64,000 nt of DNA, from IMG/VR virus record IMGVR_UViG_3300026263_000200. One strand, 5' to 3'. This stretch comes from a virus. The notes beneath the pieces were generated by a model, which had not been told where the DNA came from, did not search any database, and saw nothing but the letters and a program-made list of their open reading frames with translations. The translations under genes and the position numbers were made by a program. Below, piece after piece: positions 1 through 64,000 of the stretch. Within the stretch, counting starts at the first letter, position 1. Each line of letters starts with the position of its first letter.

Positions 1-1
1 A

Positions 2-1420
2 GAAAGATTTACTATTTGCAAACTACCTAGACAATCAGGTAAATCAACAACAACAATTGCATACTTATTACACTATGCAATATTTAATCCAAATTCAAAC
101 ATAGCTATTCTTGCCAATAAATCTTCTACTGCTAGAGATATATTAGGAAGATTACAATTAGCATATGAAAACTTACCAAAATATATACAACAAGGTGTTA
201 TCAATTGGAACAAAGGTAATATAGAGTTAGAAAATAAATCAACTATTATAGCGGCTGCTACATCTTCAAGTGCAATAAGAGGTGGTTCATTTAATATAAT
301 ATTTCTTGATGAGTTTGCTTTCGTACCTGCTAATATTGCTGAACAATTTTTTAGTTCAGTTTATCCTACTATTACATCTGGTAAAACTACAAAGGTTATT
401 ATTGTATCAACACCTCACGGTATGAATCAGTTTTATAAATTATGGACAGACGCTGAAAATAAAAGAAATGATTATGTACCAATTGAAGTACATTGGTCAG
501 AAGTTCCAGGTAGAGATGAAAAATGGAAAGAAACAACTATACGTAATACATCACAGGAACAATTCCAACAAGAGTTTGAGTGTGAATTTTTAGGTTCAGT
601 AGATACGTTAATCTCACCAGTAAAAATTAAAGCAACACCTTATATGACACCATTAACTTCAAGTGGTGGTTTAGATGTATTTGAAAAAGTTGTAAATGGT
701 AGAAATTATGTGGCTACTGTTGATGTAGCAAGAGGTGTAGATAGAGATTATTCAGCATTTTTAATATTTGATGTAACTCAAATGCCTTATAGAGTTGTTG
801 CCAAATATAGAAGTAATGAAGTTAAACCAATTTTGTTTCCACACTTAATACAAAAAGCGTGTAAGGGTTATAATAAGGCAGATATTCTTTGTGAAACAAA
901 TGATATAGGTCAACAAATAGGTGAATCATTAAACTATGAATTAGAATATCCTAATCTATTAATGACTACTCAAAGAGGAAGAGCAGGTCAGATATTAGGT
1001 GCTGGTTATAGTGGAAGAGGTTCTGGTTTCGGTGTTCGTATGACAAAACAGATTAAAAAAATTGGTTGTTCTAATATTAAGACATTAATTGAAGGCGATA
1101 AAATGGTTATAAATGATTTTAATATCATAGAAGAAATGTCAACTTATGCTCGTAAAGCAAATTCTTGGCAGGCAGAAGAAGGTTGTAATGATGATTTAAT
1201 GACTTGCCTTGTATTATTTGGATGGTTATCCAATCAACCTTATTTCAAAGAAATGACTAATACTAACGCCAGACAACAATTATATGAAGAACAAGAAAAA
1301 TTAATAGAGCAAGATATGGCACCTTTTGGTTTTGTAGATGATGGAACACCTGAATGGGAAAAACCAGAAGTAGATGAATATGGTACAGTCTGGCACCCAG
1401 TTGTTAGAAAAGGGTTATAA
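2..1420 (+). CDS. g17: Terminase large subunit gp17 (5' end lies outside the window)
   Basis: Frame is open from nt 2 (ERFTICKLPRQSGKST Walker A; IIFLDEFAF Walker B) into the listed 422..1420 ORF; nuclease motifs VDVARG and NDDLM; directly upstream of the sheath gene. Confidence 0.95.
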   Translation, partial: ERFTICKLPRQSGKSTTTIAYLLHYAIFNPNSNIAILANKSSTARDILGRLQLAYENLPKYIQQGVINWNKGNIELENKSTIIAAATSSSAIRGGSFNIIFLDEFAFVPANIAEQFFSSVYPTITSGKTTKVIIVSTPHGMNQFYKLWTDAENKRNDYVPIEVHWSEVPGRDEKWKETTIRNTSQEQFQQEFECEFLGSVDTLISPVKIKATPYMTPLTSSGGLDVFEKVVNGRNYVATVDVARGVDRDYSAFLIFDVTQMPYRVVAKYRSNEVKPILFPHLIQKACKGYNKADILCETNDIGQQIGESLNYELEYPNLLMTTQRGRAGQILGAGYSGRGSGFGVRMTKQIKKIGCSNIKTLIEGDKMVINDFNIIEEMSTYARKANSWQAEEGCNDDLMTCLVLFGWLSNQPYFKEMTNTNARQQLYEEQEKLIEQDMAPFGFVDDGTPEWEKPEVDEYGTVWHPVVRKGL

Positions 1421-1431
1421 ATTACGCTTAT

Positions 1432-1439
1432 TATAAATA
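1432..1439 (+). promoter_or_regulatory. T4-type late promoter TATAAATA (g18)
   Basis: Exact gp55 consensus in the intergenic region upstream of g18. Confidence 0.8.
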
Positions 1440-1533
1440 TCCATAGTAATGAAATTTGACTATGGTCGTATGAAAACATACGGAATATGTGAATATAAAG
1501 AAGTTAATTAGCTAATTATAAGGAGAAAACCTA

Positions 1534-3453
1534 ATGGCATTTCAAGTATCACCAGGTGTTCTCGTACAGGAAAAAGACTTAACAAGAATTATTCCTGCCG
1601 TTTCATCTTCTTCTGGAGCTTTTGCTGGAACTTTCAGTAAAGGACCTCTTGATGAAGTTATAAGTATCGGTAGCGAATCTGATTTGGTATCAACGTTTGG
1701 GAAACCAGATAACTCTAATTTTGAGAGTTATTTTAGTGCCTCAAACTTCTTGCAATACTCAAATAACTTGAAAGTAGTTCGTGTACAGAATTCATCTGTT
1801 TCAAACGCAACTGAAAGTGGTAGTTCGTTTGTAATAAAAAATACTACTGATTACCAAAACAACTATGCTGACGGTTCTGCTTCTGTAGGAATGTGGGCTA
1901 GTAGAACAGCTGGAGATTGGGGAAATAATTTAAGTATTTCTCAATGTCCTTCTGCTACTGCTTACGAAGAAATTAACAAAACAACTGTTGCTGACGCTTC
2001 AACAAGTGTCGGAGATACAGTAGTTTCAGTTACTTCTGCTACAGGAATAAGTGCTGGAGATATAGTTAACTTTGGTGATGAATATGAATATAGAGTTATT
2101 AGTATATCAACTAATGACTTGAACATTGTACGAAAAGAAGAACCTTCTTATTATGGTACTTCTGACTCATCTGGATTACAAGCGACAATTACAAATGGCG
2201 CTCAAGTAAGACGTAGATGGAGATATTATGATTTATTTAACAAGGCACCAGGAACATCTACTTACGCTCAAACAAGAGGTGGTAGTAATGACGAAATGCA
2301 TATTGCAATCGTTGATGAAGACGGTGGAATTAATGGCGTTAAAGGCGATATACTAGAAAAATTTGAAGCAGTTTCAAAAGCTTCAGATGGTAAATCACCT
2401 CAAGGCGACAGTAATTACTATTCAGACGTAATTTACAAATCAAGTAATTATGTTTATTGGATGGATCACAATTCTTCTGGTTCAAATTGGGGCACGGCGG
2501 CAGCTGGAACAACTTATACAGACGTAACTGCTATAAGTGATGTATCATTAATAAATGGTGCAAACGGTTCAGCAGCAACTACTGCTCAAACTAAAACTGC
2601 TTATGAAAAATACCAAGACGCTGAAACAACAGACGTTGGTCTTTTAATTGCAGGTTCAGGTGACGCAACACATATAGATAACTTAATTACAATCGCTGAG
2701 AAAAGAAAAGACGTAGTAGTTTTTGCTTCTCCAGAGAGAAGTGATGTAGTTAATGTATCAAATTCAAATACGCAAAAAGATAATGTTATAAATTTCTTTA
2801 ATGGAATTTCTTCATCTTCTTATGTGTTCTTTGATAGTGGATACAAATATATGTACGATAGATATAATGATGTCTATAGATATGTTCCTTTAAACGGAGA
2901 TATGGCTGGACTAGCGGCAAGAACCGATATGGTTGCTGACGCTTGGTATTCACCTGCCGGTTTAAATAGAGGTATCGTTAGAGGTGCAGTTAAACTAGCA
3001 TTTAATCCAACACAAACACAAAGAGATGAATTATACAGAGCAAGAGTAAATCCTGTGACTACGTTCCCAGGACAAGGAACTGTATTATTCGGTGATAAAA
3101 CTGGATTATCAAATCCTAGTGCATTTGATAGAGTTAATGTCAGAAGATTGTTCATAATTTTAGAAAAGGCAATTTCAACTGCTTCTAAAGTCCAACTATT
3201 TGAATTCAATGATGAATTCACTAGAGCTGGTTTTAGAAATATGGTAGAACCTTTTTTAAGAGAAGTACAAGGACGAAGAGGGATTACAGACTACCTAGTA
3301 GTTTGTGATGAAACTAACAACACAGGCGAAGTAATAGATAGAAATGAATTTGTAGCAGAAATTTTTGTAAAACCTGCTAGAAGTATCAACTTTATCTCAT
3401 TGCAATTCGTTGCAACAAGAACAGGCGTTTCTTTTGAAGAAGTCGCAGGATAA
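1534..3453 (+). CDS. g18: Tail sheath protein gp18
   Basis: MAFQVSPGVLVQEKDLT start; WYSPAGLNRG, FDRVNVRRLF, FEFNDEFTR, KPARSINFI motifs. Confidence 0.97.
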   Translation: MAFQVSPGVLVQEKDLTRIIPAVSSSSGAFAGTFSKGPLDEVISIGSESDLVSTFGKPDNSNFESYFSASNFLQYSNNLKVVRVQNSSVSNATESGSSFVIKNTTDYQNNYADGSASVGMWASRTAGDWGNNLSISQCPSATAYEEINKTTVADASTSVGDTVVSVTSATGISAGDIVNFGDEYEYRVISISTNDLNIVRKEEPSYYGTSDSSGLQATITNGAQVRRRWRYYDLFNKAPGTSTYAQTRGGSNDEMHIAIVDEDGGINGVKGDILEKFEAVSKASDGKSPQGDSNYYSDVIYKSSNYVYWMDHNSSGSNWGTAAAGTTYTDVTAISDVSLINGANGSAATTAQTKTAYEKYQDAETTDVGLLIAGSGDATHIDNLITIAEKRKDVVVFASPERSDVVNVSNSNTQKDNVINFFNGISSSSYVFFDSGYKYMYDRYNDVYRYVPLNGDMAGLAARTDMVADAWYSPAGLNRGIVRGAVKLAFNPTQTQRDELYRARVNPVTTFPGQGTVLFGDKTGLSNPSAFDRVNVRRLFIILEKAISTASKVQLFEFNDEFTRAGFRNMVEPFLREVQGRRGITDYLVVCDETNNTGEVIDRNEFVAEIFVKPARSINFISLQFVATRTGVSFEEVAG

Positions 3454-3473
3454 TTTAGGGGAGAAATAAAACA

Positions 3474-4001
3474 ATGGCAAACATAAATGATTTCAAAGCT
3501 AAACTTTCAGGTGGCGGAGCAAGAAGTAACCAATACAAAGTGGTTATGCCTTTTCCTGGCTACGCTCAAGTTGGCGGAGAAATAGAAGACCTAGCATTTT
3601 TATGTCAAGGCGCTGAACTACCTGGTATGGCAATCACAACGATTGAAGTACCTTTTAGAGGCAGAGCAATAAAAATCGCTGGAGATAGAACAATAGCGGA
3701 TTGGACTATCAAAGTAATAAATGATACCAATTTCAAATTGCGTAATGCATTTGAAAGATGGATGAACGGTATAAACAATATGACTGATAACGAGGGATTA
3801 ACTAATCCAGTTGATTACCAAGTTGACGCATTTGTAGACCAATTAGATAGAAACGGAAATACTATTAAGTCATACACTTTAAGAGGTGTATTTCCTTCAA
3901 GTATTAACGCAATTTCTTTGGATTACACTGCTAAAAACGACTTATCAGAAACAAGTGTAACTTTAGCGTTCCAATACTTTGAAAGTAACACAACTACTTA
4001 A
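3474..4001 (+). CDS. g19: Tail tube protein gp19
   Basis: GGARSNQY, FRGRAIKIAGDRT, LRNAFERW; synteny. Confidence 0.95.
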   Translation: MANINDFKAKLSGGGARSNQYKVVMPFPGYAQVGGEIEDLAFLCQGAELPGMAITTIEVPFRGRAIKIAGDRTIADWTIKVINDTNFKLRNAFERWMNGINNMTDNEGLTNPVDYQVDAFVDQLDRNGNTIKSYTLRGVFPSSINAISLDYTAKNDLSETSVTLAFQYFESNTTT

Positions 4002-4008
4002 AAACTAC

Positions 4009-4016
4009 TATAAATA
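4009..4016 (+). promoter_or_regulatory. Late promoter TATAAATA (g20)
   Basis: Exact consensus followed by AAGGAG RBS. Confidence 0.8.
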
Positions 4017-4042
4017 GTAGTGATATTTTAAGGAGATAAATT

Positions 4043-5572
4043 ATGGCTGAATTATTTGGATTTTCTATAACTCGGGTTAAAAAACCTACAGATCCAAAAC
4101 AAGCATTTACACAACCACAAGCGGATGATGGAACACAAACCATCGCCGCTGGTGGGTACTATGGTCAATACTTGGATATGGAAGGTCAGACAAAGACTGA
4201 ACAAGACCTTATCAGACGTTATAGAGAAATCGCTTTACACCCAGAATGTGATATGGCGATTGAAGATATTATAAACGAATCTATTGTTGCAAACGAAATG
4301 AAGGATGCAATTAGATTAAACCTAGATAACTTACCATTCGGTAAGGACGTTAGACGAAAAATAGAAGACGAGTTTAGAGAAGTTTTAAGATTAATGAACT
4401 TCCATACTAGAGGTCACGATATCTTTAGAAGATGGTACGTGGACGGTAGATTATATTATCATAAAGTAATTGATAGAGAATCTACAAGAAAAGGTATTAC
4501 AGAATTAAGATACATAGACCCTAGAAAAATTAAAAAGATTAGAGAAGTAAGAAAGAAAAGACCAGACGGACCTACTCCATATGGTTTAAATGTTATTGAT
4601 GATGTTAAAGAATACTTTTTATTTAATGAAAAGGGTGTAACTAATACAACATCAGGTGGAATTAAAATTGCTGTTGACGCAATAGCATTTTGTCCAAGTG
4701 GACTAATAGACCAAAACAAAAATATGGTCTTATCATATTTACATAAAGCAATTAAACCTGTTAATCAATTACGTATGATTGAGGACGCAAGTGTTATTTA
4801 CAGAATAGCAAGAGCACCTGAAAGACGTATATTTAAAATTGATGTTGGTAATTTACCTAAAGTAAAAGCAGAACAATACTTACGTGATGTTATGGCAAGA
4901 TATAGAAATAAACTTGTCTATGACGCAAGTACAGGTGAGATACGTGATGACAGAAACTATATGTCAATGCTTGAAGACTTTTGGTTACCAAGTAGAGAAG
5001 GTGGAAGAGGTACAGATATTACCACTTTACCAGGCGGTGCAAATTTAGGAGAGATGGCAGATTTAGAATACTTTAGAGCAAAACTTTATCGTTCTTTAAA
5101 TGTTCCAGCTAGTAGATTAGAAGCGTCAAGTGGATTTAATTTAGGTCGTTCAACAGAAATAACAAGAGATGAACTTAAATTTACAAAATTTGTACAAAGA
5201 TTAAGAAAGAAATTTACTGAAATATTTAACGATATATTAAGAACTCAATTAGTTTTAAAAGCCGTTATTACGGATGAAGATTGGTTAGTCATAAGGGATG
5301 TTCTCCAGTATGACTTTTTGCAAGATGGACACTTTGCTGAACTAAAAGATTCTGAAATGTTATTAGAAAGAATAAGACTTGCTAATGAAGTTAGAGATTA
5401 TGTTGGAAAGTATTTTTCAGTAGAGTACGTAAGAAAAAAAATCTTACGTCAAAACAATAGGGAGATTGAAGATATTAATAATCAAATTAAAAAAGAAGTT
5501 AAAGATGGTGTTATTGCTGACCCTATGCAACAATATCAATCTAGTAAAGATACTATAGAAGGAGATATGTAA
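4043..5572 (+). CDS. g20: Portal vertex protein gp20
   Basis: YRIARAPERRIFKIDVGNLPK, EDFWLPSREGGRGTDITTLPGG, ITRDELKF. Confidence 0.97.
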   Translation: MAELFGFSITRVKKPTDPKQAFTQPQADDGTQTIAAGGYYGQYLDMEGQTKTEQDLIRRYREIALHPECDMAIEDIINESIVANEMKDAIRLNLDNLPFGKDVRRKIEDEFREVLRLMNFHTRGHDIFRRWYVDGRLYYHKVIDRESTRKGITELRYIDPRKIKKIREVRKKRPDGPTPYGLNVIDDVKEYFLFNEKGVTNTTSGGIKIAVDAIAFCPSGLIDQNKNMVLSYLHKAIKPVNQLRMIEDASVIYRIARAPERRIFKIDVGNLPKVKAEQYLRDVMARYRNKLVYDASTGEIRDDRNYMSMLEDFWLPSREGGRGTDITTLPGGANLGEMADLEYFRAKLYRSLNVPASRLEASSGFNLGRSTEITRDELKFTKFVQRLRKKFTEIFNDILRTQLVLKAVITDEDWLVIRDVLQYDFLQDGHFAELKDSEMLLERIRLANEVRDYVGKYFSVEYVRKKILRQNNREIEDINNQIKKEVKDGVIADPMQQYQSSKDTIEGDM

Positions 5573-5928
5573 TGGCAGACGCAAGTATTCCAAGTAAGAC
5601 AGCGGAATTTATTGACAAATTGCAACAAGGTAAAAATGCAGACGCAGGAGAAGCGTTTAAGGATGCTTTAAGAGATAAAGTAGCAAGTGCTCTTGATAAA
5701 CAAAGAGTAGATGTAGCAGCTAAAGTTTTTAAAGGTGTAGAACCTGAAAAATTTAGTGCTGATAAACCAGCGGTAACTGAACCTAGTGCAAGAACAGATA
5801 AAATTATGGACACAAGTGGAAACGAAATTGCTTTTGAACCGACTAAAGAGCCGGCTCCAACAGCACCAGAACCTGAAGCGCCAACTATGGCACCAGGTCA
5901 CGAAACACCACCAGACGCAGGTGTATAG
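5572..5928 (+). CDS. Small acidic protein, probable prohead core component (gp67 position)
   Basis: Between g20 and g21, GGAG RBS; positional inference only. Confidence 0.5.
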   Translation: MADASIPSKTAEFIDKLQQGKNADAGEAFKDALRDKVASALDKQRVDVAAKVFKGVEPEKFSADKPAVTEPSARTDKIMDTSGNEIAFEPTKEPAPTAPEPEAPTMAPGHETPPDAGV

Positions 5929-5930
5929 AA

Positions 5931-6185
5931 ATGGATAACGAATATTTTTTTACAAGTAAAATATTTGAAGATACAAAGTATCTTGACTCTAAAACATATG
6001 GAGATTTATCTCCTAAAATGAAATTAGCAGTACAAGATACTTTTAAACTTATTGAAAGAACGTCTGGAGATATTGTAAGTAAATTTGAAAATTCAGTAGA
6101 TAAAGTTGCTGAAGCAAGAAAAATAAATAAAGAAGAATTATATCAATACTTTGATGACGAAGTAAACGAACAATTAGGAGCATAA
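5931..6185 (+). CDS. Hypothetical protein in head module
   Basis: Tightly packed ORF between g20 and g21. Confidence 0.5.
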   Translation: MDNEYFFTSKIFEDTKYLDSKTYGDLSPKMKLAVQDTFKLIERTSGDIVSKFENSVDKVAEARKINKEELYQYFDDEVNEQLGA

Positions 6186-6422
6186 ATGGCGTGGGTAGAT
6201 GTACCAGGATCAAATAGTGTTTGGCAATATGAAAATACTGCCACAGGTTCTAATACCTATTCAAGTGCTCCTGGAACATATTCAGGTGGTATAAGAACTT
6301 ATACTCAACCTGGAACTAGCGTAGCAACAAAAGTTTATGCTAGATGTAGAAAAAAAGGAACAACAGTAGAACGTGGCGAATTATCAAAAGATTTTTTTGA
6401 CGCTACACACGTAGGATTCTAA
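6186..6422 (+). CDS. Hypothetical protein, possibly virion structural
   Basis: AGGAG RBS, tight packing, G/S/T-rich. Confidence 0.55.
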   Translation: MAWVDVPGSNSVWQYENTATGSNTYSSAPGTYSGGIRTYTQPGTSVATKVYARCRKKGTTVERGELSKDFFDATHVGF

Positions 6423-6423
6423 T

Positions 6424-6816
6424 ATGGCAGATACAGTAGCAACACAAACAATAGCAGATACATCTGGAGTTAAATATGTTATAAAAATGACTAACTTTTC
6501 AGACGGTTCTGGAGAAACTAACGTACAAAAAATAGACGCTTCAGCGACTACTTTTATGAGTGAAGATGGTGAAAGACGTATAGCAAGAGTATATTATTCA
6601 GTTAATGTATCAGACGCAAAATCTGGTGTGGAATTAATATGGGACGGTGCTACAAATGCTACTGCTTTATTCCTTTCAGGACAAGGAACAATAGATTTAA
6701 GAACTGATGGAAACTCATTTAAAAATGACGCAACTACACCAACAGGTGATGTATTGTTAAGTACAAAGAACTTTGCTAAAGGCGATAACTACTCATTAAT
6801 CGTTGAATTTAGATAA
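6424..6816 (+). CDS. Hypothetical beta-rich protein, possibly virion structural
   Basis: T/S/G/D-rich ORF in the head operon. Confidence 0.55.
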   Translation: MADTVATQTIADTSGVKYVIKMTNFSDGSGETNVQKIDASATTFMSEDGERRIARVYYSVNVSDAKSGVELIWDGATNATALFLSGQGTIDLRTDGNSFKNDATTPTGDVLLSTKNFAKGDNYSLIVEFR

Positions 6817-6823
6817 GAAATCT

Positions 6824-6831
6824 TATAAATA
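6824..6831 (+). promoter_or_regulatory. Late promoter TATAAATA (g21)
   Basis: Exact consensus. Confidence 0.8.
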
Positions 6832-6846
6832 GTAAGAGAGAGAACT

Positions 6847-7494
6847 ATGAAACTAATTACCGAAGAAGCATTTGACTCAAAATTTCTTATAGAAGAAATT
6901 GACGGCAAAAAACAATTTAAAATTAAAGGTGTCTTTTTACAAGCAGATATCAAAAATAGGAACGGCAGAGTCTATCCTAAAGAGATATTGCAGAAAGAAG
7001 TATCAAGATACAATAGAGAATTTATCAATAAAAGACGTGCATTTGGCGAGTTAGGACATCCTGATGGACCAGTTGTAAATCTTGAAAGAGTAAGTCATAT
7101 GATAACGGACTTACATCCAGATGGATCAAATTTTGTTGGTGAAGCAAAAGTGATGGACACACCCTATGGTAAGATTGTTAAAAATCTTATCAACGAAGGT
7201 GCTCAATTAGGAGTATCTTCAAGAGGTATGGGATCACTAGTGCGTGGAAGAGGTGGCATTAATGAAGTAGGAAGAGATTTTTACTTAGCAACTGCCGCTG
7301 ACATTGTAGCAGACCCAAGCGCTCCAGACGCTTTCGTAGAAGGCATTATGGAGAATAAAGAGTGGGTATGGGACAATGGAGTTATCAAAGAGAGAGATAT
7401 TGAAGAGTGGAAACAGTATATAAATGAAGCAAAAAGACTACGTTTAGCGGAAGTGAAGGCGGATGTGTTTAAAAAATTCATTGAAAAACTATAA
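6847..7494 (+). CDS. g21: Prohead protease gp21
   Basis: NRNGRVYP, GELGHP, GVSSRGMGS, DIVADPSAPDAFV. Confidence 0.97.
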   Translation: MKLITEEAFDSKFLIEEIDGKKQFKIKGVFLQADIKNRNGRVYPKEILQKEVSRYNREFINKRRAFGELGHPDGPVVNLERVSHMITDLHPDGSNFVGEAKVMDTPYGKIVKNLINEGAQLGVSSRGMGSLVRGRGGINEVGRDFYLATAADIVADPSAPDAFVEGIMENKEWVWDNGVIKERDIEEWKQYINEAKRLRLAEVKADVFKKFIEKL

Positions 7495-7497
7495 TCT

Positions 7498-7505
7498 TAT
7501 AAATA
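7498..7505 (+). promoter_or_regulatory. Late promoter TATAAATA (g22/g23)
   Basis: Exact consensus. Confidence 0.8.
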
Positions 7506-7563
7506 TCTATTAACAAAGAGAGAACTAATTTAAACGTTTAAATTAATTAAGGAGAGTTTTCAA

Positions 7564-8787
7564 ATGGCTGAAACAGGAAAAATAGAAGCGTTAGAAGCAA
7601 AAGCAGTGCAAGAGGCGAATTCACCAAATGCACAAGCGGATGCTCCTAAAAAGAATGCTGTAGCGGCTGAACCTTCTCATATTGCTAAAATGAGTGAATA
7701 TGAAGATTTAGGTAAGGCAGTAGTTAAACCTACAGACAGCAATCCAGACGCAACTAAAAAAGTTACAAAAGTTTCTGGACAAGCTCCTCAAAAACATCAA
7801 GGCGCTGCTGACGCAATGCCTAAATTGACTGGTAGCAATACCAAGTTGGAGAATAAAGAAACTAAAAAAGACGAAGACGGTAAAGAAATAAAAGAAGGCG
7901 ACTTACCACCAGCACTTCAAAAAGCTATTGACGCTAAAAAAGATAAAAAAGATGTCAAAGAATCTGACGAAAAGAAAGATGAAAAAGCTAAAAAAGATGA
8001 TGACGCTGAAGTAAGAACAGAAGACGAAGACAAAGAAAAGAAAAAAGAGATTGACGTAAAAGAACACGTTGACGCTCTTATCGCTGGCGAAAAAGACTTA
8101 ACCGAAGAGTTTAAGACTAAAGCTGCTACCATTTTTGAAGCAGCAATCAAATCTAAAGTAAAAGAGATTGCAGAAGAAATGGAAACAGATTATAATAATA
8201 AATTAGAGCAAGAAAGTTCTAAAGCAAAATCTGAATTAACTGAAAAAGTTGATTCTTACCTTGCATACGTTGTTGAAGAGTGGATGAAAGAAAACGAAAT
8301 CGCTCTTGAAAGAGGTATCAAAGGGGAAATTGCTGAAGACTTTATTAATGGTTTGAAAAAATTATTTGAAGACCATTATATTGATGTTCCAGATGAAAAA
8401 TATAACGTGCTTGAAGACCAAGCAGGTAAAATTGAAAAACTGGAAAAAGACCTCAATGAGCAAATAGAAAAAAATGTTGAGTTAAACAAGGAAGTTGGAA
8501 CTAAAGTTAAAGATGAAATCAAAGCTAAAGTTTCTGAAGACCTTGCTGACACAGCAAAAGAAAAATTTGCTAAACTTGCTGAAGAAATTGAATACTCTAA
8601 CGCAAAAGACTATCAGAAGAAATTAGAAACTGTTAAAGAATCTTATTTTGGTAAGAAAGTTGAAACGAAAGAGAATCTAGATGATGTGGCGGCAGATGGA
8701 TCAGTTAATCCTGATTTATCAAATTCTATGGCTGCTTACAGCGCCGCTATAAGCAAAACTAAAGACATTAAGTTGTCTATTAAGTAA
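7564..8787 (+). CDS. g22: Prohead core scaffold protein gp22
   Basis: FKTKAATIFEAA, VDSYLAYVVEEW, LKKLFEDHYI; between g21 and g23. Confidence 0.93.
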   Translation: MAETGKIEALEAKAVQEANSPNAQADAPKKNAVAAEPSHIAKMSEYEDLGKAVVKPTDSNPDATKKVTKVSGQAPQKHQGAADAMPKLTGSNTKLENKETKKDEDGKEIKEGDLPPALQKAIDAKKDKKDVKESDEKKDEKAKKDDDAEVRTEDEDKEKKKEIDVKEHVDALIAGEKDLTEEFKTKAATIFEAAIKSKVKEIAEEMETDYNNKLEQESSKAKSELTEKVDSYLAYVVEEWMKENEIALERGIKGEIAEDFINGLKKLFEDHYIDVPDEKYNVLEDQAGKIEKLEKDLNEQIEKNVELNKEVGTKVKDEIKAKVSEDLADTAKEKFAKLAEEIEYSNAKDYQKKLETVKESYFGKKVETKENLDDVAADGSVNPDLSNSMAAYSAAISKTKDIKLSIK

Positions 8788-8809
8788 ATATATAGGGAGA
8801 TAAACACAT

Positions 8810-10150
8810 ATGTACTTATCTGAAACACACGAAAAAAAATGGCAGCCAGTACTAGAGCATCCTGATTTACCAAAAATTACTGATGCTTATAGACGTGCCG
8901 TTACTTCTGTGATATTAGAAAACCAAGAACGTGCTTCTAAAGAAGACAGCGCTTACTTGGCTGAAGCAGCTCCGACTAACGCAACAGGTAGTGCTGTTGC
9001 TAATTGGGATCCAATCCTAATTAGTTTAGTTAGAAGAGCTATGCCTAATCTAATAGCATACGACATTGCAGGAGTTCAACCAATGACAGGTCCTACAGGA
9101 CTTATTTTCGCTATGAGAAGTAGATATACTTCACAAGCTGGTGGAGAATCATTCTTTGACGAAGCTGATACAGATTTTAGTGGTAGAAATGCTGCTGGAT
9201 CATCTGTTGATGGTTTCTCGGAAAATGCTCACTCTGGTAGCAACCCAGGAGTCCTAAACGATGGATCACCTGGAACTTATACAACTGGTGGCGCAATGAC
9301 TACAGCGAAAGCTGAAGCATTAGGTGACGCTAGTGGTAATGCATTTGCTGAAATGGCTTTCTCAATTGAGAAATCTACGGTAACTGCTAAATCAAGAGCT
9401 CTTAAAGCTGAATACACTATGGAACTTGCTCAAGACTTAAAAGCAATCCACGGTTTAGACGCAGAAACAGAACTTGCAAACATCTTATCAGCAGAAATAC
9501 TTGCTGAAATTAATAGAGAAGTTGTAAGAACTATCTACATCAATTCAGAAAAAGGTGCTCAAACTGGTAACGTAACTACAGCGGGAATTTTTGACCTAGA
9601 TACTGACTCAAACGGACGTTGGTCTGTTGAGAGATTCAAAGGTCTTATGTTCCAACTTGAAAGAGATGCTAATAGAATAGCACAAAGAACAAGACGTGGA
9701 AAAGGTAATATAATTATCTGCTCTTCTGACGTTGCTTCTGCTCTTCAAATGGCTGGAGTATTAGATTACACACCAGCTCTTAACAACAATCTAAATGTTG
9801 ATGACACAGGTAATACTTTTGCAGGTGTTCTTAACGGTAGATTTAAAGTATACATAGACCCATACTCAGCAAACAGTAATGCTAAACAGTATTACGTTGT
9901 TGGATATAAAGGAACATCACCATACGACGCTGGTTTGTTCTATTGTCCTTATGTACCTTTACAAATGGTTAGAGCTGTTGGACAAGACACTTTCCAACCG
10001 AAAATCGGTTTTAAAACGAGATATGGCCTAGTTGCTAATCCGTTTGCTGAAACTGGTGCTCAGTCAGGTGCTGCTACAGCAGTAAATGACGCTGGAAGTG
10101 CTAACTCTAATAGATACTACCAAAAAGTTCAAGTTGCTAACTTGATGTAA
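8810..10150 (+). CDS. g23: Major capsid protein gp23
   Basis: GVQPMTGPTGLIFAMR, SRALKAEYTMELAQDLKAIHGLDAE, FQPKIGFKTRYG. Confidence 0.98.
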   Translation: MYLSETHEKKWQPVLEHPDLPKITDAYRRAVTSVILENQERASKEDSAYLAEAAPTNATGSAVANWDPILISLVRRAMPNLIAYDIAGVQPMTGPTGLIFAMRSRYTSQAGGESFFDEADTDFSGRNAAGSSVDGFSENAHSGSNPGVLNDGSPGTYTTGGAMTTAKAEALGDASGNAFAEMAFSIEKSTVTAKSRALKAEYTMELAQDLKAIHGLDAETELANILSAEILAEINREVVRTIYINSEKGAQTGNVTTAGIFDLDTDSNGRWSVERFKGLMFQLERDANRIAQRTRRGKGNIIICSSDVASALQMAGVLDYTPALNNNLNVDDTGNTFAGVLNGRFKVYIDPYSANSNAKQYYVVGYKGTSPYDAGLFYCPYVPLQMVRAVGQDTFQPKIGFKTRYGLVANPFAETGAQSGAATAVNDAGSANSNRYYQKVQVANLM

Positions 10151-10183
10151 TATCATTGGTTAGAAACATTTTCTAACAGAATT

Positions 10184-10216
10184 AAGGGAGGGCGTTCTTA
10201 CGTCCTCCTTTTTTTT
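10184..10216 (+). terminator. Rho-independent terminator after g23
   Basis: Stem AAGGGAGGGCG-ttctta-CGTCCTCCTT followed by a T run. Confidence 0.85.
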
Positions 10217-10231
10217 GGCCTAAAGTTCACA

Positions 10232-10239
10232 TATAAATA
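10232..10239 (+). promoter_or_regulatory. Late promoter TATAAATA (g3)
   Basis: Exact consensus. Confidence 0.75.
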
Positions 10240-10244
10240 GTACT

Positions 10245-10871
10245 ATGACAATAAAACAATCATACAAAAGGCAACCAACAAAGTTTGATTATGCCGCTCC
10301 AACGCAGTTTAGATTTACTATTACAAAACTTCCTAAAGTAGAATTCTTTTGTACAGCAGTAAATTTACCAGGCATAACATTAGAAGGTAATATGGAACAG
10401 GAAACGCCATTGAAAAATATACCTTTACCTGGAGATAAATTAGCATACAGTCCATTAAGTATGGATTTTATGGTTGATGAAAATTTAGAAAACTATAGAG
10501 AGATACACGGTTGGTTAACTGGTTTAGGTTTTCCTAAAGATAGAGCACAATTTAGAAATTTACTTGGTGGTGGTGCAGATAGATTCCCAACATCTACTGG
10601 TGCAAAGCAAGAAACAGACGCAGGTATTGTAAGAAACGAAGCAGGTGCCACAGGTGCTGTTTATTCAGACGCAACATTAAGTATATTAACAAGCAAAAAT
10701 ACAACAAATATTCAAGTCAGATTTGCAGACGTATTTCCTACAGCATTATCTGGATTGAATTATAATCAACAACAAACGGATGTAAACTATTTAATAGCAA
10801 CAGTAACTTTCCAATACAAAATATATGAATTTGCAGAAGGAAGTGGTAAGGTAACCGAAACAATTACGTAA
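10245..10871 (+). CDS. g3: Tail completion / tube terminator protein gp3-like
   Basis: PKVEFFCTAVNLPGI, FMVDENLENYREIHGW, YSDATL; typical position between g23 and uvsY. Confidence 0.85.
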   Translation: MTIKQSYKRQPTKFDYAAPTQFRFTITKLPKVEFFCTAVNLPGITLEGNMEQETPLKNIPLPGDKLAYSPLSMDFMVDENLENYREIHGWLTGLGFPKDRAQFRNLLGGGADRFPTSTGAKQETDAGIVRNEAGATGAVYSDATLSILTSKNTTNIQVRFADVFPTALSGLNYNQQQTDVNYLIATVTFQYKIYEFAEGSGKVTETIT

Positions 10872-10903
10872 GAAACTTTACTTTTCTATTATAATATGTT
10901 ATA

Positions 10904-11341
10904 GTGATAATTATGGATTTAGAACAATTACAAGAACAAGCAGACAAAGATTTAAAAATTAACGATAGTGAACTTGATTTAGAATCAATCAAAACACCTC
11001 AATTACACAACCAATATATGAAACACTTAACAAAGTTTAAGTTAATGTTAAGTAGAGCGGAAAGTGAATTATATATTAAGAAAAGAGAAAAGTGGGAATA
11101 CTATACAGGTAAAGCAGACTCTACTGTATATGTTGAAAAACCTTTTAACTTAAAAATATTAAGACAAGATGTAGATAAGTATATTGATTCAGACGAAGAA
11201 GTTATTAGAGCAAAACAAAAAGTTGATTATCTCAATACAGTTGTTGATTTTTTAGATAGAAGTATTAAACAAATTTCAAATAGAACATTTACTATTAAGA
11301 ACGCAATTGATTGGAAGAAGTTTACATCAGGAGCTATTTAA
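10904..11341 (+). CDS. uvsY: Recombination mediator UvsY (start may be ATG 10913)
   Basis: KWEYYTGK, IKNAIDWKKF; upstream of uvsW. Confidence 0.9.
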   Translation: MIIMDLEQLQEQADKDLKINDSELDLESIKTPQLHNQYMKHLTKFKLMLSRAESELYIKKREKWEYYTGKADSTVYVEKPFNLKILRQDVDKYIDSDEEVIRAKQKVDYLNTVVDFLDRSIKQISNRTFTIKNAIDWKKFTSGAI

Positions 11342-11392
11342 TGGAACAAGAAAAATCAGAAGGAGCTATTTATGGAACAAGAAAAATCAGAA
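11329..11392 (+). repeat. Tandem ~31-bp direct duplication covering an RBS and start codon
   Basis: AGGAGCTATTTA(A)TGGAACAAGAAAAATCAGA occurs twice in tandem. Confidence 0.9.
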
Positions 11393-12079
11393 GTTAAAAT
11401 AACAGCATTTAAAAGTGACCCTAAAAAATCTTTTTTTGCACCCGAATATGATTATAGAATATTTGAAACTACAGTAAAAAAAGTTAATTTTAAAGATTTA
11501 GCAAAACTTCTTTTAAGCAAAGAAAAAGAAATAATAAAATTACCTAAATCAACTGTAGCAGCTGGAGCTGTAAATGCTTACACAGGACTAAAAGGGGAGA
11601 GTACAACACAAAGATTTGATAAGTATAATGTTTTAAAATGGGAAGATGAAAATATAAAGCATTTAAAAGGAAATATAATACACTTTCATAATGGAGTTAT
11701 GCAATACTTTAAACAACCAATTCCAAAAGAATTGTATATACAATGTTGGTATAATGTTATGCGTAAAGGAGAACAAATAAAAACTCATTTACACGATATA
11801 GGATCACATTGTTATTTGGGAGGTCATATTTGTGTACAAGCAGATAATACATCTACTCATTATATCAATCCAATAAATCAACTTAATGACCCTATGATAT
11901 ATAGTAGTGAAAATATTGTAGGTAAAATGACTTTATTTCCAAATAATGTACCACACTATACGGATGTGTATGAAGGAAATACAGAAAGAATAACAATTGC
12001 ATTTGATATATTTCCAGAAAATCCAGAATTAATAAAAGGTGGAAACTTACATTCAGGAAATTATTTAAAGATAGTATGA
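11372..12079 (+). CDS. Putative 2OG-Fe(II) oxygenase
   Basis: WYNV..HLHD..LGGHIC..GKMTLFP..PHYT..RITIAFD pattern. Confidence 0.75.
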   Translation: MEQEKSEVKITAFKSDPKKSFFAPEYDYRIFETTVKKVNFKDLAKLLLSKEKEIIKLPKSTVAAGAVNAYTGLKGESTTQRFDKYNVLKWEDENIKHLKGNIIHFHNGVMQYFKQPIPKELYIQCWYNVMRKGEQIKTHLHDIGSHCYLGGHICVQADNTSTHYINPINQLNDPMIYSSENIVGKMTLFPNNVPHYTDVYEGNTERITIAFDIFPENPELIKGGNLHSGNYLKIV

Positions 12080-13569
12080 AAAATGTAAGATATCTTGTAA
12101 TAGACAAAAAGGATGATGTCTATTTAAAGATAGAAGCAGAAGATTCCATTAGAAGAGAATTAGGTCAACACTTTACTTTTGAAGTACCTGGTTTTCGTTT
12201 TATGCCACAATTTCGTAATAGGGTATGGGACGGAAAGATAAGACTATTTTCATATGCAACTGGTCAAATATATGTTGGATTATATCCATATGTACTTAAT
12301 TGGTGTAAAGAAAATGATGTAGAAGTTGTTGATGGAACGAAGATAGAAGACACTAAAGTAGATGATGATAAGGTAGAAAAATTTATTAATGCTCTTAAAA
12401 TTCCTATGGAAGTAAGAGATTATCAAAAAGAAGCATTTTCATATTCAGTTAAAAAGAATAGATGTTTATTACTATCACCAACTGCTAGTGGTAAATCACT
12501 TATTCTATATCTATTAGTACGTTTTAATCTATTAAGACTTCCCAAAAACAAAAAAATATTAATCATAGTACCTACTACATCATTAGTAGAACAATTGTAT
12601 AAAGATTTTAAAGACTATGGCTATGATAGTAATAGAAATGTACATAGAATCTATGAAGGACATAGTAAGATAACACCTAAAAGAGTAGTTATATCTACTT
12701 GGCAATCAATTTATAATCTATCAAAGAACTATTTTAGCGACTATGGTATGATAATTGGTGACGAAGCACATCTATTTAAAGCAGTATCATTAACAAAGAT
12801 AATGACGAAGTTAGTTAATTGTAAATATAAGATAGGTTGTACAGGTACCCTAGATGATAGTAAAACACATAAGCTAGTATTAGAAGGACTGTTTGGTGCA
12901 GTCAATAAGGTTACTACTACAACTGAATTACAAGATAAAGAACACCTAGCAAAACTTAAAATTTTCTGTTTAGTATTACAATATGGTAAAGCACAAATAG
13001 ATTTCTTGAAAAATAAAACTTATCAAGAAGAAATGGACTTTTTAGTTAGAAATGAGAAAAGAAATAAATACATTAAAAATCTGGTCACTGGTTTACACGG
13101 CAACACTTTATGCTTATTTCAGTATGTAGAAAAGCACGGTAAGTTATTATATGAATTAATTAAAGAAAAGGCAGGTGACCGACCTATTTTCTATATCCAC
13201 GGAGGAGTGGAAGCTGATGAACGAGAACAAGTCCGAGCCATTACCGAAAAGTCTGACGGAGCGATTATTGTCGCTTCTTATGGGACGTTCAGTACTGGTA
13301 TTAATATCCGTAACTTACACAATATTGTTTTTAGTAGCCCTAGTAAATCTCGTATAAGAAATTTACAATCAATAGGACGAGGATTAAGATTAAAAGATAA
13401 CGATTCACACGCAACGTTATATGACATTGCTGATGACCTTTCCTATGGCGAAAAGGAAAATTATACTTTACAACACTTTAGAGAACGTATAAATATTTAC
13501 AATAGTGAAGATTTTGACTATGAAATTCACAATATAGAATTGGAGAGAAATGGACAAAGTAAAAGCTAA
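12076..13569 (+). CDS. uvsW: DNA helicase UvsW
   Basis: WDGKIRLF, SPTASGKS, GDEAH, LQSIGRGLR. Confidence 0.96.
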   Translation: MKNVRYLVIDKKDDVYLKIEAEDSIRRELGQHFTFEVPGFRFMPQFRNRVWDGKIRLFSYATGQIYVGLYPYVLNWCKENDVEVVDGTKIEDTKVDDDKVEKFINALKIPMEVRDYQKEAFSYSVKKNRCLLLSPTASGKSLILYLLVRFNLLRLPKNKKILIIVPTTSLVEQLYKDFKDYGYDSNRNVHRIYEGHSKITPKRVVISTWQSIYNLSKNYFSDYGMIIGDEAHLFKAVSLTKIMTKLVNCKYKIGCTGTLDDSKTHKLVLEGLFGAVNKVTTTTELQDKEHLAKLKIFCLVLQYGKAQIDFLKNKTYQEEMDFLVRNEKRNKYIKNLVTGLHGNTLCLFQYVEKHGKLLYELIKEKAGDRPIFYIHGGVEADEREQVRAITEKSDGAIIVASYGTFSTGINIRNLHNIVFSSPSKSRIRNLQSIGRGLRLKDNDSHATLYDIADDLSYGEKENYTLQHFRERINIYNSEDFDYEIHNIELERNGQSKS

Positions 13570-13981
13570 CATAAAAATAATCAAACTAATAAATGGTGAT
13601 GATGTTGTTGCACATATGCCAATAGGTGAGAAACAACTACCAGATAAATCTCCTTTGCTTAGAATAGCAAAACCATTACAGATTAAATATATCCCACAAA
13701 TGACCCCTACAGGCATAAGAGATTATATTGCTCTTATTAAATGGGTTAACTATACACCAGATAAATTAATAACTATACCGAAAGATAAGATAATGACTAT
13801 AACTATGGCGTCGGAAGATATGACTAAAAACTATGCCAATTTAGCAAATGATTATGACAGATTGGATCAACCGAAAAAGGCCAAAAAGGGTGACTTTATA
13901 CAAGAACAAATCTCGCAAGAAGATAATGAATTGTTGAACGAAATATTTAAGGATAAATTAACGAAGAGAACTCTCCACTAG
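13550..13981 (+). CDS. Conserved T4-like hypothetical protein (possible Sm-like fold)
   Basis: IIKLINGDDVVA N-terminus; usual position between uvsW and g55. Confidence 0.6.
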   Translation: MDKVKANIKIIKLINGDDVVAHMPIGEKQLPDKSPLLRIAKPLQIKYIPQMTPTGIRDYIALIKWVNYTPDKLITIPKDKIMTITMASEDMTKNYANLANDYDRLDQPKKAKKGDFIQEQISQEDNELLNEIFKDKLTKRTLH

Positions 13982-14015
13982 TTACTAAAGCGTTCTCCAC
14001 CAGACTACATAGTCT

Positions 14016-14043
14016 ATTATATACAAAAAACGTGAAAAGTCAA
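14016..14043 (-). promoter_or_regulatory. Minus-strand sigma70-like promoter TTGACT-N16-TATAAT
   Basis: Near-consensus hexamers pointing back toward ORF 13550..13981. Confidence 0.5.
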
Positions 14044-14178
14044 GTGCCATTCAAATCTAAAAAACTCGCTCATATTGCTAAGCAATGGCAGATAGGAGAA
14101 ATTATTCCTGTCAAAAAATTATCTAAAGCAATCAAAAGATTATTACGTCCTAGCATTGACAAAGGGAGTAAATTGTAG
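14044..14178 (+). CDS. Small basic hypothetical protein (44 aa, GTG start)
   Basis: Open frame PFKSKKLAHIAKQWQIGEIIPVKKLSKAIKRLLRPSIDKGSKL fills the gap before g55; not in the supplied track. Confidence 0.4.
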   Translation: MPFKSKKLAHIAKQWQIGEIIPVKKLSKAIKRLLRPSIDKGSKL

Positions 14179-14184
14179 TAATAT
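14156..14184 (+). promoter_or_regulatory. Sigma70-like promoter TTGACA-N17-TAATAT (g55)
   Basis: Hexamers at correct spacing, with the TAGCATTGACA context seen at other sites. Confidence 0.65.
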
Positions 14185-14193
14185 GTAATCATT

Positions 14194-14730
14194 ATGCCAG
14201 GAATTAGAATTAAAAAAAAACCAGAACATTATGTAAATAATAAAGAATTTTTTGCTGCTATGGTGGACTATAAAAAGTCTGTTAATAAAGCGAAAAGATT
14301 AAAGCAAAATAAACCAGTTGTACCAGACTACGTTGGTGAGTGTTTTTTAAAGATAGCGAATCATTTATCCTTTAGACCAAATTTTATAAACTATACTTAT
14401 CGGGACGATATGATAAGTGATGGTATTGAAAACTGTTTACAGTATCTTGATAACTTCAATCCTAAAAAAACTAATAATCCTTTTGCTTATTTCACACAAA
14501 TTATCTATTATGCTTTTGTACGGAGAATACAGAAAGAGAAAAAACAAACAACTATTAAACACCGTATGATTCAAAACGCAAACTATGATGATATGACTTT
14601 GCAACCAGGAGAAGATGGAGAATTCAAAAATCAATTTACAGAATTTCTACGTAAGAATATACCAGCGGAAGAACCAGTTAAGAAAACAACACCTAAAAAG
14701 AAAAAGAAAATAGTTAAGAAGAAAAAATAA
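14194..14730 (+). CDS. g55: Late transcription sigma factor gp55
   Basis: HYVNNKEF, CFLKIANHLS, DMISDGIENC, NPFAYFTQIIYYAFVRRIQKEKKQ. Confidence 0.96.
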   Translation: MPGIRIKKKPEHYVNNKEFFAAMVDYKKSVNKAKRLKQNKPVVPDYVGECFLKIANHLSFRPNFINYTYRDDMISDGIENCLQYLDNFNPKKTNNPFAYFTQIIYYAFVRRIQKEKKQTTIKHRMIQNANYDDMTLQPGEDGEFKNQFTEFLRKNIPAEEPVKKTTPKKKKKIVKKKK

Positions 14731-14735
14731 TTATT

Positions 14736-16304
14736 ATGAAGAGTGATAAGATTTTAATAGTCGGCGGAGGTTCTGCTGGCTGGATGACTGCTGCTACTTT
14801 AATTAAAGCATTTCCAAATAAAGATATAACAGTAATAGAATCACCAAATATACCAACTGTTGGTGTTGGTGAAAGTACAATATCAAAAGTTAAACAATGG
14901 ACAAAATTTTTGGGCATTGATGATAAAGAATTTTTAAAACATACAGATGGCACTATTAAGTTTAGTATTAAGTTTACAGACTTTAATGGAAAAGACGAGG
15001 CGGCATTTCATTATCCTTTTGGTCCAATTAGAACAGACGGAACTCAATTAAAGTATAATGATTGGTGGATGAAAAAAGAATTTTATCCAGAAACACCTGT
15101 TTCAGATTATGCTGATAGTTTTGCTCCTAATATGGCATTAGTTAATCAAGGTAAAGGTGCTTTCAACTTTCACGGTTTTGAACTTGACCGAGATTCTGCT
15201 TATCAGTTTGACGCAACTAAATTTAGTATATGGTTAAGAGACCATTATTGTTTACCAAGAGGTGTTAAACATATACAAGAAGATATTATTGATGTGCCTA
15301 CAGATGAGAATGGTATCAAGTGTGTAGTTACAAAAACATATAGTTACTATGCAGATTTATTTGTTGATTGTACAGGTTTTAAATCAATGCTTTTAGGTGG
15401 TGCATTAAAAGAACCTTTTGAAACTATACAAAATCTACCAAACAATAAAGCGTGGGCAACTAAAATTCCTTATGTTGATAAAGAAAAAGAAGTAGAGTGT
15501 TTTACCAATTGCACAGCAATAGAGAACGGTTGGGTGTGGAACATACCATTATGGAGTAGAGTTGGTACAGGTTATGTTTATTCAGATAAATTTGTAGATG
15601 ATGAAACTGCTTTAAAAGAATTTAAAAATCATTTAGCAGGTGTACGACCTGGTTTTGGTAATGAAGAACACGAATTTAGAAACATTACAATGAGAACTGG
15701 TATACACAAAAGATTATTTGTTAAAAATGTTGTTGCTATAGGACTATCTGCTGGATTTATTGAACCATTAGAGAGTAATGGTTTGTTTTCAGTACACGAA
15801 TTTTTAATGATGTTAGTAAGAAATTTAAGAAGAGGTGAAATTACACGTTGGGATAAAGATAACTTTACGTTTGCTTGTAAATCTATCTTTAAAGGATTTG
15901 AGGAATTTGTTGGTTTGCATTATGCATTATCAACAAGAAATGATACACCATATTGGAAAGCAAATAATGAAAAAGTATGGGAAGAAAGTTTATATACTTT
16001 TAAACCTAAAATTATGTTAGGATATTTACAAGCTGCTTTACAAAGAAATATGGCGTCGGAGTTTCCTGTTGATCCTACAGATAGACCAGGTAAATATGGA
16101 TTGCATTATATAGCAGCTGGTTTTAATTGGTGCCCAATGGATTTACCTAACTTAATAAATCTAACACATAAGAGTGAACAAGAAATAAGAGAACGTATGG
16201 AACCATTTATAAAGAAATTAGATGAACGCAAACAACAATGGAATAAAGAAGTTGAAAAGTTTCCAAGTTATCACGATTTTATACAGGAGAATTATTACAA
16301 GTGA
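14736..16304 (+). CDS. Tryptophan halogenase family flavoprotein
   Basis: GGGSAGWMTA, VGVGEST, FVDCTGF, GWVWNIPL (WxWxIP), FIEPLESNG. Confidence 0.9.
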   Translation: MKSDKILIVGGGSAGWMTAATLIKAFPNKDITVIESPNIPTVGVGESTISKVKQWTKFLGIDDKEFLKHTDGTIKFSIKFTDFNGKDEAAFHYPFGPIRTDGTQLKYNDWWMKKEFYPETPVSDYADSFAPNMALVNQGKGAFNFHGFELDRDSAYQFDATKFSIWLRDHYCLPRGVKHIQEDIIDVPTDENGIKCVVTKTYSYYADLFVDCTGFKSMLLGGALKEPFETIQNLPNNKAWATKIPYVDKEKEVECFTNCTAIENGWVWNIPLWSRVGTGYVYSDKFVDDETALKEFKNHLAGVRPGFGNEEHEFRNITMRTGIHKRLFVKNVVAIGLSAGFIEPLESNGLFSVHEFLMMLVRNLRRGEITRWDKDNFTFACKSIFKGFEEFVGLHYALSTRNDTPYWKANNEKVWEESLYTFKPKIMLGYLQAALQRNMASEFPVDPTDRPGKYGLHYIAAGFNWCPMDLPNLINLTHKSEQEIRERMEPFIKKLDERKQQWNKEVEKFPSYHDFIQENYYK

Positions 16305-17359
16305 AAATAGCATTATTAAATGATACACACTTTGGATGTAGAAATGATAGTCCTCATTTTGTACAGTATCAAGAACGATTTTATGATGAAGTCTTTTTTC
16401 CATATTTAAAAGAACATAATATTAAGACATTAATACATTTAGGTGACGTAGTTGATAGACGTAAATTTATAAACTATAAGACTGCTAATTTTTTTCGCCA
16501 AAAGTTTATGAAAAGACTTTGGAAAGAAAAGGTTGATACACATATTATATTAGGTAACCACGATACTTATTATAAGAATACAAATAAAGTAAATGCAATT
16601 ACTGAATTATGTACAACGTATGATGGTCAAAATGAACCTTGGATATATGCAAGTCCAAAAGAAGTTACCTTTGATGGATTGCCTATATTGTTTATGCCTT
16701 GGATATGTGATGATACGTATGAAGAGTCTTTATATGCTATTGAAAATTCAAATGCGGAAATATGTATGGGGCATTTAGAAATTAAAGGGTTTGAAATGAA
16801 TAGAGGATTTATGAACGAACAAGGTTTAGATAGGACAACGTTTCATAGATTTGAAAAAGTTATATCAGGACATTTTCATAAAAAATCAGATGATGGTCAG
16901 ATATATTATTTAGGAACACAATATGAAATTACGTGGAACGATTATAAAGACCCTAAAGGTTTCCATATTTTTGATACGGAAACTAGAGAGTTAACTAGGG
17001 TTCCTAATCCAATAAGAATCTTCAAAAAGATAGTGTATGATGATACACAACACGATTATAATACATTAGACATATCAAGATTTGATAATAGTTATATCAA
17101 ACTGTTTATATCTCAAAAAACAGATGAAGATATGTATGATAAGTTTATCAATAGGTTGTATAGTACATTAAACATATACGAACTAAATATATTTGAGGAT
17201 ACTAGTGATGTAACTGCTAGTGTAAAAGAAGACTTAATAGAACAAGGTGAAGATACACTTACATTTTTGGGCAAGTATATAGACCAACTTGATACAGACC
17301 TTGACAAAAATAAATTAAAAGAGTATACTAAAGAATTATATAGCGAGGTAAATCAATGA
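16301..17359 (+). CDS. g47: Recombination endonuclease subunit gp47 (Mre11/SbcD-like)
   Basis: DTHFG, LGDVVDRR, ILGNHD, SGHFH. Confidence 0.95.
   Translation: MKIALLNDTHFGCRNDSPHFVQYQERFYDEVFFPYLKEHNIKTLIHLGDVVDRRKFINYKTANFFRQKFMKRLWKEKVDTHIILGNHDTYYKNTNKVNAITELCTTYDGQNEPWIYASPKEVTFDGLPILFMPWICDDTYEESLYAIENSNAEICMGHLEIKGFEMNRGFMNEQGLDRTTFHRFEKVISGHFHKKSDDGQIYYLGTQYEITWNDYKDPKGFHIFDTETRELTRVPNPIRIFKKIVYDDTQHDYNTLDISRFDNSYIKLFISQKTDEDMYDKFINRLYSTLNIYELNIFEDTSDVTASVKEDLIEQGEDTLTFLGKYIDQLDTDLDKNKLKEYTKELYSEVNQ
17301..17329 (+). promoter_or_regulatory. Sigma70-like promoter TTGACA-N17-TATACT inside the 3' end of g47
   Basis: Near-consensus, just upstream of ORF 17356. Confidence 0.5.
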
Positions 17360-18210
17360 GTATAGACGAAAAGAAAATGAAAGATATGGTAGATTCCATT
17401 AATAAAGAACAATTCCAAGGTAATAGTGACCAATATTCATATAACTTTGACAACAATAAAAATTATGATCCAAATGATCCAATACCTACAAGAATTGAAA
17501 CACAAGGACATTTAAATTTTGGTCCATATGTTGCTTATTTTAAAGTACATCAAGCATTATTAGATGGACTTTTACAAAGAGGTAACAATCTAACACAAGG
17601 TACAAGTAATAGTAGATTAGTAGGATTATTAAGTGACCAAAGAGCTTATAGTGATGAAGATAAAGATTGGTTCATAAGACACTTTCAACCATACATAGAT
17701 GAATATGTTGAAGGACATTGTAGATTTGTTGGTGCCCGATATGATGAAGCACAATTTTCAAAATCATATACGTTAATGGATTTATGGATTAATATGATGA
17801 AAGAACGTGAATATAATCCTCAACACTCTCACGGTGGACAATTTTCTTGGGTTATATATTTAAAAACACCAGACATAAGAGAAGAAAGAAAAGCATTTAG
17901 AGGAACTGGTTTAGGTCCTGGAGTTATAGGTTTTCATTATGGTGAAAATACAGCACCAAAATGGGCAGAACACACATACAAATACGAACCAATAGTAGGA
18001 TATATGTGGATATTTCCTGCTCAATTAAGACACGAAGTATTACCTTATACAACTAAAGGAGAAAGAATAAGTGTGTCTGGAAATTGTTATATGAATCCAC
18101 CTAATCAACAAACAAAGTTTTTAAAAACTGGTAATGAACCGTATGTTGGATTAGGACGCAAAGGTAAAATAACTGGAGATTATGTCGGATTAGGCAAAGA
18201 TAGAAAATAA
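17356..18210 (+). CDS. Putative 2OG-Fe(II) oxygenase
   Basis: WIN..EYNPQHSH..SWVIYL..IFPAQLRHEV..RISVSGN. Confidence 0.8.
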   Translation: MSIDEKKMKDMVDSINKEQFQGNSDQYSYNFDNNKNYDPNDPIPTRIETQGHLNFGPYVAYFKVHQALLDGLLQRGNNLTQGTSNSRLVGLLSDQRAYSDEDKDWFIRHFQPYIDEYVEGHCRFVGARYDEAQFSKSYTLMDLWINMMKEREYNPQHSHGGQFSWVIYLKTPDIREERKAFRGTGLGPGVIGFHYGENTAPKWAEHTYKYEPIVGYMWIFPAQLRHEVLPYTTKGERISVSGNCYMNPPNQQTKFLKTGNEPYVGLGRKGKITGDYVGLGKDRK

Positions 18211-18226
18211 TTTTTAGTTTTATATT

Positions 18227-19942
18227 ATGATACAGTTTAAGAGAATATCTTATAAGAATTTTTTATCTACAGGTAATGTACCAATAGAAGTAGATTTAAG
18301 AAAATCACAATTAACATTAGTCATAGGAGCAAACGGAAGTGGTAAGTCTACTTTGTTAGACGCATTATGTTTTGCTTTATTCAATAGACCATTTCGTATT
18401 ATTAAAAAAGACCAAATGGTTAATACTATTAACAATGGTGGTTGTGAGGTTGAATTAGAATTTAATGTAGGACCAAAAGAGTATAAAGTTATAAGAGGTG
18501 TTAAACCAAACATCTTTGAAATACATTGTGATGGACAATTAATGAGTCAAGACGCAAGCGCAATTGATTATCAAAAGTATCTTGAAAGTAATATTATGAG
18601 GTGCAATTATAGGTCGTTTTGTCAAGTAGTATTATTAGGGTCTTCTTCTTATATGCCATTTATGAAAATGAGAGCAAGTTTCAGAAGAGAGGTCGTTGAA
18701 GAGATTTTAGACATAAGAGCATTTAGTAGAATGGATACTATATTGAGTGGTCAACAAAGAGATTTACAGAATAAAATAACAGAAACAAGACATCAATGTG
18801 AGTTAATTGAAACCAAGTATCAGACTGAAGCAAAGTACCTGGATACTCTTCTCCACAAGGATATAGACGTCCAAACGCATAAAAATAGGGTGCTTGAGAA
18901 GAATACCAAGGATAGACTAGAATATGAGAACAAGGTATCACTACTCAATAAAGAGATAGATTCAGCTAAAGAGTGTGTAAAAGATAGAGATATAGTTGAT
19001 GATAAATCAAAAAAATTAACCAAGATAGAAGCGAAGATTGAACAGAATTTAGAAAGACATAAGACCTCTTTAAAATTTTTTGAAGAAAATGATGTGTGTC
19101 CAACTTGTACTCAACCATTATCTACAGAATTTAAACATCAAAAATGTGATGAAGAAAAGAATAAGATTAATACATTACAAGATGGTATGGAAAAGTTATT
19201 AAAAGAACTTGTAAGTATGGGTGAGAAAACAAAAGAATATGACGCAGTAGCAGATAAGATTTATAATTTAAATGTTGATTTATCAAAAGTAAATACATCA
19301 CTAGAAGGTCTTAAAAATCAAAGTGATAATATAGAAGAAGATTTAAAAGTCTTTCAGAATAAAGATGAAGATATAGCAAATATTAGAAAACAATTAGATG
19401 AAATGAAAGACCAATTAAGACATTGTAAAATAGAATTAGATAAAATTGTTGAAGAGAAAATGTATCAAGATGTATTAAGACAAGTATTAAATGACAAAGG
19501 TGCTAAGGCACAAATTATTAAGAAGTATATACCTATAATGAATCAATTGATTAATAAGTATCTACAAGCAATGGAGTTTTATGTATCATTTCATTTAGAT
19601 GAAGAGTTTAATGAAACAGTTAAGAGTAGATATAGAGATACATTTAATTATAATAACTTCAGCGAAGGTGAGAAAATGAGAATAGATTTAGCATTGTTAT
19701 TTACTTGGAGAGATATAGCTAAACTTAAAAACTCTACTAATACAAATCTATTAATACTAGATGAGATATTTGATTCAAGTTTAGACCTTGCAGGTACAGA
19801 TGATTTCTTTAAAATAATACAGAAATTATCAAACGAAAATGTCTTTATTATTTCACATAAAGGTGATATATTATTTGATAAATTTACAAATATAATTAAG
19901 TACAAAAAAGACCAGAACTTTACAGTACTAGATAGGATATAA
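18227..19942 (+). CDS. g46: Recombination ATPase subunit gp46 (Rad50/SbcC-like)
   Basis: GANGSGKS, zinc hook CPTC, FSEGEKMRIDLA, LILDEIFDSSLD. Confidence 0.96.
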   Translation: MIQFKRISYKNFLSTGNVPIEVDLRKSQLTLVIGANGSGKSTLLDALCFALFNRPFRIIKKDQMVNTINNGGCEVELEFNVGPKEYKVIRGVKPNIFEIHCDGQLMSQDASAIDYQKYLESNIMRCNYRSFCQVVLLGSSSYMPFMKMRASFRREVVEEILDIRAFSRMDTILSGQQRDLQNKITETRHQCELIETKYQTEAKYLDTLLHKDIDVQTHKNRVLEKNTKDRLEYENKVSLLNKEIDSAKECVKDRDIVDDKSKKLTKIEAKIEQNLERHKTSLKFFEENDVCPTCTQPLSTEFKHQKCDEEKNKINTLQDGMEKLLKELVSMGEKTKEYDAVADKIYNLNVDLSKVNTSLEGLKNQSDNIEEDLKVFQNKDEDIANIRKQLDEMKDQLRHCKIELDKIVEEKMYQDVLRQVLNDKGAKAQIIKKYIPIMNQLINKYLQAMEFYVSFHLDEEFNETVKSRYRDTFNYNNFSEGEKMRIDLALLFTWRDIAKLKNSTNTNLLILDEIFDSSLDLAGTDDFFKIIQKLSNENVFIISHKGDILFDKFTNIIKYKKDQNFTVLDRI

Positions 19943-20532
19943 TGACAGAAGAAAAAAAGATAGATAAAATTTTAAAACTTGTACCTCCTACTGATCCTAG
20001 AGTTAGGTCAGCAGTAGCACCTTTTACAGATGATATGTTAAAGGAACACAATTTTAAAGATAGAAAAGAACTATCAGAAGAAATGTTTAAATCAATGGCA
20101 AGATATGGTGGTATAGGTTTATCTGCTAATCAAGTAGGGTTACCATTTAATATGTTTGTAGTAGGTAATCATATGTCATTAGAAAATGGTTTAAAAATGG
20201 CTTGTTTTAATCCTATGATAGTTAGTACAAGTGAAGAAACTATAATGATGAAAGAAGGTTGCTTAACATATCCTTTCTTATTTTTAAGTATTAAAAGACC
20301 TAGAAAATGTGTAGTAAAATATACAGATGAAAATGGTGATTTAAAAGAAGGTAATTTAGATGGTATGATAAGTAGAATATTCCAACACGAATATGAACAT
20401 ATGTTAGGTAGAAATTTTACTGAACACGCAAGTAAAATGAAACTAGATATGGCAGAAAAAAAGGCAAAGAAACAGTTTAAAATCTGGCAGAAAACTATGG
20501 AAGCTAGACACGGAAAAATGAAAAATGATTAA
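19942..20532 (+). CDS. def: Peptide deformylase
   Basis: GIGLSANQVG, EGCLT, QHEYEH. Confidence 0.92.
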   Translation: MTEEKKIDKILKLVPPTDPRVRSAVAPFTDDMLKEHNFKDRKELSEEMFKSMARYGGIGLSANQVGLPFNMFVVGNHMSLENGLKMACFNPMIVSTSEETIMMKEGCLTYPFLFLSIKRPRKCVVKYTDENGDLKEGNLDGMISRIFQHEYEHMLGRNFTEHASKMKLDMAEKKAKKQFKIWQKTMEARHGKMKND

Positions 20533-21139
20533 AGTAGTAAAAGATTTTTTACCACAACCTCTTTTTAAATTTATAAAAGATTATGTTGAAGACGAAAAAG
20601 TATCTTGGAAATGGCAAGATAATTCAACATATCATAAAGATACAGCAGCGGTTAAAGCGGATAAAATGTTTAAGTTTGGTAAAACAATATATACACACCC
20701 TGCTTTAAATCCAGAGAATAAAGAATTTATAAATGAAAAATATATGTCTATATTTGGAGTGTTTGTAGACTTTCAAAACGAACATCAAAGTCATAAAACA
20801 GAACATTTAATTAAAATGAAATTAAATTTATATCCAAATGAAGGTAAACAAGTACAACACGGAACACATAAGGATATATATTCTGCTCATATTCCTTTGA
20901 GTCCAAAACATATGACTCGTATGGGTGAAGATGTTTTAGATAAAACTACCTTAACTTCTGTATTTAATTTTCATACTTGTAATGGTTATACTTGTATTGG
21001 AAAAGAAAAGATACCATCTGTTGCTAATCAGATAGTAATATTTAATCAAACTGAACATTATGGAGTTACTCAATCAGATATTCCAAGAAGAATAGTATTT
21101 AATATGAACGTAAGTATAAATGAAAAAACTAACAAATAA
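20525..21139 (+). CDS. Putative 2OG-Fe(II) oxygenase-like protein
   Basis: HGTHKD (HxD), NGYT, ANQIVIF..HYG..RIVFNMN. Confidence 0.65.
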   Translation: MIKVVKDFLPQPLFKFIKDYVEDEKVSWKWQDNSTYHKDTAAVKADKMFKFGKTIYTHPALNPENKEFINEKYMSIFGVFVDFQNEHQSHKTEHLIKMKLNLYPNEGKQVQHGTHKDIYSAHIPLSPKHMTRMGEDVLDKTTLTSVFNFHTCNGYTCIGKEKIPSVANQIVIFNQTEHYGVTQSDIPRRIVFNMNVSINEKTNK

Positions 21140-22271
21140 AACTGATACAATGAATGCTTTAGAAGCATTTGGTGTAGAAACAACAGGTGATGAACTTATT
21201 ACAAGTAAGGGCAATCTAAAAGGTGTTGTTCAAGATGAAGAGGAATTAAACTCTAATATTGATATGATATATGAGTATTGGAAGAAGAGAGGATTTCCTT
21301 ATTATGCTACAGATAAACAGTATAGAGAAGCACAGTTTAAAACATTACAATCTACAGATTTCAAAGGATTATTAACGCAAGATAAAGTTATAAAACCGAA
21401 TCAGACAGGTCTATCTTTAGCTTGGTCGTATATGCCACATAGTTTTGGTATACGTTGTGGTAAAATGAGAACTCCTATGGAGATATATGAAAATGAAGAA
21501 CACTTTAAAAAAGGTATTAAAAAATTATTAACAGGCAGTTTCTTTGGTAAACAATCAGTAGATACTTTAATGCCTATTGCAAGTAATTTAGATGGAGAAA
21601 TAACTGAAATATCTCCTGAATCAAAACACAAATCAGAAAGTGTTATGAGGTCTTTATTAAGAAGATATACAGGAACTCAATGTGTATCTAATTTTAGACC
21701 TACAGCAGCGGCGTGTTTATATTCACACTTTGCCCACCCAGGTGCTATGGTATGGGATATGTCAATGGGATATGGTGGTCGTATATTAGGTGCAATTATA
21801 TCAGATATTAACTATGTAGGTACTGATCCAGCTGAATTAACATTTAAAGGTTTAACTGAAATTAAGAAAGATTTTGGTAGAGAGAATAGACATTACTTTT
21901 TAAACAAGTGTGGTAGTGAAGTATTTGAACCTAAAGAAAATACATTAGATTTTGCATTTACAAGTCCACCTTATTTCAATTGGGAACAATATGGTGAAGA
22001 AGAAGGACAATCATTTAATCAATATAGTGGTAATGAAGAGTGGAACAATGGCTTTTTAAGAAAGACTATACAAAATGCATATAAAGGATTAAAGAAAGAT
22101 AAGTATATGGGTTTAAATGTAGCAAACATTAAATCACATAAGACTTTTGAAGATGATACAGTACGAATCGCTGTAGAAGAAGGATTTACACACACGGATA
22201 CTTACAAATTACAGTTATCCTCGCAAGAATCTGGTGCAAAATATGAGCCAGTTTTCATATTTCAGAAATAG
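21120..22271 (+). CDS. DNA amino-methyltransferase (SPPY type)
   Basis: SNFRPTAA, WDMSMGYGGR (SAM binding), FTSPPYF (catalytic). Confidence 0.8.
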   Translation: MKKLTNKTDTMNALEAFGVETTGDELITSKGNLKGVVQDEEELNSNIDMIYEYWKKRGFPYYATDKQYREAQFKTLQSTDFKGLLTQDKVIKPNQTGLSLAWSYMPHSFGIRCGKMRTPMEIYENEEHFKKGIKKLLTGSFFGKQSVDTLMPIASNLDGEITEISPESKHKSESVMRSLLRRYTGTQCVSNFRPTAAACLYSHFAHPGAMVWDMSMGYGGRILGAIISDINYVGTDPAELTFKGLTEIKKDFGRENRHYFLNKCGSEVFEPKENTLDFAFTSPPYFNWEQYGEEEGQSFNQYSGNEEWNNGFLRKTIQNAYKGLKKDKYMGLNVANIKSHKTFEDDTVRIAVEEGFTHTDTYKLQLSSQESGAKYEPVFIFQK

Positions 22272-22311
22272 GATCGTCTGGAAGCCGCATAAAATAAGGG
22301 AAAATTAACTA

Positions 22312-22340
22312 TTGACTTTCCCGATTTTTTCCTGTATGAT
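22312..22340 (+). promoter_or_regulatory. Early promoter TTGACT-N17-TATGAT
   Basis: Near-consensus; shares extended context with the 24713 promoter. Confidence 0.75.
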
Positions 22341-22351
22341 ATACACATACT

Positions 22352-24673
22352 ATGAAAAAAAGCACTACAATAAATTTAGATACTAAAAGTCAGTTAGCTA
22401 AATTAATTGCAACAGAAAATATAATCATACAACACAACAACGTTTCAACAGCAAGTTTTAATACAAAGACTCGTGTATTAACTCTTCCTATATTTAAAGA
22501 ATCACACGGTGATGTTTATGATATGTTGATTGCTCACGAATGTGCTCACGCATTATTTACTCCACAAGACGGATGGAAAAAAATTCAAGATGATGATGAG
22601 TTAAGAACTTACGTTAATGTATTAGAAGATACTAGAATAGACAAAAAAATTCAAAAGAAATACCCAGGAGTTGTTAGAAACTATATCAACGGTTTTGATA
22701 TATTAGAAAAACAAAACTTCTTCGGTATGAATAACAAAGATTTAAATAAAGAACTTATGTTAATTGATAAGATTAATTTAAGAAGTAAATCAAGTAACAG
22801 AATACCATTTATATTTACTCCCGATAACGACAATTGGTTAGCAAAAGTTGACGCCATCAAAACTTTTGCTGACGTTGTTAGAGTTGCTAAAGATATGTTA
22901 AATTGGCAGAAAAAACAAGTTGAACAAATGAAGAAATTGCCAGACTTTGATAACCACCCATTAATACAGAATTACGATTTATCAGATGAAGACGGAACTG
23001 ATCCAGAAGATACAAAAGAATTAGACCAAAAAACTAATAGTGCTGATAATCCAGATGAACAAGATGAAAAAAATGATAAAAGAGATTCAGAAGATAAAGG
23101 AACAGACAAAGATTTAAAAGATAAAGAAGAAGAAGATAAAAAAGAAAAAGATAAAACAGCAACACAACACGCCAAAGGTGCTGACGGAGAACCTGCTCAG
23201 AAAAAACTTAAAGCAATTACAAATGATTTCTTTGAAGAAAAAAAAGAACAGTTGTTAGATAAAAAAACTTCTTATGTATATGGAACATTACCTACTCCAA
23301 ATTATAATCAAGTTTTAGTATCATATAAAGAATTTATAAACGATTTCAGAAAACATATTAATGTTGAAATGGGAAAATATCCAGATGAAACATTAAAATA
23401 TAAAAGATGGTTGTTAGATAAGTTTAAAAAATTTAGAACTGAAAACAAGAAAACAGTTATGTATCTTGTTAAAGAATTTGAAATGAAAAAAGCTGCTAGT
23501 GCTTACAAAAGAGCTAGTACTGATAAAACAGGAATTATTGATCCTTTAAAATTAAAAAATTACAAATTTAGTGAAGATATATTTAAAAGAATATCTATTG
23601 TACCTGACGGTAAGAACCACGGTATGATTATGTTATTAGATTGGTCAGGTAGTATGAGTGATTGTATTGCTGATACTGTTAATCAATTAATTAACCTAGT
23701 TGAATTTACTAGAAAAGTTAATATACCATTTGAAGTATATTTTTTCACTAGTGAAAGAGATTATAATGAAAGAGATAAAGAATATTGGAAATACAAATAC
23801 GGTGACTTTGCTTTTGATGAATTTAAATTAGTAAATTGTGTTAGTCATAGAATGAAAAAAAATGAATTTGAAGAATCATTATTATATCTATATCATATGG
23901 CAAAAGATTATGACCAACGTTGGGGAAGAAGAGACTCAATGGATTATCCAGAAGGACATAATTATAATATACCAGAAAAATACTATTTAGGAAATACTCC
24001 TTTAAATGAAGCATTAGTAGTATGTCATAAGTTAATACCAGAATTTCAAAAGAAATATAGTATTGAAAAACTTACTTTTATTACTTTAACTGACGGAGGT
24101 GCCAATAGTTTCAGACACAATCAGATACAACCTTTACCAGATAAACCTACTAGAGCTATTGATGAGTATGATATTAAAGACGCAAAAGCAAAAGGAAGAA
24201 ATTATACTAAAAAGAATATTCCTTTTGAATCTAAAGTAGTTATTAATCATAAGAATAAAAAGATAGTTTTAACAGACGGTTGGTACGGTACTGCTATGAC
24301 CGATACATTATTAGATATGATTAAACAAGATTACGATCCTACAATAATCGGTTTCTACATTGTTAAAAGAATTAGACGTTGGGATTTAGATAGATTTATC
24401 GGTTCATATATTGATTATGAAGACAAAGAAAAAAAGAGATTAAAAATACAAAAAGAATTTAGAACTGAAAACGCTGCTGTAGTAAAACAACAAAGTTATG
24501 ACAAGTATTTCTTATTGAACGGTAAGAAAATGCGTATTGAGAACTTTAATCTACAAGACGCAACAGTTAAAAAAGGAACTGCTGCTGAATTAAAAAGCAT
24601 CTTCGGTAAGAGTATGAAGAATCGACTAGTTTCCAGAGTAGTTTTAAACAAATTTATAGCCGAGGTGGCATAA
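22352..24673 (+). CDS. CobT-like VWA protein with N-terminal HExxH metallopeptidase-like domain
   Basis: AHECAH, acidic linker, MIDAS motif DWSGSM, GNTPL, LTDG; partner of the adjacent AAA ATPase. Confidence 0.8.
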   Translation: MKKSTTINLDTKSQLAKLIATENIIIQHNNVSTASFNTKTRVLTLPIFKESHGDVYDMLIAHECAHALFTPQDGWKKIQDDDELRTYVNVLEDTRIDKKIQKKYPGVVRNYINGFDILEKQNFFGMNNKDLNKELMLIDKINLRSKSSNRIPFIFTPDNDNWLAKVDAIKTFADVVRVAKDMLNWQKKQVEQMKKLPDFDNHPLIQNYDLSDEDGTDPEDTKELDQKTNSADNPDEQDEKNDKRDSEDKGTDKDLKDKEEEDKKEKDKTATQHAKGADGEPAQKKLKAITNDFFEEKKEQLLDKKTSYVYGTLPTPNYNQVLVSYKEFINDFRKHINVEMGKYPDETLKYKRWLLDKFKKFRTENKKTVMYLVKEFEMKKAASAYKRASTDKTGIIDPLKLKNYKFSEDIFKRISIVPDGKNHGMIMLLDWSGSMSDCIADTVNQLINLVEFTRKVNIPFEVYFFTSERDYNERDKEYWKYKYGDFAFDEFKLVNCVSHRMKKNEFEESLLYLYHMAKDYDQRWGRRDSMDYPEGHNYNIPEKYYLGNTPLNEALVVCHKLIPEFQKKYSIEKLTFITLTDGGANSFRHNQIQPLPDKPTRAIDEYDIKDAKAKGRNYTKKNIPFESKVVINHKNKKIVLTDGWYGTAMTDTLLDMIKQDYDPTIIGFYIVKRIRRWDLDRFIGSYIDYEDKEKKRLKIQKEFRTENAAVVKQQSYDKYFLLNGKKMRIENFNLQDATVKKGTAAELKSIFGKSMKNRLVSRVVLNKFIAEVA

Positions 24674-24712
24674 ACAATGAAAAAAACATTGAAAAATAAG
24701 GGTATTATTTAC

Positions 24713-24741
24713 TTGACTTTTCTAAAAAATTCCTGTATAAT
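24713..24741 (+). promoter_or_regulatory. Early promoter TTGACT-N17-TATAAT
   Basis: Consensus hexamers with upstream TG. Confidence 0.8.
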
Positions 24742-24758
24742 ATATCTATAAACACAAT

Positions 24759-26006
24759 ATGAAAGGACGAAAAAACACTATGTTAAATCAGAAACAAATA
24801 GACTTTGTTAAACACGCTAAGAAGTTGTTTCCAAACAAAGTTGAGTTAACACTTGCTGATTTAGTACTTGCCAATAAAGAATTTGGACATAAGTACGAAC
24901 CGCAATGGTTAACAAAAGATAAGACTCTAAAAGTTGATAGGGGATTATTTAAATTACCAAACATAGATGATACCGTTTCAGAAGAAACAAAAGTTTCTAA
25001 AACTGAAACTGTTAAAGATGAAAAAGTAAGTGAAGCAGCTTATATTGTTTCTTCTTTGACTGGCGACATTGTTCCTAAAAAAGACAAAGTTTTCGTATCA
25101 TTTGGTAATTATCCAGACGTAAAATCAATCGTCAAATCCAGAATGTTTTATCCTGTTTTTATTACAGGACTTTCGGGAAACGGTAAGACTATGGGAGTTA
25201 CCCAAGCTTGTGCCGAAAACAGACGAGAAATGATTAGAGTCAATATAACAATTGAAACAGACGAAGATGACTTGCTCGGCGGTTACAGACTTAAAGACGG
25301 TCAAACTGTTTGGCAAAACGGACCTGTTATAGAAGCAATGGAGAGAGGTGCTATTCTATTACTTGATGAGATTGACCTTGCAAGTAATAAGATTATGTGT
25401 CTTCAACCTATTCTTGAAGGTTCAGGAATCTTTGTTAAAAAGATTAATAAATTTGTGAAACCTGCCGACGGATTCAACGTTGTTGCTACTGCCAATACTA
25501 AAGGACAAGGTAGTGAAGACGGAAAATTTATCGGAACTAATGTGCTTAACGAAGCATTTTTAGAAAGATTTCCAATTACATTTGAACAGAAATATCCAAG
25601 TGTTAAGATTGAAGAAAAAATCTTGATTAAGACTCTTGAAAAAAGTGGCAAAAAAGACGCCGCCTTTTGTAAGAAGTTAGTCACTTGGGCAGACGTTATA
25701 AGAAAAACTTTCTTTGACGGAGGCGTAGATGAGATTATCTCCACAAGAAGATTAGTCCACATTGTTCAAGCATTTACTATCTTTAAAGATAAGATAAAAG
25801 CTATTGAAGTATGTACTAATAGATTTGATGAAGATACAAAAAATTCTTTTGTTGAGTTATATACTAAAGTTGACGGAGGTGCTACAGCAGATTCAATTGC
25901 TGAAGACCAAAGAAAAGCTGAAGTAGCTGCTCAAGTAAAAGAAGACAAAGAGAGTGAGTCAGAAGACGCTGATGAATCAGATAATGATACTTCAGCTCAT
26001 ATCTAA
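24759..26006 (+). CDS. cobS: CobS-like MoxR AAA+ ATPase
   Basis: GLSGNGKT, LLLDEID, TANTKGQGS, NEAFLERF, ISTRRL. Confidence 0.9.
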   Translation: MKGRKNTMLNQKQIDFVKHAKKLFPNKVELTLADLVLANKEFGHKYEPQWLTKDKTLKVDRGLFKLPNIDDTVSEETKVSKTETVKDEKVSEAAYIVSSLTGDIVPKKDKVFVSFGNYPDVKSIVKSRMFYPVFITGLSGNGKTMGVTQACAENRREMIRVNITIETDEDDLLGGYRLKDGQTVWQNGPVIEAMERGAILLLDEIDLASNKIMCLQPILEGSGIFVKKINKFVKPADGFNVVATANTKGQGSEDGKFIGTNVLNEAFLERFPITFEQKYPSVKIEEKILIKTLEKSGKKDAAFCKKLVTWADVIRKTFFDGGVDEIISTRRLVHIVQAFTIFKDKIKAIEVCTNRFDEDTKNSFVELYTKVDGGATADSIAEDQRKAEVAAQVKEDKESESEDADESDNDTSAHI

Positions 26007-26031
26007 AACCTCTCAATCATAGTGTAAGTCC

Positions 26032-26057
26032 TGAAGCGGAGGTAGTGCTCCGCTTCA
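26032..26057 (+). other. Perfect 10-bp stem-loop with no U-tract
   Basis: TGAAGCGGAG-gtagtg-CTCCGCTTCA. Confidence 0.7.
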
Positions 26058-26077
26058 CTAAAACACTAGAAAGAATT

Positions 26078-26785
26078 ATGAATATGAATAGAAGTTTAGA
26101 AGCAATTAAAAATTCAAATATGTCAAAAGAACAAAAGGCAAAAGCCATTATGGGACATTTTGGTGAAGAAGTTGGTAAAAAAGTATTAGAAAGAATATAT
26201 AATGATAGAACATATAATATATTAAAAAATTGGTTTGCTTCAATTGATATGACATATAAATTAGATGATAAAATAATTACAGTTGATATGAAATACCAAA
26301 CGCTTTGGCAAAAAGCCAATGCTATTTCATTAAAATGGTCACAATATTGGGCAAAATTTTATAAGAAAAAACTTCCTAGTGAGTATATCTTTATAACTGC
26401 TCCATTTTATAATGATAATGGAGAACCTGAATATCACAAACATATGTATAAATTATGGATTATGATGTCAGATGATATGACAATGTATCGTAATAAATTA
26501 AAAACAAAAGAGGAACCAAACAATCCAAAATCTAAAAGATTTACTATTCCATTACCAAGTGATACTATTGATAATTTTAAACCTTATTTTGATAGTACTT
26601 ATATTAGAAATTCGGAAGGTTATCTTAATCCTAGATTATTAATAAATGAAATTGCAACATTAAATGAAGAAGAAATTAAAAAGTTAAAAGAAATCCAATT
26701 TGTATTACACGATTTAGGAATAAGAAATTGTGTTACTGCTTATGGAAAAAATAAAAACGGATTTTATAAAAAGGAGGCAAGTTAA
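26078..26785 (+). CDS. Hypothetical protein, possible PD-(D/E)XK nuclease
   Basis: SIDM...TVDMKYQ motif; ATG 26078 preferred over the listed GTG start, which lies inside the hairpin. Confidence 0.5.
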   Translation: MNMNRSLEAIKNSNMSKEQKAKAIMGHFGEEVGKKVLERIYNDRTYNILKNWFASIDMTYKLDDKIITVDMKYQTLWQKANAISLKWSQYWAKFYKKKLPSEYIFITAPFYNDNGEPEYHKHMYKLWIMMSDDMTMYRNKLKTKEEPNNPKSKRFTIPLPSDTIDNFKPYFDSTYIRNSEGYLNPRLLINEIATLNEEEIKKLKEIQFVLHDLGIRNCVTAYGKNKNGFYKKEAS

Positions 26786-26944
26786 ATGAGTGATTTTTAT
26801 GGAGAATATATGAAGAAACAAAGTAAGAGAAATAAATTAGAAAGATTTTTAGATAGATATAACCATACAATGGAGTTAATTAGAACTATACTTCCAATTA
26901 TATTGTTAGTTATGCAATTAATAATTTTATGGAAGATTTTTTAG
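26786..26944 (+). CDS. Small membrane protein (52 aa)
   Basis: AGGAGG RBS; C-terminal hydrophobic LIRTILPIILLVMQLIILW; read manually. Confidence 0.6.
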   Translation: MSDFYGEYMKKQSKRNKLERFLDRYNHTMELIRTILPIILLVMQLIILWKIF

Positions 26945-27066
26945 AACACGCAAAAAAGGAACAAGAAGAATTAGATGAATCTATGAAAGAATCATTTAGA
27001 CAGCGTGATGAACGTAAGAAAAAAGAATTAGAAGAAAAGAAAGGAAAGGAGGATAAAATTGAGTAG
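26929..27066 (+). CDS. Small charged protein (45 aa)
   Basis: MEDFLEHAKKEQEELDESMKESFRQRDERKKK; overlaps both neighbours; read manually. Confidence 0.45.
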   Translation: MEDFLEHAKKEQEELDESMKESFRQRDERKKKELEEKKGKEDKIE

Positions 27067-27268
27067 AGGTATTACAGTTGAAGTAAGACACGGTAATGTA
27101 GAGAAAGCTATGAGAGTGCTTAAGAAAAAATTACTTAAAGCAGGTACGTTAAGAGAGTATAGAGAAAAGCAATACTACAGAAAACCATCTGAAATTAAAA
27201 GAGAAAAGAAAAAAGAAGGTATAAAGAATTACAAAAAGCAACAGAAATTAAGAGAATCAAGATTATAG
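27059..27268 (+). CDS. rpsU: Ribosomal protein bS21
   Basis: VEVRHGNVEKAMRVLKKK...YYRKPSEIKR; TTG start with GGAGG RBS. Confidence 0.9.
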   Translation: MSRGITVEVRHGNVEKAMRVLKKKLLKAGTLREYREKQYYRKPSEIKREKKKEGIKNYKKQQKLRESRL

Positions 27269-27270
27269 AA

Positions 27271-27548
27271 TTTCCAACGCCTGTGCTTTGATAACATAAA
27301 TATATTATACCAGGCAATTCATAAGTCCTGGGGCGTGGAAAGGTGCCAGTCCTACATATTTTAAATATGAAAACTGGTAGTAGTTTGAGGTCTACTATAA
27401 CAAAACCTCAATGAATTTAGTTATTCAGGAGCGGTAGCCTTAACCTGATGTGTTTGTTTAGCAGTTGCGCTTCGTTCAACACCCCAAAAAGAACTAAAGT
27501 AGCAGACTATTTTTGGTAGTTTTGAAGTCTATAACTCAAAAAACTACC
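27271..27548 (+). ncRNA. Candidate structured non-coding RNA (family unknown)
   Basis: Gap with no ORF of 60 aa or more, containing at least five consecutive inverted repeats. Confidence 0.4.
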
Positions 27549-27555
27549 TTAACTA

Positions 27556-27583
27556 CTTGTAATTTGGAAAATAGTACATATAT
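27556..27583 (+). promoter_or_regulatory. Putative RpoH (sigma32)-type promoter CTTG-N17-CATATAT upstream of hsp20
   Basis: Resembles the alphaproteobacterial RpoH consensus; overlaps the late-like TATAAGTA. Confidence 0.5.
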
Positions 27584-27652
27584 AAGTAGTAGTGAGTTGC
27601 CATTAAGGGACTCATATAATTAAAATAACTTTGCTTAATAAAGGAGGTTTAT

Positions 27653-28102
27653 ATGACCAATAAAGCATTATCTATTTTTAATCAATTAAGACCAGTATCA
27701 ATAGGATTTGATAATATCTTTGACCATTTTGAAAGAATGTTTGAAGATGATTTTTCATTACCTACGATACCAAATTATCCGCCATACAATATCGTTAAAA
27801 CAGGCAAGAACAAGTACGATATTGAAGTAGCTCTTGCTGGATATTCTAAAAAGGATATTCAAGTGAACTATGAGGACGGTCTTTTGACTATCAAATCTGC
27901 TAAAACAGAAAAAGACGAAAGTAAAGATGACAATGGTAATATCTTACATAAAGGTATCGCTAAAAGATTCTTTTCTAAAGCTTTCACGGTTGCTGATGAT
28001 TGCGAAATCAAAGGTGCTGAATTGAAAGATGGTCTTTTGAAAGTATCTATGGAGAAGATTATTCCAGAGAGCAGAAAAGCAAAAACAATAGACGTTAAGT
28101 AA
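27653..28102 (+). CDS. hsp20: Small heat shock protein (Hsp20/IbpA family)
   Basis: YPPYNI, IEVALAGY, LHKGIAKR, AELKDGLL; AGGAGG RBS. Confidence 0.95.
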   Translation: MTNKALSIFNQLRPVSIGFDNIFDHFERMFEDDFSLPTIPNYPPYNIVKTGKNKYDIEVALAGYSKKDIQVNYEDGLLTIKSAKTEKDESKDDNGNILHKGIAKRFFSKAFTVADDCEIKGAELKDGLLKVSMEKIIPESRKAKTIDVK

Positions 28103-28114
28103 TAACGTATAGAT

Positions 28115-28158
28115 AGTGGCGAGGATAGCATAAACTATTGACTCGCCACTTATAAATA
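28115..28158 (+). promoter_or_regulatory. Hairpin immediately followed by late promoter TATAAATA
   Basis: AGTGGCGAG...CTCGCCACT stem, then TATAAATA at 28151-28158. Confidence 0.65.
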
Positions 28159-28163
28159 AGTAT

Positions 28164-28358
28164 ATGAATAAAATATTAATAATCTTAATGAGTTTGATTC
28201 TTGTTAGTTGCTCAGTAGCAAATCCTAAACTATCATTTGGTAAGAAATGCGTGGATAAAGGTGACCAGGTTCACTATTCCTACGTATGGATATATGATAA
28301 AAACGCAGGGTTAGTAGCTGATGAAATTACTTGCGAGTTGATAGACAACCAGGATTGA
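28164..28358 (+). CDS. Small lipoprotein
   Basis: Signal peptide with lipobox LVSC. Confidence 0.7.
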   Translation: MNKILIILMSLILVSCSVANPKLSFGKKCVDKGDQVHYSYVWIYDKNAGLVADEITCELIDNQD

Positions 28359-28383
28359 CATTAGCTAGGGTTGGTGATATATT
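28355..28383 (+). promoter_or_regulatory. Sigma70-like promoter TTGACA-N17-TATATT
   Basis: Hexamers at correct spacing before the peroxiredoxin. Confidence 0.6.
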
Positions 28384-28389
28384 AACTCT

Positions 28390-28893
28390 ATGAATAAAGA
28401 TATAACTAAAAGTATACCATACGTGGTATTCAAAGAGCGAGTAGCAGGCAAGTGGACTACATTTACAAGTAATGATGTATTTCAAGCAGGCAAACAAGTA
28501 GTCTTTTCTTTACCAGGTGCATTTACACCAACGTGTTCTAGCAAACAATTACCAAATTTTGAAAGACTCTATGAAGAGTTTAAATCAAAAGGTATAGATG
28601 AAGTTTATTGTATATCAGTAAATGATTCTTTTGTAATGAACGCTTGGTTTGATAGTCTTAAAGTAAATAACGTTAAGGCAATACCTGATGGAAATGGACA
28701 CTTTACTAGACGAATGGGTATGTTAATAAACAAAACTCATTTAGGATTTGGTATGAGGTCTTGGAGATATGCTATGGTAGTTGAAGATGGACAAATTATT
28801 AAATGGTTTGAAGAAGAAGGTATCAATGACCGAGGAAAAGGTGAAGACCCTTATGTTGCTACTGATCCAGAGAACATTTTAAAAAGTTTATAG
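28390..28893 (+). CDS. Peroxiredoxin (Prx5/redoxin family)
   Basis: PGAFTPTCS, SVNDSFVMNAW, RSWRYAM. Confidence 0.93.
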   Translation: MNKDITKSIPYVVFKERVAGKWTTFTSNDVFQAGKQVVFSLPGAFTPTCSSKQLPNFERLYEEFKSKGIDEVYCISVNDSFVMNAWFDSLKVNNVKAIPDGNGHFTRRMGMLINKTHLGFGMRSWRYAMVVEDGQIIKWFEEEGINDRGKGEDPYVATDPENILKSL

Positions 28894-28895
28894 CA

Positions 28896-28924
28896 TTGAC
28901 ATTTAGTTAATAAAAGTATATAAT
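28896..28924 (+). promoter_or_regulatory. Sigma70 promoter TTGACA-N17-TATAAT (g45 operon)
   Basis: Perfect consensus. Confidence 0.85.
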
Positions 28925-28946
28925 TATAAATTATGAAGGAGTTGAT

Positions 28947-29612
28947 ATGAATCTATCAAACAGTACAGTTGCAATCTTAAAGAATTTTGCTGATATTAAT
29001 AAAAATATATTAGTAAAACCTGGAAAGCAATTACAAACTATTTCTACTTTAAAGAATATTCTTGCCGAAGCAGATATAGACCAAAAATTTGAGCAAGAAT
29101 TTGCGATATATGATTTGCCAGAATTTTTAAGGGCAGTTGAATTATTTTCTAAATCAGATATCAAATTTAATGGTACTAACAAATTGGTTATTTCAGACAC
29201 CAATTCAAAACAATCAGTTAAGTATTTCTTTGCAGATAAATCAGTAATTGTTGCACCAACTAAATCAATTAATATGCCTGATAAGTATGTAACTTTTACA
29301 TTAAAGAGTAAATGTTTTGCTGATTTACAAAAAGGTATAGTTACGTTGAACTTACCAGACATTGCAGTAAAAGGTGATGGTAAAAACATTACAATGATTG
29401 CAACTGATAAGAAAAATAAATCTTCAAATGATTATTCTGCTGTAGTAGGCACAACTGATAAAGAGTTTGTAGCATATTTCAAAGCAGAAAACTTGAAAAT
29501 AATACCAGATGATTATGATATTGCGATTTCTAAACAAAGAATAAGTCATTTTGTTAATAGAAATAAACCAGTACAATATTGGATAGCATTAGAACCTGAT
29601 TCTGAATTTTAA
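28947..29612 (+). CDS. g45: Sliding clamp gp45
   Basis: LKNFADIN, FAIYDLPEFL, YWIALEPDS. Confidence 0.95.
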   Translation: MNLSNSTVAILKNFADINKNILVKPGKQLQTISTLKNILAEADIDQKFEQEFAIYDLPEFLRAVELFSKSDIKFNGTNKLVISDTNSKQSVKYFFADKSVIVAPTKSINMPDKYVTFTLKSKCFADLQKGIVTLNLPDIAVKGDGKNITMIATDKKNKSSNDYSAVVGTTDKEFVAYFKAENLKIIPDDYDIAISKQRISHFVNRNKPVQYWIALEPDSEF

Positions 29613-29626
29613 ATGATGAGTATATT

Positions 29627-30571
29627 ATGGCAGAAAATTTATGGGTTGAGAAATACCGACCTAGAACAATTGACGATTGTATTTTAACAAGTGAATTAAA
29701 AGAAACTTTTAAAGAATTTGTAAAACAAAAAGAACTTCCAAACTTATTACTATCAGGTACAGCAGGTACAGGTAAGACTACTGTAGCACGTGCTTTATGT
29801 GAAGAATTAGGTTGTGATTACATTATCATTAATGGATCAGATGAAGGTAGACAAATTGATACACTCCGAAATAAGATTAAAAATTTTGCGTCAACTGTAT
29901 CTTTAACTGAAACAGCAGGTCATAAAGTTGTTATAGTTGATGAAGCAGATTATATGAACGCTGATAGTGTTCAACCTGCATTAAGAAATTTTATAGAAAC
30001 ATTTTATAAGAATTGTAGATTTATCTTTACTTGTAATTATAAGAATAAGATATTACCAGCATTACATAGTAGATGTACCGTTATTGATTTTTCAATTACT
30101 AATGGTCAGAAAGTTAAAACAGCAACACAACTTATGAATAGGTTGTGTAATATCTTAACAGATGAAAAGATAGAGTTTGATAAAAAAGTACTTGCAGAAT
30201 TAATACAAAAACATTTTCCAGATTTCAGAAGAACTATTAATGAACTTCAAAGATATTCAGTAAGAGGTAAAATTGATAGTGGTATATTATTCAGTATAAC
30301 TGAAGCAGATACTAAACAACTTGTAGCAATTTTAAAAGAAAAAAGATTTAATGATATGAGAAAATGGGTTATTCAAAACCTAGATAAAGAACCATCATCA
30401 TTGTTTTCAACTGTATATGAAATACTATACAAGAACTTACAACCACAATCTATACCACAAGCAGTTTTAGTTATAGCTGGATATCAATATAAATCCGCTT
30501 TTGTAGCAGACCAAGAGATTAATATGGTCGCTTGTTTAACAGAAGTAATGGCAAACTGTAAGTTTAAATAA
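29627..30571 (+). CDS. g44: Clamp loader large subunit gp44
   Basis: LWVEKYRP, GTAGTGKT, VDEAD, LHSRC. Confidence 0.96.
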   Translation: MAENLWVEKYRPRTIDDCILTSELKETFKEFVKQKELPNLLLSGTAGTGKTTVARALCEELGCDYIIINGSDEGRQIDTLRNKIKNFASTVSLTETAGHKVVIVDEADYMNADSVQPALRNFIETFYKNCRFIFTCNYKNKILPALHSRCTVIDFSITNGQKVKTATQLMNRLCNILTDEKIEFDKKVLAELIQKHFPDFRRTINELQRYSVRGKIDSGILFSITEADTKQLVAILKEKRFNDMRKWVIQNLDKEPSSLFSTVYEILYKNLQPQSIPQAVLVIAGYQYKSAFVADQEINMVACLTEVMANCKFK

Positions 30572-31210
30572 ATGAAAAGTTTAGTTGAGGATTGGGATAA
30601 ATTTTTTAAAGAACATCCAACTGGTGGACCTTGGGATTATAAAAATCCTAGCAATGAACGAAAGTTACAAGATGGACACGTTGTTGATTTTATAAAGTAT
30701 TATAATTTTGAAAAAAATTTAAAGGTTTTGGATTGTGGATGTGCAGATGGTAGAAATTCTGAATATCTTATCAATCAAGGGTTTGAGGTAACAGGTGTAG
30801 ATTTTTCACAAACGGTTATAGAAAGAACTCAAAAGCGTTTACCAAAAGGAAAATTTCTTGTTGGAGATATAAGAAAATTAGATAAGATTGAAGAAAATAG
30901 TTTTGATTTTCTTATTGACGCTGGTGCTTTCCACGTGAATTATCCACAAGATACTCTATCCATTATAAAAGAGTATCATAGAATATTAAAACCTTCTGGA
31001 AAAATGTTTATTAGAGTTTTCAATAAAGAAGACAATCAACCTCACCTTATTTTTTTTGTAAATAAAGATACTATGCCTGTATTTGGATATAGTGAGTCTG
31101 TATTTACTAATCATATTAAAAATTATTTTAATGTTAAACATAAAAAATATGATTCTGTTTATGGTATGCACGGTGAAGGATGTAATTATTATTATTTGGA
31201 AAGTAAATGA
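30572..31210 (+). CDS. Class I SAM-dependent methyltransferase (small-molecule type)
   Basis: VLDCGCADGRN, VTGVDFS, RILKPSG; inserted between g44 and g62. Confidence 0.85.
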   Translation: MKSLVEDWDKFFKEHPTGGPWDYKNPSNERKLQDGHVVDFIKYYNFEKNLKVLDCGCADGRNSEYLINQGFEVTGVDFSQTVIERTQKRLPKGKFLVGDIRKLDKIEENSFDFLIDAGAFHVNYPQDTLSIIKEYHRILKPSGKMFIRVFNKEDNQPHLIFFVNKDTMPVFGYSESVFTNHIKNYFNVKHKKYDSVYGMHGEGCNYYYLESK

Positions 31211-31216
31211 AATTAA

Positions 31217-31612
31217 ATGTATGAATTAAAAGATTATCTTAAAGCAATTAATGAATCAAAAGAGAACTTATTAGACACACCCGACCCGACTTGGGAAAAG
31301 AAGTACCCACCATTTGTAATTAACCGTTGTCTATCTATGTTCTATGATACCATAATGCATAGCAATGAAATGAACGGATTACATTTCCTACCAAAGCGTA
31401 TGCAGTTTCACTATTTCATAAATAGTATACGAAAGAAAAGGCGATTTGGAGGTAAGTGGCTATCAAAAACCAAGTTGAAGAACCTAGATGTTATTAAGAA
31501 GTATTATGGATATAGTAATTCAAAGGCAAAGGAAACTCTCAACATTCTTACAGACGACCAAATTGAAATTATTAAAAATAAACTTATACAAGGTGGGAGA
31601 AAGTTTAAATGA
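31217..31612 (+). CDS. g62: Clamp loader small subunit gp62
   Basis: YPPFVINRCLS, NEMN, YYGYSNSKA. Confidence 0.93.
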   Translation: MYELKDYLKAINESKENLLDTPDPTWEKKYPPFVINRCLSMFYDTIMHSNEMNGLHFLPKRMQFHYFINSIRKKRRFGGKWLSKTKLKNLDVIKKYYGYSNSKAKETLNILTDDQIEIIKNKLIQGGRKFK

Positions 31613-32070
31613 GCGAAGATATTATTAGTTGGTCGGCTAGCGATATGCTAGAAGTGACCATAAAGCAACCTGATGACTTTCTAAAAGTCAGGGAAACATT
31701 AACAAGAATCGGTGTAGCAAGTAGAAAAGATAAGACACTTTATCAATCGTGTCATATACTACACAAACAAGGTAAATATTACATAGTCCATTTCAAGGAA
31801 CTATTTGCATTAGACGGTAAAAAATCAACATTAACTCAAAACGATATTCAAAGAAGAAATACCATATCTTTATTATTACAAGATTGGAACTTAATTGATG
31901 TAGTTAAAAAGGACGCAACGGAAGATAAAGCACCGTTAAGTCAGATAAAAGTATTACCATTTAAAGAGAAAAAAGAATGGACATTATCTGCTAAATATAA
32001 CATAGGGAAAAAAGTGGAAGACAATAAGGAAAAGAAACCTGAAGCAACCAGTCCAACGAGTAATGAATAA
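31609..32070 (+). CDS. regA: Translational repressor RegA
   Basis: DDFLKVRETLTRIGVAS, LYQSCHILHKQGKYYIVHFKELFALDG. Confidence 0.96.
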   Translation: MSEDIISWSASDMLEVTIKQPDDFLKVRETLTRIGVASRKDKTLYQSCHILHKQGKYYIVHFKELFALDGKKSTLTQNDIQRRNTISLLLQDWNLIDVVKKDATEDKAPLSQIKVLPFKEKKEWTLSAKYNIGKKVEDNKEKKPEATSPTSNE

Positions 32071-33483
32071 ATGCAGATATCAAATTTCAAAGACTACATA
32101 ACAGAAGCAAAAACTTCTGGATCATATAGATTAATCATTATATCAGATGAACCTGAAAATGATTTAAACTTTCATACAGCAAAGAACTTAATGAAACAAG
32201 CAGATAAGCTTGGTCATAAGTCATATATCTATAGAAACACAGGTGGTTATGTAACTGTTGAAGATGATGGAGAACTGTATTTCCATAACAAAGATGACAA
32301 AAAAGGATTTAGAGTATCTGCTAAAGATACAATTGCTATTATAAGAGGTTCAGTAGTACGTAGAGATAGTTGGATGGACTTGGTAACACGATTAGAAAAA
32401 CACCAAGTTTTTACTATTAACAGTAGAGAATGTGTTAGTATGTGTGCCGACAAATATAGAACTTCATTAAGATTAGCAGACTATGGTATTAGACAACCTA
32501 AATCTGTATTGGTAACTGATCCAGAAAATTCAATAGAATCTTTTGAAAGTTTAGAAGAAAAGTTTCCTGTTATCTTAAAGACATTAAGAGGATCAAAAGG
32601 TGTTGGTGTCTTGTTTATTGAATCAGAAAAATCTTTAGATTCAATTGTACAATTACTTAATAAACAAGATGAGGATTCTGATATATTATTACAGCAATAT
32701 ATAAAAACTAAATGGGATGCTAGAGTTTTAGTATTACAAGGTAAAGTATTTGCTGCTATGAAAAGACACGTAGTGCCAGGAGATTTTAGAAGTAATGTAT
32801 CAAGAGGTGCAGAAGTAGAAGAATTAAAATTAACAAAAGTAGAAATAGAAGAAAGTTTAAAAGCTGCTAAGGCAGTAGATGGTCAATGGGTTGCAGTAGA
32901 TTTTATACCATCAGCAGATAGAACAAAAGAACCACCATTTGTTATTGAAGTTAACTCTTCACCAGGTACAGAAGGTATAGAAGAAGCAACAAATAGAAAT
33001 TTAAGTAAAGAAATCATACAATATTTTGAAGATAGAGAAAATTGGAACAAAGTTCCTAGTATGTGTGGTTTTAAAGAAGTTGTACATATACATCCATTTG
33101 GACGTATAGTTGGTAAATTTGACACAGGTAATTCAGGTACGTCTGTTATACACGCAGATAAATTTAAAGTTAGTGGTAAAAAAATAACTTGGACACTAGA
33201 TGGTAAGACACTTACAAACGATATTATACGTAAGCAAACAATAGATGTAGGTGGATTAAGAGATTATAAAGAAGATAGATACGCAATTAAACTTGATGTA
33301 GAATTTGCAGGTGGTTATTATAAAGATGTAGAATTTACATTAGATGATAGGGATGAAAAGTCAAAAATATTGTTTGATAGAGAAACAATGAATAGGTTTA
33401 ATGTAATGGTTAACCCTAATAGAAAATATATAATAACAACCAAGTATAGTTTAGACGATAAACCTATAGATAAAAACAACTAG
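32071..33483 (+). CDS. rimK: RimK-like ATP-grasp ligase fused to a retropepsin-like (RimK-associated protease) domain
   Basis: DKYRT, GSKGVGV, FRSNVSRG, IEVNSSPG; C-terminal KFDTGN...FTLDDR. Confidence 0.85.
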   Translation: MQISNFKDYITEAKTSGSYRLIIISDEPENDLNFHTAKNLMKQADKLGHKSYIYRNTGGYVTVEDDGELYFHNKDDKKGFRVSAKDTIAIIRGSVVRRDSWMDLVTRLEKHQVFTINSRECVSMCADKYRTSLRLADYGIRQPKSVLVTDPENSIESFESLEEKFPVILKTLRGSKGVGVLFIESEKSLDSIVQLLNKQDEDSDILLQQYIKTKWDARVLVLQGKVFAAMKRHVVPGDFRSNVSRGAEVEELKLTKVEIEESLKAAKAVDGQWVAVDFIPSADRTKEPPFVIEVNSSPGTEGIEEATNRNLSKEIIQYFEDRENWNKVPSMCGFKEVVHIHPFGRIVGKFDTGNSGTSVIHADKFKVSGKKITWTLDGKTLTNDIIRKQTIDVGGLRDYKEDRYAIKLDVEFAGGYYKDVEFTLDDRDEKSKILFDRETMNRFNVMVNPNRKYIITTKYSLDDKPIDKNN

Positions 33484-33485
33484 CA

Positions 33486-33514
33486 TTGACAATTGAGCGG
33501 ATTTAGTATATATT
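33486..33514 (+). promoter_or_regulatory. Sigma70-like promoter TTGACA-N17-TATATT
   Basis: TAGCATTGACA context, correct spacing. Confidence 0.65.
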
Positions 33515-33533
33515 ATAATCAAGGAGAAATATA

Positions 33534-33863
33534 ATGGCAAGTGAAATACAATTATTACGCCTAACAACAGGCGAAGATGTGATTGGCAAAATCACAAAAA
33601 ACGAAAACACAATTACAATAGAAAAAGGATGTGTACTTATACCTAGACAACAAGGTCCAGGTAAACCTGTACAGTTAATGTTAACACCTTATGCACCTTA
33701 TAGTGAAACTAATACTATAGATATTAATAAGGATGTCGTTGTGTCATTTTCAAAACCAAAAAAAGATATACAAGATACTTATATTCAAAGTACTTCAACG
33801 ATAGTAGCACCTAATAAACAGTTAATAACTGAAACAGGACTGCCAACGTTGGGTAAAAAGTGA
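33534..33863 (+). CDS. Conserved hypothetical protein (possible Sm-like fold)
   Basis: LLRLTTGEDVIG N-terminus resembles ORF 13550; AAGGAG RBS. Confidence 0.6.
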   Translation: MASEIQLLRLTTGEDVIGKITKNENTITIEKGCVLIPRQQGPGKPVQLMLTPYAPYSETNTIDINKDVVVSFSKPKKDIQDTYIQSTSTIVAPNKQLITETGLPTLGKK

Positions 33864-34195
33864 TAGACGTTTATTTTGTAAGAAACGGATCCAAAATTCG
33901 TGTTCAAACTAGAGAAGGTTTGAGTGCAATGGAGGCAGCGAAATTTGAATCACACGTACCTATACCAGAAATTCCTGCCGATTGTGGTGGTAATTGTATG
34001 TGTTGTACGTGCCACGTATATGTTGATGAGAAGTGGAAAGATAAAGTGCCATCACCTACTTCTATTTCAATAGAAGAACAACAATTAGAATATGAAAAAG
34101 GATATAAACCAGGTGTTAGTAGATTAAGTTGTCAGATAAAACTTACTAAAGACCTTGACGGTTTAATACTCCATTTGAGAAATGACCTGGTCTAA
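33860..34195 (+). CDS. fdx: 2Fe-2S ferredoxin (adrenodoxin/ISC type)
   Basis: CGGNCMCCTCHVYV...SRLSCQ. Confidence 0.9.
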   Translation: MIDVYFVRNGSKIRVQTREGLSAMEAAKFESHVPIPEIPADCGGNCMCCTCHVYVDEKWKDKVPSPTSISIEEQQLEYEKGYKPGVSRLSCQIKLTKDLDGLILHLRNDLV

Positions 34196-34610
34196 TAGTG
34201 AAGAAAATATAGTCAATACCTTAAATAATACATTTAAAGGTTTTAGTAAAGACAATTTAATAGTTGAAAAAAAAGGCTATTCTAGTTTTGACGCATACAA
34301 TAATCGTTATACTTGTGAAATAAAAAAAAGAAACTTTGAAAGTTATCACAAATTTGCCAAAGAAGGATTAATTTTAGAGAAATATAAGTATGATAAACTA
34401 ATTCAAAAATCAAAACAAAATAATACAAAAGCACTATATATAAATTTATTTAAAGATAAAAAAATATTTATTTGGAATTTATCAAAATTGACAAATGAAG
34501 GATATGATTTTAAATGGCACAATATGAAAATGAATAAAGCTACATTTAATTCAACAGAAAATAAAATAGATAAAAAAGTGGCACTTTTAAAAGAAGATAT
34601 AACAATATGA
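34182..34610 (+). CDS. Putative PD-(D/E)XK endonuclease
   Basis: SFDAY...CEIKKR; very AT-rich; immediately upstream of g43. Confidence 0.55.
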   Translation: MTWSNSEENIVNTLNNTFKGFSKDNLIVEKKGYSSFDAYNNRYTCEIKKRNFESYHKFAKEGLILEKYKYDKLIQKSKQNNTKALYINLFKDKKIFIWNLSKLTNEGYDFKWHNMKMNKATFNSTENKIDKKVALLKEDITI

Positions 34611-34616
34611 GACCAG

Positions 34617-37106
34617 ATGAACTTTTATAAAAATGTAATAGAACATAAAGGCAAACTACTTGTTAGAGGTGTAAGAGATAGCAAAGAGTTTAAAGAGAGG
34701 ATTAATTTTTCTCCAACATTATATTCAGTATCACAACATCAAGAAGAATTTAAATCATTACAAGGACATAATTTAAGACCTATTACTTTTTCATCTATTG
34801 ACGCTGCTCGTAGATTTAAACGTGATGTTGCTACTCAAAATGCACCTGTTTATGGACTTGATAGATTTCATTATCAATACATCAATGAAGAGTATCCAAA
34901 ACAAGTTAAGTGGTCAAAAGAATTAATTAAAATATTTACATTAGATATAGAATGTACCTGTGAAAATGGATTTCCAGAAGTAAATAATCCAATTGAAGAA
35001 CTATTATGTATTACAGTTAAGAATCAATCAAACAAACAAATTATAACGTGGGGTATCGGTGAGTTTAAAACCTTACGTACAGATGTAACTTATATTCAAT
35101 GTACAGATGAACGACATTTAATAATGGAGTTTATGAAATTCTGGTTGAAGAATTATCCAGATGTTATTACAGGTTGGAATACTAAATTCTTTGACTTACC
35201 TTATTTAATGAATAGAATTCAATTAGTTGCAGGTGCTAAAGTTTCAAATAGAATGTCGCCTTGGAACATAATTCATAAAGAAGAAATAATTGTAAGAGGT
35301 AGACCTAATACATATTATTCATTGTATGGAATTGCAATGTTAGATTATCTTGATTTATATAAATGGTTTATACCAGTAAGACAAGAGAGTTATAGACTAT
35401 CTCATATAGGTGAAGTAGAACTAGGCGAAACTAAAATAGAAAATCCATATGATACTTTTAAAGATTTCTATACAAAAGATTATCAAAAATTTGTAGAGTA
35501 TAATATTCAAGACGTTGAAATAGTTGATGGTTTAGAAGACAAGTTAGGTCTAATTGATTTATCTTTAACCTTTGCATATGAAACTAAAGTAAATTATAAC
35601 GATATTTTTTCACAGGTAAGAGTTTGGGATACATTAATTGCAAACCACTTGATGACAAAAAAGATTTGTGTACCACCTAGGGAAGACCACATAAAGGACA
35701 CCAAGTATGAAGGTGCGTATGTGAAAGAACCTAGATTGGGTATGCAAAAATGGGTGGTGTCTTTTGATATCAACTCTCTTTATCCACATATTATTGTACA
35801 ATATAATATTTCTCCCGAAAAGATATTAGGTGTTAAACCATCTGGTGTTTCTGTGAATAAAATGCTTGATAAGAAGACACCCCTAGATTATTTAAAAACA
35901 GAAGGTGCGTGTATAACACCTAACGGTGCAATGTTTAAAAATGATAATCAAGGTTTCTTACCTGAAATGATTGAAAAGATTTATAAAGACCGTGTGATAT
36001 ATAAGAAACGTGAATTAAAAGCAAAGAAAGAATATCAAAATAATCCAACAACAGAATTAAAAAAAGAAATTGCTAGGTGTCATAACGTACAATGGGCAAG
36101 AAAGATTGCGTTGAATAGTTGTTATGGTGCAATAGGTAATCAATACTTTAGATACTATGATATAGCACAAGCAAGTGCTGTAACTACAGCAGGTCAATAT
36201 ATTATAAGAAATATAGAACAAAAAGTAAATGAATATCTAAATCAAATATTACAAACACACAATGAAGTAGATTATATATTAGCGTCTGATACAGATTCAA
36301 TTTATGTATCGTTTGATAAACTTGTAGAGAAGACTTGTAAAAATAAAACAGACCAACAAGTATGTGATTTTCTTGCTAAGGTATGTGATAATAAATTAGA
36401 ACCTTTTATTGCAAAACAATTTGAAGATGTTGCAGATTATACTAACGCATTTAAGAACGCAATGGTTATGGCACGTGAAGTTATTGCGAACAAAGGTATA
36501 TGGGTTGCGAAAAAAAGATATATGTTAAATGTATTAGACGAGGAAGATGTGAGATTATCTGAACCTAAATTAAAGATTATGGGTATAGAGGCAATTAAAT
36601 CTTCAACTCCACAAGTATGCCGAGGTAAGATTAAAGAAGCAATTAAAATAATTATGTCAAAAGAAGAATCTGATTTACATACTTTCATTGCAGATTTTAA
36701 AAAAGAATTTATGCAATTACCTCCAGAGAAGATATCATTTCCAAGGTCTTGTAATAATATGAGAAAATATGGTAGTAGTAAAGATGTGTTTATTAAAGGC
36801 ACACCTATACACGTTAAGGGTGCATTGATTTATAATCATCAAATAAAACAATTTAAATTACAGAATAAGTATCCTTATATTCAAGAAGGAGATAAGATTA
36901 AATTTATTAAATTGTTAGAAGCAAATCCATTTAAGTTTGATGTGATTAGTTATGTAACTCAATTACCAAAAGAGTTTAACTTAAAAGAATATGTTGATTA
37001 TGAATTACAATTTGAAAAGACTTTCCTAGACCCTATGAGATTTATATTAAATTCAATAGGTTGGGAACACGAAAAGAAAGCAAGTCTGGAGGCGTTCTTT
37101 GGCTAA
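34617..37106 (+). CDS. g43: Family B DNA polymerase gp43
   Basis: DIEC exonuclease, SFDINSLYP, KIALNSCYG, SDTDS, KKRY; C-terminal clamp-binding SLEAFF. Confidence 0.98.
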   Translation: MNFYKNVIEHKGKLLVRGVRDSKEFKERINFSPTLYSVSQHQEEFKSLQGHNLRPITFSSIDAARRFKRDVATQNAPVYGLDRFHYQYINEEYPKQVKWSKELIKIFTLDIECTCENGFPEVNNPIEELLCITVKNQSNKQIITWGIGEFKTLRTDVTYIQCTDERHLIMEFMKFWLKNYPDVITGWNTKFFDLPYLMNRIQLVAGAKVSNRMSPWNIIHKEEIIVRGRPNTYYSLYGIAMLDYLDLYKWFIPVRQESYRLSHIGEVELGETKIENPYDTFKDFYTKDYQKFVEYNIQDVEIVDGLEDKLGLIDLSLTFAYETKVNYNDIFSQVRVWDTLIANHLMTKKICVPPREDHIKDTKYEGAYVKEPRLGMQKWVVSFDINSLYPHIIVQYNISPEKILGVKPSGVSVNKMLDKKTPLDYLKTEGACITPNGAMFKNDNQGFLPEMIEKIYKDRVIYKKRELKAKKEYQNNPTTELKKEIARCHNVQWARKIALNSCYGAIGNQYFRYYDIAQASAVTTAGQYIIRNIEQKVNEYLNQILQTHNEVDYILASDTDSIYVSFDKLVEKTCKNKTDQQVCDFLAKVCDNKLEPFIAKQFEDVADYTNAFKNAMVMAREVIANKGIWVAKKRYMLNVLDEEDVRLSEPKLKIMGIEAIKSSTPQVCRGKIKEAIKIIMSKEESDLHTFIADFKKEFMQLPPEKISFPRSCNNMRKYGSSKDVFIKGTPIHVKGALIYNHQIKQFKLQNKYPYIQEGDKIKFIKLLEANPFKFDVISYVTQLPKEFNLKEYVDYELQFEKTFLDPMRFILNSIGWEHEKKASLEAFFG

Positions 37107-37107
37107 T

Positions 37108-37251
37108 ATGTTTGACGCATTTGCAGTTGCTATGGCAATAGTATTTGCTTATAGAACAGGAGAAGTTTTAGCAATGACTAAAATGAAATTTGCAACACTA
37201 GTATTATGGTTGTTTGTAATAAAATTTATATCGGTAATGTATGTTAATTAA
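37108..37251 (+). CDS. Small hydrophobic protein (47 aa)
   Basis: MFDAFAVAMAIVFAY...LVLWLFVIKFISVMY; fills the gap; read manually. Confidence 0.5.
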   Translation: MFDAFAVAMAIVFAYRTGEVLAMTKMKFATLVLWLFVIKFISVMYVN

Positions 37252-38296
37252 TGAAGAAAGTTTAAAACATTTAAAAACACTTGAAGACAATACGTTTGAT
37301 TCGTGTGTAACTGATCCACCGTATCACTTGGCGTCTATACTTAAACGATTTGGACCAGGTCAAAAAGGTATTAATAATAAAGATGAGAAAGAAGGTCGTA
37401 ATGGACCTTATCATAGAGCGGCAAAAGGATTTATGGGACAGACTTGGGATGGTGGTGATATAGCATTTAATAAAGATTTTTGGAAAGAAGTATATAGAGT
37501 TATGAAACCAGGTGCAGTACTACTATCTTTTGCTGCCACTAGAAACTATCATAGAATGGCAGTTGCAGTAGAAGACGCTGGGTTTGAAATATTTGATATG
37601 ATACAATGGTTATATGGTAGTGGTTTTCCTAAAAGAAAAAACTATTTAAAACCTGCGTGTGAACCTATTGTAATGGCACGTAAGGGTGTTAATAAAAATT
37701 TAAACATAGATGAGTGTAGAGTGCCTGGATATCAATGGGACACAACTAAAAACAGAAGAGAACCTAAAAAACATAAAGAAGCAATTTACAAATTAGGTTT
37801 AAAGAAAGCAGGTACAGGAGAAAAAATAGATGGTAGATATCCTGCCAATGTTATACACGATGGATCAGATGAAGTGATTGAAAGTTTTCCTAAACAAAAA
37901 ACAGCAGGACATTGGCCGAGTGTTAAAGTTACAGGATATGGTAATATGGGTAGAGAAGTAGGTGGACAAAAGACAGCGAAAGAAGAATACTTTGGTGCAG
38001 GTCCACAAGTAAGAGAAGATGGTTCAGTTGCAAGATTTTTCTATTGTGCTAAGGCAAGTAAAAAAGAAAAATCAGATACAAAACACCCTACAGTTAAACC
38101 ATTAGAGTTAATGAGATATCTTGTTAAGTTAGTTACACCTAAAGATGGAACAGTATTGGATCCATTTGCAGGTACAGGTACTACTGGTGAAGCGGCGTTA
38201 TTAGAAGGTCGTAAGTATTACTTGATAGAAAGAGAAAAGAGTTATTTTAAAGACATAGAGAAGAGATTAAAGAAAGTGAATCCGTTTTTTGTATGA
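37241..38296 (+). CDS. DNA methyltransferase, N6-A/N4-C beta class
   Basis: VTDPPY precedes HPTVKP and VLDPFAGTGTT. Confidence 0.92.
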   Translation: MLINEESLKHLKTLEDNTFDSCVTDPPYHLASILKRFGPGQKGINNKDEKEGRNGPYHRAAKGFMGQTWDGGDIAFNKDFWKEVYRVMKPGAVLLSFAATRNYHRMAVAVEDAGFEIFDMIQWLYGSGFPKRKNYLKPACEPIVMARKGVNKNLNIDECRVPGYQWDTTKNRREPKKHKEAIYKLGLKKAGTGEKIDGRYPANVIHDGSDEVIESFPKQKTAGHWPSVKVTGYGNMGREVGGQKTAKEEYFGAGPQVREDGSVARFFYCAKASKKEKSDTKHPTVKPLELMRYLVKLVTPKDGTVLDPFAGTGTTGEAALLEGRKYYLIEREKSYFKDIEKRLKKVNPFFV

Positions 38297-38310
38297 CAAT
38301 TTTACTTGCA

Positions 38311-38339
38311 TTGACTTTATCTGCTTTGTGTGTTATAAT
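38311..38339 (+). promoter_or_regulatory. Sigma70-like promoter TTGACT-N17-TATAAT
   Basis: Consensus with extended -10 TG; upstream of MTase 38369. Confidence 0.75.
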
Positions 38340-38368
38340 ACCATTACTATTATTATTAATGTGGAACA

Positions 38369-39598
38369 ATGAAAAACCTAGACCTTAAACAATTCGCAGA
38401 CGAAAATAGATTGCCTATTATGGACTCTATTCAATTTAAAAATTGGACAGATGAAATAGGTAAAGAAAAATTTAGAGAACTATTATCAGAATATATTGCT
38501 GAACATAGACCAGAATTTCCTTTAAATCATATTTCATATGATGATATGAAAAACAATATAATACAATTAAGTAAATTTAATACTAGTAAAATTTGTATAC
38601 CTAAAGAACAAAGTCATAAAGATGTCTTTGAAAAATATGATGACTATAAGTATCCATATTCAAAATATGGTTTAGGAGTAATTGACGCTTCTTCAATATA
38701 TAATAAGTGCAGTAATTATTTTCATCAAGAGTTAAGATTAAATTGTTCAAGTTATAGTTTTAGAGCACCAATTGAAGTTTTTAAAAATGGTAATGCAAAA
38801 GATATATGGAAGTGTTTAGGTGCATTATGGAGAGGTGTGAATAGTAGTAAAGATTTATCGCCAGGTAGTTATAGAGAAGCAATAAGATTGGGTACATATA
38901 TTGCAACACAATTTAAACCAGTTGTTGCAAAAACAATATACGATATGACCGAGGCAGAAACAGTATTAGATACGAGTTGTGGTTGGGGAGATAGACTTGC
39001 TGGTTTCTTTGCCAGTAATGCAACACATTATTATGGTTGTGATCCTAATCCAAATACATATAAAATATATCAGAAACAGATAGAAGAATATAGTAAATTC
39101 TTTAAAAACAAAACTGTTAAGATATGGAATTGTGGTGCAGAAGATTTACCTTATAACGAACTACCAGAAATAGATTGTGCATTTACAAGTCCACCTTACT
39201 TTAGTACTGAACAATATAATAAAGGTGGTGAGAAAGAAGAGAATCAATCTTGGTTTAAGTTTAATGAGTATGAGCAATGGAGAGATAGTTTTTATCTTCC
39301 AGTTGCAGAAAAGACAATGAGTAAATCAAAATATATGTTTGTTAATATTATGGATCCAAAGATTAAGGGTACTAGATATAGGTCAAGTGATGAACTAGTT
39401 GATAGATTTAAAGATAAGTTTTTAGGTCAGATTGGTATGAGGATTATGCAAAGACCACAAGGTACTAAAAAATTTAAAACAAAAGAAGAGTTAAATACGT
39501 TTATGGCAATGACATATATTGAAAATGTATGGTGTTTTGGAGAGAAAACAGACTTATTTAAACACGCAAGAGTAGGGACGTTAGACGCATTTATATAA
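38369..39598 (+). CDS. DNA amino-methyltransferase (SPPY type), same family as ORF 21120
   Basis: TQFKPVVA, LDTSCGWGDR, FTSPPYF. Confidence 0.8.
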   Translation: MKNLDLKQFADENRLPIMDSIQFKNWTDEIGKEKFRELLSEYIAEHRPEFPLNHISYDDMKNNIIQLSKFNTSKICIPKEQSHKDVFEKYDDYKYPYSKYGLGVIDASSIYNKCSNYFHQELRLNCSSYSFRAPIEVFKNGNAKDIWKCLGALWRGVNSSKDLSPGSYREAIRLGTYIATQFKPVVAKTIYDMTEAETVLDTSCGWGDRLAGFFASNATHYYGCDPNPNTYKIYQKQIEEYSKFFKNKTVKIWNCGAEDLPYNELPEIDCAFTSPPYFSTEQYNKGGEKEENQSWFKFNEYEQWRDSFYLPVAEKTMSKSKYMFVNIMDPKIKGTRYRSSDELVDRFKDKFLGQIGMRIMQRPQGTKKFKTKEELNTFMAMTYIENVWCFGEKTDLFKHARVGTLDAFI

Positions 39599-39606
39599 AT
39601 ATTATT

Positions 39607-39897
39607 ATGGATTACTTTTATTTATTTTTGGTTATATTCATACTCAATGATGGTTTTACTATGTCAAGGCATTACTGTTCCTATTTAAGAAACTTACGAG
39701 AAAAAATTATTGAAAAGATAACCTATGGTTGGTGGATTGCCATACATAGTGTTGTAGATATAGGAAGTATTATTGGTATGATGGTTTATTTTGAAAAAGC
39801 AAAACATTTTTGGGTTGCTATTTCCATACCGATAGTTATTATACTATGGTATATACCTTTAGGATGGAAAAAGTATCGTGAGAATAACAGTATATAA
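39607..39897 (+). CDS. Small membrane protein (about 3 TM segments)
   Basis: Hydrophobic segments; preceded by TATAAATA at 39594-39601. Confidence 0.6.
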   Translation: MDYFYLFLVIFILNDGFTMSRHYCSYLRNLREKIIEKITYGWWIAIHSVVDIGSIIGMMVYFEKAKHFWVAISIPIVIILWYIPLGWKKYRENNSI

Positions 39898-40051
39898 AAG
39901 ATATAATGATTATATTTTTACAGATTTTCTACCAACGGAACTTGACTCGGTTAGAGAATTATGTTATATTAACAACATCAAATGGTACACAATAAGTTAT
40001 ACGGAAAGCGAATGGAACGAATATGAAAGATTTTCTAAAAGAAATAATTAA
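39878..40051 (+). CDS. Small hypothetical protein (57 aa, GTG start)
   Basis: Open frame [16 protein letters not shown]... fills the gap before uvsX; contains TTGACT-N17-TATATT (39942-39970). Confidence 0.4.
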
Positions 40052-41048
40052 AGAAACAGGTAATGAATTTGCTAGTTTAGCAAGTGAAGGAATCACAGCA
40101 GGTGATGTATCTTCATTTATAGATACAGGTTCTTATTCTTTTAATGCTCTTCTATCAGGTTCAATTTACGGTGGGTTGCCAGGCAATAGAATTACAGCAA
40201 TTGCAGGTGAGGCAGCAACTGGTAAAACATTTTTCGCATTAGGTATTTTAAAAAATTATTTAGAAAAAGACAAAGACGCAGGCGTAGTCTTGTTTGAATC
40301 AGAAAACGCAGTATCAAAAGATATGATAGAGGCGAGAGGTGTTGATAGTAAAAGAGTTGTAGTAGTACCAGTATCAACTGTACAAGAATTTAGAACACAG
40401 GCAATAAAAATTTTAGACAAGTATTTAGAACAAGACCCAAAAGACAGACAACCTTTAATGTTTGTATTAGATAGTTTAGGTATGTTATCTACTACAAAAG
40501 AAATGACAGACACAGGAGAGGGTAAAGAAACAAGAGATATGACAAGGTCACAAATTGTCAAATCTACATTTAGAGTTTTAACACTTAAACTAGGACAAGC
40601 AGGTGTTCCTATGTTAATGACCAATCACACATATGATGTTATTGGTTCTATGTTCCCACAAAAAGAAATGGGCGGCGGTTCAGGATTGAAATACGCTGCT
40701 TCAACAATCATCTATCTAGGTAAACGAAAAGAAAAAATCGGTACAGAAGTAGTTGGTAATATTATTCATTGCAAAACATATAAGTCAAGAATCACAAAAG
40801 AAAATTCTCAAATTGATGTTAAGTTAACCTATAAAAAAGGACTAGATAAGTATTATGGTCTTCTTCAACTTGGTGAAGAGGCAGGTATCTTTAAGAAAGT
40901 ATCAACAAGATATGAAATGCCTGATGGTTCTAAAGTATTTGGTAAAACAATCAATGATGAACCAGAAAAGTATTTTACAAAAGAAGTATTAGATAAAATA
41001 GATGAACACGCAAACCAAAAATTTACATACGGATCAGACGAAGAATAA
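40023..41048 (+). CDS. uvsX: RecA-like recombinase UvsX
   Basis: [28 protein letters not shown]. Confidence 0.95.
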
Positions 41049-41316
41049 AAGATACACCTTTGCTCAAAAGGATGGTGAAGATTTTTCCTGTATAAAACTT
41101 ACCGAAGGTAAGTATAGAGGAGTAATTTTTCACTATGGTAAAGTAGAATTTGGAAAGGATGAAAATCCTGATGGTACTAAATCTATGAAGTTTGATTTTA
41201 CTGTTAGATTAAATCCTACAGAAGAGAAATTGGATCCAGATAATAAAGAATTTGTAAATTATATTGGCGACTTGTTGATAGAATTATTAGATGAGAAAGT
41301 GAAAAGTGGAAAATAA
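41002..41316 (+). CDS. Hypothetical protein (T4 gp40 position)
   Basis: Between uvsX and g41; positional only. Confidence 0.5.
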
Positions 41317-41860
41317 AAATTATATTAATGTTTATGATGATGTATTAGAACCAAATCAATGTCAACACTTGGTTGATAAGTTTGAAGATTCAAAACATCA
41401 ATGGACTAAAACACAATTAAAAGGTCATAGGTCTTTTACAGAAATTAATATAAATTTACATTCAGATTGGCAAGAATATGTGGACATAGTATATAAAGTA
41501 TTGAGACCATATGTTGATAAGTATTGTGAAGATAATAATATAGATAGATTAAAACAATGGCCGAATAAATTTGGTTTTGAACAAATACGTTTTAAGAAAT
41601 ATGAAGTTAATAAGGAAGATGAATTTCAAGAACACGTTGATGTTATGGATTATGCAAGTGCAAAAAGATTTCTTGTACTCTTTTTATATTTAAAAGATAA
41701 TATAGAAGGTCATACTTCTTTTCCTGAATATGATATGAAAGTTAAACCAAAAGCAGGTAGATTATTAATGTTTCCACCTTTGTGGACTTATAAACATATA
41801 GGACATAAACCAATAAAAGAACCTAAATATATAATAGGAAGTTATTTGCATTACGTATGA
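41306..41860 (+). CDS. 2OG-Fe(II) oxygenase (prolyl-hydroxylase-like)
   Basis: FQEHVD, FLYL, GRLLMFPP.W...H. Confidence 0.85.
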   Translation: MENKNYINVYDDVLEPNQCQHLVDKFEDSKHQWTKTQLKGHRSFTEININLHSDWQEYVDIVYKVLRPYVDKYCEDNNIDRLKQWPNKFGFEQIRFKKYEVNKEDEFQEHVDVMDYASAKRFLVLFLYLKDNIEGHTSFPEYDMKVKPKAGRLLMFPPLWTYKHIGHKPIKEPKYIIGSYLHYV

Positions 41861-43230
41861 GCGAAAGATTAGAAACAACTATATTAAATAATCTCTTCTA
41901 TCAAGAAGACTATGCTAGAAAAGTATTACCTTTTTTAAAAGAAGATTACTTTGGTTTAAGAACTGAAAAGATTTTATTTACAGAAATATATAAATTTGTA
42001 GAGAAATATAATAATCTTCCAACAAAAGAATCAATCTTAATAGAATTAGGACAAAGAAAAGATATTAATGAAGAGGAACATATTCAATTAAATGATTATG
42101 TTAATTCTATAGGTAAAATAGATTCCGATCCACAATGGTTGTTAGATACAACTGAAAGATTTTGTAAAGATAAAGCAGTACATAATGCTGTATTAGATGG
42201 TATTAGAATTTTAGATAAGAAAGATAGTAAGAGAACTCCAGAAGCAATACCTAGTATATTAGCAGACGCATTAGCAGTATCTTTTGACCAACATATTGGT
42301 CACGATTATATAGAAGACGCTGATGATAGATTTAAATGGTATCATACTAAAGAAACAAAATATCAATTTGATTTAGATTATATGAATAGAATAACCAAAG
42401 GTGGTATTCCTAGTAAGACTTTGAATATTGCATTGGCAGGTACAGGTGTAGGTAAGTCTTTGTTTATGTGTCATTGTGCAAGTGCTTATTTGGCACAAGG
42501 TTTAAATGTTTTATATATAACTTTAGAAATGGCAGAAGAAAGAATTGCTGAAAGAATTGACGCAAACTTATTAGATGTAACTATGGACGATTTACATACA
42601 ATGCCAAAAGATTTATATGATAATAAGATAGAGAAGATAAGACAAAAGACTGGTGGTAAATTAATTGTTAAAGAATATCCAACAGCGTCTGCTCATAGTG
42701 GACACTTTAGAGCATTGTTTAATGAACTTTCATTAAAGAAAAGTTTTAAACCAGATGTAGTGTTCATAGATTATTTAAATATATGTGCGTCAAGTAGATT
42801 TAAAGGTGGTAATATAGGTTCTTATTTCTATATCAAAGCAATTGCAGAAGAATTAAGAGGACTTGCAGTAGAATTTAATGTACCATTGTTTTCTGCTACA
42901 CAAACAACAAGAACTGGATTTATGAGTACAGACATAGGACTAGAAGATACAGCAGAAAGTTTTGGATTACCAGCAACAGCAGACTTTATGTTTGCAATAA
43001 TATCAAATGATGATTTAGAAGCATTAGGACAGTTAAAGATTAAACAATTGAAGAATAGATATAACGACCCAGGAATTAATAGGTCATTTATTATAGGTGT
43101 TGATAGAGCCAAAATGAGATTGTATGATGTAGGACAACAAGCACAAAACATAGTAGATTCAAACCAAAAGGAGGAGGTTCCGAAACAAAAAGATATCGCT
43201 TACGATAAGTTTTCGGATTTTAAAGTATGA
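41857..43230 (+). CDS. g41: Replicative helicase gp41 (DnaB family)
   Basis: LAGTGVGKSL, TLEMAEE, IDYLNIC, ESFGLPATAD, KQLKNRY. Confidence 0.97.
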   Translation: MSERLETTILNNLFYQEDYARKVLPFLKEDYFGLRTEKILFTEIYKFVEKYNNLPTKESILIELGQRKDINEEEHIQLNDYVNSIGKIDSDPQWLLDTTERFCKDKAVHNAVLDGIRILDKKDSKRTPEAIPSILADALAVSFDQHIGHDYIEDADDRFKWYHTKETKYQFDLDYMNRITKGGIPSKTLNIALAGTGVGKSLFMCHCASAYLAQGLNVLYITLEMAEERIAERIDANLLDVTMDDLHTMPKDLYDNKIEKIRQKTGGKLIVKEYPTASAHSGHFRALFNELSLKKSFKPDVVFIDYLNICASSRFKGGNIGSYFYIKAIAEELRGLAVEFNVPLFSATQTTRTGFMSTDIGLEDTAESFGLPATADFMFAIISNDDLEALGQLKIKQLKNRYNDPGINRSFIIGVDRAKMRLYDVGQQAQNIVDSNQKEEVPKQKDIAYDKFSDFKV

Positions 43231-43772
43231 TAAACAAACCAATTTTTACAATAGATGTACACACGCAAGAAGATTTTTTAAATCAAGATGAAATAGATAG
43301 ATTAATTACTAGTATAAACAAAGCAGATTTATTAGATTATGATTTCTTTAAAGGGAATGCTAAATCAACATATGTTGCTATGCAAGAACAAAAACCTAAC
43401 ATTTTAGATTTTCATAAAGATATAGCAGATAAAATTATGAAGGAAGTTTATGTACCTAATCAAAGATTGGCTCAATCTTGGGTTAATATACAAAATAAAG
43501 GTAGTACATTAGATTTTCATAATCATCCTAATTCAGTTGTTTCTGGTGTTGTATATTTAAAAGCAAATGGAAATGATAGCAAGTTAGTCTTTCAGAATCC
43601 ACTTACTCCTATGTCACCAACAGCAATTTCTCCACACCGAGAAACTTATGAACTAACACCTAAAACAGGATTATTGGTAATGTGGCCGAGTTATTTAATG
43701 CACGGTTCAGGACCTAGTATTAATCAAAGTGATGAAAGAATAGTATTTGGTTTTAATACGTATTGGAAATAA
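43227..43772 (+). CDS. Putative 2OG-Fe(II) oxygenase
   Basis: SWVN..HNHPNSVVSGVVY..WPSYLMHG..RIVFGFN. Confidence 0.8.
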   Translation: MINKPIFTIDVHTQEDFLNQDEIDRLITSINKADLLDYDFFKGNAKSTYVAMQEQKPNILDFHKDIADKIMKEVYVPNQRLAQSWVNIQNKGSTLDFHNHPNSVVSGVVYLKANGNDSKLVFQNPLTPMSPTAISPHRETYELTPKTGLLVMWPSYLMHGSGPSINQSDERIVFGFNTYWK

Positions 43773-44245
43773 TGATAACTATTACAAAAGAATATATGGA
43801 ACAACCAAAAGATATTAGACAATCTCATTTAAATTTAAAAGATAAGTGTATTGAAAGAATATTTGAAACACAATACAGACAATCAGGTTATAGTTATTAC
43901 TTAAAAGGATTGTTAGCACACGTATTAGATACAAATATACCATTAAGAAATAAAGATGGTGTAAATGTATTACTAGCACACGCTTGCAACAATGCTAAAT
44001 GTGCTAACCCTAAACATTTATATTGGGCAACTTCTAAAGAAAATATAGCAGATAGTGGTAGTTATTATGAAAGAAATTTAAAGAAGAATGGTAAGCAATT
44101 TATCATTGATACAGCGAGAAAAGTTGCAAAAGAAAAACCACCTGGATATTTCAGTAAGATTAACAATAGAAAAGGTAAAAAACATACTTTAGAACATAGA
44201 AAAAATATATCACTAGCAATAACAAAGTGGCATAAAAATGGGTAG
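43772..44245 (+). mobile_element. Free-standing HNH/His-Cys homing-endonuclease-like gene with NUMOD3-like tail
   Basis: LAHACNNAKCANPKHLYWATSKEN (HNH-type); KGKKHTLEHRKNIS (NUMOD3-like). Confidence 0.7.
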
Positions 44246-44399
44246 ACCTAGATTTTATAAAAGTAATAAAATGATTCCTACTAAAGAATATAAAGCTAAT
44301 TGGGAAAGTATTTTTGGTAAAAAGGAAAAGAAAAAAGAAGAAGATGGCAAAACAAAAAGTAAGGTTCAGCAGAAACGACAAGAGACCAGCAAAGTATAA
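44238..44399 (+). CDS. Small basic hypothetical protein (53 aa)
   Basis: MGRPRFYKSNKMIPTKEYKANWESIFGKK; read manually; overlaps neighbours. Confidence 0.45.
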   Translation: MGRPRFYKSNKMIPTKEYKANWESIFGKKEKKKEEDGKTKSKVQQKRQETSKV

Positions 44400-44601
44400 C
44401 TATAAACTTTCTTACGAAACAAAGATGGTTAAGAAAGGTAGAAAAATACTTTGGCACGTCATAGAGAAACCAACTGGTTCGGTAGTATCAGAATTCTTTT
44501 TTGAAGAGGATGCTGAGAAGTTAGCGAAGTTCCAAAATAAGAATAAAGTCTGGCAAGAGAACGGTGGTATAGTCAAACACCTATGTTTTCAATCTAAATA
44601 A
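44344..44601 (+). CDS. Hypothetical protein
   Basis: Listed ORF 44314..44601; ATG 44344 more likely. Confidence 0.55.
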   Translation: MAKQKVRFSRNDKRPAKYNYKLSYETKMVKKGRKILWHVIEKPTGSVVSEFFFEEDAEKLAKFQNKNKVWQENGGIVKHLCFQSK

Positions 44602-44629
44602 ATCGTATATAAATAGTCATAGGAGAGAT

Positions 44630-45865
44630 ATGGCATACGAAGTTTCAGAAATAACTACAGCAACAGCATTACAAAAAACTGTACCAGAATTAGAAAAATT
44701 AACTAGAATTAATCAGTTAGTTAATTTTATAAAGGCAGGTAAGACTGGTAGGGGTATTGAGTTTGGTGATCCAAACACCAAAAACCAATTCTTAAAAAAA
44801 ATGGATCCAACTGTTCCAAAAAATCTTTCAGATATGGCAGTAGGTATATCAGCTGCTATAGCAATAAGAAAATATATGAAAGCTCCAAGTGGTAGATTAA
44901 CTGTATATATGACAGGTAATGTTTGGTCACCAGAAATTAGGGATTTTCAAGTTAGTGCTTTTGGATTTGCAGATTATAATTCAGCAGATTTGGTAGTCAC
45001 CAAAGATAAGAAAAAATTTTATGGATTTTCTTTAAAGAAAAAAGCATTTGTTAAAGATTCCGATCCAACTCTTATTAATAAAGCATTTGCTTCCACACTT
45101 GAAGGTTCAAGATTTGAGAAATTAAGACAAAAATTAGAAAAAACTAGAAGAGATTATTTTGCTAGTGTAGTTAAAGAGGCAGTAGCGAAAAAAATAATAT
45201 TGAAAAAAGATATTAAAAATTTTGATAAGTTAGATAATCAAGAATTATATGAAGCTAAAAATAGAGATAGAGACCAATTTGATAGAGCTTATATTAATAC
45301 AAAAGGATATGCTACATCTCCTAAAGGATATCTAGACTCTAATACTAGAGACCCAAAAAGTATGAGATACTTTGTTAATAATAAACTGTATGATACTAAA
45401 AATAATCCATTGTGGAAAGTTTATAAAAAAATAATTAATGAAAATTCAGAAGAGTTAGCAGAAGTTTTACTTAATATAATATTAAAGGTAAAATTATTTG
45501 ATAAACTCAATACAAAAAAATTAAAAGGTAAAGAGTTTGATTTTGCTTTAGTAACTGGTATAGGTACTGTTGTTAAAGAAAAGGTTATGATTTCACCTGG
45601 AAGAGTAGACTCATTAAAAACAACCTTATGTGGATTAACAAGAATTGATAAGAAATACAAAGGCGAGTTTGAAGTTGTGCAAAATCCTGATACACTTAAT
45701 AAATCAGACGCTGCTAAAATATTCTTTTTATTAAGAAAGGGCAGTCTTAATATGATAGATTTACGAGTTAGATATAAAGGAGATTTTGTTATTAAACCAC
45801 AATTTCAAGGTTATATGACACCTGAATTTAAAGCAGAAATTGCTAAAGAGTGTGCAGGTACTTAA
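44630..45865 (+). CDS. Late protein, possible PD-(D/E)XK restriction-like nuclease
   Basis: SADLVV...GFSLKK motif; TATAAATA at 44608-44615 and AGGAG RBS. Confidence 0.5.
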   Translation: MAYEVSEITTATALQKTVPELEKLTRINQLVNFIKAGKTGRGIEFGDPNTKNQFLKKMDPTVPKNLSDMAVGISAAIAIRKYMKAPSGRLTVYMTGNVWSPEIRDFQVSAFGFADYNSADLVVTKDKKKFYGFSLKKKAFVKDSDPTLINKAFASTLEGSRFEKLRQKLEKTRRDYFASVVKEAVAKKIILKKDIKNFDKLDNQELYEAKNRDRDQFDRAYINTKGYATSPKGYLDSNTRDPKSMRYFVNNKLYDTKNNPLWKVYKKIINENSEELAEVLLNIILKVKLFDKLNTKKLKGKEFDFALVTGIGTVVKEKVMISPGRVDSLKTTLCGLTRIDKKYKGEFEVVQNPDTLNKSDAAKIFFLLRKGSLNMIDLRVRYKGDFVIKPQFQGYMTPEFKAEIAKECAGT

Positions 45866-45939
45866 ATTATAAATAGTATTATATGATTTGTTAATGGATA
45901 TTTGAAGATAGATTATACTAATGGAATAAATGAGGAATA

Positions 45940-47154
45940 ATGTTTAGTTTTAAAGGTTTTACCACAAACGACAAGAATACACACCTAGAACACCTAGAAG
46001 ATGATATAATCAATAGAGGTTCATCTGGTGGAGTTAATGCAATTAACTTTCTAAAATCAGTAAGAGATATGCTCGCAGGTCACTCGGGAGCAAAAATCAA
46101 TACTACTGTTAAATGGGATGGGGCACCTGCTATTATATGTGGTGTCAATCCTGAAAACGGTAAATTCTTTGTTGGTACTAAATCAGTATTCAACGTTACC
46201 CCAAAAATCAATTACACAACAGCAGACATAAGACGGAACCATTCTGGTGCCGTTGCTCAAAAACTATCAGTATGTCTTAATCATTTATCCAGTTTAAATA
46301 TTAAACAAATTTTACAAGGTGATTTATTATTCACTAACGATACAAAATCAGCTTCAATTGATGGTGAAAAAATGATAACCTTTACACCAAATACAATCAC
46401 ATATGCAGTACAGGCAAGTAGCAATATTGGTAAGAAGATTGCTCGTGCTAAAATGGGTATAGTATTTCATACAATGTATACTGGTAAAGATATGAAAAGT
46501 TTAAATGCAAGTTTTGGTAATGTTAGAGGGTCAGGTAATTCAAGAGTATGGGTAGCAAGTGCTTCTTATAAAGACGACTCTGGTTCTATTACATTTACTA
46601 AATCAGAATTGAATATATTTAATGCTCAATTAAGAATGGCAGAAGGTTCATTAGGTAGAGCGAGTAAGATATTAGATGAAATGACTAAACGTGCTAGTGA
46701 CCCTTTATCTGTAGGGTTTAGATTAAAGTCATTTTTTAATCATTACATTAGAAATAACAAAGGTAGTATGGCAAAGGTTGCTGTATTGCAAGATATGTTT
46801 AGAGATTATTATGAGAACGTTTTGAAGACAGAAATTGACGCAAGAAAAACTGAAAAAGCAAAACAAAAATATAGAGATATATTAGCAAATGGATTAAAAT
46901 TTATTAATCAAAATAAATCAGGTTTATATATGGCGATAGCAAGTCACGTAACTTTAGGCAATGCGAAGAACACATTGATACAAAAGATGAATCAAATTCA
47001 ACAGATAGGACACTACATTAAAACTGGAACAGGTTATAGAGTAACAGCACCTGAAGGATATGTTGCAGTAGATAGAGTAGCGGGTGCAGTAAAAATAGTA
47101 GATAGATTAGAATTTAGTAGGGCAAACTTTACGTTGCCAAAAGGATGGAAATAA
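45940..47154 (+). CDS. Putative ATP-dependent (RNA-ligase-like) nucleotidyltransferase
   Basis: Motif I VKWDG, motif III QGDLLF, motif IV PEGYV, motif V VKIV; TATAAATA at 45868-45875. Confidence 0.65.
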   Translation: MFSFKGFTTNDKNTHLEHLEDDIINRGSSGGVNAINFLKSVRDMLAGHSGAKINTTVKWDGAPAIICGVNPENGKFFVGTKSVFNVTPKINYTTADIRRNHSGAVAQKLSVCLNHLSSLNIKQILQGDLLFTNDTKSASIDGEKMITFTPNTITYAVQASSNIGKKIARAKMGIVFHTMYTGKDMKSLNASFGNVRGSGNSRVWVASASYKDDSGSITFTKSELNIFNAQLRMAEGSLGRASKILDEMTKRASDPLSVGFRLKSFFNHYIRNNKGSMAKVAVLQDMFRDYYENVLKTEIDARKTEKAKQKYRDILANGLKFINQNKSGLYMAIASHVTLGNAKNTLIQKMNQIQQIGHYIKTGTGYRVTAPEGYVAVDRVAGAVKIVDRLEFSRANFTLPKGWK

Positions 47155-49887
47155 ATGAAGTTTAAAGAATTTTTATTACAAGAAGGTATATATGACCCAG
47201 GTATATTTAAGGCCTTCTTTATGGCAGGAGGACCTGGTAGTGGTAAATCATTTATCGCTAATAATACTTTTGTAGGTTCTGGATTAAAATTTGTAAATTC
47301 AGACCAAGTATTTGAAAGAGGTTTAAAGAAGGCAAATCTTTCAGATAAAATGCCTGACCAAGAAAAATATTTTAGAGATATTATAAGAAATAATGCAAAG
47401 GGTACAACAAAAAGACAATTAGATACTTATGTAACTGGTAGATTAGGTTTAGTTATTGACGCAACTGGAAGAGATTATGGAAGAATAAGTGCAGAATATA
47501 ATCAACTACACTCATTAGGTTATGATTGTTATATGATATTTGTTAACACAACATTACCTGTTGCGTTAGAAAGAAATCAAATTAGAAGTAGAACTATACC
47601 AGAATATATTGTTAAATCATCTTGGGAAAAAGTACAATCTAATATAGGTAAGTTTCAAAGATTATTTGGTCAATCAAATTTTATTGTAGTAGATAACAAT
47701 AGGTCAGATAAAGAACTAGTGTCACAAACTTTACAAAACTGTGACAGATTAGTTAGACGATATATGAGGCAGCCAATTAAAAGTTATCTTGCAAAAACTT
47801 GGATGGCAAAAGAAAAAATGTACAAAAATAAATTAAATGAAAGTATTATAGACGCTCCTAGAAATACATATGCACCTGGAGTTTTTGATGACTATGAAAC
47901 TAAAACACCTAGAATTAAACCTGGTGTAAGAGAAATAATTGACAATCAACTTAAAGAATTTGGTAAAGAATACCCGATTATAAAAGTTAGTTTAGTAGGT
48001 TCTATACTTACAAAGAGATATAGAAAGGACGCAGATTTAGATTTTAATGTACTGTTTGATGTACCTGTAGATAAACAAGAAGAAGAGAGATTAAGATTAT
48101 CTCATAAGTATCTATCTGCTAAAAGTCCAGAAAAGATTAATGGTAAATTAATACCTGGTACACAACACCCTATTAACTATTACATCATTACTGATCCTAT
48201 AACTCATCAAGACCAAGAGGATAAAGCAGACGCAGTATTTGATTATAGAGGTAATGTATTTACTAAAAGACCAGCAGACTATACGTTTGATATGAAATTA
48301 TATATGTCAGCATATCAAAGAAAGGTACAAGAGATAGATGTAGTTAAAGGAGAATTAAAAAGAGATATTATAGACTATGATGAACTAAAAGATTTACAAC
48401 CAGATGATATTTTAAATTTACAAGAAAAGATTAATGAGAAGTTAGAAGAGATTGAACAATCTATAAAAGATATTGTTGATATTGGAGATGATGTAATGAC
48501 TGCTAGAAGAGCAGCGTTTGATTCTGATATGACACCAGAACAAATTAAAACGTTTAGTATTAAAAATAGATTACCTAAAAATGTAGTCTATAAGATGTTA
48601 GAGAAGTATCATTATTTAAAATTCTATAAGAAATGTAAAGAGATATTAGATGATAATAAAGTTACAGACGCTGAAATAGATAGTTTAAAATCTGAAGCAG
48701 TTGCTGATAAGTCTATTGCAATTACATTTGGAAGATTTAATCCTCCTACAATAGGTCACGAAAAACTTATTAATAAAGTTGTAAGAGCAGATAGAAATTA
48801 TAAAATCTATATCAGTAGGTCAGAAGATAGTAAAAAGAATCCATTATCTCCTAGAGATAAATTATCCTTTATGAAAAAAATGTTTCCACAATATGCTAGA
48901 AACATTGAAATCAATACAACAAATATGATTTTAGATTTAGCTACTATGTTATACAATAAAGGTCATACTATTTTAAAATTTGTTGTAGGTAGTGATAGAG
49001 TAAGAGAATTTGAAACGATACTTAAAAAATATAACGACCAGAAAAATAGACACGGATACTATAACTTTAAAACAATAGATGTTATATCTGCTGGAGAGCG
49101 TGATCCAGACGCTGAGGGTGCTTCAGGTATGAGTGCGAGTAAGATGAGGGATGCTGCTACTAAAGATGATATAGCGTCATTTAAGAGAGGACTACCATCT
49201 CAATTTAGAGATGTTGATGGACTGTTTAAAGCGGTCAGAAAAGGTATGGGTATAAGAGAAGACTATAAACCAGATACTTCAAAACCTGTTATGACATTAG
49301 GACAGTTTGAACAGAAACAAGTTAGAGACCTATACGTTAGGGAGATGATATTCAATATCGGAGACCAAGTCAAGTATCTTAAAGAAGATAAACAAGGTAA
49401 GGTAGTACGAAGAGGTACGAACTATGTTGTACTAGAAGATACAAATAATAATTTACACAAATGTTGGATATGGGATTGTATTCCAGTTGCCGCTGATAAA
49501 GAACCATTGTTGAGAGAATATAACCTAGACATTGATTACGGATTTGAAGCAGTTGAAACGATACCAGTACCAAAAACATACTCACAAATTAAAGATAGTT
49601 TTGAAATAGGTGCTGATTATGCTAATCATTGTAAGCAAATGACACCAGGAGAGAAAGAGGACGCACCTCCTGTTGACTCAAAAGACCGTGGAAAACCTAC
49701 TGATACATACATATCACGACCAGGTAAGGCAACGGATGCTAAAGTTGGTGAGGATAAATTGACCGAGAAGGAAGTAAAAGAATGGTCAACTTCAGTTTCA
49801 GTAATAGATAAATATAAGGAACGATATAAAGAAGAGTGGAAAGCGAAACTAAATGAAGTAGTCGCTAAGATGATAGAGAAACTTTAG
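47155..49887 (+). CDS. Multidomain protein: P-loop kinase + Pol-beta-type nucleotidyltransferase + (T/H)xGH cytidylyl/adenylyltransferase
   Basis: AGGPGSGKS..NSD..VIDATG; LVGSI..DADLD; FGRFNPPTIGH..VGSDR..SASKMR. Confidence 0.8.
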   Translation: MKFKEFLLQEGIYDPGIFKAFFMAGGPGSGKSFIANNTFVGSGLKFVNSDQVFERGLKKANLSDKMPDQEKYFRDIIRNNAKGTTKRQLDTYVTGRLGLVIDATGRDYGRISAEYNQLHSLGYDCYMIFVNTTLPVALERNQIRSRTIPEYIVKSSWEKVQSNIGKFQRLFGQSNFIVVDNNRSDKELVSQTLQNCDRLVRRYMRQPIKSYLAKTWMAKEKMYKNKLNESIIDAPRNTYAPGVFDDYETKTPRIKPGVREIIDNQLKEFGKEYPIIKVSLVGSILTKRYRKDADLDFNVLFDVPVDKQEEERLRLSHKYLSAKSPEKINGKLIPGTQHPINYYIITDPITHQDQEDKADAVFDYRGNVFTKRPADYTFDMKLYMSAYQRKVQEIDVVKGELKRDIIDYDELKDLQPDDILNLQEKINEKLEEIEQSIKDIVDIGDDVMTARRAAFDSDMTPEQIKTFSIKNRLPKNVVYKMLEKYHYLKFYKKCKEILDDNKVTDAEIDSLKSEAVADKSIAITFGRFNPPTIGHEKLINKVVRADRNYKIYISRSEDSKKNPLSPRDKLSFMKKMFPQYARNIEINTTNMILDLATMLYNKGHTILKFVVGSDRVREFETILKKYNDQKNRHGYYNFKTIDVISAGERDPDAEGASGMSASKMRDAATKDDIASFKRGLPSQFRDVDGLFKAVRKGMGIREDYKPDTSKPVMTLGQFEQKQVRDLYVREMIFNIGDQVKYLKEDKQGKVVRRGTNYVVLEDTNNNLHKCWIWDCIPVAADKEPLLREYNLDIDYGFEAVETIPVPKTYSQIKDSFEIGADYANHCKQMTPGEKEDAPPVDSKDRGKPTDTYISRPGKATDAKVGEDKLTEKEVKEWSTSVSVIDKYKERYKEEWKAKLNEVVAKMIEKL

Positions 49888-49895
49888 AGAGAGAA

Positions 49896-50318
49896 ATGGC
49901 AACTAAATTCAAAGAATACGTACATAACCTATACATTGCTGAAAGCTCGGCTATGGTACTAAAGGGAGTTGACGATTACCTTAAAATTGCTAGGGAAAAA
50001 ATTAAAAGACACCCACAATTTGCTAATTTATATAGAGACCAAAAACGTGATGTAGCCACTAGCATAGGTGGTAAGTATATAAAGATTTGGGATACTGAAC
50101 GAGGACAAAGAAGAGCTATACACGCTTTTGTAGATAAAATTACAGGAGATGTTTTAAAGGCGGCTGGTGTTAATGCTCCAGCAAAAGGTGCCAGAGGAAA
50201 TGTTTTAGACAAAAAGTATATGGACTCATTAAACCGTGTATTTGATACTCACGGTGGACATTTATATAGCAGACACAGTTTATCATACAATTTCAAGAGA
50301 GATAATAAATTCAAATAA
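49896..50318 (+). CDS. Hypothetical phage protein
   Basis: KYIKI..HAFVDKITGDVLKAAG.NAPAKGARGNV; capsid-targeting-like N-terminus. Confidence 0.6.
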   Translation: MATKFKEYVHNLYIAESSAMVLKGVDDYLKIAREKIKRHPQFANLYRDQKRDVATSIGGKYIKIWDTERGQRRAIHAFVDKITGDVLKAAGVNAPAKGARGNVLDKKYMDSLNRVFDTHGGHLYSRHSLSYNFKRDNKFK

Positions 50319-50319
50319 A

Positions 50320-51495
50320 ATGGGCACGTTAAAAGAAGAACTAGAAAGATGGAAGTCAAGTAGGTATAGAAAACCTATGAGTGTTGCTCTTGCAGAAGTA
50401 AAAGAAAGACACGATTGCTCTAAAGTACACCCTGGTAAAAGACACCAAGAGTGGATGAATACTGAACCAGTTAAACACGTTAAAGAAGAAAGATTTGATG
50501 AAGGTAGAATGAAAGATATCTACACGATGGATCAAGAAGGTAAATCTGCTGAAGATATTGCCAATAGATTAAACATAAAAGTATCAACTGTTAAATCCAT
50601 TTTAGGAGAACAAGTTGACACATTACAGGAATTTACAGACAGTCAAATATTACAACTTAAAAAAGATTATGCACCACTAAAAGGAAAAACAATTAGTGGA
50701 ACAAATGCTAATAAGTTGATGAGAATATTTGATAAGTTTGATAAGAATAAACAGCTTTTAGTTAAATTATTAAAAGCAAACATTCCATTTGTGTCAATGT
50801 TAGCGCAAGCAAGACTCATTTCAAGACACGGAGCAAACGCTTCCCAGTTGGCACAAATGAGAAAAGAAGAATTAGAAGAAGCAAAATCACCATTTAGATT
50901 ATCTTATGACGACAAGTATGGCAAACACGCAGGTTTTGAAGACGCAAAAACATTACAAGATTTACAAAACAAAGCACAGAAATTAAGAGCTAAAGGATTT
51001 AAGATTAATAAAATGGGTAGAAATACATCACCTGTTGAACAAAAACTACCAGAACCAGAAGGTAAAACAGAAGTACCAGAAGCGTTTGCTGTACAAGTTA
51101 CTAAAATGGATGGTGGTAAATTTATACACGGCAGTTATAAAACTAAAGCAGAAGCAGAAAAATGGATTAAGTGGTATAAAACTGGTGACGTAAGACAAAC
51201 TAAATCAATAGAAATTGTTAAAGAAGGTGTTTCAGATTTTTATACACCTAAAATGAGTGATAAACAAATTGCTAATATTAAGAACGTATGGAAGAATAAA
51301 AAAGCAACAGATGTAACCGACGCTGTTAGACAAATGATTAAGAGAATGGACGTACCTACACAACTAGCAATTAAATCAGCAGACATACCACACATATCAA
51401 AATTAATTGAAATTGCTACTCACGGTCACGGTCCTAGAGCAACCTTTGAGAGATTGTGGTTGAAACATAAACGAGGAGATAAAGCAGGTAAATAA
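50320..51495 (+). CDS. Hypothetical protein, probable internal head protein
   Basis: Listed 50236..51495; ATG 50320 more likely; segments separated by xxE sites. Confidence 0.55.
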   Translation: MGTLKEELERWKSSRYRKPMSVALAEVKERHDCSKVHPGKRHQEWMNTEPVKHVKEERFDEGRMKDIYTMDQEGKSAEDIANRLNIKVSTVKSILGEQVDTLQEFTDSQILQLKKDYAPLKGKTISGTNANKLMRIFDKFDKNKQLLVKLLKANIPFVSMLAQARLISRHGANASQLAQMRKEELEEAKSPFRLSYDDKYGKHAGFEDAKTLQDLQNKAQKLRAKGFKINKMGRNTSPVEQKLPEPEGKTEVPEAFAVQVTKMDGGKFIHGSYKTKAEAEKWIKWYKTGDVRQTKSIEIVKEGVSDFYTPKMSDKQIANIKNVWKNKKATDVTDAVRQMIKRMDVPTQLAIKSADIPHISKLIEIATHGHGPRATFERLWLKHKRGDKAGK

Positions 51496-51511
51496 CCTTA
51501 TAAATAGTACT

Positions 51512-53029
51512 ATGACATATTTAAAACAAAAACCAGGTAGTATTGAAGAAGTAATTGCTAAACAGCAAGAACAATATCAAGACCCTAAATACAAAGCAAA
51601 ATTTGACGAAGAATTAAAAAATACTATGGGTGGTATTGGTTCAATGACACCTAAAGAAAAGATAGCATTTTTTAATAAAGTGGAAGAAGAATGGAAACCT
51701 TCTACTGGAAAACACGCTGATGAACAGTTGATGAAAGACTTTATTGACAAAGGTGGAAAAGTAGAAAAGATACCTGAAAATAAAAGAGCATATAATGGCA
51801 ATAGAATTAAACCTCATTTAGCAAACAAAAAGAATTTAGCAAGACAAGAAGCAATGACGGAAGAAACTGTTTCAGAAGCAATGCCAGGTGGAGCTAATTC
51901 ATCTTCAAGACGAGGAAGTGCTTCAAGTGGTGTTAGAAAAAAATATAGATTTGGTTATAGAGTTGCTGAAAAACAACCTAAAGGCAAAGATATAGAAGAA
52001 GAATTTTCTCAACAACTAATTAAACAAGCATATGGTATATTAAATGACCCTAGATATAAACAAGGTAATTATACAGGTGCTGTTAATGCTATTGAAAAAC
52101 TTGCAAAAGGATTATCAAAACATCCAGACGTTGCTAACGCATTAAAAAGAGCAAATGAATCAGTAGAACACGAAAGTGCTTTTGCTATTTCAGGTGTAGA
52201 AACACAAAGACCTACAGAAGATATGCAAGAAACAATAGACGCAGGCGAAGTATCTAAAATGAAAGACAAGAAAAAAGAAGTAGATTTTAAAACTGCTAAC
52301 GTATCTACTACTGAAACGATTGACGCTGGAGAAGTTTCTAAAATGGCAGATAAGAAAAAAGAAGTTAAGTTTAGTACAGCAAATGTATCTACTACAGAAG
52401 ATAAAAAAGATCCAAAAAAAGAAGTTATTGGTACTGATAAATCAGAACCATCAGCAAATTTAGAAAATATTATCAGAAATATTTGGAATAAAGCAGCTAA
52501 TGAAACAGCAGAAAGAGGAGACTCTCAACTGTTGCCTACAAGAAATGAAAGCAAAATTCCACCTATTGCAAAAGATAATAAACCAGGTGTAAAGATTGCA
52601 AAGATAAGAGCGACAAGGGATGCTAAAGATGGTAAAGAACCAGGTGCTAAAGACCCTACAGCAATGGAGAAACAAATTTTAACATTGCAAGGTCAAGTTA
52701 ATGTATTAAAAACAAAATTAGAAAATGAAAAAGGTAAAGTAGTTAAACCTGTTGCAGATAAAGAAACAGGTCAAGTACCTTTAACAGTTGGACTAGCACA
52801 TAAACTTTTAAAAGATAAAGCTGAAAAAGAAGACGATAAAAAAGAAACTAAAACAGAAGCAGTCAGTCCTTATAAATTAAAATATGAAACTTTAAGAGCA
52901 AGAATTAAAGAAACAAAAGAAAAAGAAAAACTTGCTAAAAAGAAAGATGAACCTACCAAGGGTAGAACAATGACTGGAAATCCTGCTTCAAAAGTAAATA
53001 CAGATCCAGAGATAAACTATAATACCTAG
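51512..53029 (+). CDS. Charged low-complexity protein, probable internal head/core protein
   Basis: TATAAATA at 51499-51506; K/E-rich; internal repeat. Confidence 0.6.
   Translation: MTYLKQKPGSIEEVIAKQQEQYQDPKYKAKFDEELKNTMGGIGSMTPKEKIAFFNKVEEEWKPSTGKHADEQLMKDFIDKGGKVEKIPENKRAYNGNRIKPHLANKKNLARQEAMTEETVSEAMPGGANSSSRRGSASSGVRKKYRFGYRVAEKQPKGKDIEEEFSQQLIKQAYGILNDPRYKQGNYTGAVNAIEKLAKGLSKHPDVANALKRANESVEHESAFAISGVETQRPTEDMQETIDAGEVSKMKDKKKEVDFKTANVSTTETIDAGEVSKMADKKKEVKFSTANVSTTEDKKDPKKEVIGTDKSEPSANLENIIRNIWNKAANETAERGDSQLLPTRNESKIPPIAKDNKPGVKIAKIRATRDAKDGKEPGAKDPTAMEKQILTLQGQVNVLKTKLENEKGKVVKPVADKETGQVPLTVGLAHKLLKDKAEKEDDKKETKTEAVSPYKLKYETLRARIKETKEKEKLAKKKDEPTKGRTMTGNPASKVNTDPEINYNT
52229..52396 (+). 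repeat. Tandem 84-bp (28-aa) in-frame duplication
   Basis: ETIDAGEVSKM(K/A)DKKKEV(D/K)F(K/S)TANVSTT twice. Confidence 0.9.
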
Positions 53030-53044
53030 GAGGCAATTCAGATT

Positions 53045-53539
53045 ATGCCTCTTCCTAAACTCTATTGTGATATGGATGGTGTCTTGGCAAACTTTAAAAA
53101 AGGTGCTGAGATAGCAACAGGAGTTCCTATCAGTCAATGGATGAACCTCACAAAAAAAGATAAGTGGAACCCAATCAGAAATGATAAAACTTTTTGGGAA
53201 ACATTACCGTGGATGCCAGATGGTAAACAATTGTGGAACTATATCAAAAAGCATTCGCCAGATATTCTATCAGCATATGTAGATAAAAATGTAGACCCTA
53301 ACTGTATACCAGGTAAAAGTAAATGGTGTAGAAGTCAATTAGGTTTAAGTGGTAGAAGAGTTAATCTTGTAAAGAGAAGTCAAAAACAAAATTATGCTCA
53401 GACTGGTTATAGAAGTCCTGCCGTATTAATTGACGATTACAAACCTAATACAGATAGTTTTACACAACGTGGTGGTATCGGAATATTTCATAGAAATTCA
53501 GCTAATACTATACGAGAGCTAAAAAAGCTAGGTTTCTAG
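53045..53539 (+). CDS. HAD-superfamily phosphatase (5'(3')-nucleotidase-like)
   Basis: YCDMDGVLANF, ILSA, LIDD. Confidence 0.85.
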   Translation: MPLPKLYCDMDGVLANFKKGAEIATGVPISQWMNLTKKDKWNPIRNDKTFWETLPWMPDGKQLWNYIKKHSPDILSAYVDKNVDPNCIPGKSKWCRSQLGLSGRRVNLVKRSQKQNYAQTGYRSPAVLIDDYKPNTDSFTQRGGIGIFHRNSANTIRELKKLGF

Positions 53540-53616
53540 CACACCTTCCCATTATAAATATACACATATATTAAGAATTGAGTACTTTAACAATTTAATT
53601 TAAAGGAGAGAATACT

Positions 53617-53898
53617 ATGTCATCACATTCAAGTGCAGACTCGGCGGCTGGAGCACCATTATGGGCTTGTGCTGCTGCTAAATTAGCATTCACGTCAGCA
53701 AATAGAACAAACTTATTTGAAGACGCAACTGCTGATAATTTTATTACTGGAATAACTTTAGGGTTATTTAACTATGCGGATGCTCAAGTACCAGCAGGTG
53801 CTGGACACGCAGGTTGGAACTTAAAGACAACTGGTTCTGGTGGTAGAAGCGGAAGAGTACAGTACGAAACGATAGTAGCATTAACAAACGCTGCTTAA
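53617..53898 (+). CDS. Small putative virion protein
   Basis: TATAAATA at 53553-53560; AAGGAG RBS; HAGWN..GGRSGRVQYETIVA. Confidence 0.6.
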   Translation: MSSHSSADSAAGAPLWACAAAKLAFTSANRTNLFEDATADNFITGITLGLFNYADAQVPAGAGHAGWNLKTTGSGGRSGRVQYETIVALTNAA

Positions 53899-54007
53899 TA
53901 ATCAATATTATAGGGGCGATTCTTTATAGGGTTGCCCTTATAAATAATATTATGATGTAGGAATTACCTACAGTAGCATTCCCGAAAGGGTTAATAGGAG
54001 ATAACAA

Positions 54008-54469
54008 ATGGCAGACAAAAAAGTCACCCAGCTTACCGATTTAGGTAACGCATTAGCAAGTGTGGATTTATTCCACGTAATTGACGATCCATCAGGAACG
54101 CCAATCAATAAAAAAGTATCAGCAGCAAGTATATTTAATAACGTACCAACGTTTTTAGCTCTTGCTCAAGCATCCCAATCATTAACAGCGACAGGTTCTG
54201 GAACTTTAGTTGCAGACGTAGAAAGTGCTGTTACAGAAGTTGAGGGTACATCAGGAACAGGTGCAGTAACTTTAGCAGATGGTGTTGATGGTCAAATTAA
54301 AATGATTATAGACACAGCAACAGCAGGTACTAACGCAATAACTATAACACCAGCAAATTTAAGAGGCGGAACAACCGTAACTTTAAATGCGCCAGGTGAA
54401 ACAGTTACTTTATTATTTAAAAATTCAAATTGGAATGTAATCGCAGGTAACGGATACGTACTTGCATAA
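54008..54469 (+). CDS. Putative virion structural/fibre protein
   Basis: [12 protein letters not shown] start, T/G/A-rich; TATAAATA at 53939-53946. Confidence 0.6.
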
Positions 54470-54491
54470 TATATTATAGAAGGAGATAATT

Positions 54492-54704
54492 ATGGATATA
54501 AATTTGGAACAACTTACTTCGGAGAAACTTGGTCTACAAAAAGACTTTGAAACTTTAGGTAAGAATATAAAACAAGTTGAAACTGATTTGGGTCAGATGA
54601 AAGCAAATTTAAATGCAATCAATGGCGCTATTCAACAAGTTAATAAGTTAATAGGAATGGCTGGTGGAGAACCAGTTAAGAAAGCAGATGATAAAAAAGT
54701 TTAA
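54492..54704 (+). CDS. Small coiled-coil protein
   Basis: AAGGAG RBS; heptad pattern. Confidence 0.6.
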   Translation: MDINLEQLTSEKLGLQKDFETLGKNIKQVETDLGQMKANLNAINGAIQQVNKLIGMAGGEPVKKADDKKV

Positions 54705-54816
54705 GATTTTTTATGAAGATAAAGACTTGGACGATTTTGAGGAAGAAGTAATCGCTGACTGTCCTGAAGAGGACACAGCAAAAGAAAAGGAAAAAACAAA
54801 AAATGAAAACGTTTAA
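54688..54816 (+). CDS. Small acidic protein (42 aa)
   Basis: MIKKFKIFYEDKDLDDFEEE; read manually. Confidence 0.4.
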   Translation: MIKKFKIFYEDKDLDDFEEEVIADCPEEDTAKEKEKTKNENV

Positions 54817-55228
54817 ACAACACATAACAGAAGACGGCAAGATGGCTGGAACAGCAACATCTAATGCAGTTGAAGATGGTAATTTAGGCGCTCATAACAT
54901 TTCTGATCCAGAAGTATTAAATAGAGTTAATGCTTTTGTAGGTTCTATTGCAGACGTAGAATTCATTAAACCACAACAAGCGGTAGATAGTTTGAGAGAA
55001 AAACTAAACCGTGTTGGTTTAACTGTTTCTCCAGTTACAATGGAAGGAACATCAGGAAAAGTTAGTGCGAAAGTTAGTCAATTTGGTGGAAGATTTGGGA
55101 AAGATACCGACGGTTCGGATTTAAATGATGATGGAATATCACACAAAAAATCTGGCGGTCTAAATTTAGAAGTTAGTTATGAAACTTTAAAGAACGGTGC
55201 ATCCAAGGTCTACGCTAAGTTAGTGTAG
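54803..55228 (+). CDS. Hypothetical protein with capsid-targeting-like N-terminus
   Basis: MKTFKQHITE resembles the T4 IPIII leader MKTYQEFIAE. Confidence 0.65.
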   Translation: MKTFKQHITEDGKMAGTATSNAVEDGNLGAHNISDPEVLNRVNAFVGSIADVEFIKPQQAVDSLREKLNRVGLTVSPVTMEGTSGKVSAKVSQFGGRFGKDTDGSDLNDDGISHKKSGGLNLEVSYETLKNGASKVYAKLV

Positions 55229-55233
55229 GTCAA

Positions 55234-55596
55234 ATGTTTGAGAAAATAACCAAAGATAATTGGTTGCTTTTTGCTCAGCAAAATTATAGCAACCCTACAT
55301 TGGAAACAAATGTAGAGTTTTTGGAAGATATTAAAAGATTTAAATATCTTAAAAGGTTATTTCGCAAATATAAAACTACAGGTGAAGTTAAAATAAGATT
55401 AATTATTAATCACATTGTAGTATTACAAAATGTTTTTAGTGCAGATGTAGCGATAACTTTATTATTATTTAAGATAGATAGAGAATATTGGTCAGTATTA
55501 AAAACAGTATTGAACTATCTTAAATTACTTTATCAACACGAACTAGGTGACGTTGATGAAGATGAAGATATAAAAGAAATGTTAAAGGAACTTTAA
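55234..55596 (+). CDS. Conserved T4-like hypothetical protein
   Basis: EFLEDIKRFKYLKRLF..LIINHIVVLQNVF. Confidence 0.7.
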   Translation: MFEKITKDNWLLFAQQNYSNPTLETNVEFLEDIKRFKYLKRLFRKYKTTGEVKIRLIINHIVVLQNVFSADVAITLLLFKIDREYWSVLKTVLNYLKLLYQHELGDVDEDEDIKEMLKEL

Positions 55597-56075
55597 TGGC
55601 TAATAGAGCAGTAGATATGTTAATAACTTACCGAGTAGTTAAACTATTGGTAACACCTTGGGAGAAGCAAGAAGCATTTAAACAAGGTATTATTGATAAG
55701 ACAGGTAAAGTATTAAGACCTAATAAAACATTAAAAACAAGTAAAGATAGGAAAGCATATACTTATTTACATAGATTTGTTTTTAATATGAAAAGACTAT
55801 TTAAAAAAGTTGGATTGGGTAGTAGATTTGGTTCTTTTTTTGCTGCTATGGCAATGGTATTAAGGGAAGATAAACAGTTAATGATAAACAAAGACGCTAT
55901 TGAAGCAGGTGTAGTTGAATATTTAAAAGAAACTAACCAATATGAAAATATGTTAAATGAAATAAGAGATATACCAGATATAGATGACGAACCAGTAATG
56001 ACTTGTTTGGGTGTAGGTATCTATGAACAAAATAAAAAATTAGTATCGGAGTATGAATATGCCAAAACATTATAA
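55596..56075 (+). CDS. Conserved T4-like hypothetical protein
   Basis: YRVVKLLVTPW..AFKQGIIDKTGK. Confidence 0.65.
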   Translation: MANRAVDMLITYRVVKLLVTPWEKQEAFKQGIIDKTGKVLRPNKTLKTSKDRKAYTYLHRFVFNMKRLFKKVGLGSRFGSFFAAMAMVLREDKQLMINKDAIEAGVVEYLKETNQYENMLNEIRDIPDIDDEPVMTCLGVGIYEQNKKLVSEYEYAKTL

Positions 56076-56391
56076 AGATATGATGGATGAAATCATCAAC
56101 AAGATTGATGAAGATGATAAAAAAGAAGTCAAAAAAGAAGACGCACCAGCAAATGCAGTAGCACACGGTGGTGTAGATATGAATCCAACTGGTAAGAAAA
56201 GAGTTATGGGTACTTTAAAAAGAAAAGTACAAGAGAGTGATGATAACAACAATGTTGTATTGAAAGGTGTTTTTAAGGTACTAAATAAACTTGAAGATAA
56301 GATTGATGAAATAAGTGGAGTTGTAAAAGAAGAATTAAAAATTGAAACACCTAAAAGAAAAAAGACTATTAAAGAAAAAGCTAGAGTATGA
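56059..56391 (+). CDS. Hypothetical protein
   Basis: Charged ORF containing EDAPANAV; listed as 56053..56391. Confidence 0.55.
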   Translation: MPKHYKDMMDEIINKIDEDDKKEVKKEDAPANAVAHGGVDMNPTGKKRVMGTLKRKVQESDDNNNVVLKGVFKVLNKLEDKIDEISGVVKEELKIETPKRKKTIKEKARV

Positions 56392-56681
56392 AAAGTTTTA
56401 AAGAATTTATAGGTACAACAGGAGTTAGAATAGGAAACTATTCAAATGTACAACCTATAGCAAGTTTAGGTGATGTACCACCTAAAAAAAGAGCAGGTGG
56501 TAAAAATGTTAGAGGTGTAGGATTACACGCAGGTTATACAACATCAACTAATCAAAGACCATTTTTATCTGCTGATCCAAGAGTAGAACCAAAGACTAAA
56601 AAGAAAGAAAATACTATGGGTGGTATGGTTCACGTAAGAGGTGCCCAACCAACTGCTAGTATGAGAACAAGGAAAAAATAA
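56388..56681 (+). CDS. Basic hypothetical protein with capsid-targeting-like N-terminus
   Basis: MKSFKEFI start. Confidence 0.55.
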   Translation: MKSFKEFIGTTGVRIGNYSNVQPIASLGDVPPKKRAGGKNVRGVGLHAGYTTSTNQRPFLSADPRVEPKTKKKENTMGGMVHVRGAQPTASMRTRKK

Positions 56682-57263
56682 ATGGAACTAATAATAAGTT
56701 TAGCAATAAAGTTTTGGATGTGGTCTATAGTAATTTTAGTTATTATAGTAGGACTAATTATCAATTTATTTGATAAGAAGAAACCTAAATGTCATAACTT
56801 TAGTTATAAAAAAATGCCAGTAATGAGAGCTCTACCTATACGAACAAAAGGTAAAGGTTTCTTTAAGGGTATCTTAATGTGGATTCTCACTACAAGAAAT
56901 TGGGAAATCGCAGAAGATTTTGACTACGAAATTAATGACGTTAAATACGTTATACCAGCAGGTTTTAAATTTGATGGTGCAAGTATACCAAAATTCTTGC
57001 ATACATTTTTATCACCAGTTGGAGTACTTTTAATGGGTGGATTGGTACACGATTATGCTTATAAGTATCAGACACTATTAAAAATCAATAAGGCAGATAC
57101 CCTAGGTGTTATATCTCAAAAAAGAGCAGACGAAATCTTTAGAGATATTAATATCGGAGTAAATGGTTTCTATCTTATGAACTACTTAGCATACTGGTCG
57201 TTAAGACTAGGTGGTTTTCTTGCGTGGAACAAACACAGGAAAGTTAACGCTAAGATTAAGTAA
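56682..57263 (+). CDS. DUF1353-like protein with N-terminal TM segment
   Basis: IPAGFKFDGASIP..GLVHDYAY..RADEIF. Confidence 0.75.
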   Translation: MELIISLAIKFWMWSIVILVIIVGLIINLFDKKKPKCHNFSYKKMPVMRALPIRTKGKGFFKGILMWILTTRNWEIAEDFDYEINDVKYVIPAGFKFDGASIPKFLHTFLSPVGVLLMGGLVHDYAYKYQTLLKINKADTLGVISQKRADEIFRDINIGVNGFYLMNYLAYWSLRLGGFLAWNKHRKVNAKIK

Positions 57264-57280
57264 AAAAGGAGAAAAAATAA

Positions 57281-57439
57281 ATGGAGTTTATTACAGGAAG
57301 AATTAAAGAACTAACATCTTTACACGGTGGAGTATTAATCGGTTTAGGTGTTGTGGTTTTATTTTTTAGTCCACTAGCTAAAATTGCTGCTTGGGCAGCG
57401 ATTGCTTACGGCGCTTGGGCTATATTAAAGAAGGACTAA
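57281..57439 (+). CDS. Small two-TM membrane protein (holin candidate)
   Basis: AAGGAG RBS; GGVLIGLGVVVLFF and IAAWAAIAYGAWAIL; read manually. Confidence 0.55.
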   Translation: MEFITGRIKELTSLHGGVLIGLGVVVLFFSPLAKIAAWAAIAYGAWAILKKD

Positions 57440-57443
57440 AACA

Positions 57444-57920
57444 ATGTTTGGCACAATGAAAATGGTTATGGTTGTAATAATGATAGGCGGACTTGCTGGA
57501 GCAGGTATGTATGTTATGAAATTACGATCCGATAATGCTATTTTAAAAGCCAATCAAATTAAACTTGAAGAAGCGGTGAGTTCCCAAAAGGAACTCATTG
57601 CTAAACAGCAAGCAGACTTCAAAGAAATTTTAGAAGCAAATAAAAAATTTAACGAATTAGTTACCGCTCTTAAAAAAGATATAGATGATTTAGATAATAG
57701 ATTTAACAAAGGTGGAAGAGATTTTGGTAAACTTGCAATAGAAAAAACAGAAGCAATTGAAAGAATAATTAATGGCGCAAGTGATAAAGCATTAAGATGT
57801 GTTGAGATAGCAGGTGGGGCACCACTTACTGAACAAGAACTTAACGCAACTGTAAAATCAGAAATCAATAGAGAGTGTCCGAGTATCGCTAACCCGAATT
57901 ATGTACCGTATAATAATTAG
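57444..57920 (+). CDS. Membrane-anchored coiled-coil protein (i-spanin candidate)
   Basis: N-terminal TM, long coiled coil, C-terminal Cys residues. Confidence 0.55.
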   Translation: MFGTMKMVMVVIMIGGLAGAGMYVMKLRSDNAILKANQIKLEEAVSSQKELIAKQQADFKEILEANKKFNELVTALKKDIDDLDNRFNKGGRDFGKLAIEKTEAIERIINGASDKALRCVEIAGGAPLTEQELNATVKSEINRECPSIANPNYVPYNN

Positions 57921-58269
57921 TATATTAGTAGTATTGTTTTTAACAAGTTGCTCAGGTGTTAAAAAGTTAAGTATCTTCAAAGAAGAAGTACCTAGACAGA
58001 AATTAGATTTAGTTAAACCTACTATGCCTGAACTAGAAAAGTTGAAATGGATTATTATTACTTCTGATAATGCAGAAGAAGTATTCCAAAAGATGGAAGC
58101 AGCAGGACTTGATCCAGTAATATTTGGTTTAAGTGATAAAGACTTCCAATTAATCGCAAAAAACTTTGCTCAAATAAGAGCACACTTGAAACACACTAAT
58201 GATTTACTTGACCAATATAAAGAGTATTATGAACCAGACGATAAGAAAAATGAAAAGGAGAAAGAGTAA
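57901..58269 (+). CDS. Lipoprotein (o-spanin candidate)
   Basis: Lipobox LTSC; overlaps the 3' end of the i-spanin candidate. Confidence 0.55.
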   Translation: MYRIIISILVVLFLTSCSGVKKLSIFKEEVPRQKLDLVKPTMPELEKLKWIIITSDNAEEVFQKMEAAGLDPVIFGLSDKDFQLIAKNFAQIRAHLKHTNDLLDQYKEYYEPDDKKNEKEKE

Positions 58270-58460
58270 TGTTTACATTTACAAGTCATAGATATGACAC
58301 AAAACTAAAGAAAAAAGTTGACGAAAAGGTTAAAGCTCAAAAAATTTTAAGACCAGGACAGGAAAGTATTACAATTGTAAAACCTAAAGCGGCAGAATTA
58401 TCTACTGAAGAAAAAATTGTAGAAAAGGTTAAGCCATTAATTACTACAGATAAAAAATAA
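58269..58460 (+). CDS. Small basic hypothetical protein
   Basis: Coupled to the previous gene by TAATG. Confidence 0.5.
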   Translation: MFTFTSHRYDTKLKKKVDEKVKAQKILRPGQESITIVKPKAAELSTEEKIVEKVKPLITTDKK

Positions 58461-58461
58461 A

Positions 58462-58599
58462 ATGGAAAATTGTAAGAACTGTAGTCACGAAGCACATTGT
58501 CCAGAAACTTGTTTTAAATGTGATTGTAAAAAATGTGATTGTTCAATTTGTGAGAAACCAAGACCTAATGTAAAAACAGGAGATGAAATAGTACAGTAA
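58462..58599 (+). CDS. Cys/His-rich microprotein (metallothionein-like)
   Basis: MENCKNCSHEAHCPETCFKCDCKKCDCSIC: 9 Cys and 2 His in 30 aa; read manually. Confidence 0.55.
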   Translation: MENCKNCSHEAHCPETCFKCDCKKCDCSICEKPRPNVKTGDEIVQ

Positions 58600-58763
58600 T
58601 GGATAGTGAAGCAGTATTAATGTTGAGTAGATTGTGGCCAATGCTAGTAGCATTTATATTATTAATAGTTACTTTAGCACAATCACACTATAGAATTAAA
58701 GTGTTGGAAGAGAAAATTAAAGTAGCATTTGAACTTATTAATAAGTTAACAGACAAAAAATGA
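58599..58763 (+). CDS. Small single-TM protein (54 aa)
   Basis: LWPMLVAFILLIVTLA then a coiled coil; TAATG coupling. Confidence 0.55.
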   Translation: MDSEAVLMLSRLWPMLVAFILLIVTLAQSHYRIKVLEEKIKVAFELINKLTDKK

Positions 58764-58838
58764 ACACAATATATACCTTAGCAGGTGTTGTTGCAGTACT
58801 AACAATTGTTATAGTTATAAGTATTTTTATAATTGTTT

Positions 58839-60467
58839 CTATTTAATAGAATAACAATTAATCTTTTCTTTTTTACCTTTAACAGTACAAATACCTAGTT
58901 TATAAAACTTAAAGTCTAAATCTTTTTTAGTATTTTGAGATATTACTATTGTAGTATTGAAATCTTTACTCTTACCTTCCAATCTACTTGCCAAATTAAC
59001 AGCGTCACCAATAACAGAATAATCAAAACGTTGTTCAGACCCCATATTACCTACAAGACACTCGCCAGTATTGATACCTATACCAATGTTTAAAGGTGGG
59101 TCAAACTCTCTACTCTTATTCATCTCCTTAACTGCTCTTCTCATTTGAAATGCAGATAGTACTGCTAGTTTTTTGTGTTCTGGATTATCAAGTGGTGCAT
59201 TCCAAAATGCCATTATACAATCACCCATATACTTATCAATAGTACCACCATTTTTTAATATTATCCCCGTCATTGCAGTTAAAAATTTGTTAACATATCT
59301 GGTAAGTTTTTCTGGATTACCTTTCATAGATTCCGATATAGGAGTAAAGCCACGTATATCAGAAAATAAAAACGTCATTTCTTTTCTTTCACCACCAAGT
59401 TTTAATAGAGATGGATTGTTTTGTAGTTTCTTAACCATATCTGGAGATAGATAGTGTTCAAATTGTTTTTTAATTTGTAGTCTTAATTTATTTTCTTTTG
59501 AATAGTTATTGTATGTTAACTGACCCCATATAATAGAACCTATTACAAGAGGACTAAACCAATCAGTTATGATTAAGTGTTGCGTCCATAGATAAGAACT
59601 TGCAAGTGTTAAATCAAATAAGTATCCACCAAACCATATCGCAGACCACATCACACCACATCTAGGTATAACTATGAGAAAGAATAGAGTACCTAATAAT
59701 ATAAAACCAAATTCAGCATATGGTAACCAATAAGGTCTACTAATAAAATTACCTGACAATAAAGTTTCTGTACTGATTGCCATAATTTCGTGTGTGTTTT
59801 TTAAACCATTAGGAGTAGTTACAAACGTAGAACCTTTGAACGTAGTACCTATGAAAACTATTTTACCTTTTACAGACGACCAATCTTTATCAGTAAAATC
59901 TATTCTAGGAATATGGTGTCTGAAATCTATCCAAATAGTATCTTCTGCTGATGTTTTTGCATTGATAACTTTTAAGATAACTTCAGGTATAGAATTATCA
60001 AGAGGTAATTTTCTTATAGTGCCATCTATATCAACTGGCACACTTACGTTGCCTATTGCTATTGCTTTACGTGAGATACTTTGTAGATTTTTTACTTCAT
60101 CCGTTTCAGTAAGTATGACTGGATATTTTGAAATCATTTTTAAAAACATTTCATCACCACCTAATCTATCTTTATGTGGGAAGACTACTTGAAGAACTAC
60201 TAGAGCGGCACCATTTTTATAAGCATTAATTATGACACGACCAAGTAAATCTCTCTTCCACGGCCATTGCCCATTCTTTTTTAATGCTTTGTCTGATATG
60301 TCTACTAGGACTAAACTCTTTGATTCATAATTTGTACCAAATTTTTGGTAGAAATCAAAGGTGTTTAGTTTTGCTGTTTGTAGTAGTACTGGATTTGATA
60401 AGTATATTCCAAGTAATATAATCAAAGTCAAATATACAGTCCACGATTTAGCCAATATTTTAATCAT
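58839..60467 (-). CDS. Membrane class III adenylate cyclase with CHASE2-like sensor domain
   Basis: VDISD..GQWPWKR (CHASE2), TM helices, FSDIRGFT, IDKYMGDCIMAFW, GNMGSEQRFDYSVIGDAVNLASRLE. Confidence 0.93.
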   Translation of the reverse strand: MIKILAKSWTVYLTLIILLGIYLSNPVLLQTAKLNTFDFYQKFGTNYESKSLVLVDISDKALKKNGQWPWKRDLLGRVIINAYKNGAALVVLQVVFPHKDRLGGDEMFLKMISKYPVILTETDEVKNLQSISRKAIAIGNVSVPVDIDGTIRKLPLDNSIPEVILKVINAKTSAEDTIWIDFRHHIPRIDFTDKDWSSVKGKIVFIGTTFKGSTFVTTPNGLKNTHEIMAISTETLLSGNFISRPYWLPYAEFGFILLGTLFFLIVIPRCGVMWSAIWFGGYLFDLTLASSYLWTQHLIITDWFSPLVIGSIIWGQLTYNNYSKENKLRLQIKKQFEHYLSPDMVKKLQNNPSLLKLGGERKEMTFLFSDIRGFTPISESMKGNPEKLTRYVNKFLTAMTGIILKNGGTIDKYMGDCIMAFWNAPLDNPEHKKLAVLSAFQMRRAVKEMNKSREFDPPLNIGIGINTGECLVGNMGSEQRFDYSVIGDAVNLASRLEGKSKDFNTTIVISQNTKKDLDFKFYKLGICTVKGKKEKINCYSIK

Positions 60468-60491
60468 CTAGTATATTTAGTACAGATATTT

Positions 60492-60499
60492 TATAAATA
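60492..60499 (+). promoter_or_regulatory. Late promoter TATAAATA for the csgF operon
   Basis: Exact consensus in the 55-bp divergent gap. Confidence 0.75.
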
Positions 60500-60522
60500 T
60501 ATACATCAACGAGAGAGAGAAA

Positions 60523-60981
60523 ATGAGATTAATTACCATTATTTTAACAGTATTATTGTTAGGTTCTAGTGCTTATGCAAGTGAATTAGGATTTAAATTC
60601 CATAGTCCATCATTTTCTGGTAATGGAAAGTCATCACACTATCTAACGATAGAGAACATAGAGAAAACTAGAAAAGACGCTATAAAAGCAGCAAATAAAG
60701 CGGCGGCAGATAAAGCGGCGGCAGATGCTAAATCAACATCTATAGCAAAATTCAAAGCAAATATAGAGTCAAGATTTTATACTGCTCTTGCAAAACAAAT
60801 TACAGACAATGTATTTGGTACTGATGGTCTTCAACAAGACTCAGGTACATTTACAAATCCAGTTGGTGGAGAAACAGTTGAGTGGACAACACCATCAGGT
60901 ACAGGTAATGTCGTAGTAACTGTCACGGAGTCCGATGGAACTGTAACGACATTTACAATGCCTAAAGAGGACAATTCGTAA
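60523..60981 (+). CDS. csgF: Curli assembly protein CsgF-like
   Basis: Signal peptide, then SELGFKFHSPSFSGNG (CsgF-type N-terminal motif); upstream of csgG. Confidence 0.8.
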   Translation: MRLITIILTVLLLGSSAYASELGFKFHSPSFSGNGKSSHYLTIENIEKTRKDAIKAANKAAADKAAADAKSTSIAKFKANIESRFYTALAKQITDNVFGTDGLQQDSGTFTNPVGGETVEWTTPSGTGNVVVTVTESDGTVTTFTMPKEDNS

Positions 60982-62135
60982 TGTTTAAATACATAAGTAT
61001 ATTTTTACTAACATTATTGTTAGTTGGATGTGCAGGTAAACCAAAGTTTGATATAAGAACTCAAACAGTTGCTTATAAAGACTTGTCAGTTATATCAGCA
61101 CCGAAAGGTGAACCAATTATAATTGCTGTCTATGACTTTTTAGATATGACAGGACAAAAGAAACCTGGTGGCAACTTTGCGTCTATGAGTACAGCAGTAA
61201 CTCAAGGTTCATATCAGTTGTTGATTAAAGCATTACAAGACGCAGGCGAAGGCAAATGGTTTAGAGTAGTAGAACGAGCAAGTTTACCAAGTCTATTACA
61301 AGAAAGAAAATTAATACGTTCTACAAGACAACAAGTTAATGGAGAAGGTGCAGAACCATTACCACCATTACTATTTGCAGGTGCATATATAACAGGTGGT
61401 ATTGTAGGATATGATAGTGATATTAAATCAGGTGGTTTAGGTGCTAGAATATTAGGTATTCAAAGCAACAAACAATTTAGACAAGATATAGTTACTATTA
61501 TATTAAGACTAGTCAATGTACAAACTGGTGAAGTTGTACTATCAACAACAGTTGAAAAGACTATTGTATCAACAATGACTGGTGGAGATATATTCAAGTA
61601 CTTTGATACTGATACAATGTTATTAGAAGTTGAAGCAGGATATGCTAAGAACGAACCAGTTACACTTGCAGTTAGAAAAGCAATTGAAAAAGGTGTAGTT
61701 GATGTTATTAATTTAGGTGCAAATAAAGGACTATGGGAGTTTGCTGTTGAAATAGTACCAACAAAAGATTTAAAAGTAGTACAAGATGATATTACAGTTG
61801 ATATGGGCGAAGTAATGCCAGAAAAAACTTATGAAGACTTTAAGAAAGAAAAGAAAGCTAGAAAAGAATTAAAGAAAGCACAAAAACTTGAAGTAAAAAA
61901 TTATAATAAAGCAAATGGAACAAAGTTTAAAACTTGGGACGAATATCAAGCACATTTAGAACATTTAGCGGCACTTGAAGCTAAAGAAATAGAAAAAGAA
62001 GAACGTAAGAACGGTATACAAGATAAAATAACAGAAGAAGAAGAGTGGAACCAAGTAGACGAAACAGTAGAGGAGAACAAGTCAGATGAAAAAGATAGTA
62101 ATGGCAATAGTGATTCTTCTAGCGACAACAATTAA
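60981..62135 (+). CDS. csgG: Curli secretion channel CsgG-like lipoprotein with charged C-terminal extension
   Basis: Lipobox LVGC; IAVYDFLDMTGQKK, STAVTQG, WFRVVER, LLQERKLIR, GGIVGYD, NEPVTLAVRKAIE. Confidence 0.92.
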   Translation: MFKYISIFLLTLLLVGCAGKPKFDIRTQTVAYKDLSVISAPKGEPIIIAVYDFLDMTGQKKPGGNFASMSTAVTQGSYQLLIKALQDAGEGKWFRVVERASLPSLLQERKLIRSTRQQVNGEGAEPLPPLLFAGAYITGGIVGYDSDIKSGGLGARILGIQSNKQFRQDIVTIILRLVNVQTGEVVLSTTVEKTIVSTMTGGDIFKYFDTDTMLLEVEAGYAKNEPVTLAVRKAIEKGVVDVINLGANKGLWEFAVEIVPTKDLKVVQDDITVDMGEVMPEKTYEDFKKEKKARKELKKAQKLEVKNYNKANGTKFKTWDEYQAHLEHLAALEAKEIEKEERKNGIQDKITEEEEWNQVDETVEENKSDEKDSNGNSDSSSDNN

Positions 62136-63177
62136 TTGTTTCGCAGGTAATTCAGTTTATATCCAACAAGATAATCAAGACAGCGACGGATCAATCTTTA
62201 TAAAACAAGATGGTTCAGGTAATACTTTTGGGTATTCAACATCATATCCATTTAAAGTAAGTGGAGAGAACATCACAATCGTTATAAAACAAATAGGTGA
62301 TAATAATAAAACAGATTATTCAAATCACTTGACTTTTTATGGTGAGGATATGACTTTAGATTATACAGCAACTGGTGATGGTAATAAATTAAGAATAGAT
62401 AGTGATGATACGGATGCTACTGGACATTATTTAGACCACGATATTACAGGTGATTCAAATGTAGTAGATTATGATACCTGGGGAGATGATTCAACAAATT
62501 TCAATGTTGATTTAGATATTACTGGAGACTCAAATACATTTTGGGTACAGAATAGAGGAGATAATCACTTCTTATATGTTCTTATATCAGGTGATAGTAA
62601 TACCGTAGAGTGGTATAGTACAACAGATTCAGTAGGGTTTAATACAAACTCTAACAAGGCAATTGGTCCACAATCAACATCACACGGACAGTTTGCAGAC
62701 AGTTCAGGTAGTGAAGGTGCAAGTGCAGACATTTATATTATTGGTAACTCAAATGTAATACATACTTCAACATATGGTACAGGTAACTATCAACTACACG
62801 ACATTATAGGTTCTTCAAACCTTTTAGATATACACTCTAGTTACACTGGTTCTGATACAGACCCATATGGAGACTCAATGATTATATCAGGCGATAGTAA
62901 TTATTTAAGGACTTATATATCTGGTGATAGTAATACAATAAGATTACATATGGCAGGTGGAAATAATACTGCTAAAATTTATCTTTATACAGATAGTTCA
63001 GTAATAAACTTTGCTCAAACAGGTGGTGGCAACACAGGTCAAGTTACTATATCAGGTGATTCAATTTACGATTACACATTAAACTTTTCACAAAATGGAT
63101 CCGATAATTGTACATATTCGTACAACAGAAACAATCAAACAGCAGATGTAACTGCTACAGTATCAAACGGATGTTAA
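62086..63177 (+). CDS. Secreted curlin-like repeat (beta-solenoid) protein
   Basis: Signal peptide; repeated Q.G..N and (I)(T/S)GDSN units; D/S/G/N/T-rich. Confidence 0.7.
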   Translation: MKKIVMAIVILLATTINCFAGNSVYIQQDNQDSDGSIFIKQDGSGNTFGYSTSYPFKVSGENITIVIKQIGDNNKTDYSNHLTFYGEDMTLDYTATGDGNKLRIDSDDTDATGHYLDHDITGDSNVVDYDTWGDDSTNFNVDLDITGDSNTFWVQNRGDNHFLYVLISGDSNTVEWYSTTDSVGFNTNSNKAIGPQSTSHGQFADSSGSEGASADIYIIGNSNVIHTSTYGTGNYQLHDIIGSSNLLDIHSSYTGSDTDPYGDSMIISGDSNYLRTYISGDSNTIRLHMAGGNNTAKIYLYTDSSVINFAQTGGGNTGQVTISGDSIYDYTLNFSQNGSDNCTYSYNRNNQTADVTATVSNGC

Positions 63178-64000
63178 ATGAAACTATTTCATAATCCTTG
63201 GGAAAAATGGGCGATAATAATTTGTGTTACTGTATTATTAGTATTAGGAATATCATCAGCTAAATCTCAAATAACAAGTCCAAAAGTTGGCGAAGTCATA
63301 GGTCAAATGGGTACGACTTGGAATGAAAGAGAAGGATCAACTCAAAATACCTCAATGGGTTATGAGTTGCAGATGAATGACTTTTTACAAACAGGTGAAG
63401 ATGGTGGTATGATATTATCTTATGTTGATAATACTAAATTTACAATGGGACCAAATACAGAATTAACTATTGATGAATTTGCTTTTGATACTTCTGTTGT
63501 ACCAATAGAAATTGCAATGAACATATCGGTTAATGTTGGTACATTTACATATGAATCAGGTCAAGTATCTACATTAGGTGGAGAAGTTAATATTAATGCT
63601 GGTAATGCTACAATTACAGTACAAGGTACTGCTTTTTCAGGTACGGTAACATCTTCAGGTCAAGCAACTATTACTTTGTTGCCAGATAGTTCTGGTGCAG
63701 TAGGACAAGTAACTGTATCCAATGACGCAGGTTCTCAAACAATAACTAACGCTTACAATTCAGTAACCGTTTTATCAAATGACTTAGCACCAACACCTCC
63801 AAAAATAGAAACTAATAAACAAGATATTATTGAGTTAGATGAATTTGAAGAAGAAATAAAAGATGAAAGTCAAAAACATTTTGGTGATATGGATTCAAAA
63901 TCTGAAATGTCTAAAGAAGAATCTGAAGCACAGGAGATGGAAGAGGCAATCATAAATGAAGAAGTAAGTATAGTAGAAGATAGTAATACAATTGTTGCTA
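63178..64000 (+). CDS. FecR-domain periplasmic protein (runs off the window end)
   Basis: Read manually: N-terminal hydrophobic segment, DFLQTGEDG...DNTKFTMGPNTELTIDEF...ATITVQGTAF, then an acidic region. Confidence 0.8.
   Translation, partial: MKLFHNPWEKWAIIICVTVLLVLGISSAKSQITSPKVGEVIGQMGTTWNEREGSTQNTSMGYELQMNDFLQTGEDGGMILSYVDNTKFTMGPNTELTIDEFAFDTSVVPIEIAMNISVNVGTFTYESGQVSTLGGEVNINAGNATITVQGTAFSGTVTSSGQATITLLPDSSGAVGQVTVSNDAGSQTITNAYNSVTVLSNDLAPTPPKIETNKQDIIELDEFEEEIKDESQKHFGDMDSKSEMSKEESEAQEMEEAIINEEVSIVEDSNTIVA

Follow-up and report, generated by a model that had tools for sequence, protein, structure and literature searches.

Virulent phages can avoid restriction by losing the sites that are cut, as in the GATC-free Twort-like Staphylococcus phages, where four-base palindromes have been wholly lost by synonymous changes (Staphylococcus phage Alsa_2 has 0 GATC in 50 kb). 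Orphan anti-restriction methyltransferases are known from other phages, including Dam of T4 and P1 and the multispecific C5 methylases of the Bacillus phages SPbeta and phi3T. AlwI/BinI-type systems modify GGATC and the BamHI system modifies GGATCC, and such overlapping methylation blocks GATC cutters; M.AlwI has two domains. MboI/DpnII-type enzymes do not cut a GATC that carries methylation on one strand. Hiraoka et al. (2022, PMC8919816) described GATCC, GATGG, and SATC as methylated but unassigned motifs of marine metagenome-assembled genomes.

We analyzed a 64,000-base stretch of viral DNA (IMGVR_UViG_3300026263_000200, hereafter the window), which belongs to a T4-like, SAR11-type pelagimyophage with Pelagibacter phage Mosig as its nearest isolate. 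Its T4-type DNA polymerase gene (gp43, 34617..37106, + strand; PHROG 262, E = 5.9e-303) encodes a protein 74% identical to that of Mosig. The window resembles the Twort-like phages in the synonymous loss of GATC, but its loss depends on one flanking base, with GGATCV at expectation and the rest at zero, and the spared word differs between sister lineages. The spared words GGATC and GGATCC are those recognized by the AlwI/BinI and BamHI systems; unlike M.AlwI, the candidate methylases are single-domain beta-class or roughly 180-aa MT-A70 enzymes with no partner endonuclease. The GATCC methylated in marine microbes is the spared word read from the opposite strand, although it was reported for a gammaproteobacterial genome rather than a SAR11 phage. 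Like T4/P1 Dam and the SPbeta and phi3T enzymes, the proposed phage methylase would shield DNA from host restriction without a partner nuclease. Unlike them, it would act at GGATS or GGATSC, and hence at just some occurrences of the attacked word, so that the phage would pair partial shielding with a purge of the unshielded rest.

By exact count the window contained 50 GATC sites, each of them GGATC or GATCC (GGATCA 17, TGATCC 17, GGATCC 7, CGATCC 5, AGATCC 3, GGATCG 1), as the original prediction had read by eye. We obtained expectations from 300 shuffles in which synonymous codons were permuted inside each gene. HGATCD occurred 0 times vs 64.7 ± 6.4 in the shuffles (lowest shuffle 46), bearing out the reported absence of AGATCA, TGATCA, AGATCT, and TGATCT. 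GGATC or GATCC was observed 50 times vs 65.7 ± 5.4. The prediction that GGATC would lie near expectation held for GGATCA/TGATCC (34 vs 29.9), GGATCC (7 vs 5.8), and GGATCG/CGATCC (6 vs 5.4), but not for GGATCT/AGATCC (3 vs 24.6). The whole deficit sits in this last pair, and the spared word is therefore GGATCV and not GGATC. This GGATCT purge had been overlooked in the original prediction. Aspartate codons in the window were GAT 959 and GAC 368 overall, and the claim that aspartate is written GAC before C held as well: before a C-initial codon the ratio was 0 GAT to 48 GAC where a base other than G preceded and the two bases that followed were other than CC, compared with 7 to 0 after G and 24 to 21 before CC. 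The purge thus works at synonymous sites, and it is lineage-wide. A 67-kb relative (G001) followed the same rule, with 60 GATC and HGATCD 0 vs 80, and HGATCD was 0 vs 212 in a complete 177-kb relative (G002).

The spared subset narrowed or vanished in other phages of the same host group. Mosig had 19 GATC, all GGATCC, and the remaining 15 NGATCN hexamers were at 0 vs about 276. The sister pelagimyophages G005 and G003, which have other methylase sets, likewise spared only GGATCC, and GGATCH was purged in G003 (9/96) and G006 (0/38). HTVC019P, a SAR11 podophage isolated on Mosig's host strain, spared no word (GATC 0/85, GGATCH 0/31), and no PF01555, PF05063, PF02086, or PF00145 gene was found in it. 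HTVC010P, on the same host, had normal GATC. Three exemption breadths (none, GGATCC, and GGATCV) thus exist among phages of one host group. Purging of GGATC in the methyltransferase-less HTVC019P argues against a nuclease that merely ignores GGATC, and supports the spared sites behaving as a shielded subset rather than a nuclease blind spot. The footprint reading of the original prediction is supported in that the purge is synonymous and lineage-wide and the spared subset shield-like, while its assignment of the shield to two SPPY enzymes is not supported.

Directly after the polymerase gene lies a variable slot, occupied in the window by a DPPY beta-class N6/N4 DNA methyltransferase gene (37241..38296, + strand, 351 aa; PF01555, E = 1.3e-39). 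The enzyme carries DPPY at residue 25, near the N-terminus, with a PF01555 match over residues 20-340 and the beta-class motif order, IV before I. In a PDB sequence search its C-terminal SAM-binding part matched CcrM, a DpnA-named methyltransferase, M.RsrI, M.MboIIA, and M.PvuII. Its closest cultured homologues (≤46% identity) are in alphaproteobacterial phages, for which GANTC would be the default guess, and this counts against a GGAT target. The CcrM-type NCBIfam equivalog NF050803 scored 75.5 bits, below its cut-off of 830. GANTC had not been purged from clade A, whether or not the DPPY gene was there, making the footprint uninformative on GANTC specificity, and we discarded the idea of a GANTC methylase readable from it. 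Endonucleases of the DpnII and MutH/Sau3AI families were absent from the genomes of G002, G003, G005, Mosig, and HTVC019P.

In relatives the slot gene was either of the DPPY type or an MT-A70 gene. G002, in clade A, had the DPPY type and two SPPY genes only, and lacked MT-A70. DPPY-type slot genes occurred on two polymerase backbones, both of which kept some GGATCH. The MT-A70 genes matched PF05063 above cut-off with a DPPW motif (110 bits in L019, 92 bits in L044); in clade B the gene starts at a codon other than ATG and is intact. They formed two deep clades, WA and WB (support 100/99). All GGATCH-tolerant MT-A70 loci belonged to WA, and WB loci with purged GATC held 3 GGATCH in 39 loci. WA at ≥80% identity accompanied HGATCD at 0 and kept GGATCH on three polymerase backbones, namely clade A, L045/L392, and L415/L418-L420, with the L045 type contributing 2 sites only; L417 carried WA (81%) yet had no GATC in 6 kb. 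In Mosig, MT-A70 was the only DNA methyltransferase detected, and the surviving words fit a single GGATSC. The spared word broadly co-varies with the slot allele, more closely than with the SPPY genes: no methyltransferase corresponds to no exemption, WB to GGATCC only, and WA or DPPY to GGATCV, with L417 and the G006 group as exceptions. The lineages are related and SPPY2 alleles co-vary, so every correlation here is confounded by shared ancestry. Raw locus counts had suggested that GGATCT depletion was tied to the DPPY allele, but after identical site contexts were collapsed, the counts were A 44 and T 5 in D loci against A 33 and T 6 in WA loci, with no difference between the alleles.

GATGC followed the same G-before rule, and this word, like other restriction-type words with one-base exemptions, had been overlooked in the original prediction. 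The window contained 14 GATGC as GGATGC and 4 in other contexts, where 9 and 78 were expected, and the counts were 40 vs 10 in G002, 20 vs 13 in Mosig, and 18 vs 0 in G003. Every GATGC-purging genome examined kept the word as GGATGC, whatever its methylase set. Since GATGC persists as GGATGC just as GATC persists as GGATC, the common element is GGAT. CATG (0 vs 91 expected) and TCGA (1 vs 74) were also lost from the window, judged by the codon-preserving shuffles, and CGCG and CCGG (2/119) were likewise affected. Flank tables of AGCT, GGCC, GCGC, and TGCA showed no clean one-base exemption. One-base exemptions numbered at least seven and the methylase genes only three, and G|CTAAG was spared in G005, whose only methylase is MT-A70, so some of these exemptions may not stem from methylases at all. 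A single CC/GG mark behind all of them was rejected, as CCGG and AGGCT were purged despite containing CC/GG and G|CTAAG did not fit.

The explanation that we tentatively favor is that a phage adenine methyltransferase, most likely the slot gene product, marks GGAT words and so shields GGATC from a GATC-directed nuclease while other GATC sites are purged. A nuclease met during SAR11-type infection would impose strong selection, removing GATC by synonymous changes, and the phage enzyme would methylate the adenine of GGAT where the word is of GGATS type (GGATC, GGATG), making GGATC tolerable. That methylation would also keep GGATGC safe from a nuclease directed at GATGC/GCATC. The DPPY gene (37241-38296) is the best candidate for the enzyme in the window and MT-A70 of the WA type in close relatives; sister lineages with the WB type would have the narrower footprint GGATSC (GGATCC and GGATGC). 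An adenine mark agrees with MT-A70 being an adenine-methylase family and with the survivors in Mosig, which are consistent with GGATSC. We infer the shielding methylation, its enzyme, the marked base, and a host-borne nuclease from these patterns. Several points count against the model. Within clade A it demands the same specificity of DPPY beta-class and MT-A70 enzymes, which belong to unrelated families, and a plain GGATS mark leaves the GGATCT purge unexplained. The split of SPPY2 alleles, L417, the G006-type fragments, the two-site support from L045, the G|CTAAG exemption in G005, and the failure to find DpnII or MutH genes in 401 SAR11 genomes also weigh on that side.

The window has three DNA methyltransferases, two of them related SPPY enzymes, as had been stated: besides the DPPY enzyme, it encodes the paralogues SPPY1 (21120..22271, + strand, 383 aa; SPPY at residue 281, weak PF01555 match) and SPPY2 (38369..39598, + strand, 409 aa; SPPY at residue 276, weak PF01555 and Methyltransf_25 matches), which are 28% identical. 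SPPY2 has motif I before motif IV and an N-terminal extension of about 190 aa. PDB sequence searches with either protein gave no matches. SPPY is a motif characteristic of N4-cytosine methylases, and SPPY2 is probably one. That this pair makes the shield, through N4-cytosine marks on ATCC (GATm4CC, GCATm4CC), perhaps one enzyme per strand of the asymmetric site, is unlikely in our view. GATCC and GCATCC do both contain ATCC on one strand, and a paralogous pair would suit an asymmetric site. SPPY2 alleles divide as tolerance does (non-tolerant in the G003/G006 clade, tolerant in clade A and an intermediate group), and G006-type fragments, 22-30% complete, keep GGATGC and some GGATCC with only SPPY genes and no slot methylase seen. 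In marine Myoviridae-like genomes, m4C motifs are dominant (PMC8919816). Against this, GGATCH is purged in G003 and G006 although both SPPY genes are present there (71-76% identical), so SPPY1 and SPPY2 together are insufficient; SPPY2 presence looked like the right explanation in polymerase-centred loci but fails on these two genomes. Contigs that encode SPPY1 homologues of 71-76% identity have little or no GGATCH, and GATC is unrestricted in contigs with SPPY2 homologues of 64-65% identity. Mosig and G005, with neither SPPY gene nor any PF01555 gene, keep GGATCC and GGATGC, and GGATCH persists in L045/L392, where a DruA-like gene takes the SPPY2 position and the ~10-kb contig has no SPPY2. 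We rejected homology between the SPPY proteins and the DruA-like proteins at the same positions in Mosig-type genomes (profile-profile probability 0.1). The GGATC rule was absent from isolates with distant SPPY homologues (Staphylococcus Alsa_2, Bacteroides DAC16, and a Vibrio phage; 27-31% identity), which are too distant to inform.

The origin of the nuclease separates the favored adenine-methylase model from another explanation, in which the purge does not come from host restriction: the nuclease would belong to the phages themselves or to competitors, with the purge keeping a phage's own DNA out of the breakdown of host or rival DNA, or the shield would be a modification made by no recognizable methyltransferase. 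SAR11 has been described as nearly free of restriction-modification (PMC7029224, PMC9516812), and SAR11 DNA avoids neither GATC (316/307) nor CATG (178/175). A search of 401 Pelagibacteraceae genomes for DpnII (PF04556) and MutH/Sau3AI (PF02976), these nuclease families only, returned 0 above cut-off. Purges are total, as expected if each infection exposes the genome. However, D12 (Dam-family) methylases occur in 26/401 SAR11 genomes, some in cassettes of tandem methylases with adjacent unknown ORFs, such as a 542-aa ORF in G070 and a 265-aa ORF in G111, both SAR11 single-cell genomes. A 2026 preprint (10.64898/2026.04.03.716430) reports that genomic islands of SAR11 are enriched in restriction-modification genes. 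The five phage genomes searched for DpnII and MutH/Sau3AI genes had none, and HTVC010P has normal GATC on the same host. We regard this explanation as improbable.

Equally improbable is the absence of any phage mark, with the context rules being properties of a nuclease (an HGATCD reader, as the original prediction offered in the alternative, or GATC-family enzymes that differ between host populations) and lineage differences reflecting host range, for while the G|GATGC exemption shared across methylase sets, the spared G|CTAAG of G005, and the surplus of exemptions over methylase genes speak for it, the fully purged GGATCH of HTVC019P on Mosig's host strain, sister phages sparing only GGATCC, and three exemption breadths in one host group weaken it, and we know of no restriction enzyme that excludes only G at the flanking base on each side.

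The adenine-methylase model predicts m6A at GGATCC and GGATGC in Mosig, which is cultured on HTCC1062. More broadly, it is conceivable, if rather doubtful, that the slot MT-A70 and beta-class methylases are adenine methylases whose GGATS and GGATSC targets can be read from the footprint, and that SAR11, in conflict with its reputation for having hardly any restriction, or its phage community, exerts intense nuclease pressure at multiple sites via unrecognized families. If true, a phage genome would be a readable record of what cuts the phage and what its own methylases protect, and the methylase specificities of uncultured ocean viruses would be predictable from sequence alone.

The window had a G+C content of 31.4%, with nearly all genes on the plus strand, and contained exactly 50 GATC sites: 17 GGATCA, 17 TGATCC, 7 GGATCC, 5 CGATCC, 3 AGATCC, and 1 GGATCG. 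None of the 50 sites lacked both a preceding G and a following C, bearing out the original prediction that GATC occurs only as GGATC or GATCC. Permuting synonymous codons inside each of the 73 called genes (300 shuffles) gave 64.7 ± 6.4 HGATCD (minimum 46), against none in the window, and 65.7 ± 5.4 GGATC or GATCC, against 50. The shortfall in GGATC or GATCC was due only to GGATCT/AGATCC (3 vs 24.6 expected). Since GGATCA, GGATCC, and GGATCG matched expectation, the spared word sharpens to GGATCV. Aspartate was encoded by 959 GAT and 368 GAC codons across the window; ahead of a C-initial codon, the GAT:GAC counts were 0:48 with no G before and no CC after, 7:0 with G before, and 24:21 with CC after.

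The tail sheath, gp20 portal, gp46-like nuclease, and gp43 polymerase identified the window as a T4-like myovirus, and its closest isolate was Pelagibacter phage Mosig EXVC030M (polymerase 74% and portal 86% identical). Among its replication genes were a tryptophan-halogenase-like gene (PHROG 2928; 14736–16304) and a 910-aa ATPase-cytidylyltransferase fusion (47155–49887). The nearest relative found, the 67 kb contig G001 (DNA 87–92% identical), obeyed the same rule, with all 60 GATC sites being GGATC/GATCC and HGATCD at 0 vs 80 expected. G002, a relative from the same lineage (clade A) whose 177-kb genome is complete and has terminal repeats, had observed/expected counts of 0/212 for HGATCD, 15/14 for GGATCC, 80/83 for GGATCA, 11/13 for GGATCG, and 15/63 for GGATCT, the surviving GGATCT being mainly TGGATCTT. 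One otherwise rule-abiding clade A contig, L017, contained five AGATC[AG] sites, all within its last 5 kb (9111–14018), which suggests that this segment was recently acquired.

The spared words differed between phages (observed/expected under codon shuffles; GGATGC and other GATGC as observed counts). Mosig (141 kb), with only an MT-A70 methylase, had 19 GATC sites, all GGATCC (expected 6.6), the other 15 hexamers totaling 0 vs ~276, and 20 GGATGC vs 13 other GATGC. G005 (109 kb, 76% complete), also MT-A70 only, had HGATCD 0/149, GGATCC 10/7, no GGATCH, and GGATGC 3 vs 2. G003 (109 kb, 59% complete), encoding MT-A70 and the methylases SPPY1 and SPPY2, had HGATCD 0/148, GGATCC 19/8, GGATCH 9/96, and GGATGC 18 vs 0. 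In G006 (56 kb, 30% complete), where SPPY1 and SPPY2 were seen, the values were 0/92, 1/3, 0/38, and 4 vs 0. G002, with only DPPY, SPPY1, and SPPY2 methylases, had GGATGC 40 vs 10. Two podophages of the same host strain as Mosig left GATGC unpurged: HTVC019P, with none of the four methylase families searched, had GATC 0/85 and GGATCH 0/31, and HTVC010P, in which a search limited to PF01555 and MT-A70 found neither, had GATC 131/122. Some spared words also exceeded what protection alone predicts, namely GGATCC in Mosig (19 vs 6.6) and G003 (19 vs 8) and GGATGCT in G002 (33 vs 9.6).

Phages of one host group thus displayed three exemption grades: none, GGATCC, and GGATCV. The no-exemption grade was HTVC019P, the phage without a methylase from the four families, and its purge of GGATCH argues against the alternative offered with the original prediction, a nuclease that by its own specificity leaves GGATC uncut. 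The same comparison favours a phage-borne shield at the spared GATC words, which is likely, and this part of the original prediction was supported.

Its suggestion that the related SPPY pair makes the shield agreed poorly with gene content, and that assignment is unlikely. SPPY1 (21120–22271) and SPPY2 (38369–39598), two of the window's three methylase genes, are 28% identical. Both G003 and G006 carry both genes yet purge GGATCH, while Mosig and G005 carry neither and retain GGATCC and GGATGC; GATC was also unrestricted in contigs bearing SPPY2 homologues at 64–65% identity. On the other side, SPPY2 alleles too divided by tolerance: those of G003 and G006 (87–100% identical to that of G003) were non-tolerant of GGATCH, and those of clade A and an intermediate group (75–80%) were tolerant. 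Mosig-type genomes had two DruA-like (PF14236) genes at the clade A SPPY2 and SPPY1 positions (window 37241–39598 and 21120–22271; Mosig 14385–15683; L044 13953–15047), and profile comparison found no homology between SPPY and DruA-like proteins. The RGCY words AGCT, GGCC, and AGCC/GGCT were all at 0.32–0.45 of expectation in the SPPY-bearing window, G002, and G003 (GGCC 0.61 in G003); in SPPY-less Mosig and G005, GGCC and AGCC/GGCT were ~1 and AGCT 0.6–0.7. RGCY is the most frequent m4C motif reported in marine Myoviridae-like genomes (PMC8919816).

The slot directly after the gp43 polymerase contained either a DPPY-type gene, as in the window (beta-class methylase, 37241–38296; PF01555, E 1.3e-39), or a ~180-aa MT-A70 enzyme. 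The MT-A70 tree had two deep clades, WA and WB. GGATCH-tolerant loci bearing MT-A70 had WA in every case, and WB loci with purged GATC had 3 GGATCH in 39 loci. Three polymerase backbones combined WA at ≥80% identity with zero HGATCD and surviving GGATCH: clade A, the L045/L392 type (just 2 sites per 10 kb, and a DruA-like gene in place of SPPY2), and the L415/L418–L420 type (5–12 sites per 10 kb). An exception was L417, with WA at 81% and zero GATC across 6 kb. DPPY-type slot genes occurred in clade A and the intermediate group (polymerase ~65% identical), which kept 15 GGATCH in 57 kb, and its WB neighbours kept 2 in ~110 kb; all of these footprint/methylase correlations are confounded by shared ancestry.

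Mosig-type survivors were consistent with one word, GGATSC, and clade A survivors, GGATCT aside, with GGATS, so on the simplest reading the slot enzyme would methylate adenine in GGAT-type words, with the WB form more restricted than WA and DPPY. MboI/DpnII-type enzymes are blocked by GATC methylated on one strand, and marking only the GGAT strand would therefore be enough. A slot-encoded shield of this kind is the best explanation, held at just short of even confidence. It requires two unrelated families with common specificity inside clade A and leaves the GGATCT purge unaccounted for, and GGATGC survived alongside some GGATCC in G006-type fragments (22–30% complete), where no slot methylase was seen.

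GATC was one of many avoided words. The window also purged CATG (0/91), TCGA (1/74), CGCG (0/11), CCGG (2/17), and CTGCAG (0/14), and was strongly depleted in GATGC/GCATC, CTWAG, CAGAG, CATCG, CACTG, GAGAC, and AGGCT. One-base exemptions resembling that of GATC occurred across the window, G002, and Mosig (G before GATGC, universal in these phages, or CTAAG; C before CATCG or CAGAG; C after CTCAG or GAGAC), with none for CATG, TCGA, CCGG, CGCG, or CTGCAG in the window, G001, and G002. No single mark accounts for all of them, and some may have another cause, because GCTAAG was spared in G005, whose only methylase is MT-A70. Among sister lineages (loci L012–L091, Mosig, G003–G006), the purge fell on CATG, on ACGT, or, in G003 and G006, on both words; clade A had zero CATG (0/582 in G002, both strands counted) with normal ACGT, and Mosig had ACGT 0/235 with normal CATG. 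HTVC019P and HTVC010P, from one host strain, differed wholly (GATC 0/85 and GANTC 6/75 vs normal GATC and ACGT 3/34); CGCG, CCGG, GGCC, and GCGC were purged in both.

DpnII and MutH/Sau3AI families had no match over cut-off in 401 Pelagibacteraceae genomes or in the phage genomes. D12 (Dam-family) methylases occurred in 26/401, some in cassette-like settings: a D12 + N6_N4 tandem (G204), two tandem D12 genes with an unknown 542-aa ORF (G070), and a Dam-subfamily gene over cut-off with an unknown 265-aa ORF (G111). The unknown ORFs of 182, 265, 455, and 542 aa adjoining Dam-family methylases in L311–L314 (from the SAR11 single-cell genomes G271, G204, G111, and G070) had no family match and are possible unrecognised endonucleases. 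SAR11 DNA avoided GANTC (109/203), with no avoidance of GATC (316/307) or CATG (178/175). SAR11 has been described as nearly restriction-modification-free (PMC7029224, PMC9516812), and a 2026 preprint reported enrichment of such genes in strain-specific islands (10.64898/2026.04.03.716430). The total purges in these phages stand in notable contrast to that published picture.

Avoidance of restriction sites and orphan methylases of phages are both well established; here the two are joined and legible from sequence, and the purge survivors spell a longer word that differs between sister lineages. GATCC, GATGG, and SATC have been reported as methylated in marine genomes without a known enzyme (PMC8919816), so such marks exist in this environment. 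The reading yields a concrete, testable prediction for a cultured phage-host pair.

Follow-up and report, generated by a model that had tools for sequence, protein, structure and literature searches.

The gene cluster at positions 58839-64000 of the window (the whole 64,000-nucleotide stretch of viral DNA analysed here) was found to consist of a CHASE2/class III cyclase gene on the minus strand and, diverging from it on the plus strand, csgF, csgG, a CsgA-like curlin gene and a FecR-fold gene. All five parts of the viral T8SS-FecR-adenylate cyclase module (csgF, csgG, curlin, FecR and cyclase) are therefore present, in the same order except for the inverted cyclase. The cluster is read here as the T4-like pelagimyophage form of that published module, acting in envelope signalling, an assignment to which we give about an even chance. 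The gene cluster itself, FecR and cyclase included, is not new, as viral T8SS genes accompanied by FecR and adenylate cyclase genes were published in 2022 for podo- and myo-pelagiphages (PMC9599517), and the GenBank record of phage Melnitz annotates all of the parts. That the sensor of the module's cyclase is a CHASE2 domain is a point added by the present analysis. The features are listed below; the five genes lie at the coordinates and on the strands that an earlier note on this DNA had called.

58599-58763, plus strand: membrane protein of 54 aa with one TM pass and a coiled-coil tail, conserved where the module begins on its 5' side
58839-60467, minus strand: ORF of 542 aa, CHASE2 plus class III cyclase (Pfam)
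60468-60522, no strand: divergent control region of 55 bp with two promoter-type motifs
60474-60480, minus strand: CTAAATA, 6 nt before the cyclase ATG (motif)
60492-60499, plus strand: T4-type late promoter TATAAATA, predicted to serve csgF (motif)
60523-60981, plus strand: ORF of 152 aa, CsgF-like (Pfam)
60981-62135, plus strand: ORF of 384 aa, CsgG lipoprotein channel (Pfam, structure alignment)
62086-63177, plus strand: ORF of 363 aa, secreted CsgA-like curlin (profile search, AF2 model)
63178-64000, plus strand: ORF of 274 aa, N-terminal part of a FecR-fold protein, 3' open at the window end (Pfam, AF2)

The first three plus-strand genes following the control region make up a type VIII (curli) set, with a CsgG channel, an adjacent CsgF and a secreted subunit of CsgA/CsgB type. 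The CsgF-like protein has a Sec signal peptide and covers the whole Pfam profile (48 bits against a cut-off of 25.8, E 1.8e-12), and the solved CsgF chains gave no sequence match to it. The csgF stop overlaps the csgG start. CsgG scored 168.7 bits (cut-off 20.8, E 1.4e-49), aligned end to end with the E. coli CsgG structures (E 3e-49) and retains the lipobox Cys (LVGC) and the N-F pair of the constriction, with a C-terminal extension of some 125 aa that is rich in Lys and Glu. The curlin gene, whose start overlaps the 3' end of csgG by 50 nt, encodes a signal peptide and GDSN-type repeats. No Pfam family, Curlin_rpt included, matched this 363-aa protein; its profile matched two curlin structures, 8c50 (E 1.6e-8) and that of E. 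coli CsgA, 8enq (E 0.0014). The AF2 model (pLDDT 69.7) had 8c50 CsgA as its top VIA-align match (Z 25.5, 297 residues, rmsd 9.2), with a Z 8 units over those of generic beta-helices. The window protein is homologous to both gp016 and gp018 of HTVC008M, the latter with Curlin_rpt above cut-off. As profile and model both point to CsgA, with 8c50 the best match, the earlier description of this protein as curlin-like was right.

The protein at the window end scored 21.6 bits against the Pfam FecR family (PF04773), just below the cut-off of 24 bits, and its aligned relatives scored 35.8 and 39.3 bits. An AF2 model (pLDDT 82.8) predicts the FecR beta-sandwich, with Foldseek matches to 4m0h (E 1.5e-4) and to 6ovk_R, the C-terminal signalling domain of PupR (E 1.2e-3), both at probability 1.00. 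In the 95%-identical relative, phage contig L003, the full-length protein has about 714 aa (L003:5014-7158:-), and an acidic middle part rich in W/D/E/Y/C leads to a curlin-like strand pair at the C-terminus. The same pair (phi-x-phi-x-Q ... I-x-I-x-Q) ends all of the phage FecR proteins, and the motif was absent from the four Slam-linked bacterial FecR proteins checked; judged from these residue patterns, T8SS-linked FecR proteins carry a curlin-like C-terminal strand pair.

An assignment of the window protein to the FecR/PupR anti-sigma regulators was considered and rejected. In spite of the likeness of the modelled beta-sandwich to these periplasmic domains, the signal peptide is followed directly by the FecR fold, with neither a cytoplasmic anti-sigma domain nor a further membrane anchor, and genes for an ECF sigma factor or a TonB-dependent transducer were found neither in the window's cluster nor in those of HTVC008M and Melnitz.

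The product of the minus-strand gene matched CHASE2 over residues 15-260 (97.6 bits, E 1.2e-27) and Guanylate_cyc over residues 362-541 (88.2 bits, E 6.8e-25) in Pfam. Its hydrophobic segments (residues 1-31 and 247-280) give a layout of N-terminal TM segment, periplasmic CHASE2 domain, hydrophobic block from about residue 247 and cytoplasmic catalytic domain, and this TM-CHASE2-TM-catalytic order, together with a full set of active-site residues, places the protein among the CHASE2 receptor class III cyclases. Residues D370, K412, D416, N491 and R495 are invariant among 36 cyclase relatives, and S484 is at least 90% conserved. We take D370 and D416 to be the metal-binding Asp residues of class III cyclases, K412 with S484 to be the substrate pair, and N491 and R495 to be the transition-state Asn and Arg; Lys412/Ser484 is presumably the adenine-type pattern of class IIIb cyclases. 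With these key residues invariant or nearly so, the catalytic motifs are intact, as had been suggested from the window alone, and appear to be of adenylate type. Among bacterial proteins, the closest relatives are alphaproteobacterial CHASE2 cyclases. Compared with HTVC008M-type proteins, those of the window's clade have a CHASE2 domain reduced by about 60-90 residues, a difference that counts against the signalling reading proposed below. The catalytic domain also matched Pycsar PycC models (best E 3e-28), a match that reflects the shared class III catalytic fold only. Membership of the Pycsar defence system was rejected, as the match is confined to this domain and neither an effector gene nor a cNMP-binding gene adjoins the cyclase or occurs in the related phage records.

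The 55-bp gap between the two units holds TATAAATA on the plus strand and CTAAATA on the minus strand, as the earlier note had described, and by motif both divergent units carry putative late promoters. All 14 copies of TATAAATA in the window lie on the plus strand, most of them just 5' of starts; their number is not higher than in shuffled sequence, and CTAAATA is not enriched across the window (12 observed, 28 expected). Placement of the motifs is conserved: xTAAATA stands exactly 6 nt before the ATG of the inverted cyclase in the window and in four related contigs (L003, L004, L006 and L008), and 13 related myophage loci retain TATAAATA 5' of csgF.

The association of the genes was then examined across related phages, and the same six genes were found in HTVC008M and Melnitz. 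Among CsgG-anchored phage loci with enough flank, the cyclase was present in 28/28 and FecR in 55/55, and both CsgG and FecR accompanied 35 of the 36 anchoring cyclases; the phages counted are related, and the cases are not independent of one another. The proposal that cyclase, FecR and csgF/csgG would occur together was thus borne out in practically all related phage loci whose flanks are long enough. Relatives at 35% to 95% identity share the gene order, and the genes remain neighbours after inversion of the cyclase in the window's clade. In 76 loci, csgF is preceded by a pair of paralogous 90-aa TM/coiled-coil proteins; these proteins ('HK' in PMC9599517) were not detectable in the window. 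In one phage contig (L058), the small TM pair, the cyclase and FecR, here a 1299-aa cadherin protein, are retained, and TolC-like OEP and HlyD-like genes stand where csgF and csgG would be, a natural module swap in which the T8SS is replaced by TolC/HlyD-type genes. The module is very probably one functional unit.

Bacterial counterparts were found for each half of the module. A FecR protein is adjacent in 35/80 of the nearest bacterial cyclase loci, CsgG or CsgF in none of the 80, and in 8 bacterial loci a TPR/Slam-like outer-membrane barrel stands beside the FecR-CHASE2 pair; the Bradyrhizobium versions are giant FecR-cadherin proteins. The 80 nearest bacterial CsgG loci contain CsgF in 62 cases and a relative of the window's curlin in 42, with FecR and cyclase missing from 77. 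The whole six-gene module was found in bacterial context in two Caulobacteraceae MAGs, whose cyclases group within the phage clade. By gene content, FecR-CHASE2 is a portable bacterial pair, joined with different outer-membrane exporters.

The preferred reading is of a single late-expressed envelope module that would have been built of two bacterial parts, one a curli secretion set of alphaproteobacterial type (CsgG lipoprotein channel, CsgF and CsgA-like curlin) and the other a periplasmic FecR-fold protein paired with an inner-membrane receptor cyclase of CHASE2 type. At a late stage of infection, the phage would insert pores of CsgG/CsgF into the outer membrane of its host, and curlin would be exported. 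The curlin-like C-terminus of the FecR-fold protein would link it to this apparatus, whether the protein docks on the fibre or pore or is threaded through CsgG via the long acidic linker, while its N-terminal beta-sandwich would remain in the periplasm and act on CHASE2. In this way, cyclase activity and cytoplasmic cAMP could follow from the condition of the surface structure or pore. The adjacency of FecR and CHASE2 in bacteria, the Slam-like barrels and the precedent from Sinorhizobium (S. meliloti, see below) make one envelope-spanning unit a reasonable reading, and a trans-envelope sensing chain is plausible but unproven; the specific route from pore or curlin through FecR and CHASE2 to cAMP is offered tentatively, as somewhat under an even chance. 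More generally, CHASE2 receptors might sense the periplasmic FecR fold of a surface protein held in or exported via an interchangeable outer-membrane channel, which may be CsgG/CsgF in these phages, Slam-like in several bacteria and TolC/HlyD-type with FecR-cadherin giants in Bradyrhizobium and L058; this extension is doubtful.

With regard to topology, CsgA-type substrates are thought to enter CsgG via an N-terminal signal, a point in tension with the signalling model, which needs the C-terminus of FecR outside.

When five related phage records, one of them a 100%-complete genome of 171 kb, were searched for a receiver of cAMP, no cNMP-binding domain was found. In the presumed host family, such a domain was found in only 3/61 genomes and a class III cyclase in only 2/61, so that a classical cAMP-CRP output is unlikely in SAR11. 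With cNMP receptors lacking in phage and host, either a new kind of cAMP reader or another role for the cyclase is indicated, and either outcome would be informative.

These receptor counts bear directly on the proposal that the genes produce genuine curli fibres, which would serve aggregation, 'sibling capture' or superinfection exclusion, and that an iron-related FecR and the cyclase merely regulate the T8SS (PMC9599517), which we regard as unlikely. The minimal curli set is complete, with CsgG, CsgF and a CsgA-like curlin bearing a signal peptide, and the genes are expressed in metatranscriptomes at constant ratios over 65 ocean stations (PMC9599517). However, the regulatory part of that proposal was modelled on cAMP acting via CsgD in Gammaproteobacteria, and neither CsgD nor a cNMP-binding regulator was found in the phages, with few of the latter in the host family; the genes are instead preceded by T4-type late promoters, which would be read by the phage's own late machinery. 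FecR, for its part, has a signal peptide only and lacks a cytoplasmic anti-sigma domain, and the cluster has neither an ECF sigma nor a TonB-dependent transducer gene. Furthermore, no clumping was seen in Melnitz-infected cultures (PMC9004378), and the CHASE2 sensor and curlin-like FecR tail are left unexplained.

The earlier note had also pointed to neighbouring holin and spanin candidates and to control of lysis timing. A spanin-like pair was indeed found (57444-57920 and 57901-58269; PHROG Rz-like, E 3e-9 and 6e-8), but no clear holin near the module, the 58599-58763 protein giving only a sub-threshold BhlA match (E 0.013). Homologues of this protein lie directly 5' of csgF in colinear relatives (L021 5077-5238, L022 4781-4942) and adjoin the cyclase in the inverted clade, and it is possibly a holin-like accessory. 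A lysis or permeabilising device, in which CsgG/CsgF would form a gated outer-membrane pore that helps, with small membrane proteins and spanins, to time or carry out lysis and the cyclase would be a timer input (PMC9004378), is quite unlikely. It would account for the i-spanin/o-spanin-like pair 0.6-1.4 kb from the module throughout the window's clade, the small TM and coiled-coil protein always at the module edge, the paralogous 90-aa proteins 5' of csgF and the late expression predicted from promoter motifs. In HTVC008M and Melnitz, however, the module lies between ssb and tail/baseplate genes with no annotated lysis genes near, so that the spanin neighbourhood holds for the window's clade and fails for these two phages. 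Moreover, T4-like phages conserve the order of many unrelated genes, and a pore role requires neither curlin, FecR protein nor sensor cyclase. The link to lysis timing, for which the nearby spanin-like genes are the sole basis, is weak.

There is a small chance that the output of the cyclase is something other than cAMP-receptor signalling, such as another cyclic nucleotide, ATP drain or interference with the nucleotide-based defence of the host or of competing phages, with FecR and the T8SS as activating inputs or unrelated cargo. The PycC match and the lack of canonical cNMP receptors in the phages and most host-family genomes are in keeping with this, but the match is to the common class III fold with no Pycsar effector adjacent, Lys412/Ser484 is the adenine-type pattern, and the nearest bacterial relatives share their domain type with the cAMP-making CyaD1, CyaD2 and CyaK of S. 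meliloti (PMC13001267). Finally, that curli and FecR/cyclase genes are unrelated cargo of a common hypervariable island, as their place within the variable stretch that separates replication genes from structural ones (PMC7029224) and the 77/80 bacterial T8SS loci without FecR and cyclase might suggest, is highly improbable and already disfavoured by the near-perfect co-occurrence both ways, the gene order and adjacency that outlast divergence and inversion, the curlin-like tail of T8SS-linked FecR proteins and the joint presence of the six genes in bacterial MAGs.

SAR11 and OM43, the hosts of module-bearing phages, belong to the most abundant of known bacteria. The module itself is very common; viral curli proteins account for about 0.1% of the viral proteins assembled from the ocean and occur at all 65 stations (PMC9599517). 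If the broader reading of CHASE2 receptors as sensors of exported FecR-fold proteins is true, the pelagiphage module would be a phage-installed outside-in sensor in a host without cAMP signalling, through which the infected cell could register surface contact, rival phage attack or material from lysed neighbours for a phage-specific reader. The module could also reveal the long-unknown input of CHASE2 domains. New here are the CHASE2 sensor, the portable FecR-CHASE2 pair, the L058 swap, the curlin-like FecR tail, the two Caulobacteraceae MAGs and the scarcity of receptors.

Canonical curli systems (E. coli csgBAC/csgDEFG and alphaproteobacterial csgF-csgG-curlin) share full-length CsgG, CsgF and a CsgA-like solenoid with the phage module, which differs in having no CsgE, CsgC or CsgD, in the addition of FecR and the CHASE2 cyclase, and in its promoters, the genes being predicted to be driven by phage late promoters; the host family has been reported to be without T8SS genes (PMC7029224, PMC9599517). 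In bacterial FecR-CHASE2 pairs, such as the LysM-FecR/CHASE2 histidine kinase 'BiofilmReg' operon of Burkholderia (PMC5192318), a secreted FecR-fold gene likewise adjoins a CHASE2 receptor gene, but T8SS genes are absent, the FecR proteins checked are without the curlin-like tail and the output may be a kinase. By analogy of role, the module may be likened to the S. meliloti cascade, in which the outer-membrane barrel NsrA is required for the CHASE2 cyclases CyaK, CyaD1 and CyaD2 to answer an external protein (PMC7529298, PMC13001267) and the cAMP/Clr-controlled genes studied include one for a FecR protein, SMc02177 (PMC5498481). The S. meliloti enzymes are CHASE2 receptor adenylate cyclases of Alphaproteobacteria that depend on an outer-membrane beta-barrel, but NsrA stands in place of CsgG/CsgF, there is no curlin, and the CRP-type reader Clr has no counterpart in the phages and few in host-family genomes. 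Closest are the modules of HTVC008M (NC_020484, gp014-gp019) and Melnitz (MZ577097, genes 99-104), T4-like phages of Kyanoviridae type like the window phage, which have the same gene families and csgF-csgG-curlin-FecR order at identities of 43-46% for CsgG and 30-34% for the cyclase. The publication describing the module left the CHASE2 domain unnamed and treated FecR as iron-related (PMC9599517). Relative to that published form, the window version has its cyclase inverted and relocated to the csgF side under a late-type promoter of its own, a shortened CHASE2, one long curlin instead of two, and a FecR protein grown to about 714 aa by the acidic insert.

The ORF layout that the earlier note had assigned to 58839-64000 was recovered exactly by ORF calling and Pfam searches. 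The source phage is a T4-like myophage, with tail sheath and T4-type DNA polymerase genes present in the window; GC is about 31%, and the + strand carries almost every gene. Its cultured relatives are the Pelagibacter phage HTVC008M (NC_020484), the only one at the DNA level, and, by protein, the Methylophilales phage Melnitz (MZ577097). Within the module, a 55-bp gap separates the cyclase on the - strand from a + strand series encoding, in order, CsgF (152 aa), CsgG (384 aa), a 363-aa protein and a FecR-like protein that is open at the window end, all four of which start with a signal peptide. The mapped features of the module and its small neighbours are as follows.

57444-57920, + strand: i-spanin-like gene (N-terminal TM and coiled coil), overlapping the o-spanin-like gene
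57901-58269, + strand: o-spanin-like gene (lipobox LTSC), overlapping the i-spanin-like gene
58462-58599, + strand: 45-aa ORF with 9 Cys, 2 His and CxxC/CxC patterns, between the spanin-like genes and the module
58839-60467, - strand: cyclase, 542 aa, Pfam CHASE2 at residues 15-260 and class III cyclase domain at residues 362-541
61740-62135, + strand: Lys/Glu-rich, low-complexity C-terminal extension of CsgG, about 125 residues (residues 254-384)

The proposal that these genes act as one unit was examined through co-occurrence and synteny, and strong co-retention of the cyclase, csgG and FecR was observed in phages. Of 80 IMG/VR loci anchored on the cyclase, 36 had 6.5 kb or more upstream, and 35 of these carried both CsgG and FecR; when 79 loci were anchored on CsgG, the cyclase was found wherever there was enough flank (28/28) and FecR wherever at least 3 kb lay downstream (55/55). 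Because the loci come from related phages, these counts are a measure of strong retention and not of independent events. The common arrangement, seen in HTVC008M gp014-019 and Melnitz genes 99-104, places all genes on one strand as csgF-csgG-curlin-FecR-(second curlin)-cyclase; in the window's clade the cyclase is inverted and has moved between a small membrane-protein gene and csgF, with adjacency kept.

CsgG, which carries a lipobox, matches the solved E. coli protein along its full length (E 3e-49) and conserves both its lipidated Cys and its channel-constriction Asn-Phe; the Lys/Glu-rich tail of the window's CsgG is without counterpart in E. coli CsgG and in HTVC008M-type CsgG (280-300 aa). 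A phmmer search of PDB sequences returned no match for CsgF, and no Pfam match was found for the 363-aa protein. The description of the latter as curlin-like was borne out by profile and structural comparison, which identify it as a curlin. A profile built from this protein and 14 relatives matched Pontibacter CsgA (8c50, E 1.6e-8) and E. coli CsgA (8enq, E 1.4e-3), and its AF2 model is a strand-turn-strand solenoid (pLDDT 69.7, pTM 0.74). Foldseek of the model against the PDB gave nothing at E <= 0.001, and the CsgA match surfaced only in exhaustive VIA-align, where 8c50 was best (Z 25.5, 297 residues, 21% identity, rmsd 9.2) and generic beta-helices came next (Z about 17). The protein is also homologous to both 'curlin-associated' genes of HTVC008M.

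The FecR-like protein scored 21.6 bits in the window against a Pfam cut-off of 24, its aligned relatives reaching 36-39 bits. The AF2 model of the 274 residues available (pLDDT 82.8) matched periplasmic domains of the FecR family, namely 4m0h (E 1.5e-4) and 6ovk, the signalling domain of PupR (E 1.2e-3); a profile search of PDB sequences gave marginal matches only. The domain that anchors an RTX adhesin to the cell surface (5ix9) was also matched, more weakly and over a short stretch of 63 columns, and is taken as a lead only. As the nearest record (G001) stops before the module, the remainder of the gene was read from L003, a 95%-identical relative, in which the full protein has 714 residues: the signal peptide is followed by the FecR fold and then by a long acidic stretch rich in Trp, Tyr and Cys, and the C-terminal part is beta-rich. 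All phage FecR proteins, long and short, end in a pair of phi-x-phi-x-Q strands spaced by about 20 residues (DIQILQD...NITIIQTD in one case), a pattern that resembles one curlin repeat, and the alignment of FecR relatives groups the tail of the long protein with those of the short ones. The strand pair is absent from four Slam-linked bacterial FecR proteins. The long FecR as an obvious FecR–curlin fusion was rejected, BLASTP against HTVC008M gp018 not being significant.

According to the earlier note the catalytic motifs of the cyclase look intact, and this was confirmed, with both metal-binding Asp residues, the substrate Lys, Ser484 and the transition-state Asn and Arg all kept and invariant or nearly so among 36 relatives. 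By the residue roles generally assigned in class III cyclases, this pattern is of the adenylate type. The CHASE2 domain in the window's clade (58839-60467) has about 60-90 residues fewer than that of HTVC008M-type cyclases (gp019 of locus L001), and the same clade has an expanded FecR and a single long curlin.

Among bacteria, the cyclase is closest to other CHASE2 cyclases, chiefly alphaproteobacterial ones, and a FecR-domain gene adjoins the cyclase in 35 of the 80 nearest loci. CsgG/CsgF were found in none of these 80; in eight, a TPR/Slam-like outer-membrane barrel stands beside the FecR–cyclase pair (Thalassospira, Ferrovibrio, SAR86, Elusimicrobia, Omnitrophota and others). In Bradyrhizobium, the FecR protein has grown to a cadherin-repeat giant of 1,700 aa. 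When the 80 nearest bacterial CsgG loci were surveyed instead, CsgF was present in 62 and a relative of the window's curlin in 42, with FecR plus cyclase in only three, one of them a mis-binned myophage contig. The other two are contigs of the Caulobacteraceae MAGs Jr-25may17-217 (L176:9519-15539) and Jr-25may17-209 (L182:8310-14367), which carry the complete module in the order csgF-csgG-two genes (223 and 247 aa, no Pfam match)-FecR-CHASE2 cyclase. These contigs have a GC content of 54-57%, slightly lower in the module itself (45-53%), and ordinary bacterial neighbours, namely cytochrome c, TetR, amidohydrolase and acyl-CoA dehydrogenase genes. In a quick cyclase tree of 39 chosen rows, rooted at the midpoint, the Caulobacteraceae sequences group with those of phages in a single clade apart from other bacteria (SH-aLRT 100); the branching inside this clade is a polytomy and favours neither direction of transfer between the MAGs and phages. 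Phage-type module contigs were also seen filed in MAGs labelled Rhodobacterales, Pirellulales, Saprospirales, Synechococcus, Planctomycetaceae, Pelagibacter, Sphingobacteriales and Flavobacteriaceae (L171, L215, L246-L253); L171 shares many T4-like genes with the window, so that part of this set, at least, is phage sequence that was binned with bacterial genomes.

In 76 loci, two paralogous proteins of about 90 aa, each with one TM helix and a coiled coil, are encoded immediately 5' of csgF (for example L072:5325-5866, L039:5491-6059 and gp011/gp012 of L001, all HTVC008M-type loci); the pair was not detected in the window. These are probably the 'histidine kinase' of PMC9599517, a label that was rejected because Pfam finds no kinase or other family in them and they are far too short. 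A natural exporter swap is provided by L058:2519-11932 (IMGVR_UViG_3300020404_001806), where a TolC-like OEP and an HlyD-like protein occupy the place of csgF/csgG, while the small TM proteins, the CHASE2 cyclase (sister to that of L030) and FecR, here serving as N-terminal domain in a cadherin-repeat protein of 1,299 aa, are retained. Together, this swap and the curlin-like tail of the phage FecR proteins link FecR to export machinery.

Expression signals were sought around the divergent units. All 14 copies of the T4-type late promoter word, TATAAATA, lie on the + strand of the window, most of them followed by a start codon within a few to about 100 nt; the probability of this strand bias is about 1e-4, the total count not being above shuffles. 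One copy, 24 nt before csgF, is also conserved across 13 related myophage loci, HTVC008M among them. CTAAATA was rejected as a general promoter word, being depleted and not enriched in the window, and its sole support as a promoter is positional conservation, xTAAATA lying exactly 6 nt before the ATG of the inverted cyclase in the window, L003, L004, L006 and L008, with differing flanking bases. Both divergent units accordingly appear to be expressed late, the cyclase possibly from an mRNA with almost no leader. Two other genes have TATAAATA 5 nt ahead of the ATG, which suggests that this phage makes late mRNAs without a leader.

10232-10245, + strand: TATAAATA, ATG at 10245
51499-51512, + strand: TATAAATA, ATG at 51512

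The module is thus an apparently late-expressed, tightly retained set. In it, a curlin and a curli-type exporter are combined with a secreted FecR-fold protein that ends in a curlin-like tail and with a CHASE2 cyclase of the adenylate type whose catalytic residues are intact. Of the trans-envelope cAMP chain proposed earlier, the grouping of the parts stands, and the chain itself makes a reasonable model. The exporter and curlin would assemble a surface structure to which the FecR protein would be tethered by its tail, its folded N-terminal domain remaining periplasmic and acting on CHASE2; with FecR so placed, cyclase activity would report the state of the structure. Complex prediction for CHASE2 (residues 28-262, including about 12 residues of the next TM) and FecR (residues 21-215) scored 0.00 in both runs, which counts neither for nor against a contact. 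The output is the weak point of this mechanism. The five related phage records that were searched, of which one is 100% complete, yielded no cNMP-binding domain, and in the family of a Pelagibacter-labelled MAG, sampled as 61 genomes of which some are incomplete, such a domain was present in only three and any class III cyclase in only two. Given this near-absence, either the signal has a reader of a new kind or the cyclase acts outside classical cAMP signalling. As for control of lysis timing, the spanin-like pair is conserved across the window's clade, where a small BhlA-like membrane protein gene also adjoins the module; the link is nevertheless weak, because such neighbours are not beside the HTVC008M or Melnitz modules. 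The 45-aa Cys-rich ORF gave no family match.

The gene cluster belongs to an already published kind. Pelagimyophages were reported to carry csgF/csgG with three linked unknown genes (PMC7029224), and Melnitz, in whose GenBank record every module part is annotated, carries csgF/csgG and linked genes for which a lysis-timing pore was proposed (PMC9004378). A cluster with CsgA/B, FecR, 'histidine kinase' and adenylate cyclase was described in podo- and myophages in 2022, was shown to be expressed and to have constant gene ratios in the ocean, and had its FecR (iron) and cyclase treated as regulators (PMC9599517). CHASE2 is not named in these three papers, and no paper combining CHASE2 and CsgG was found in the literature collection searched. 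New here are the framing around CHASE2 and FecR, exporters that are interchangeable, the curlin-like tail of FecR, the whole module in bacteria and the missing receptor. Precedents for the framing exist in bacteria: FecR–CHASE2 adjacency is documented in a Burkholderia kinase operon (PMC5192318), the S. meliloti FecR protein SMc02177 is among the cAMP/Clr-controlled genes (PMC5498481), and the CHASE2 cyclases of S. meliloti require the outer-membrane barrel NsrA to answer the extracellular protein uL2 (PMC7529298, PMC13001267).
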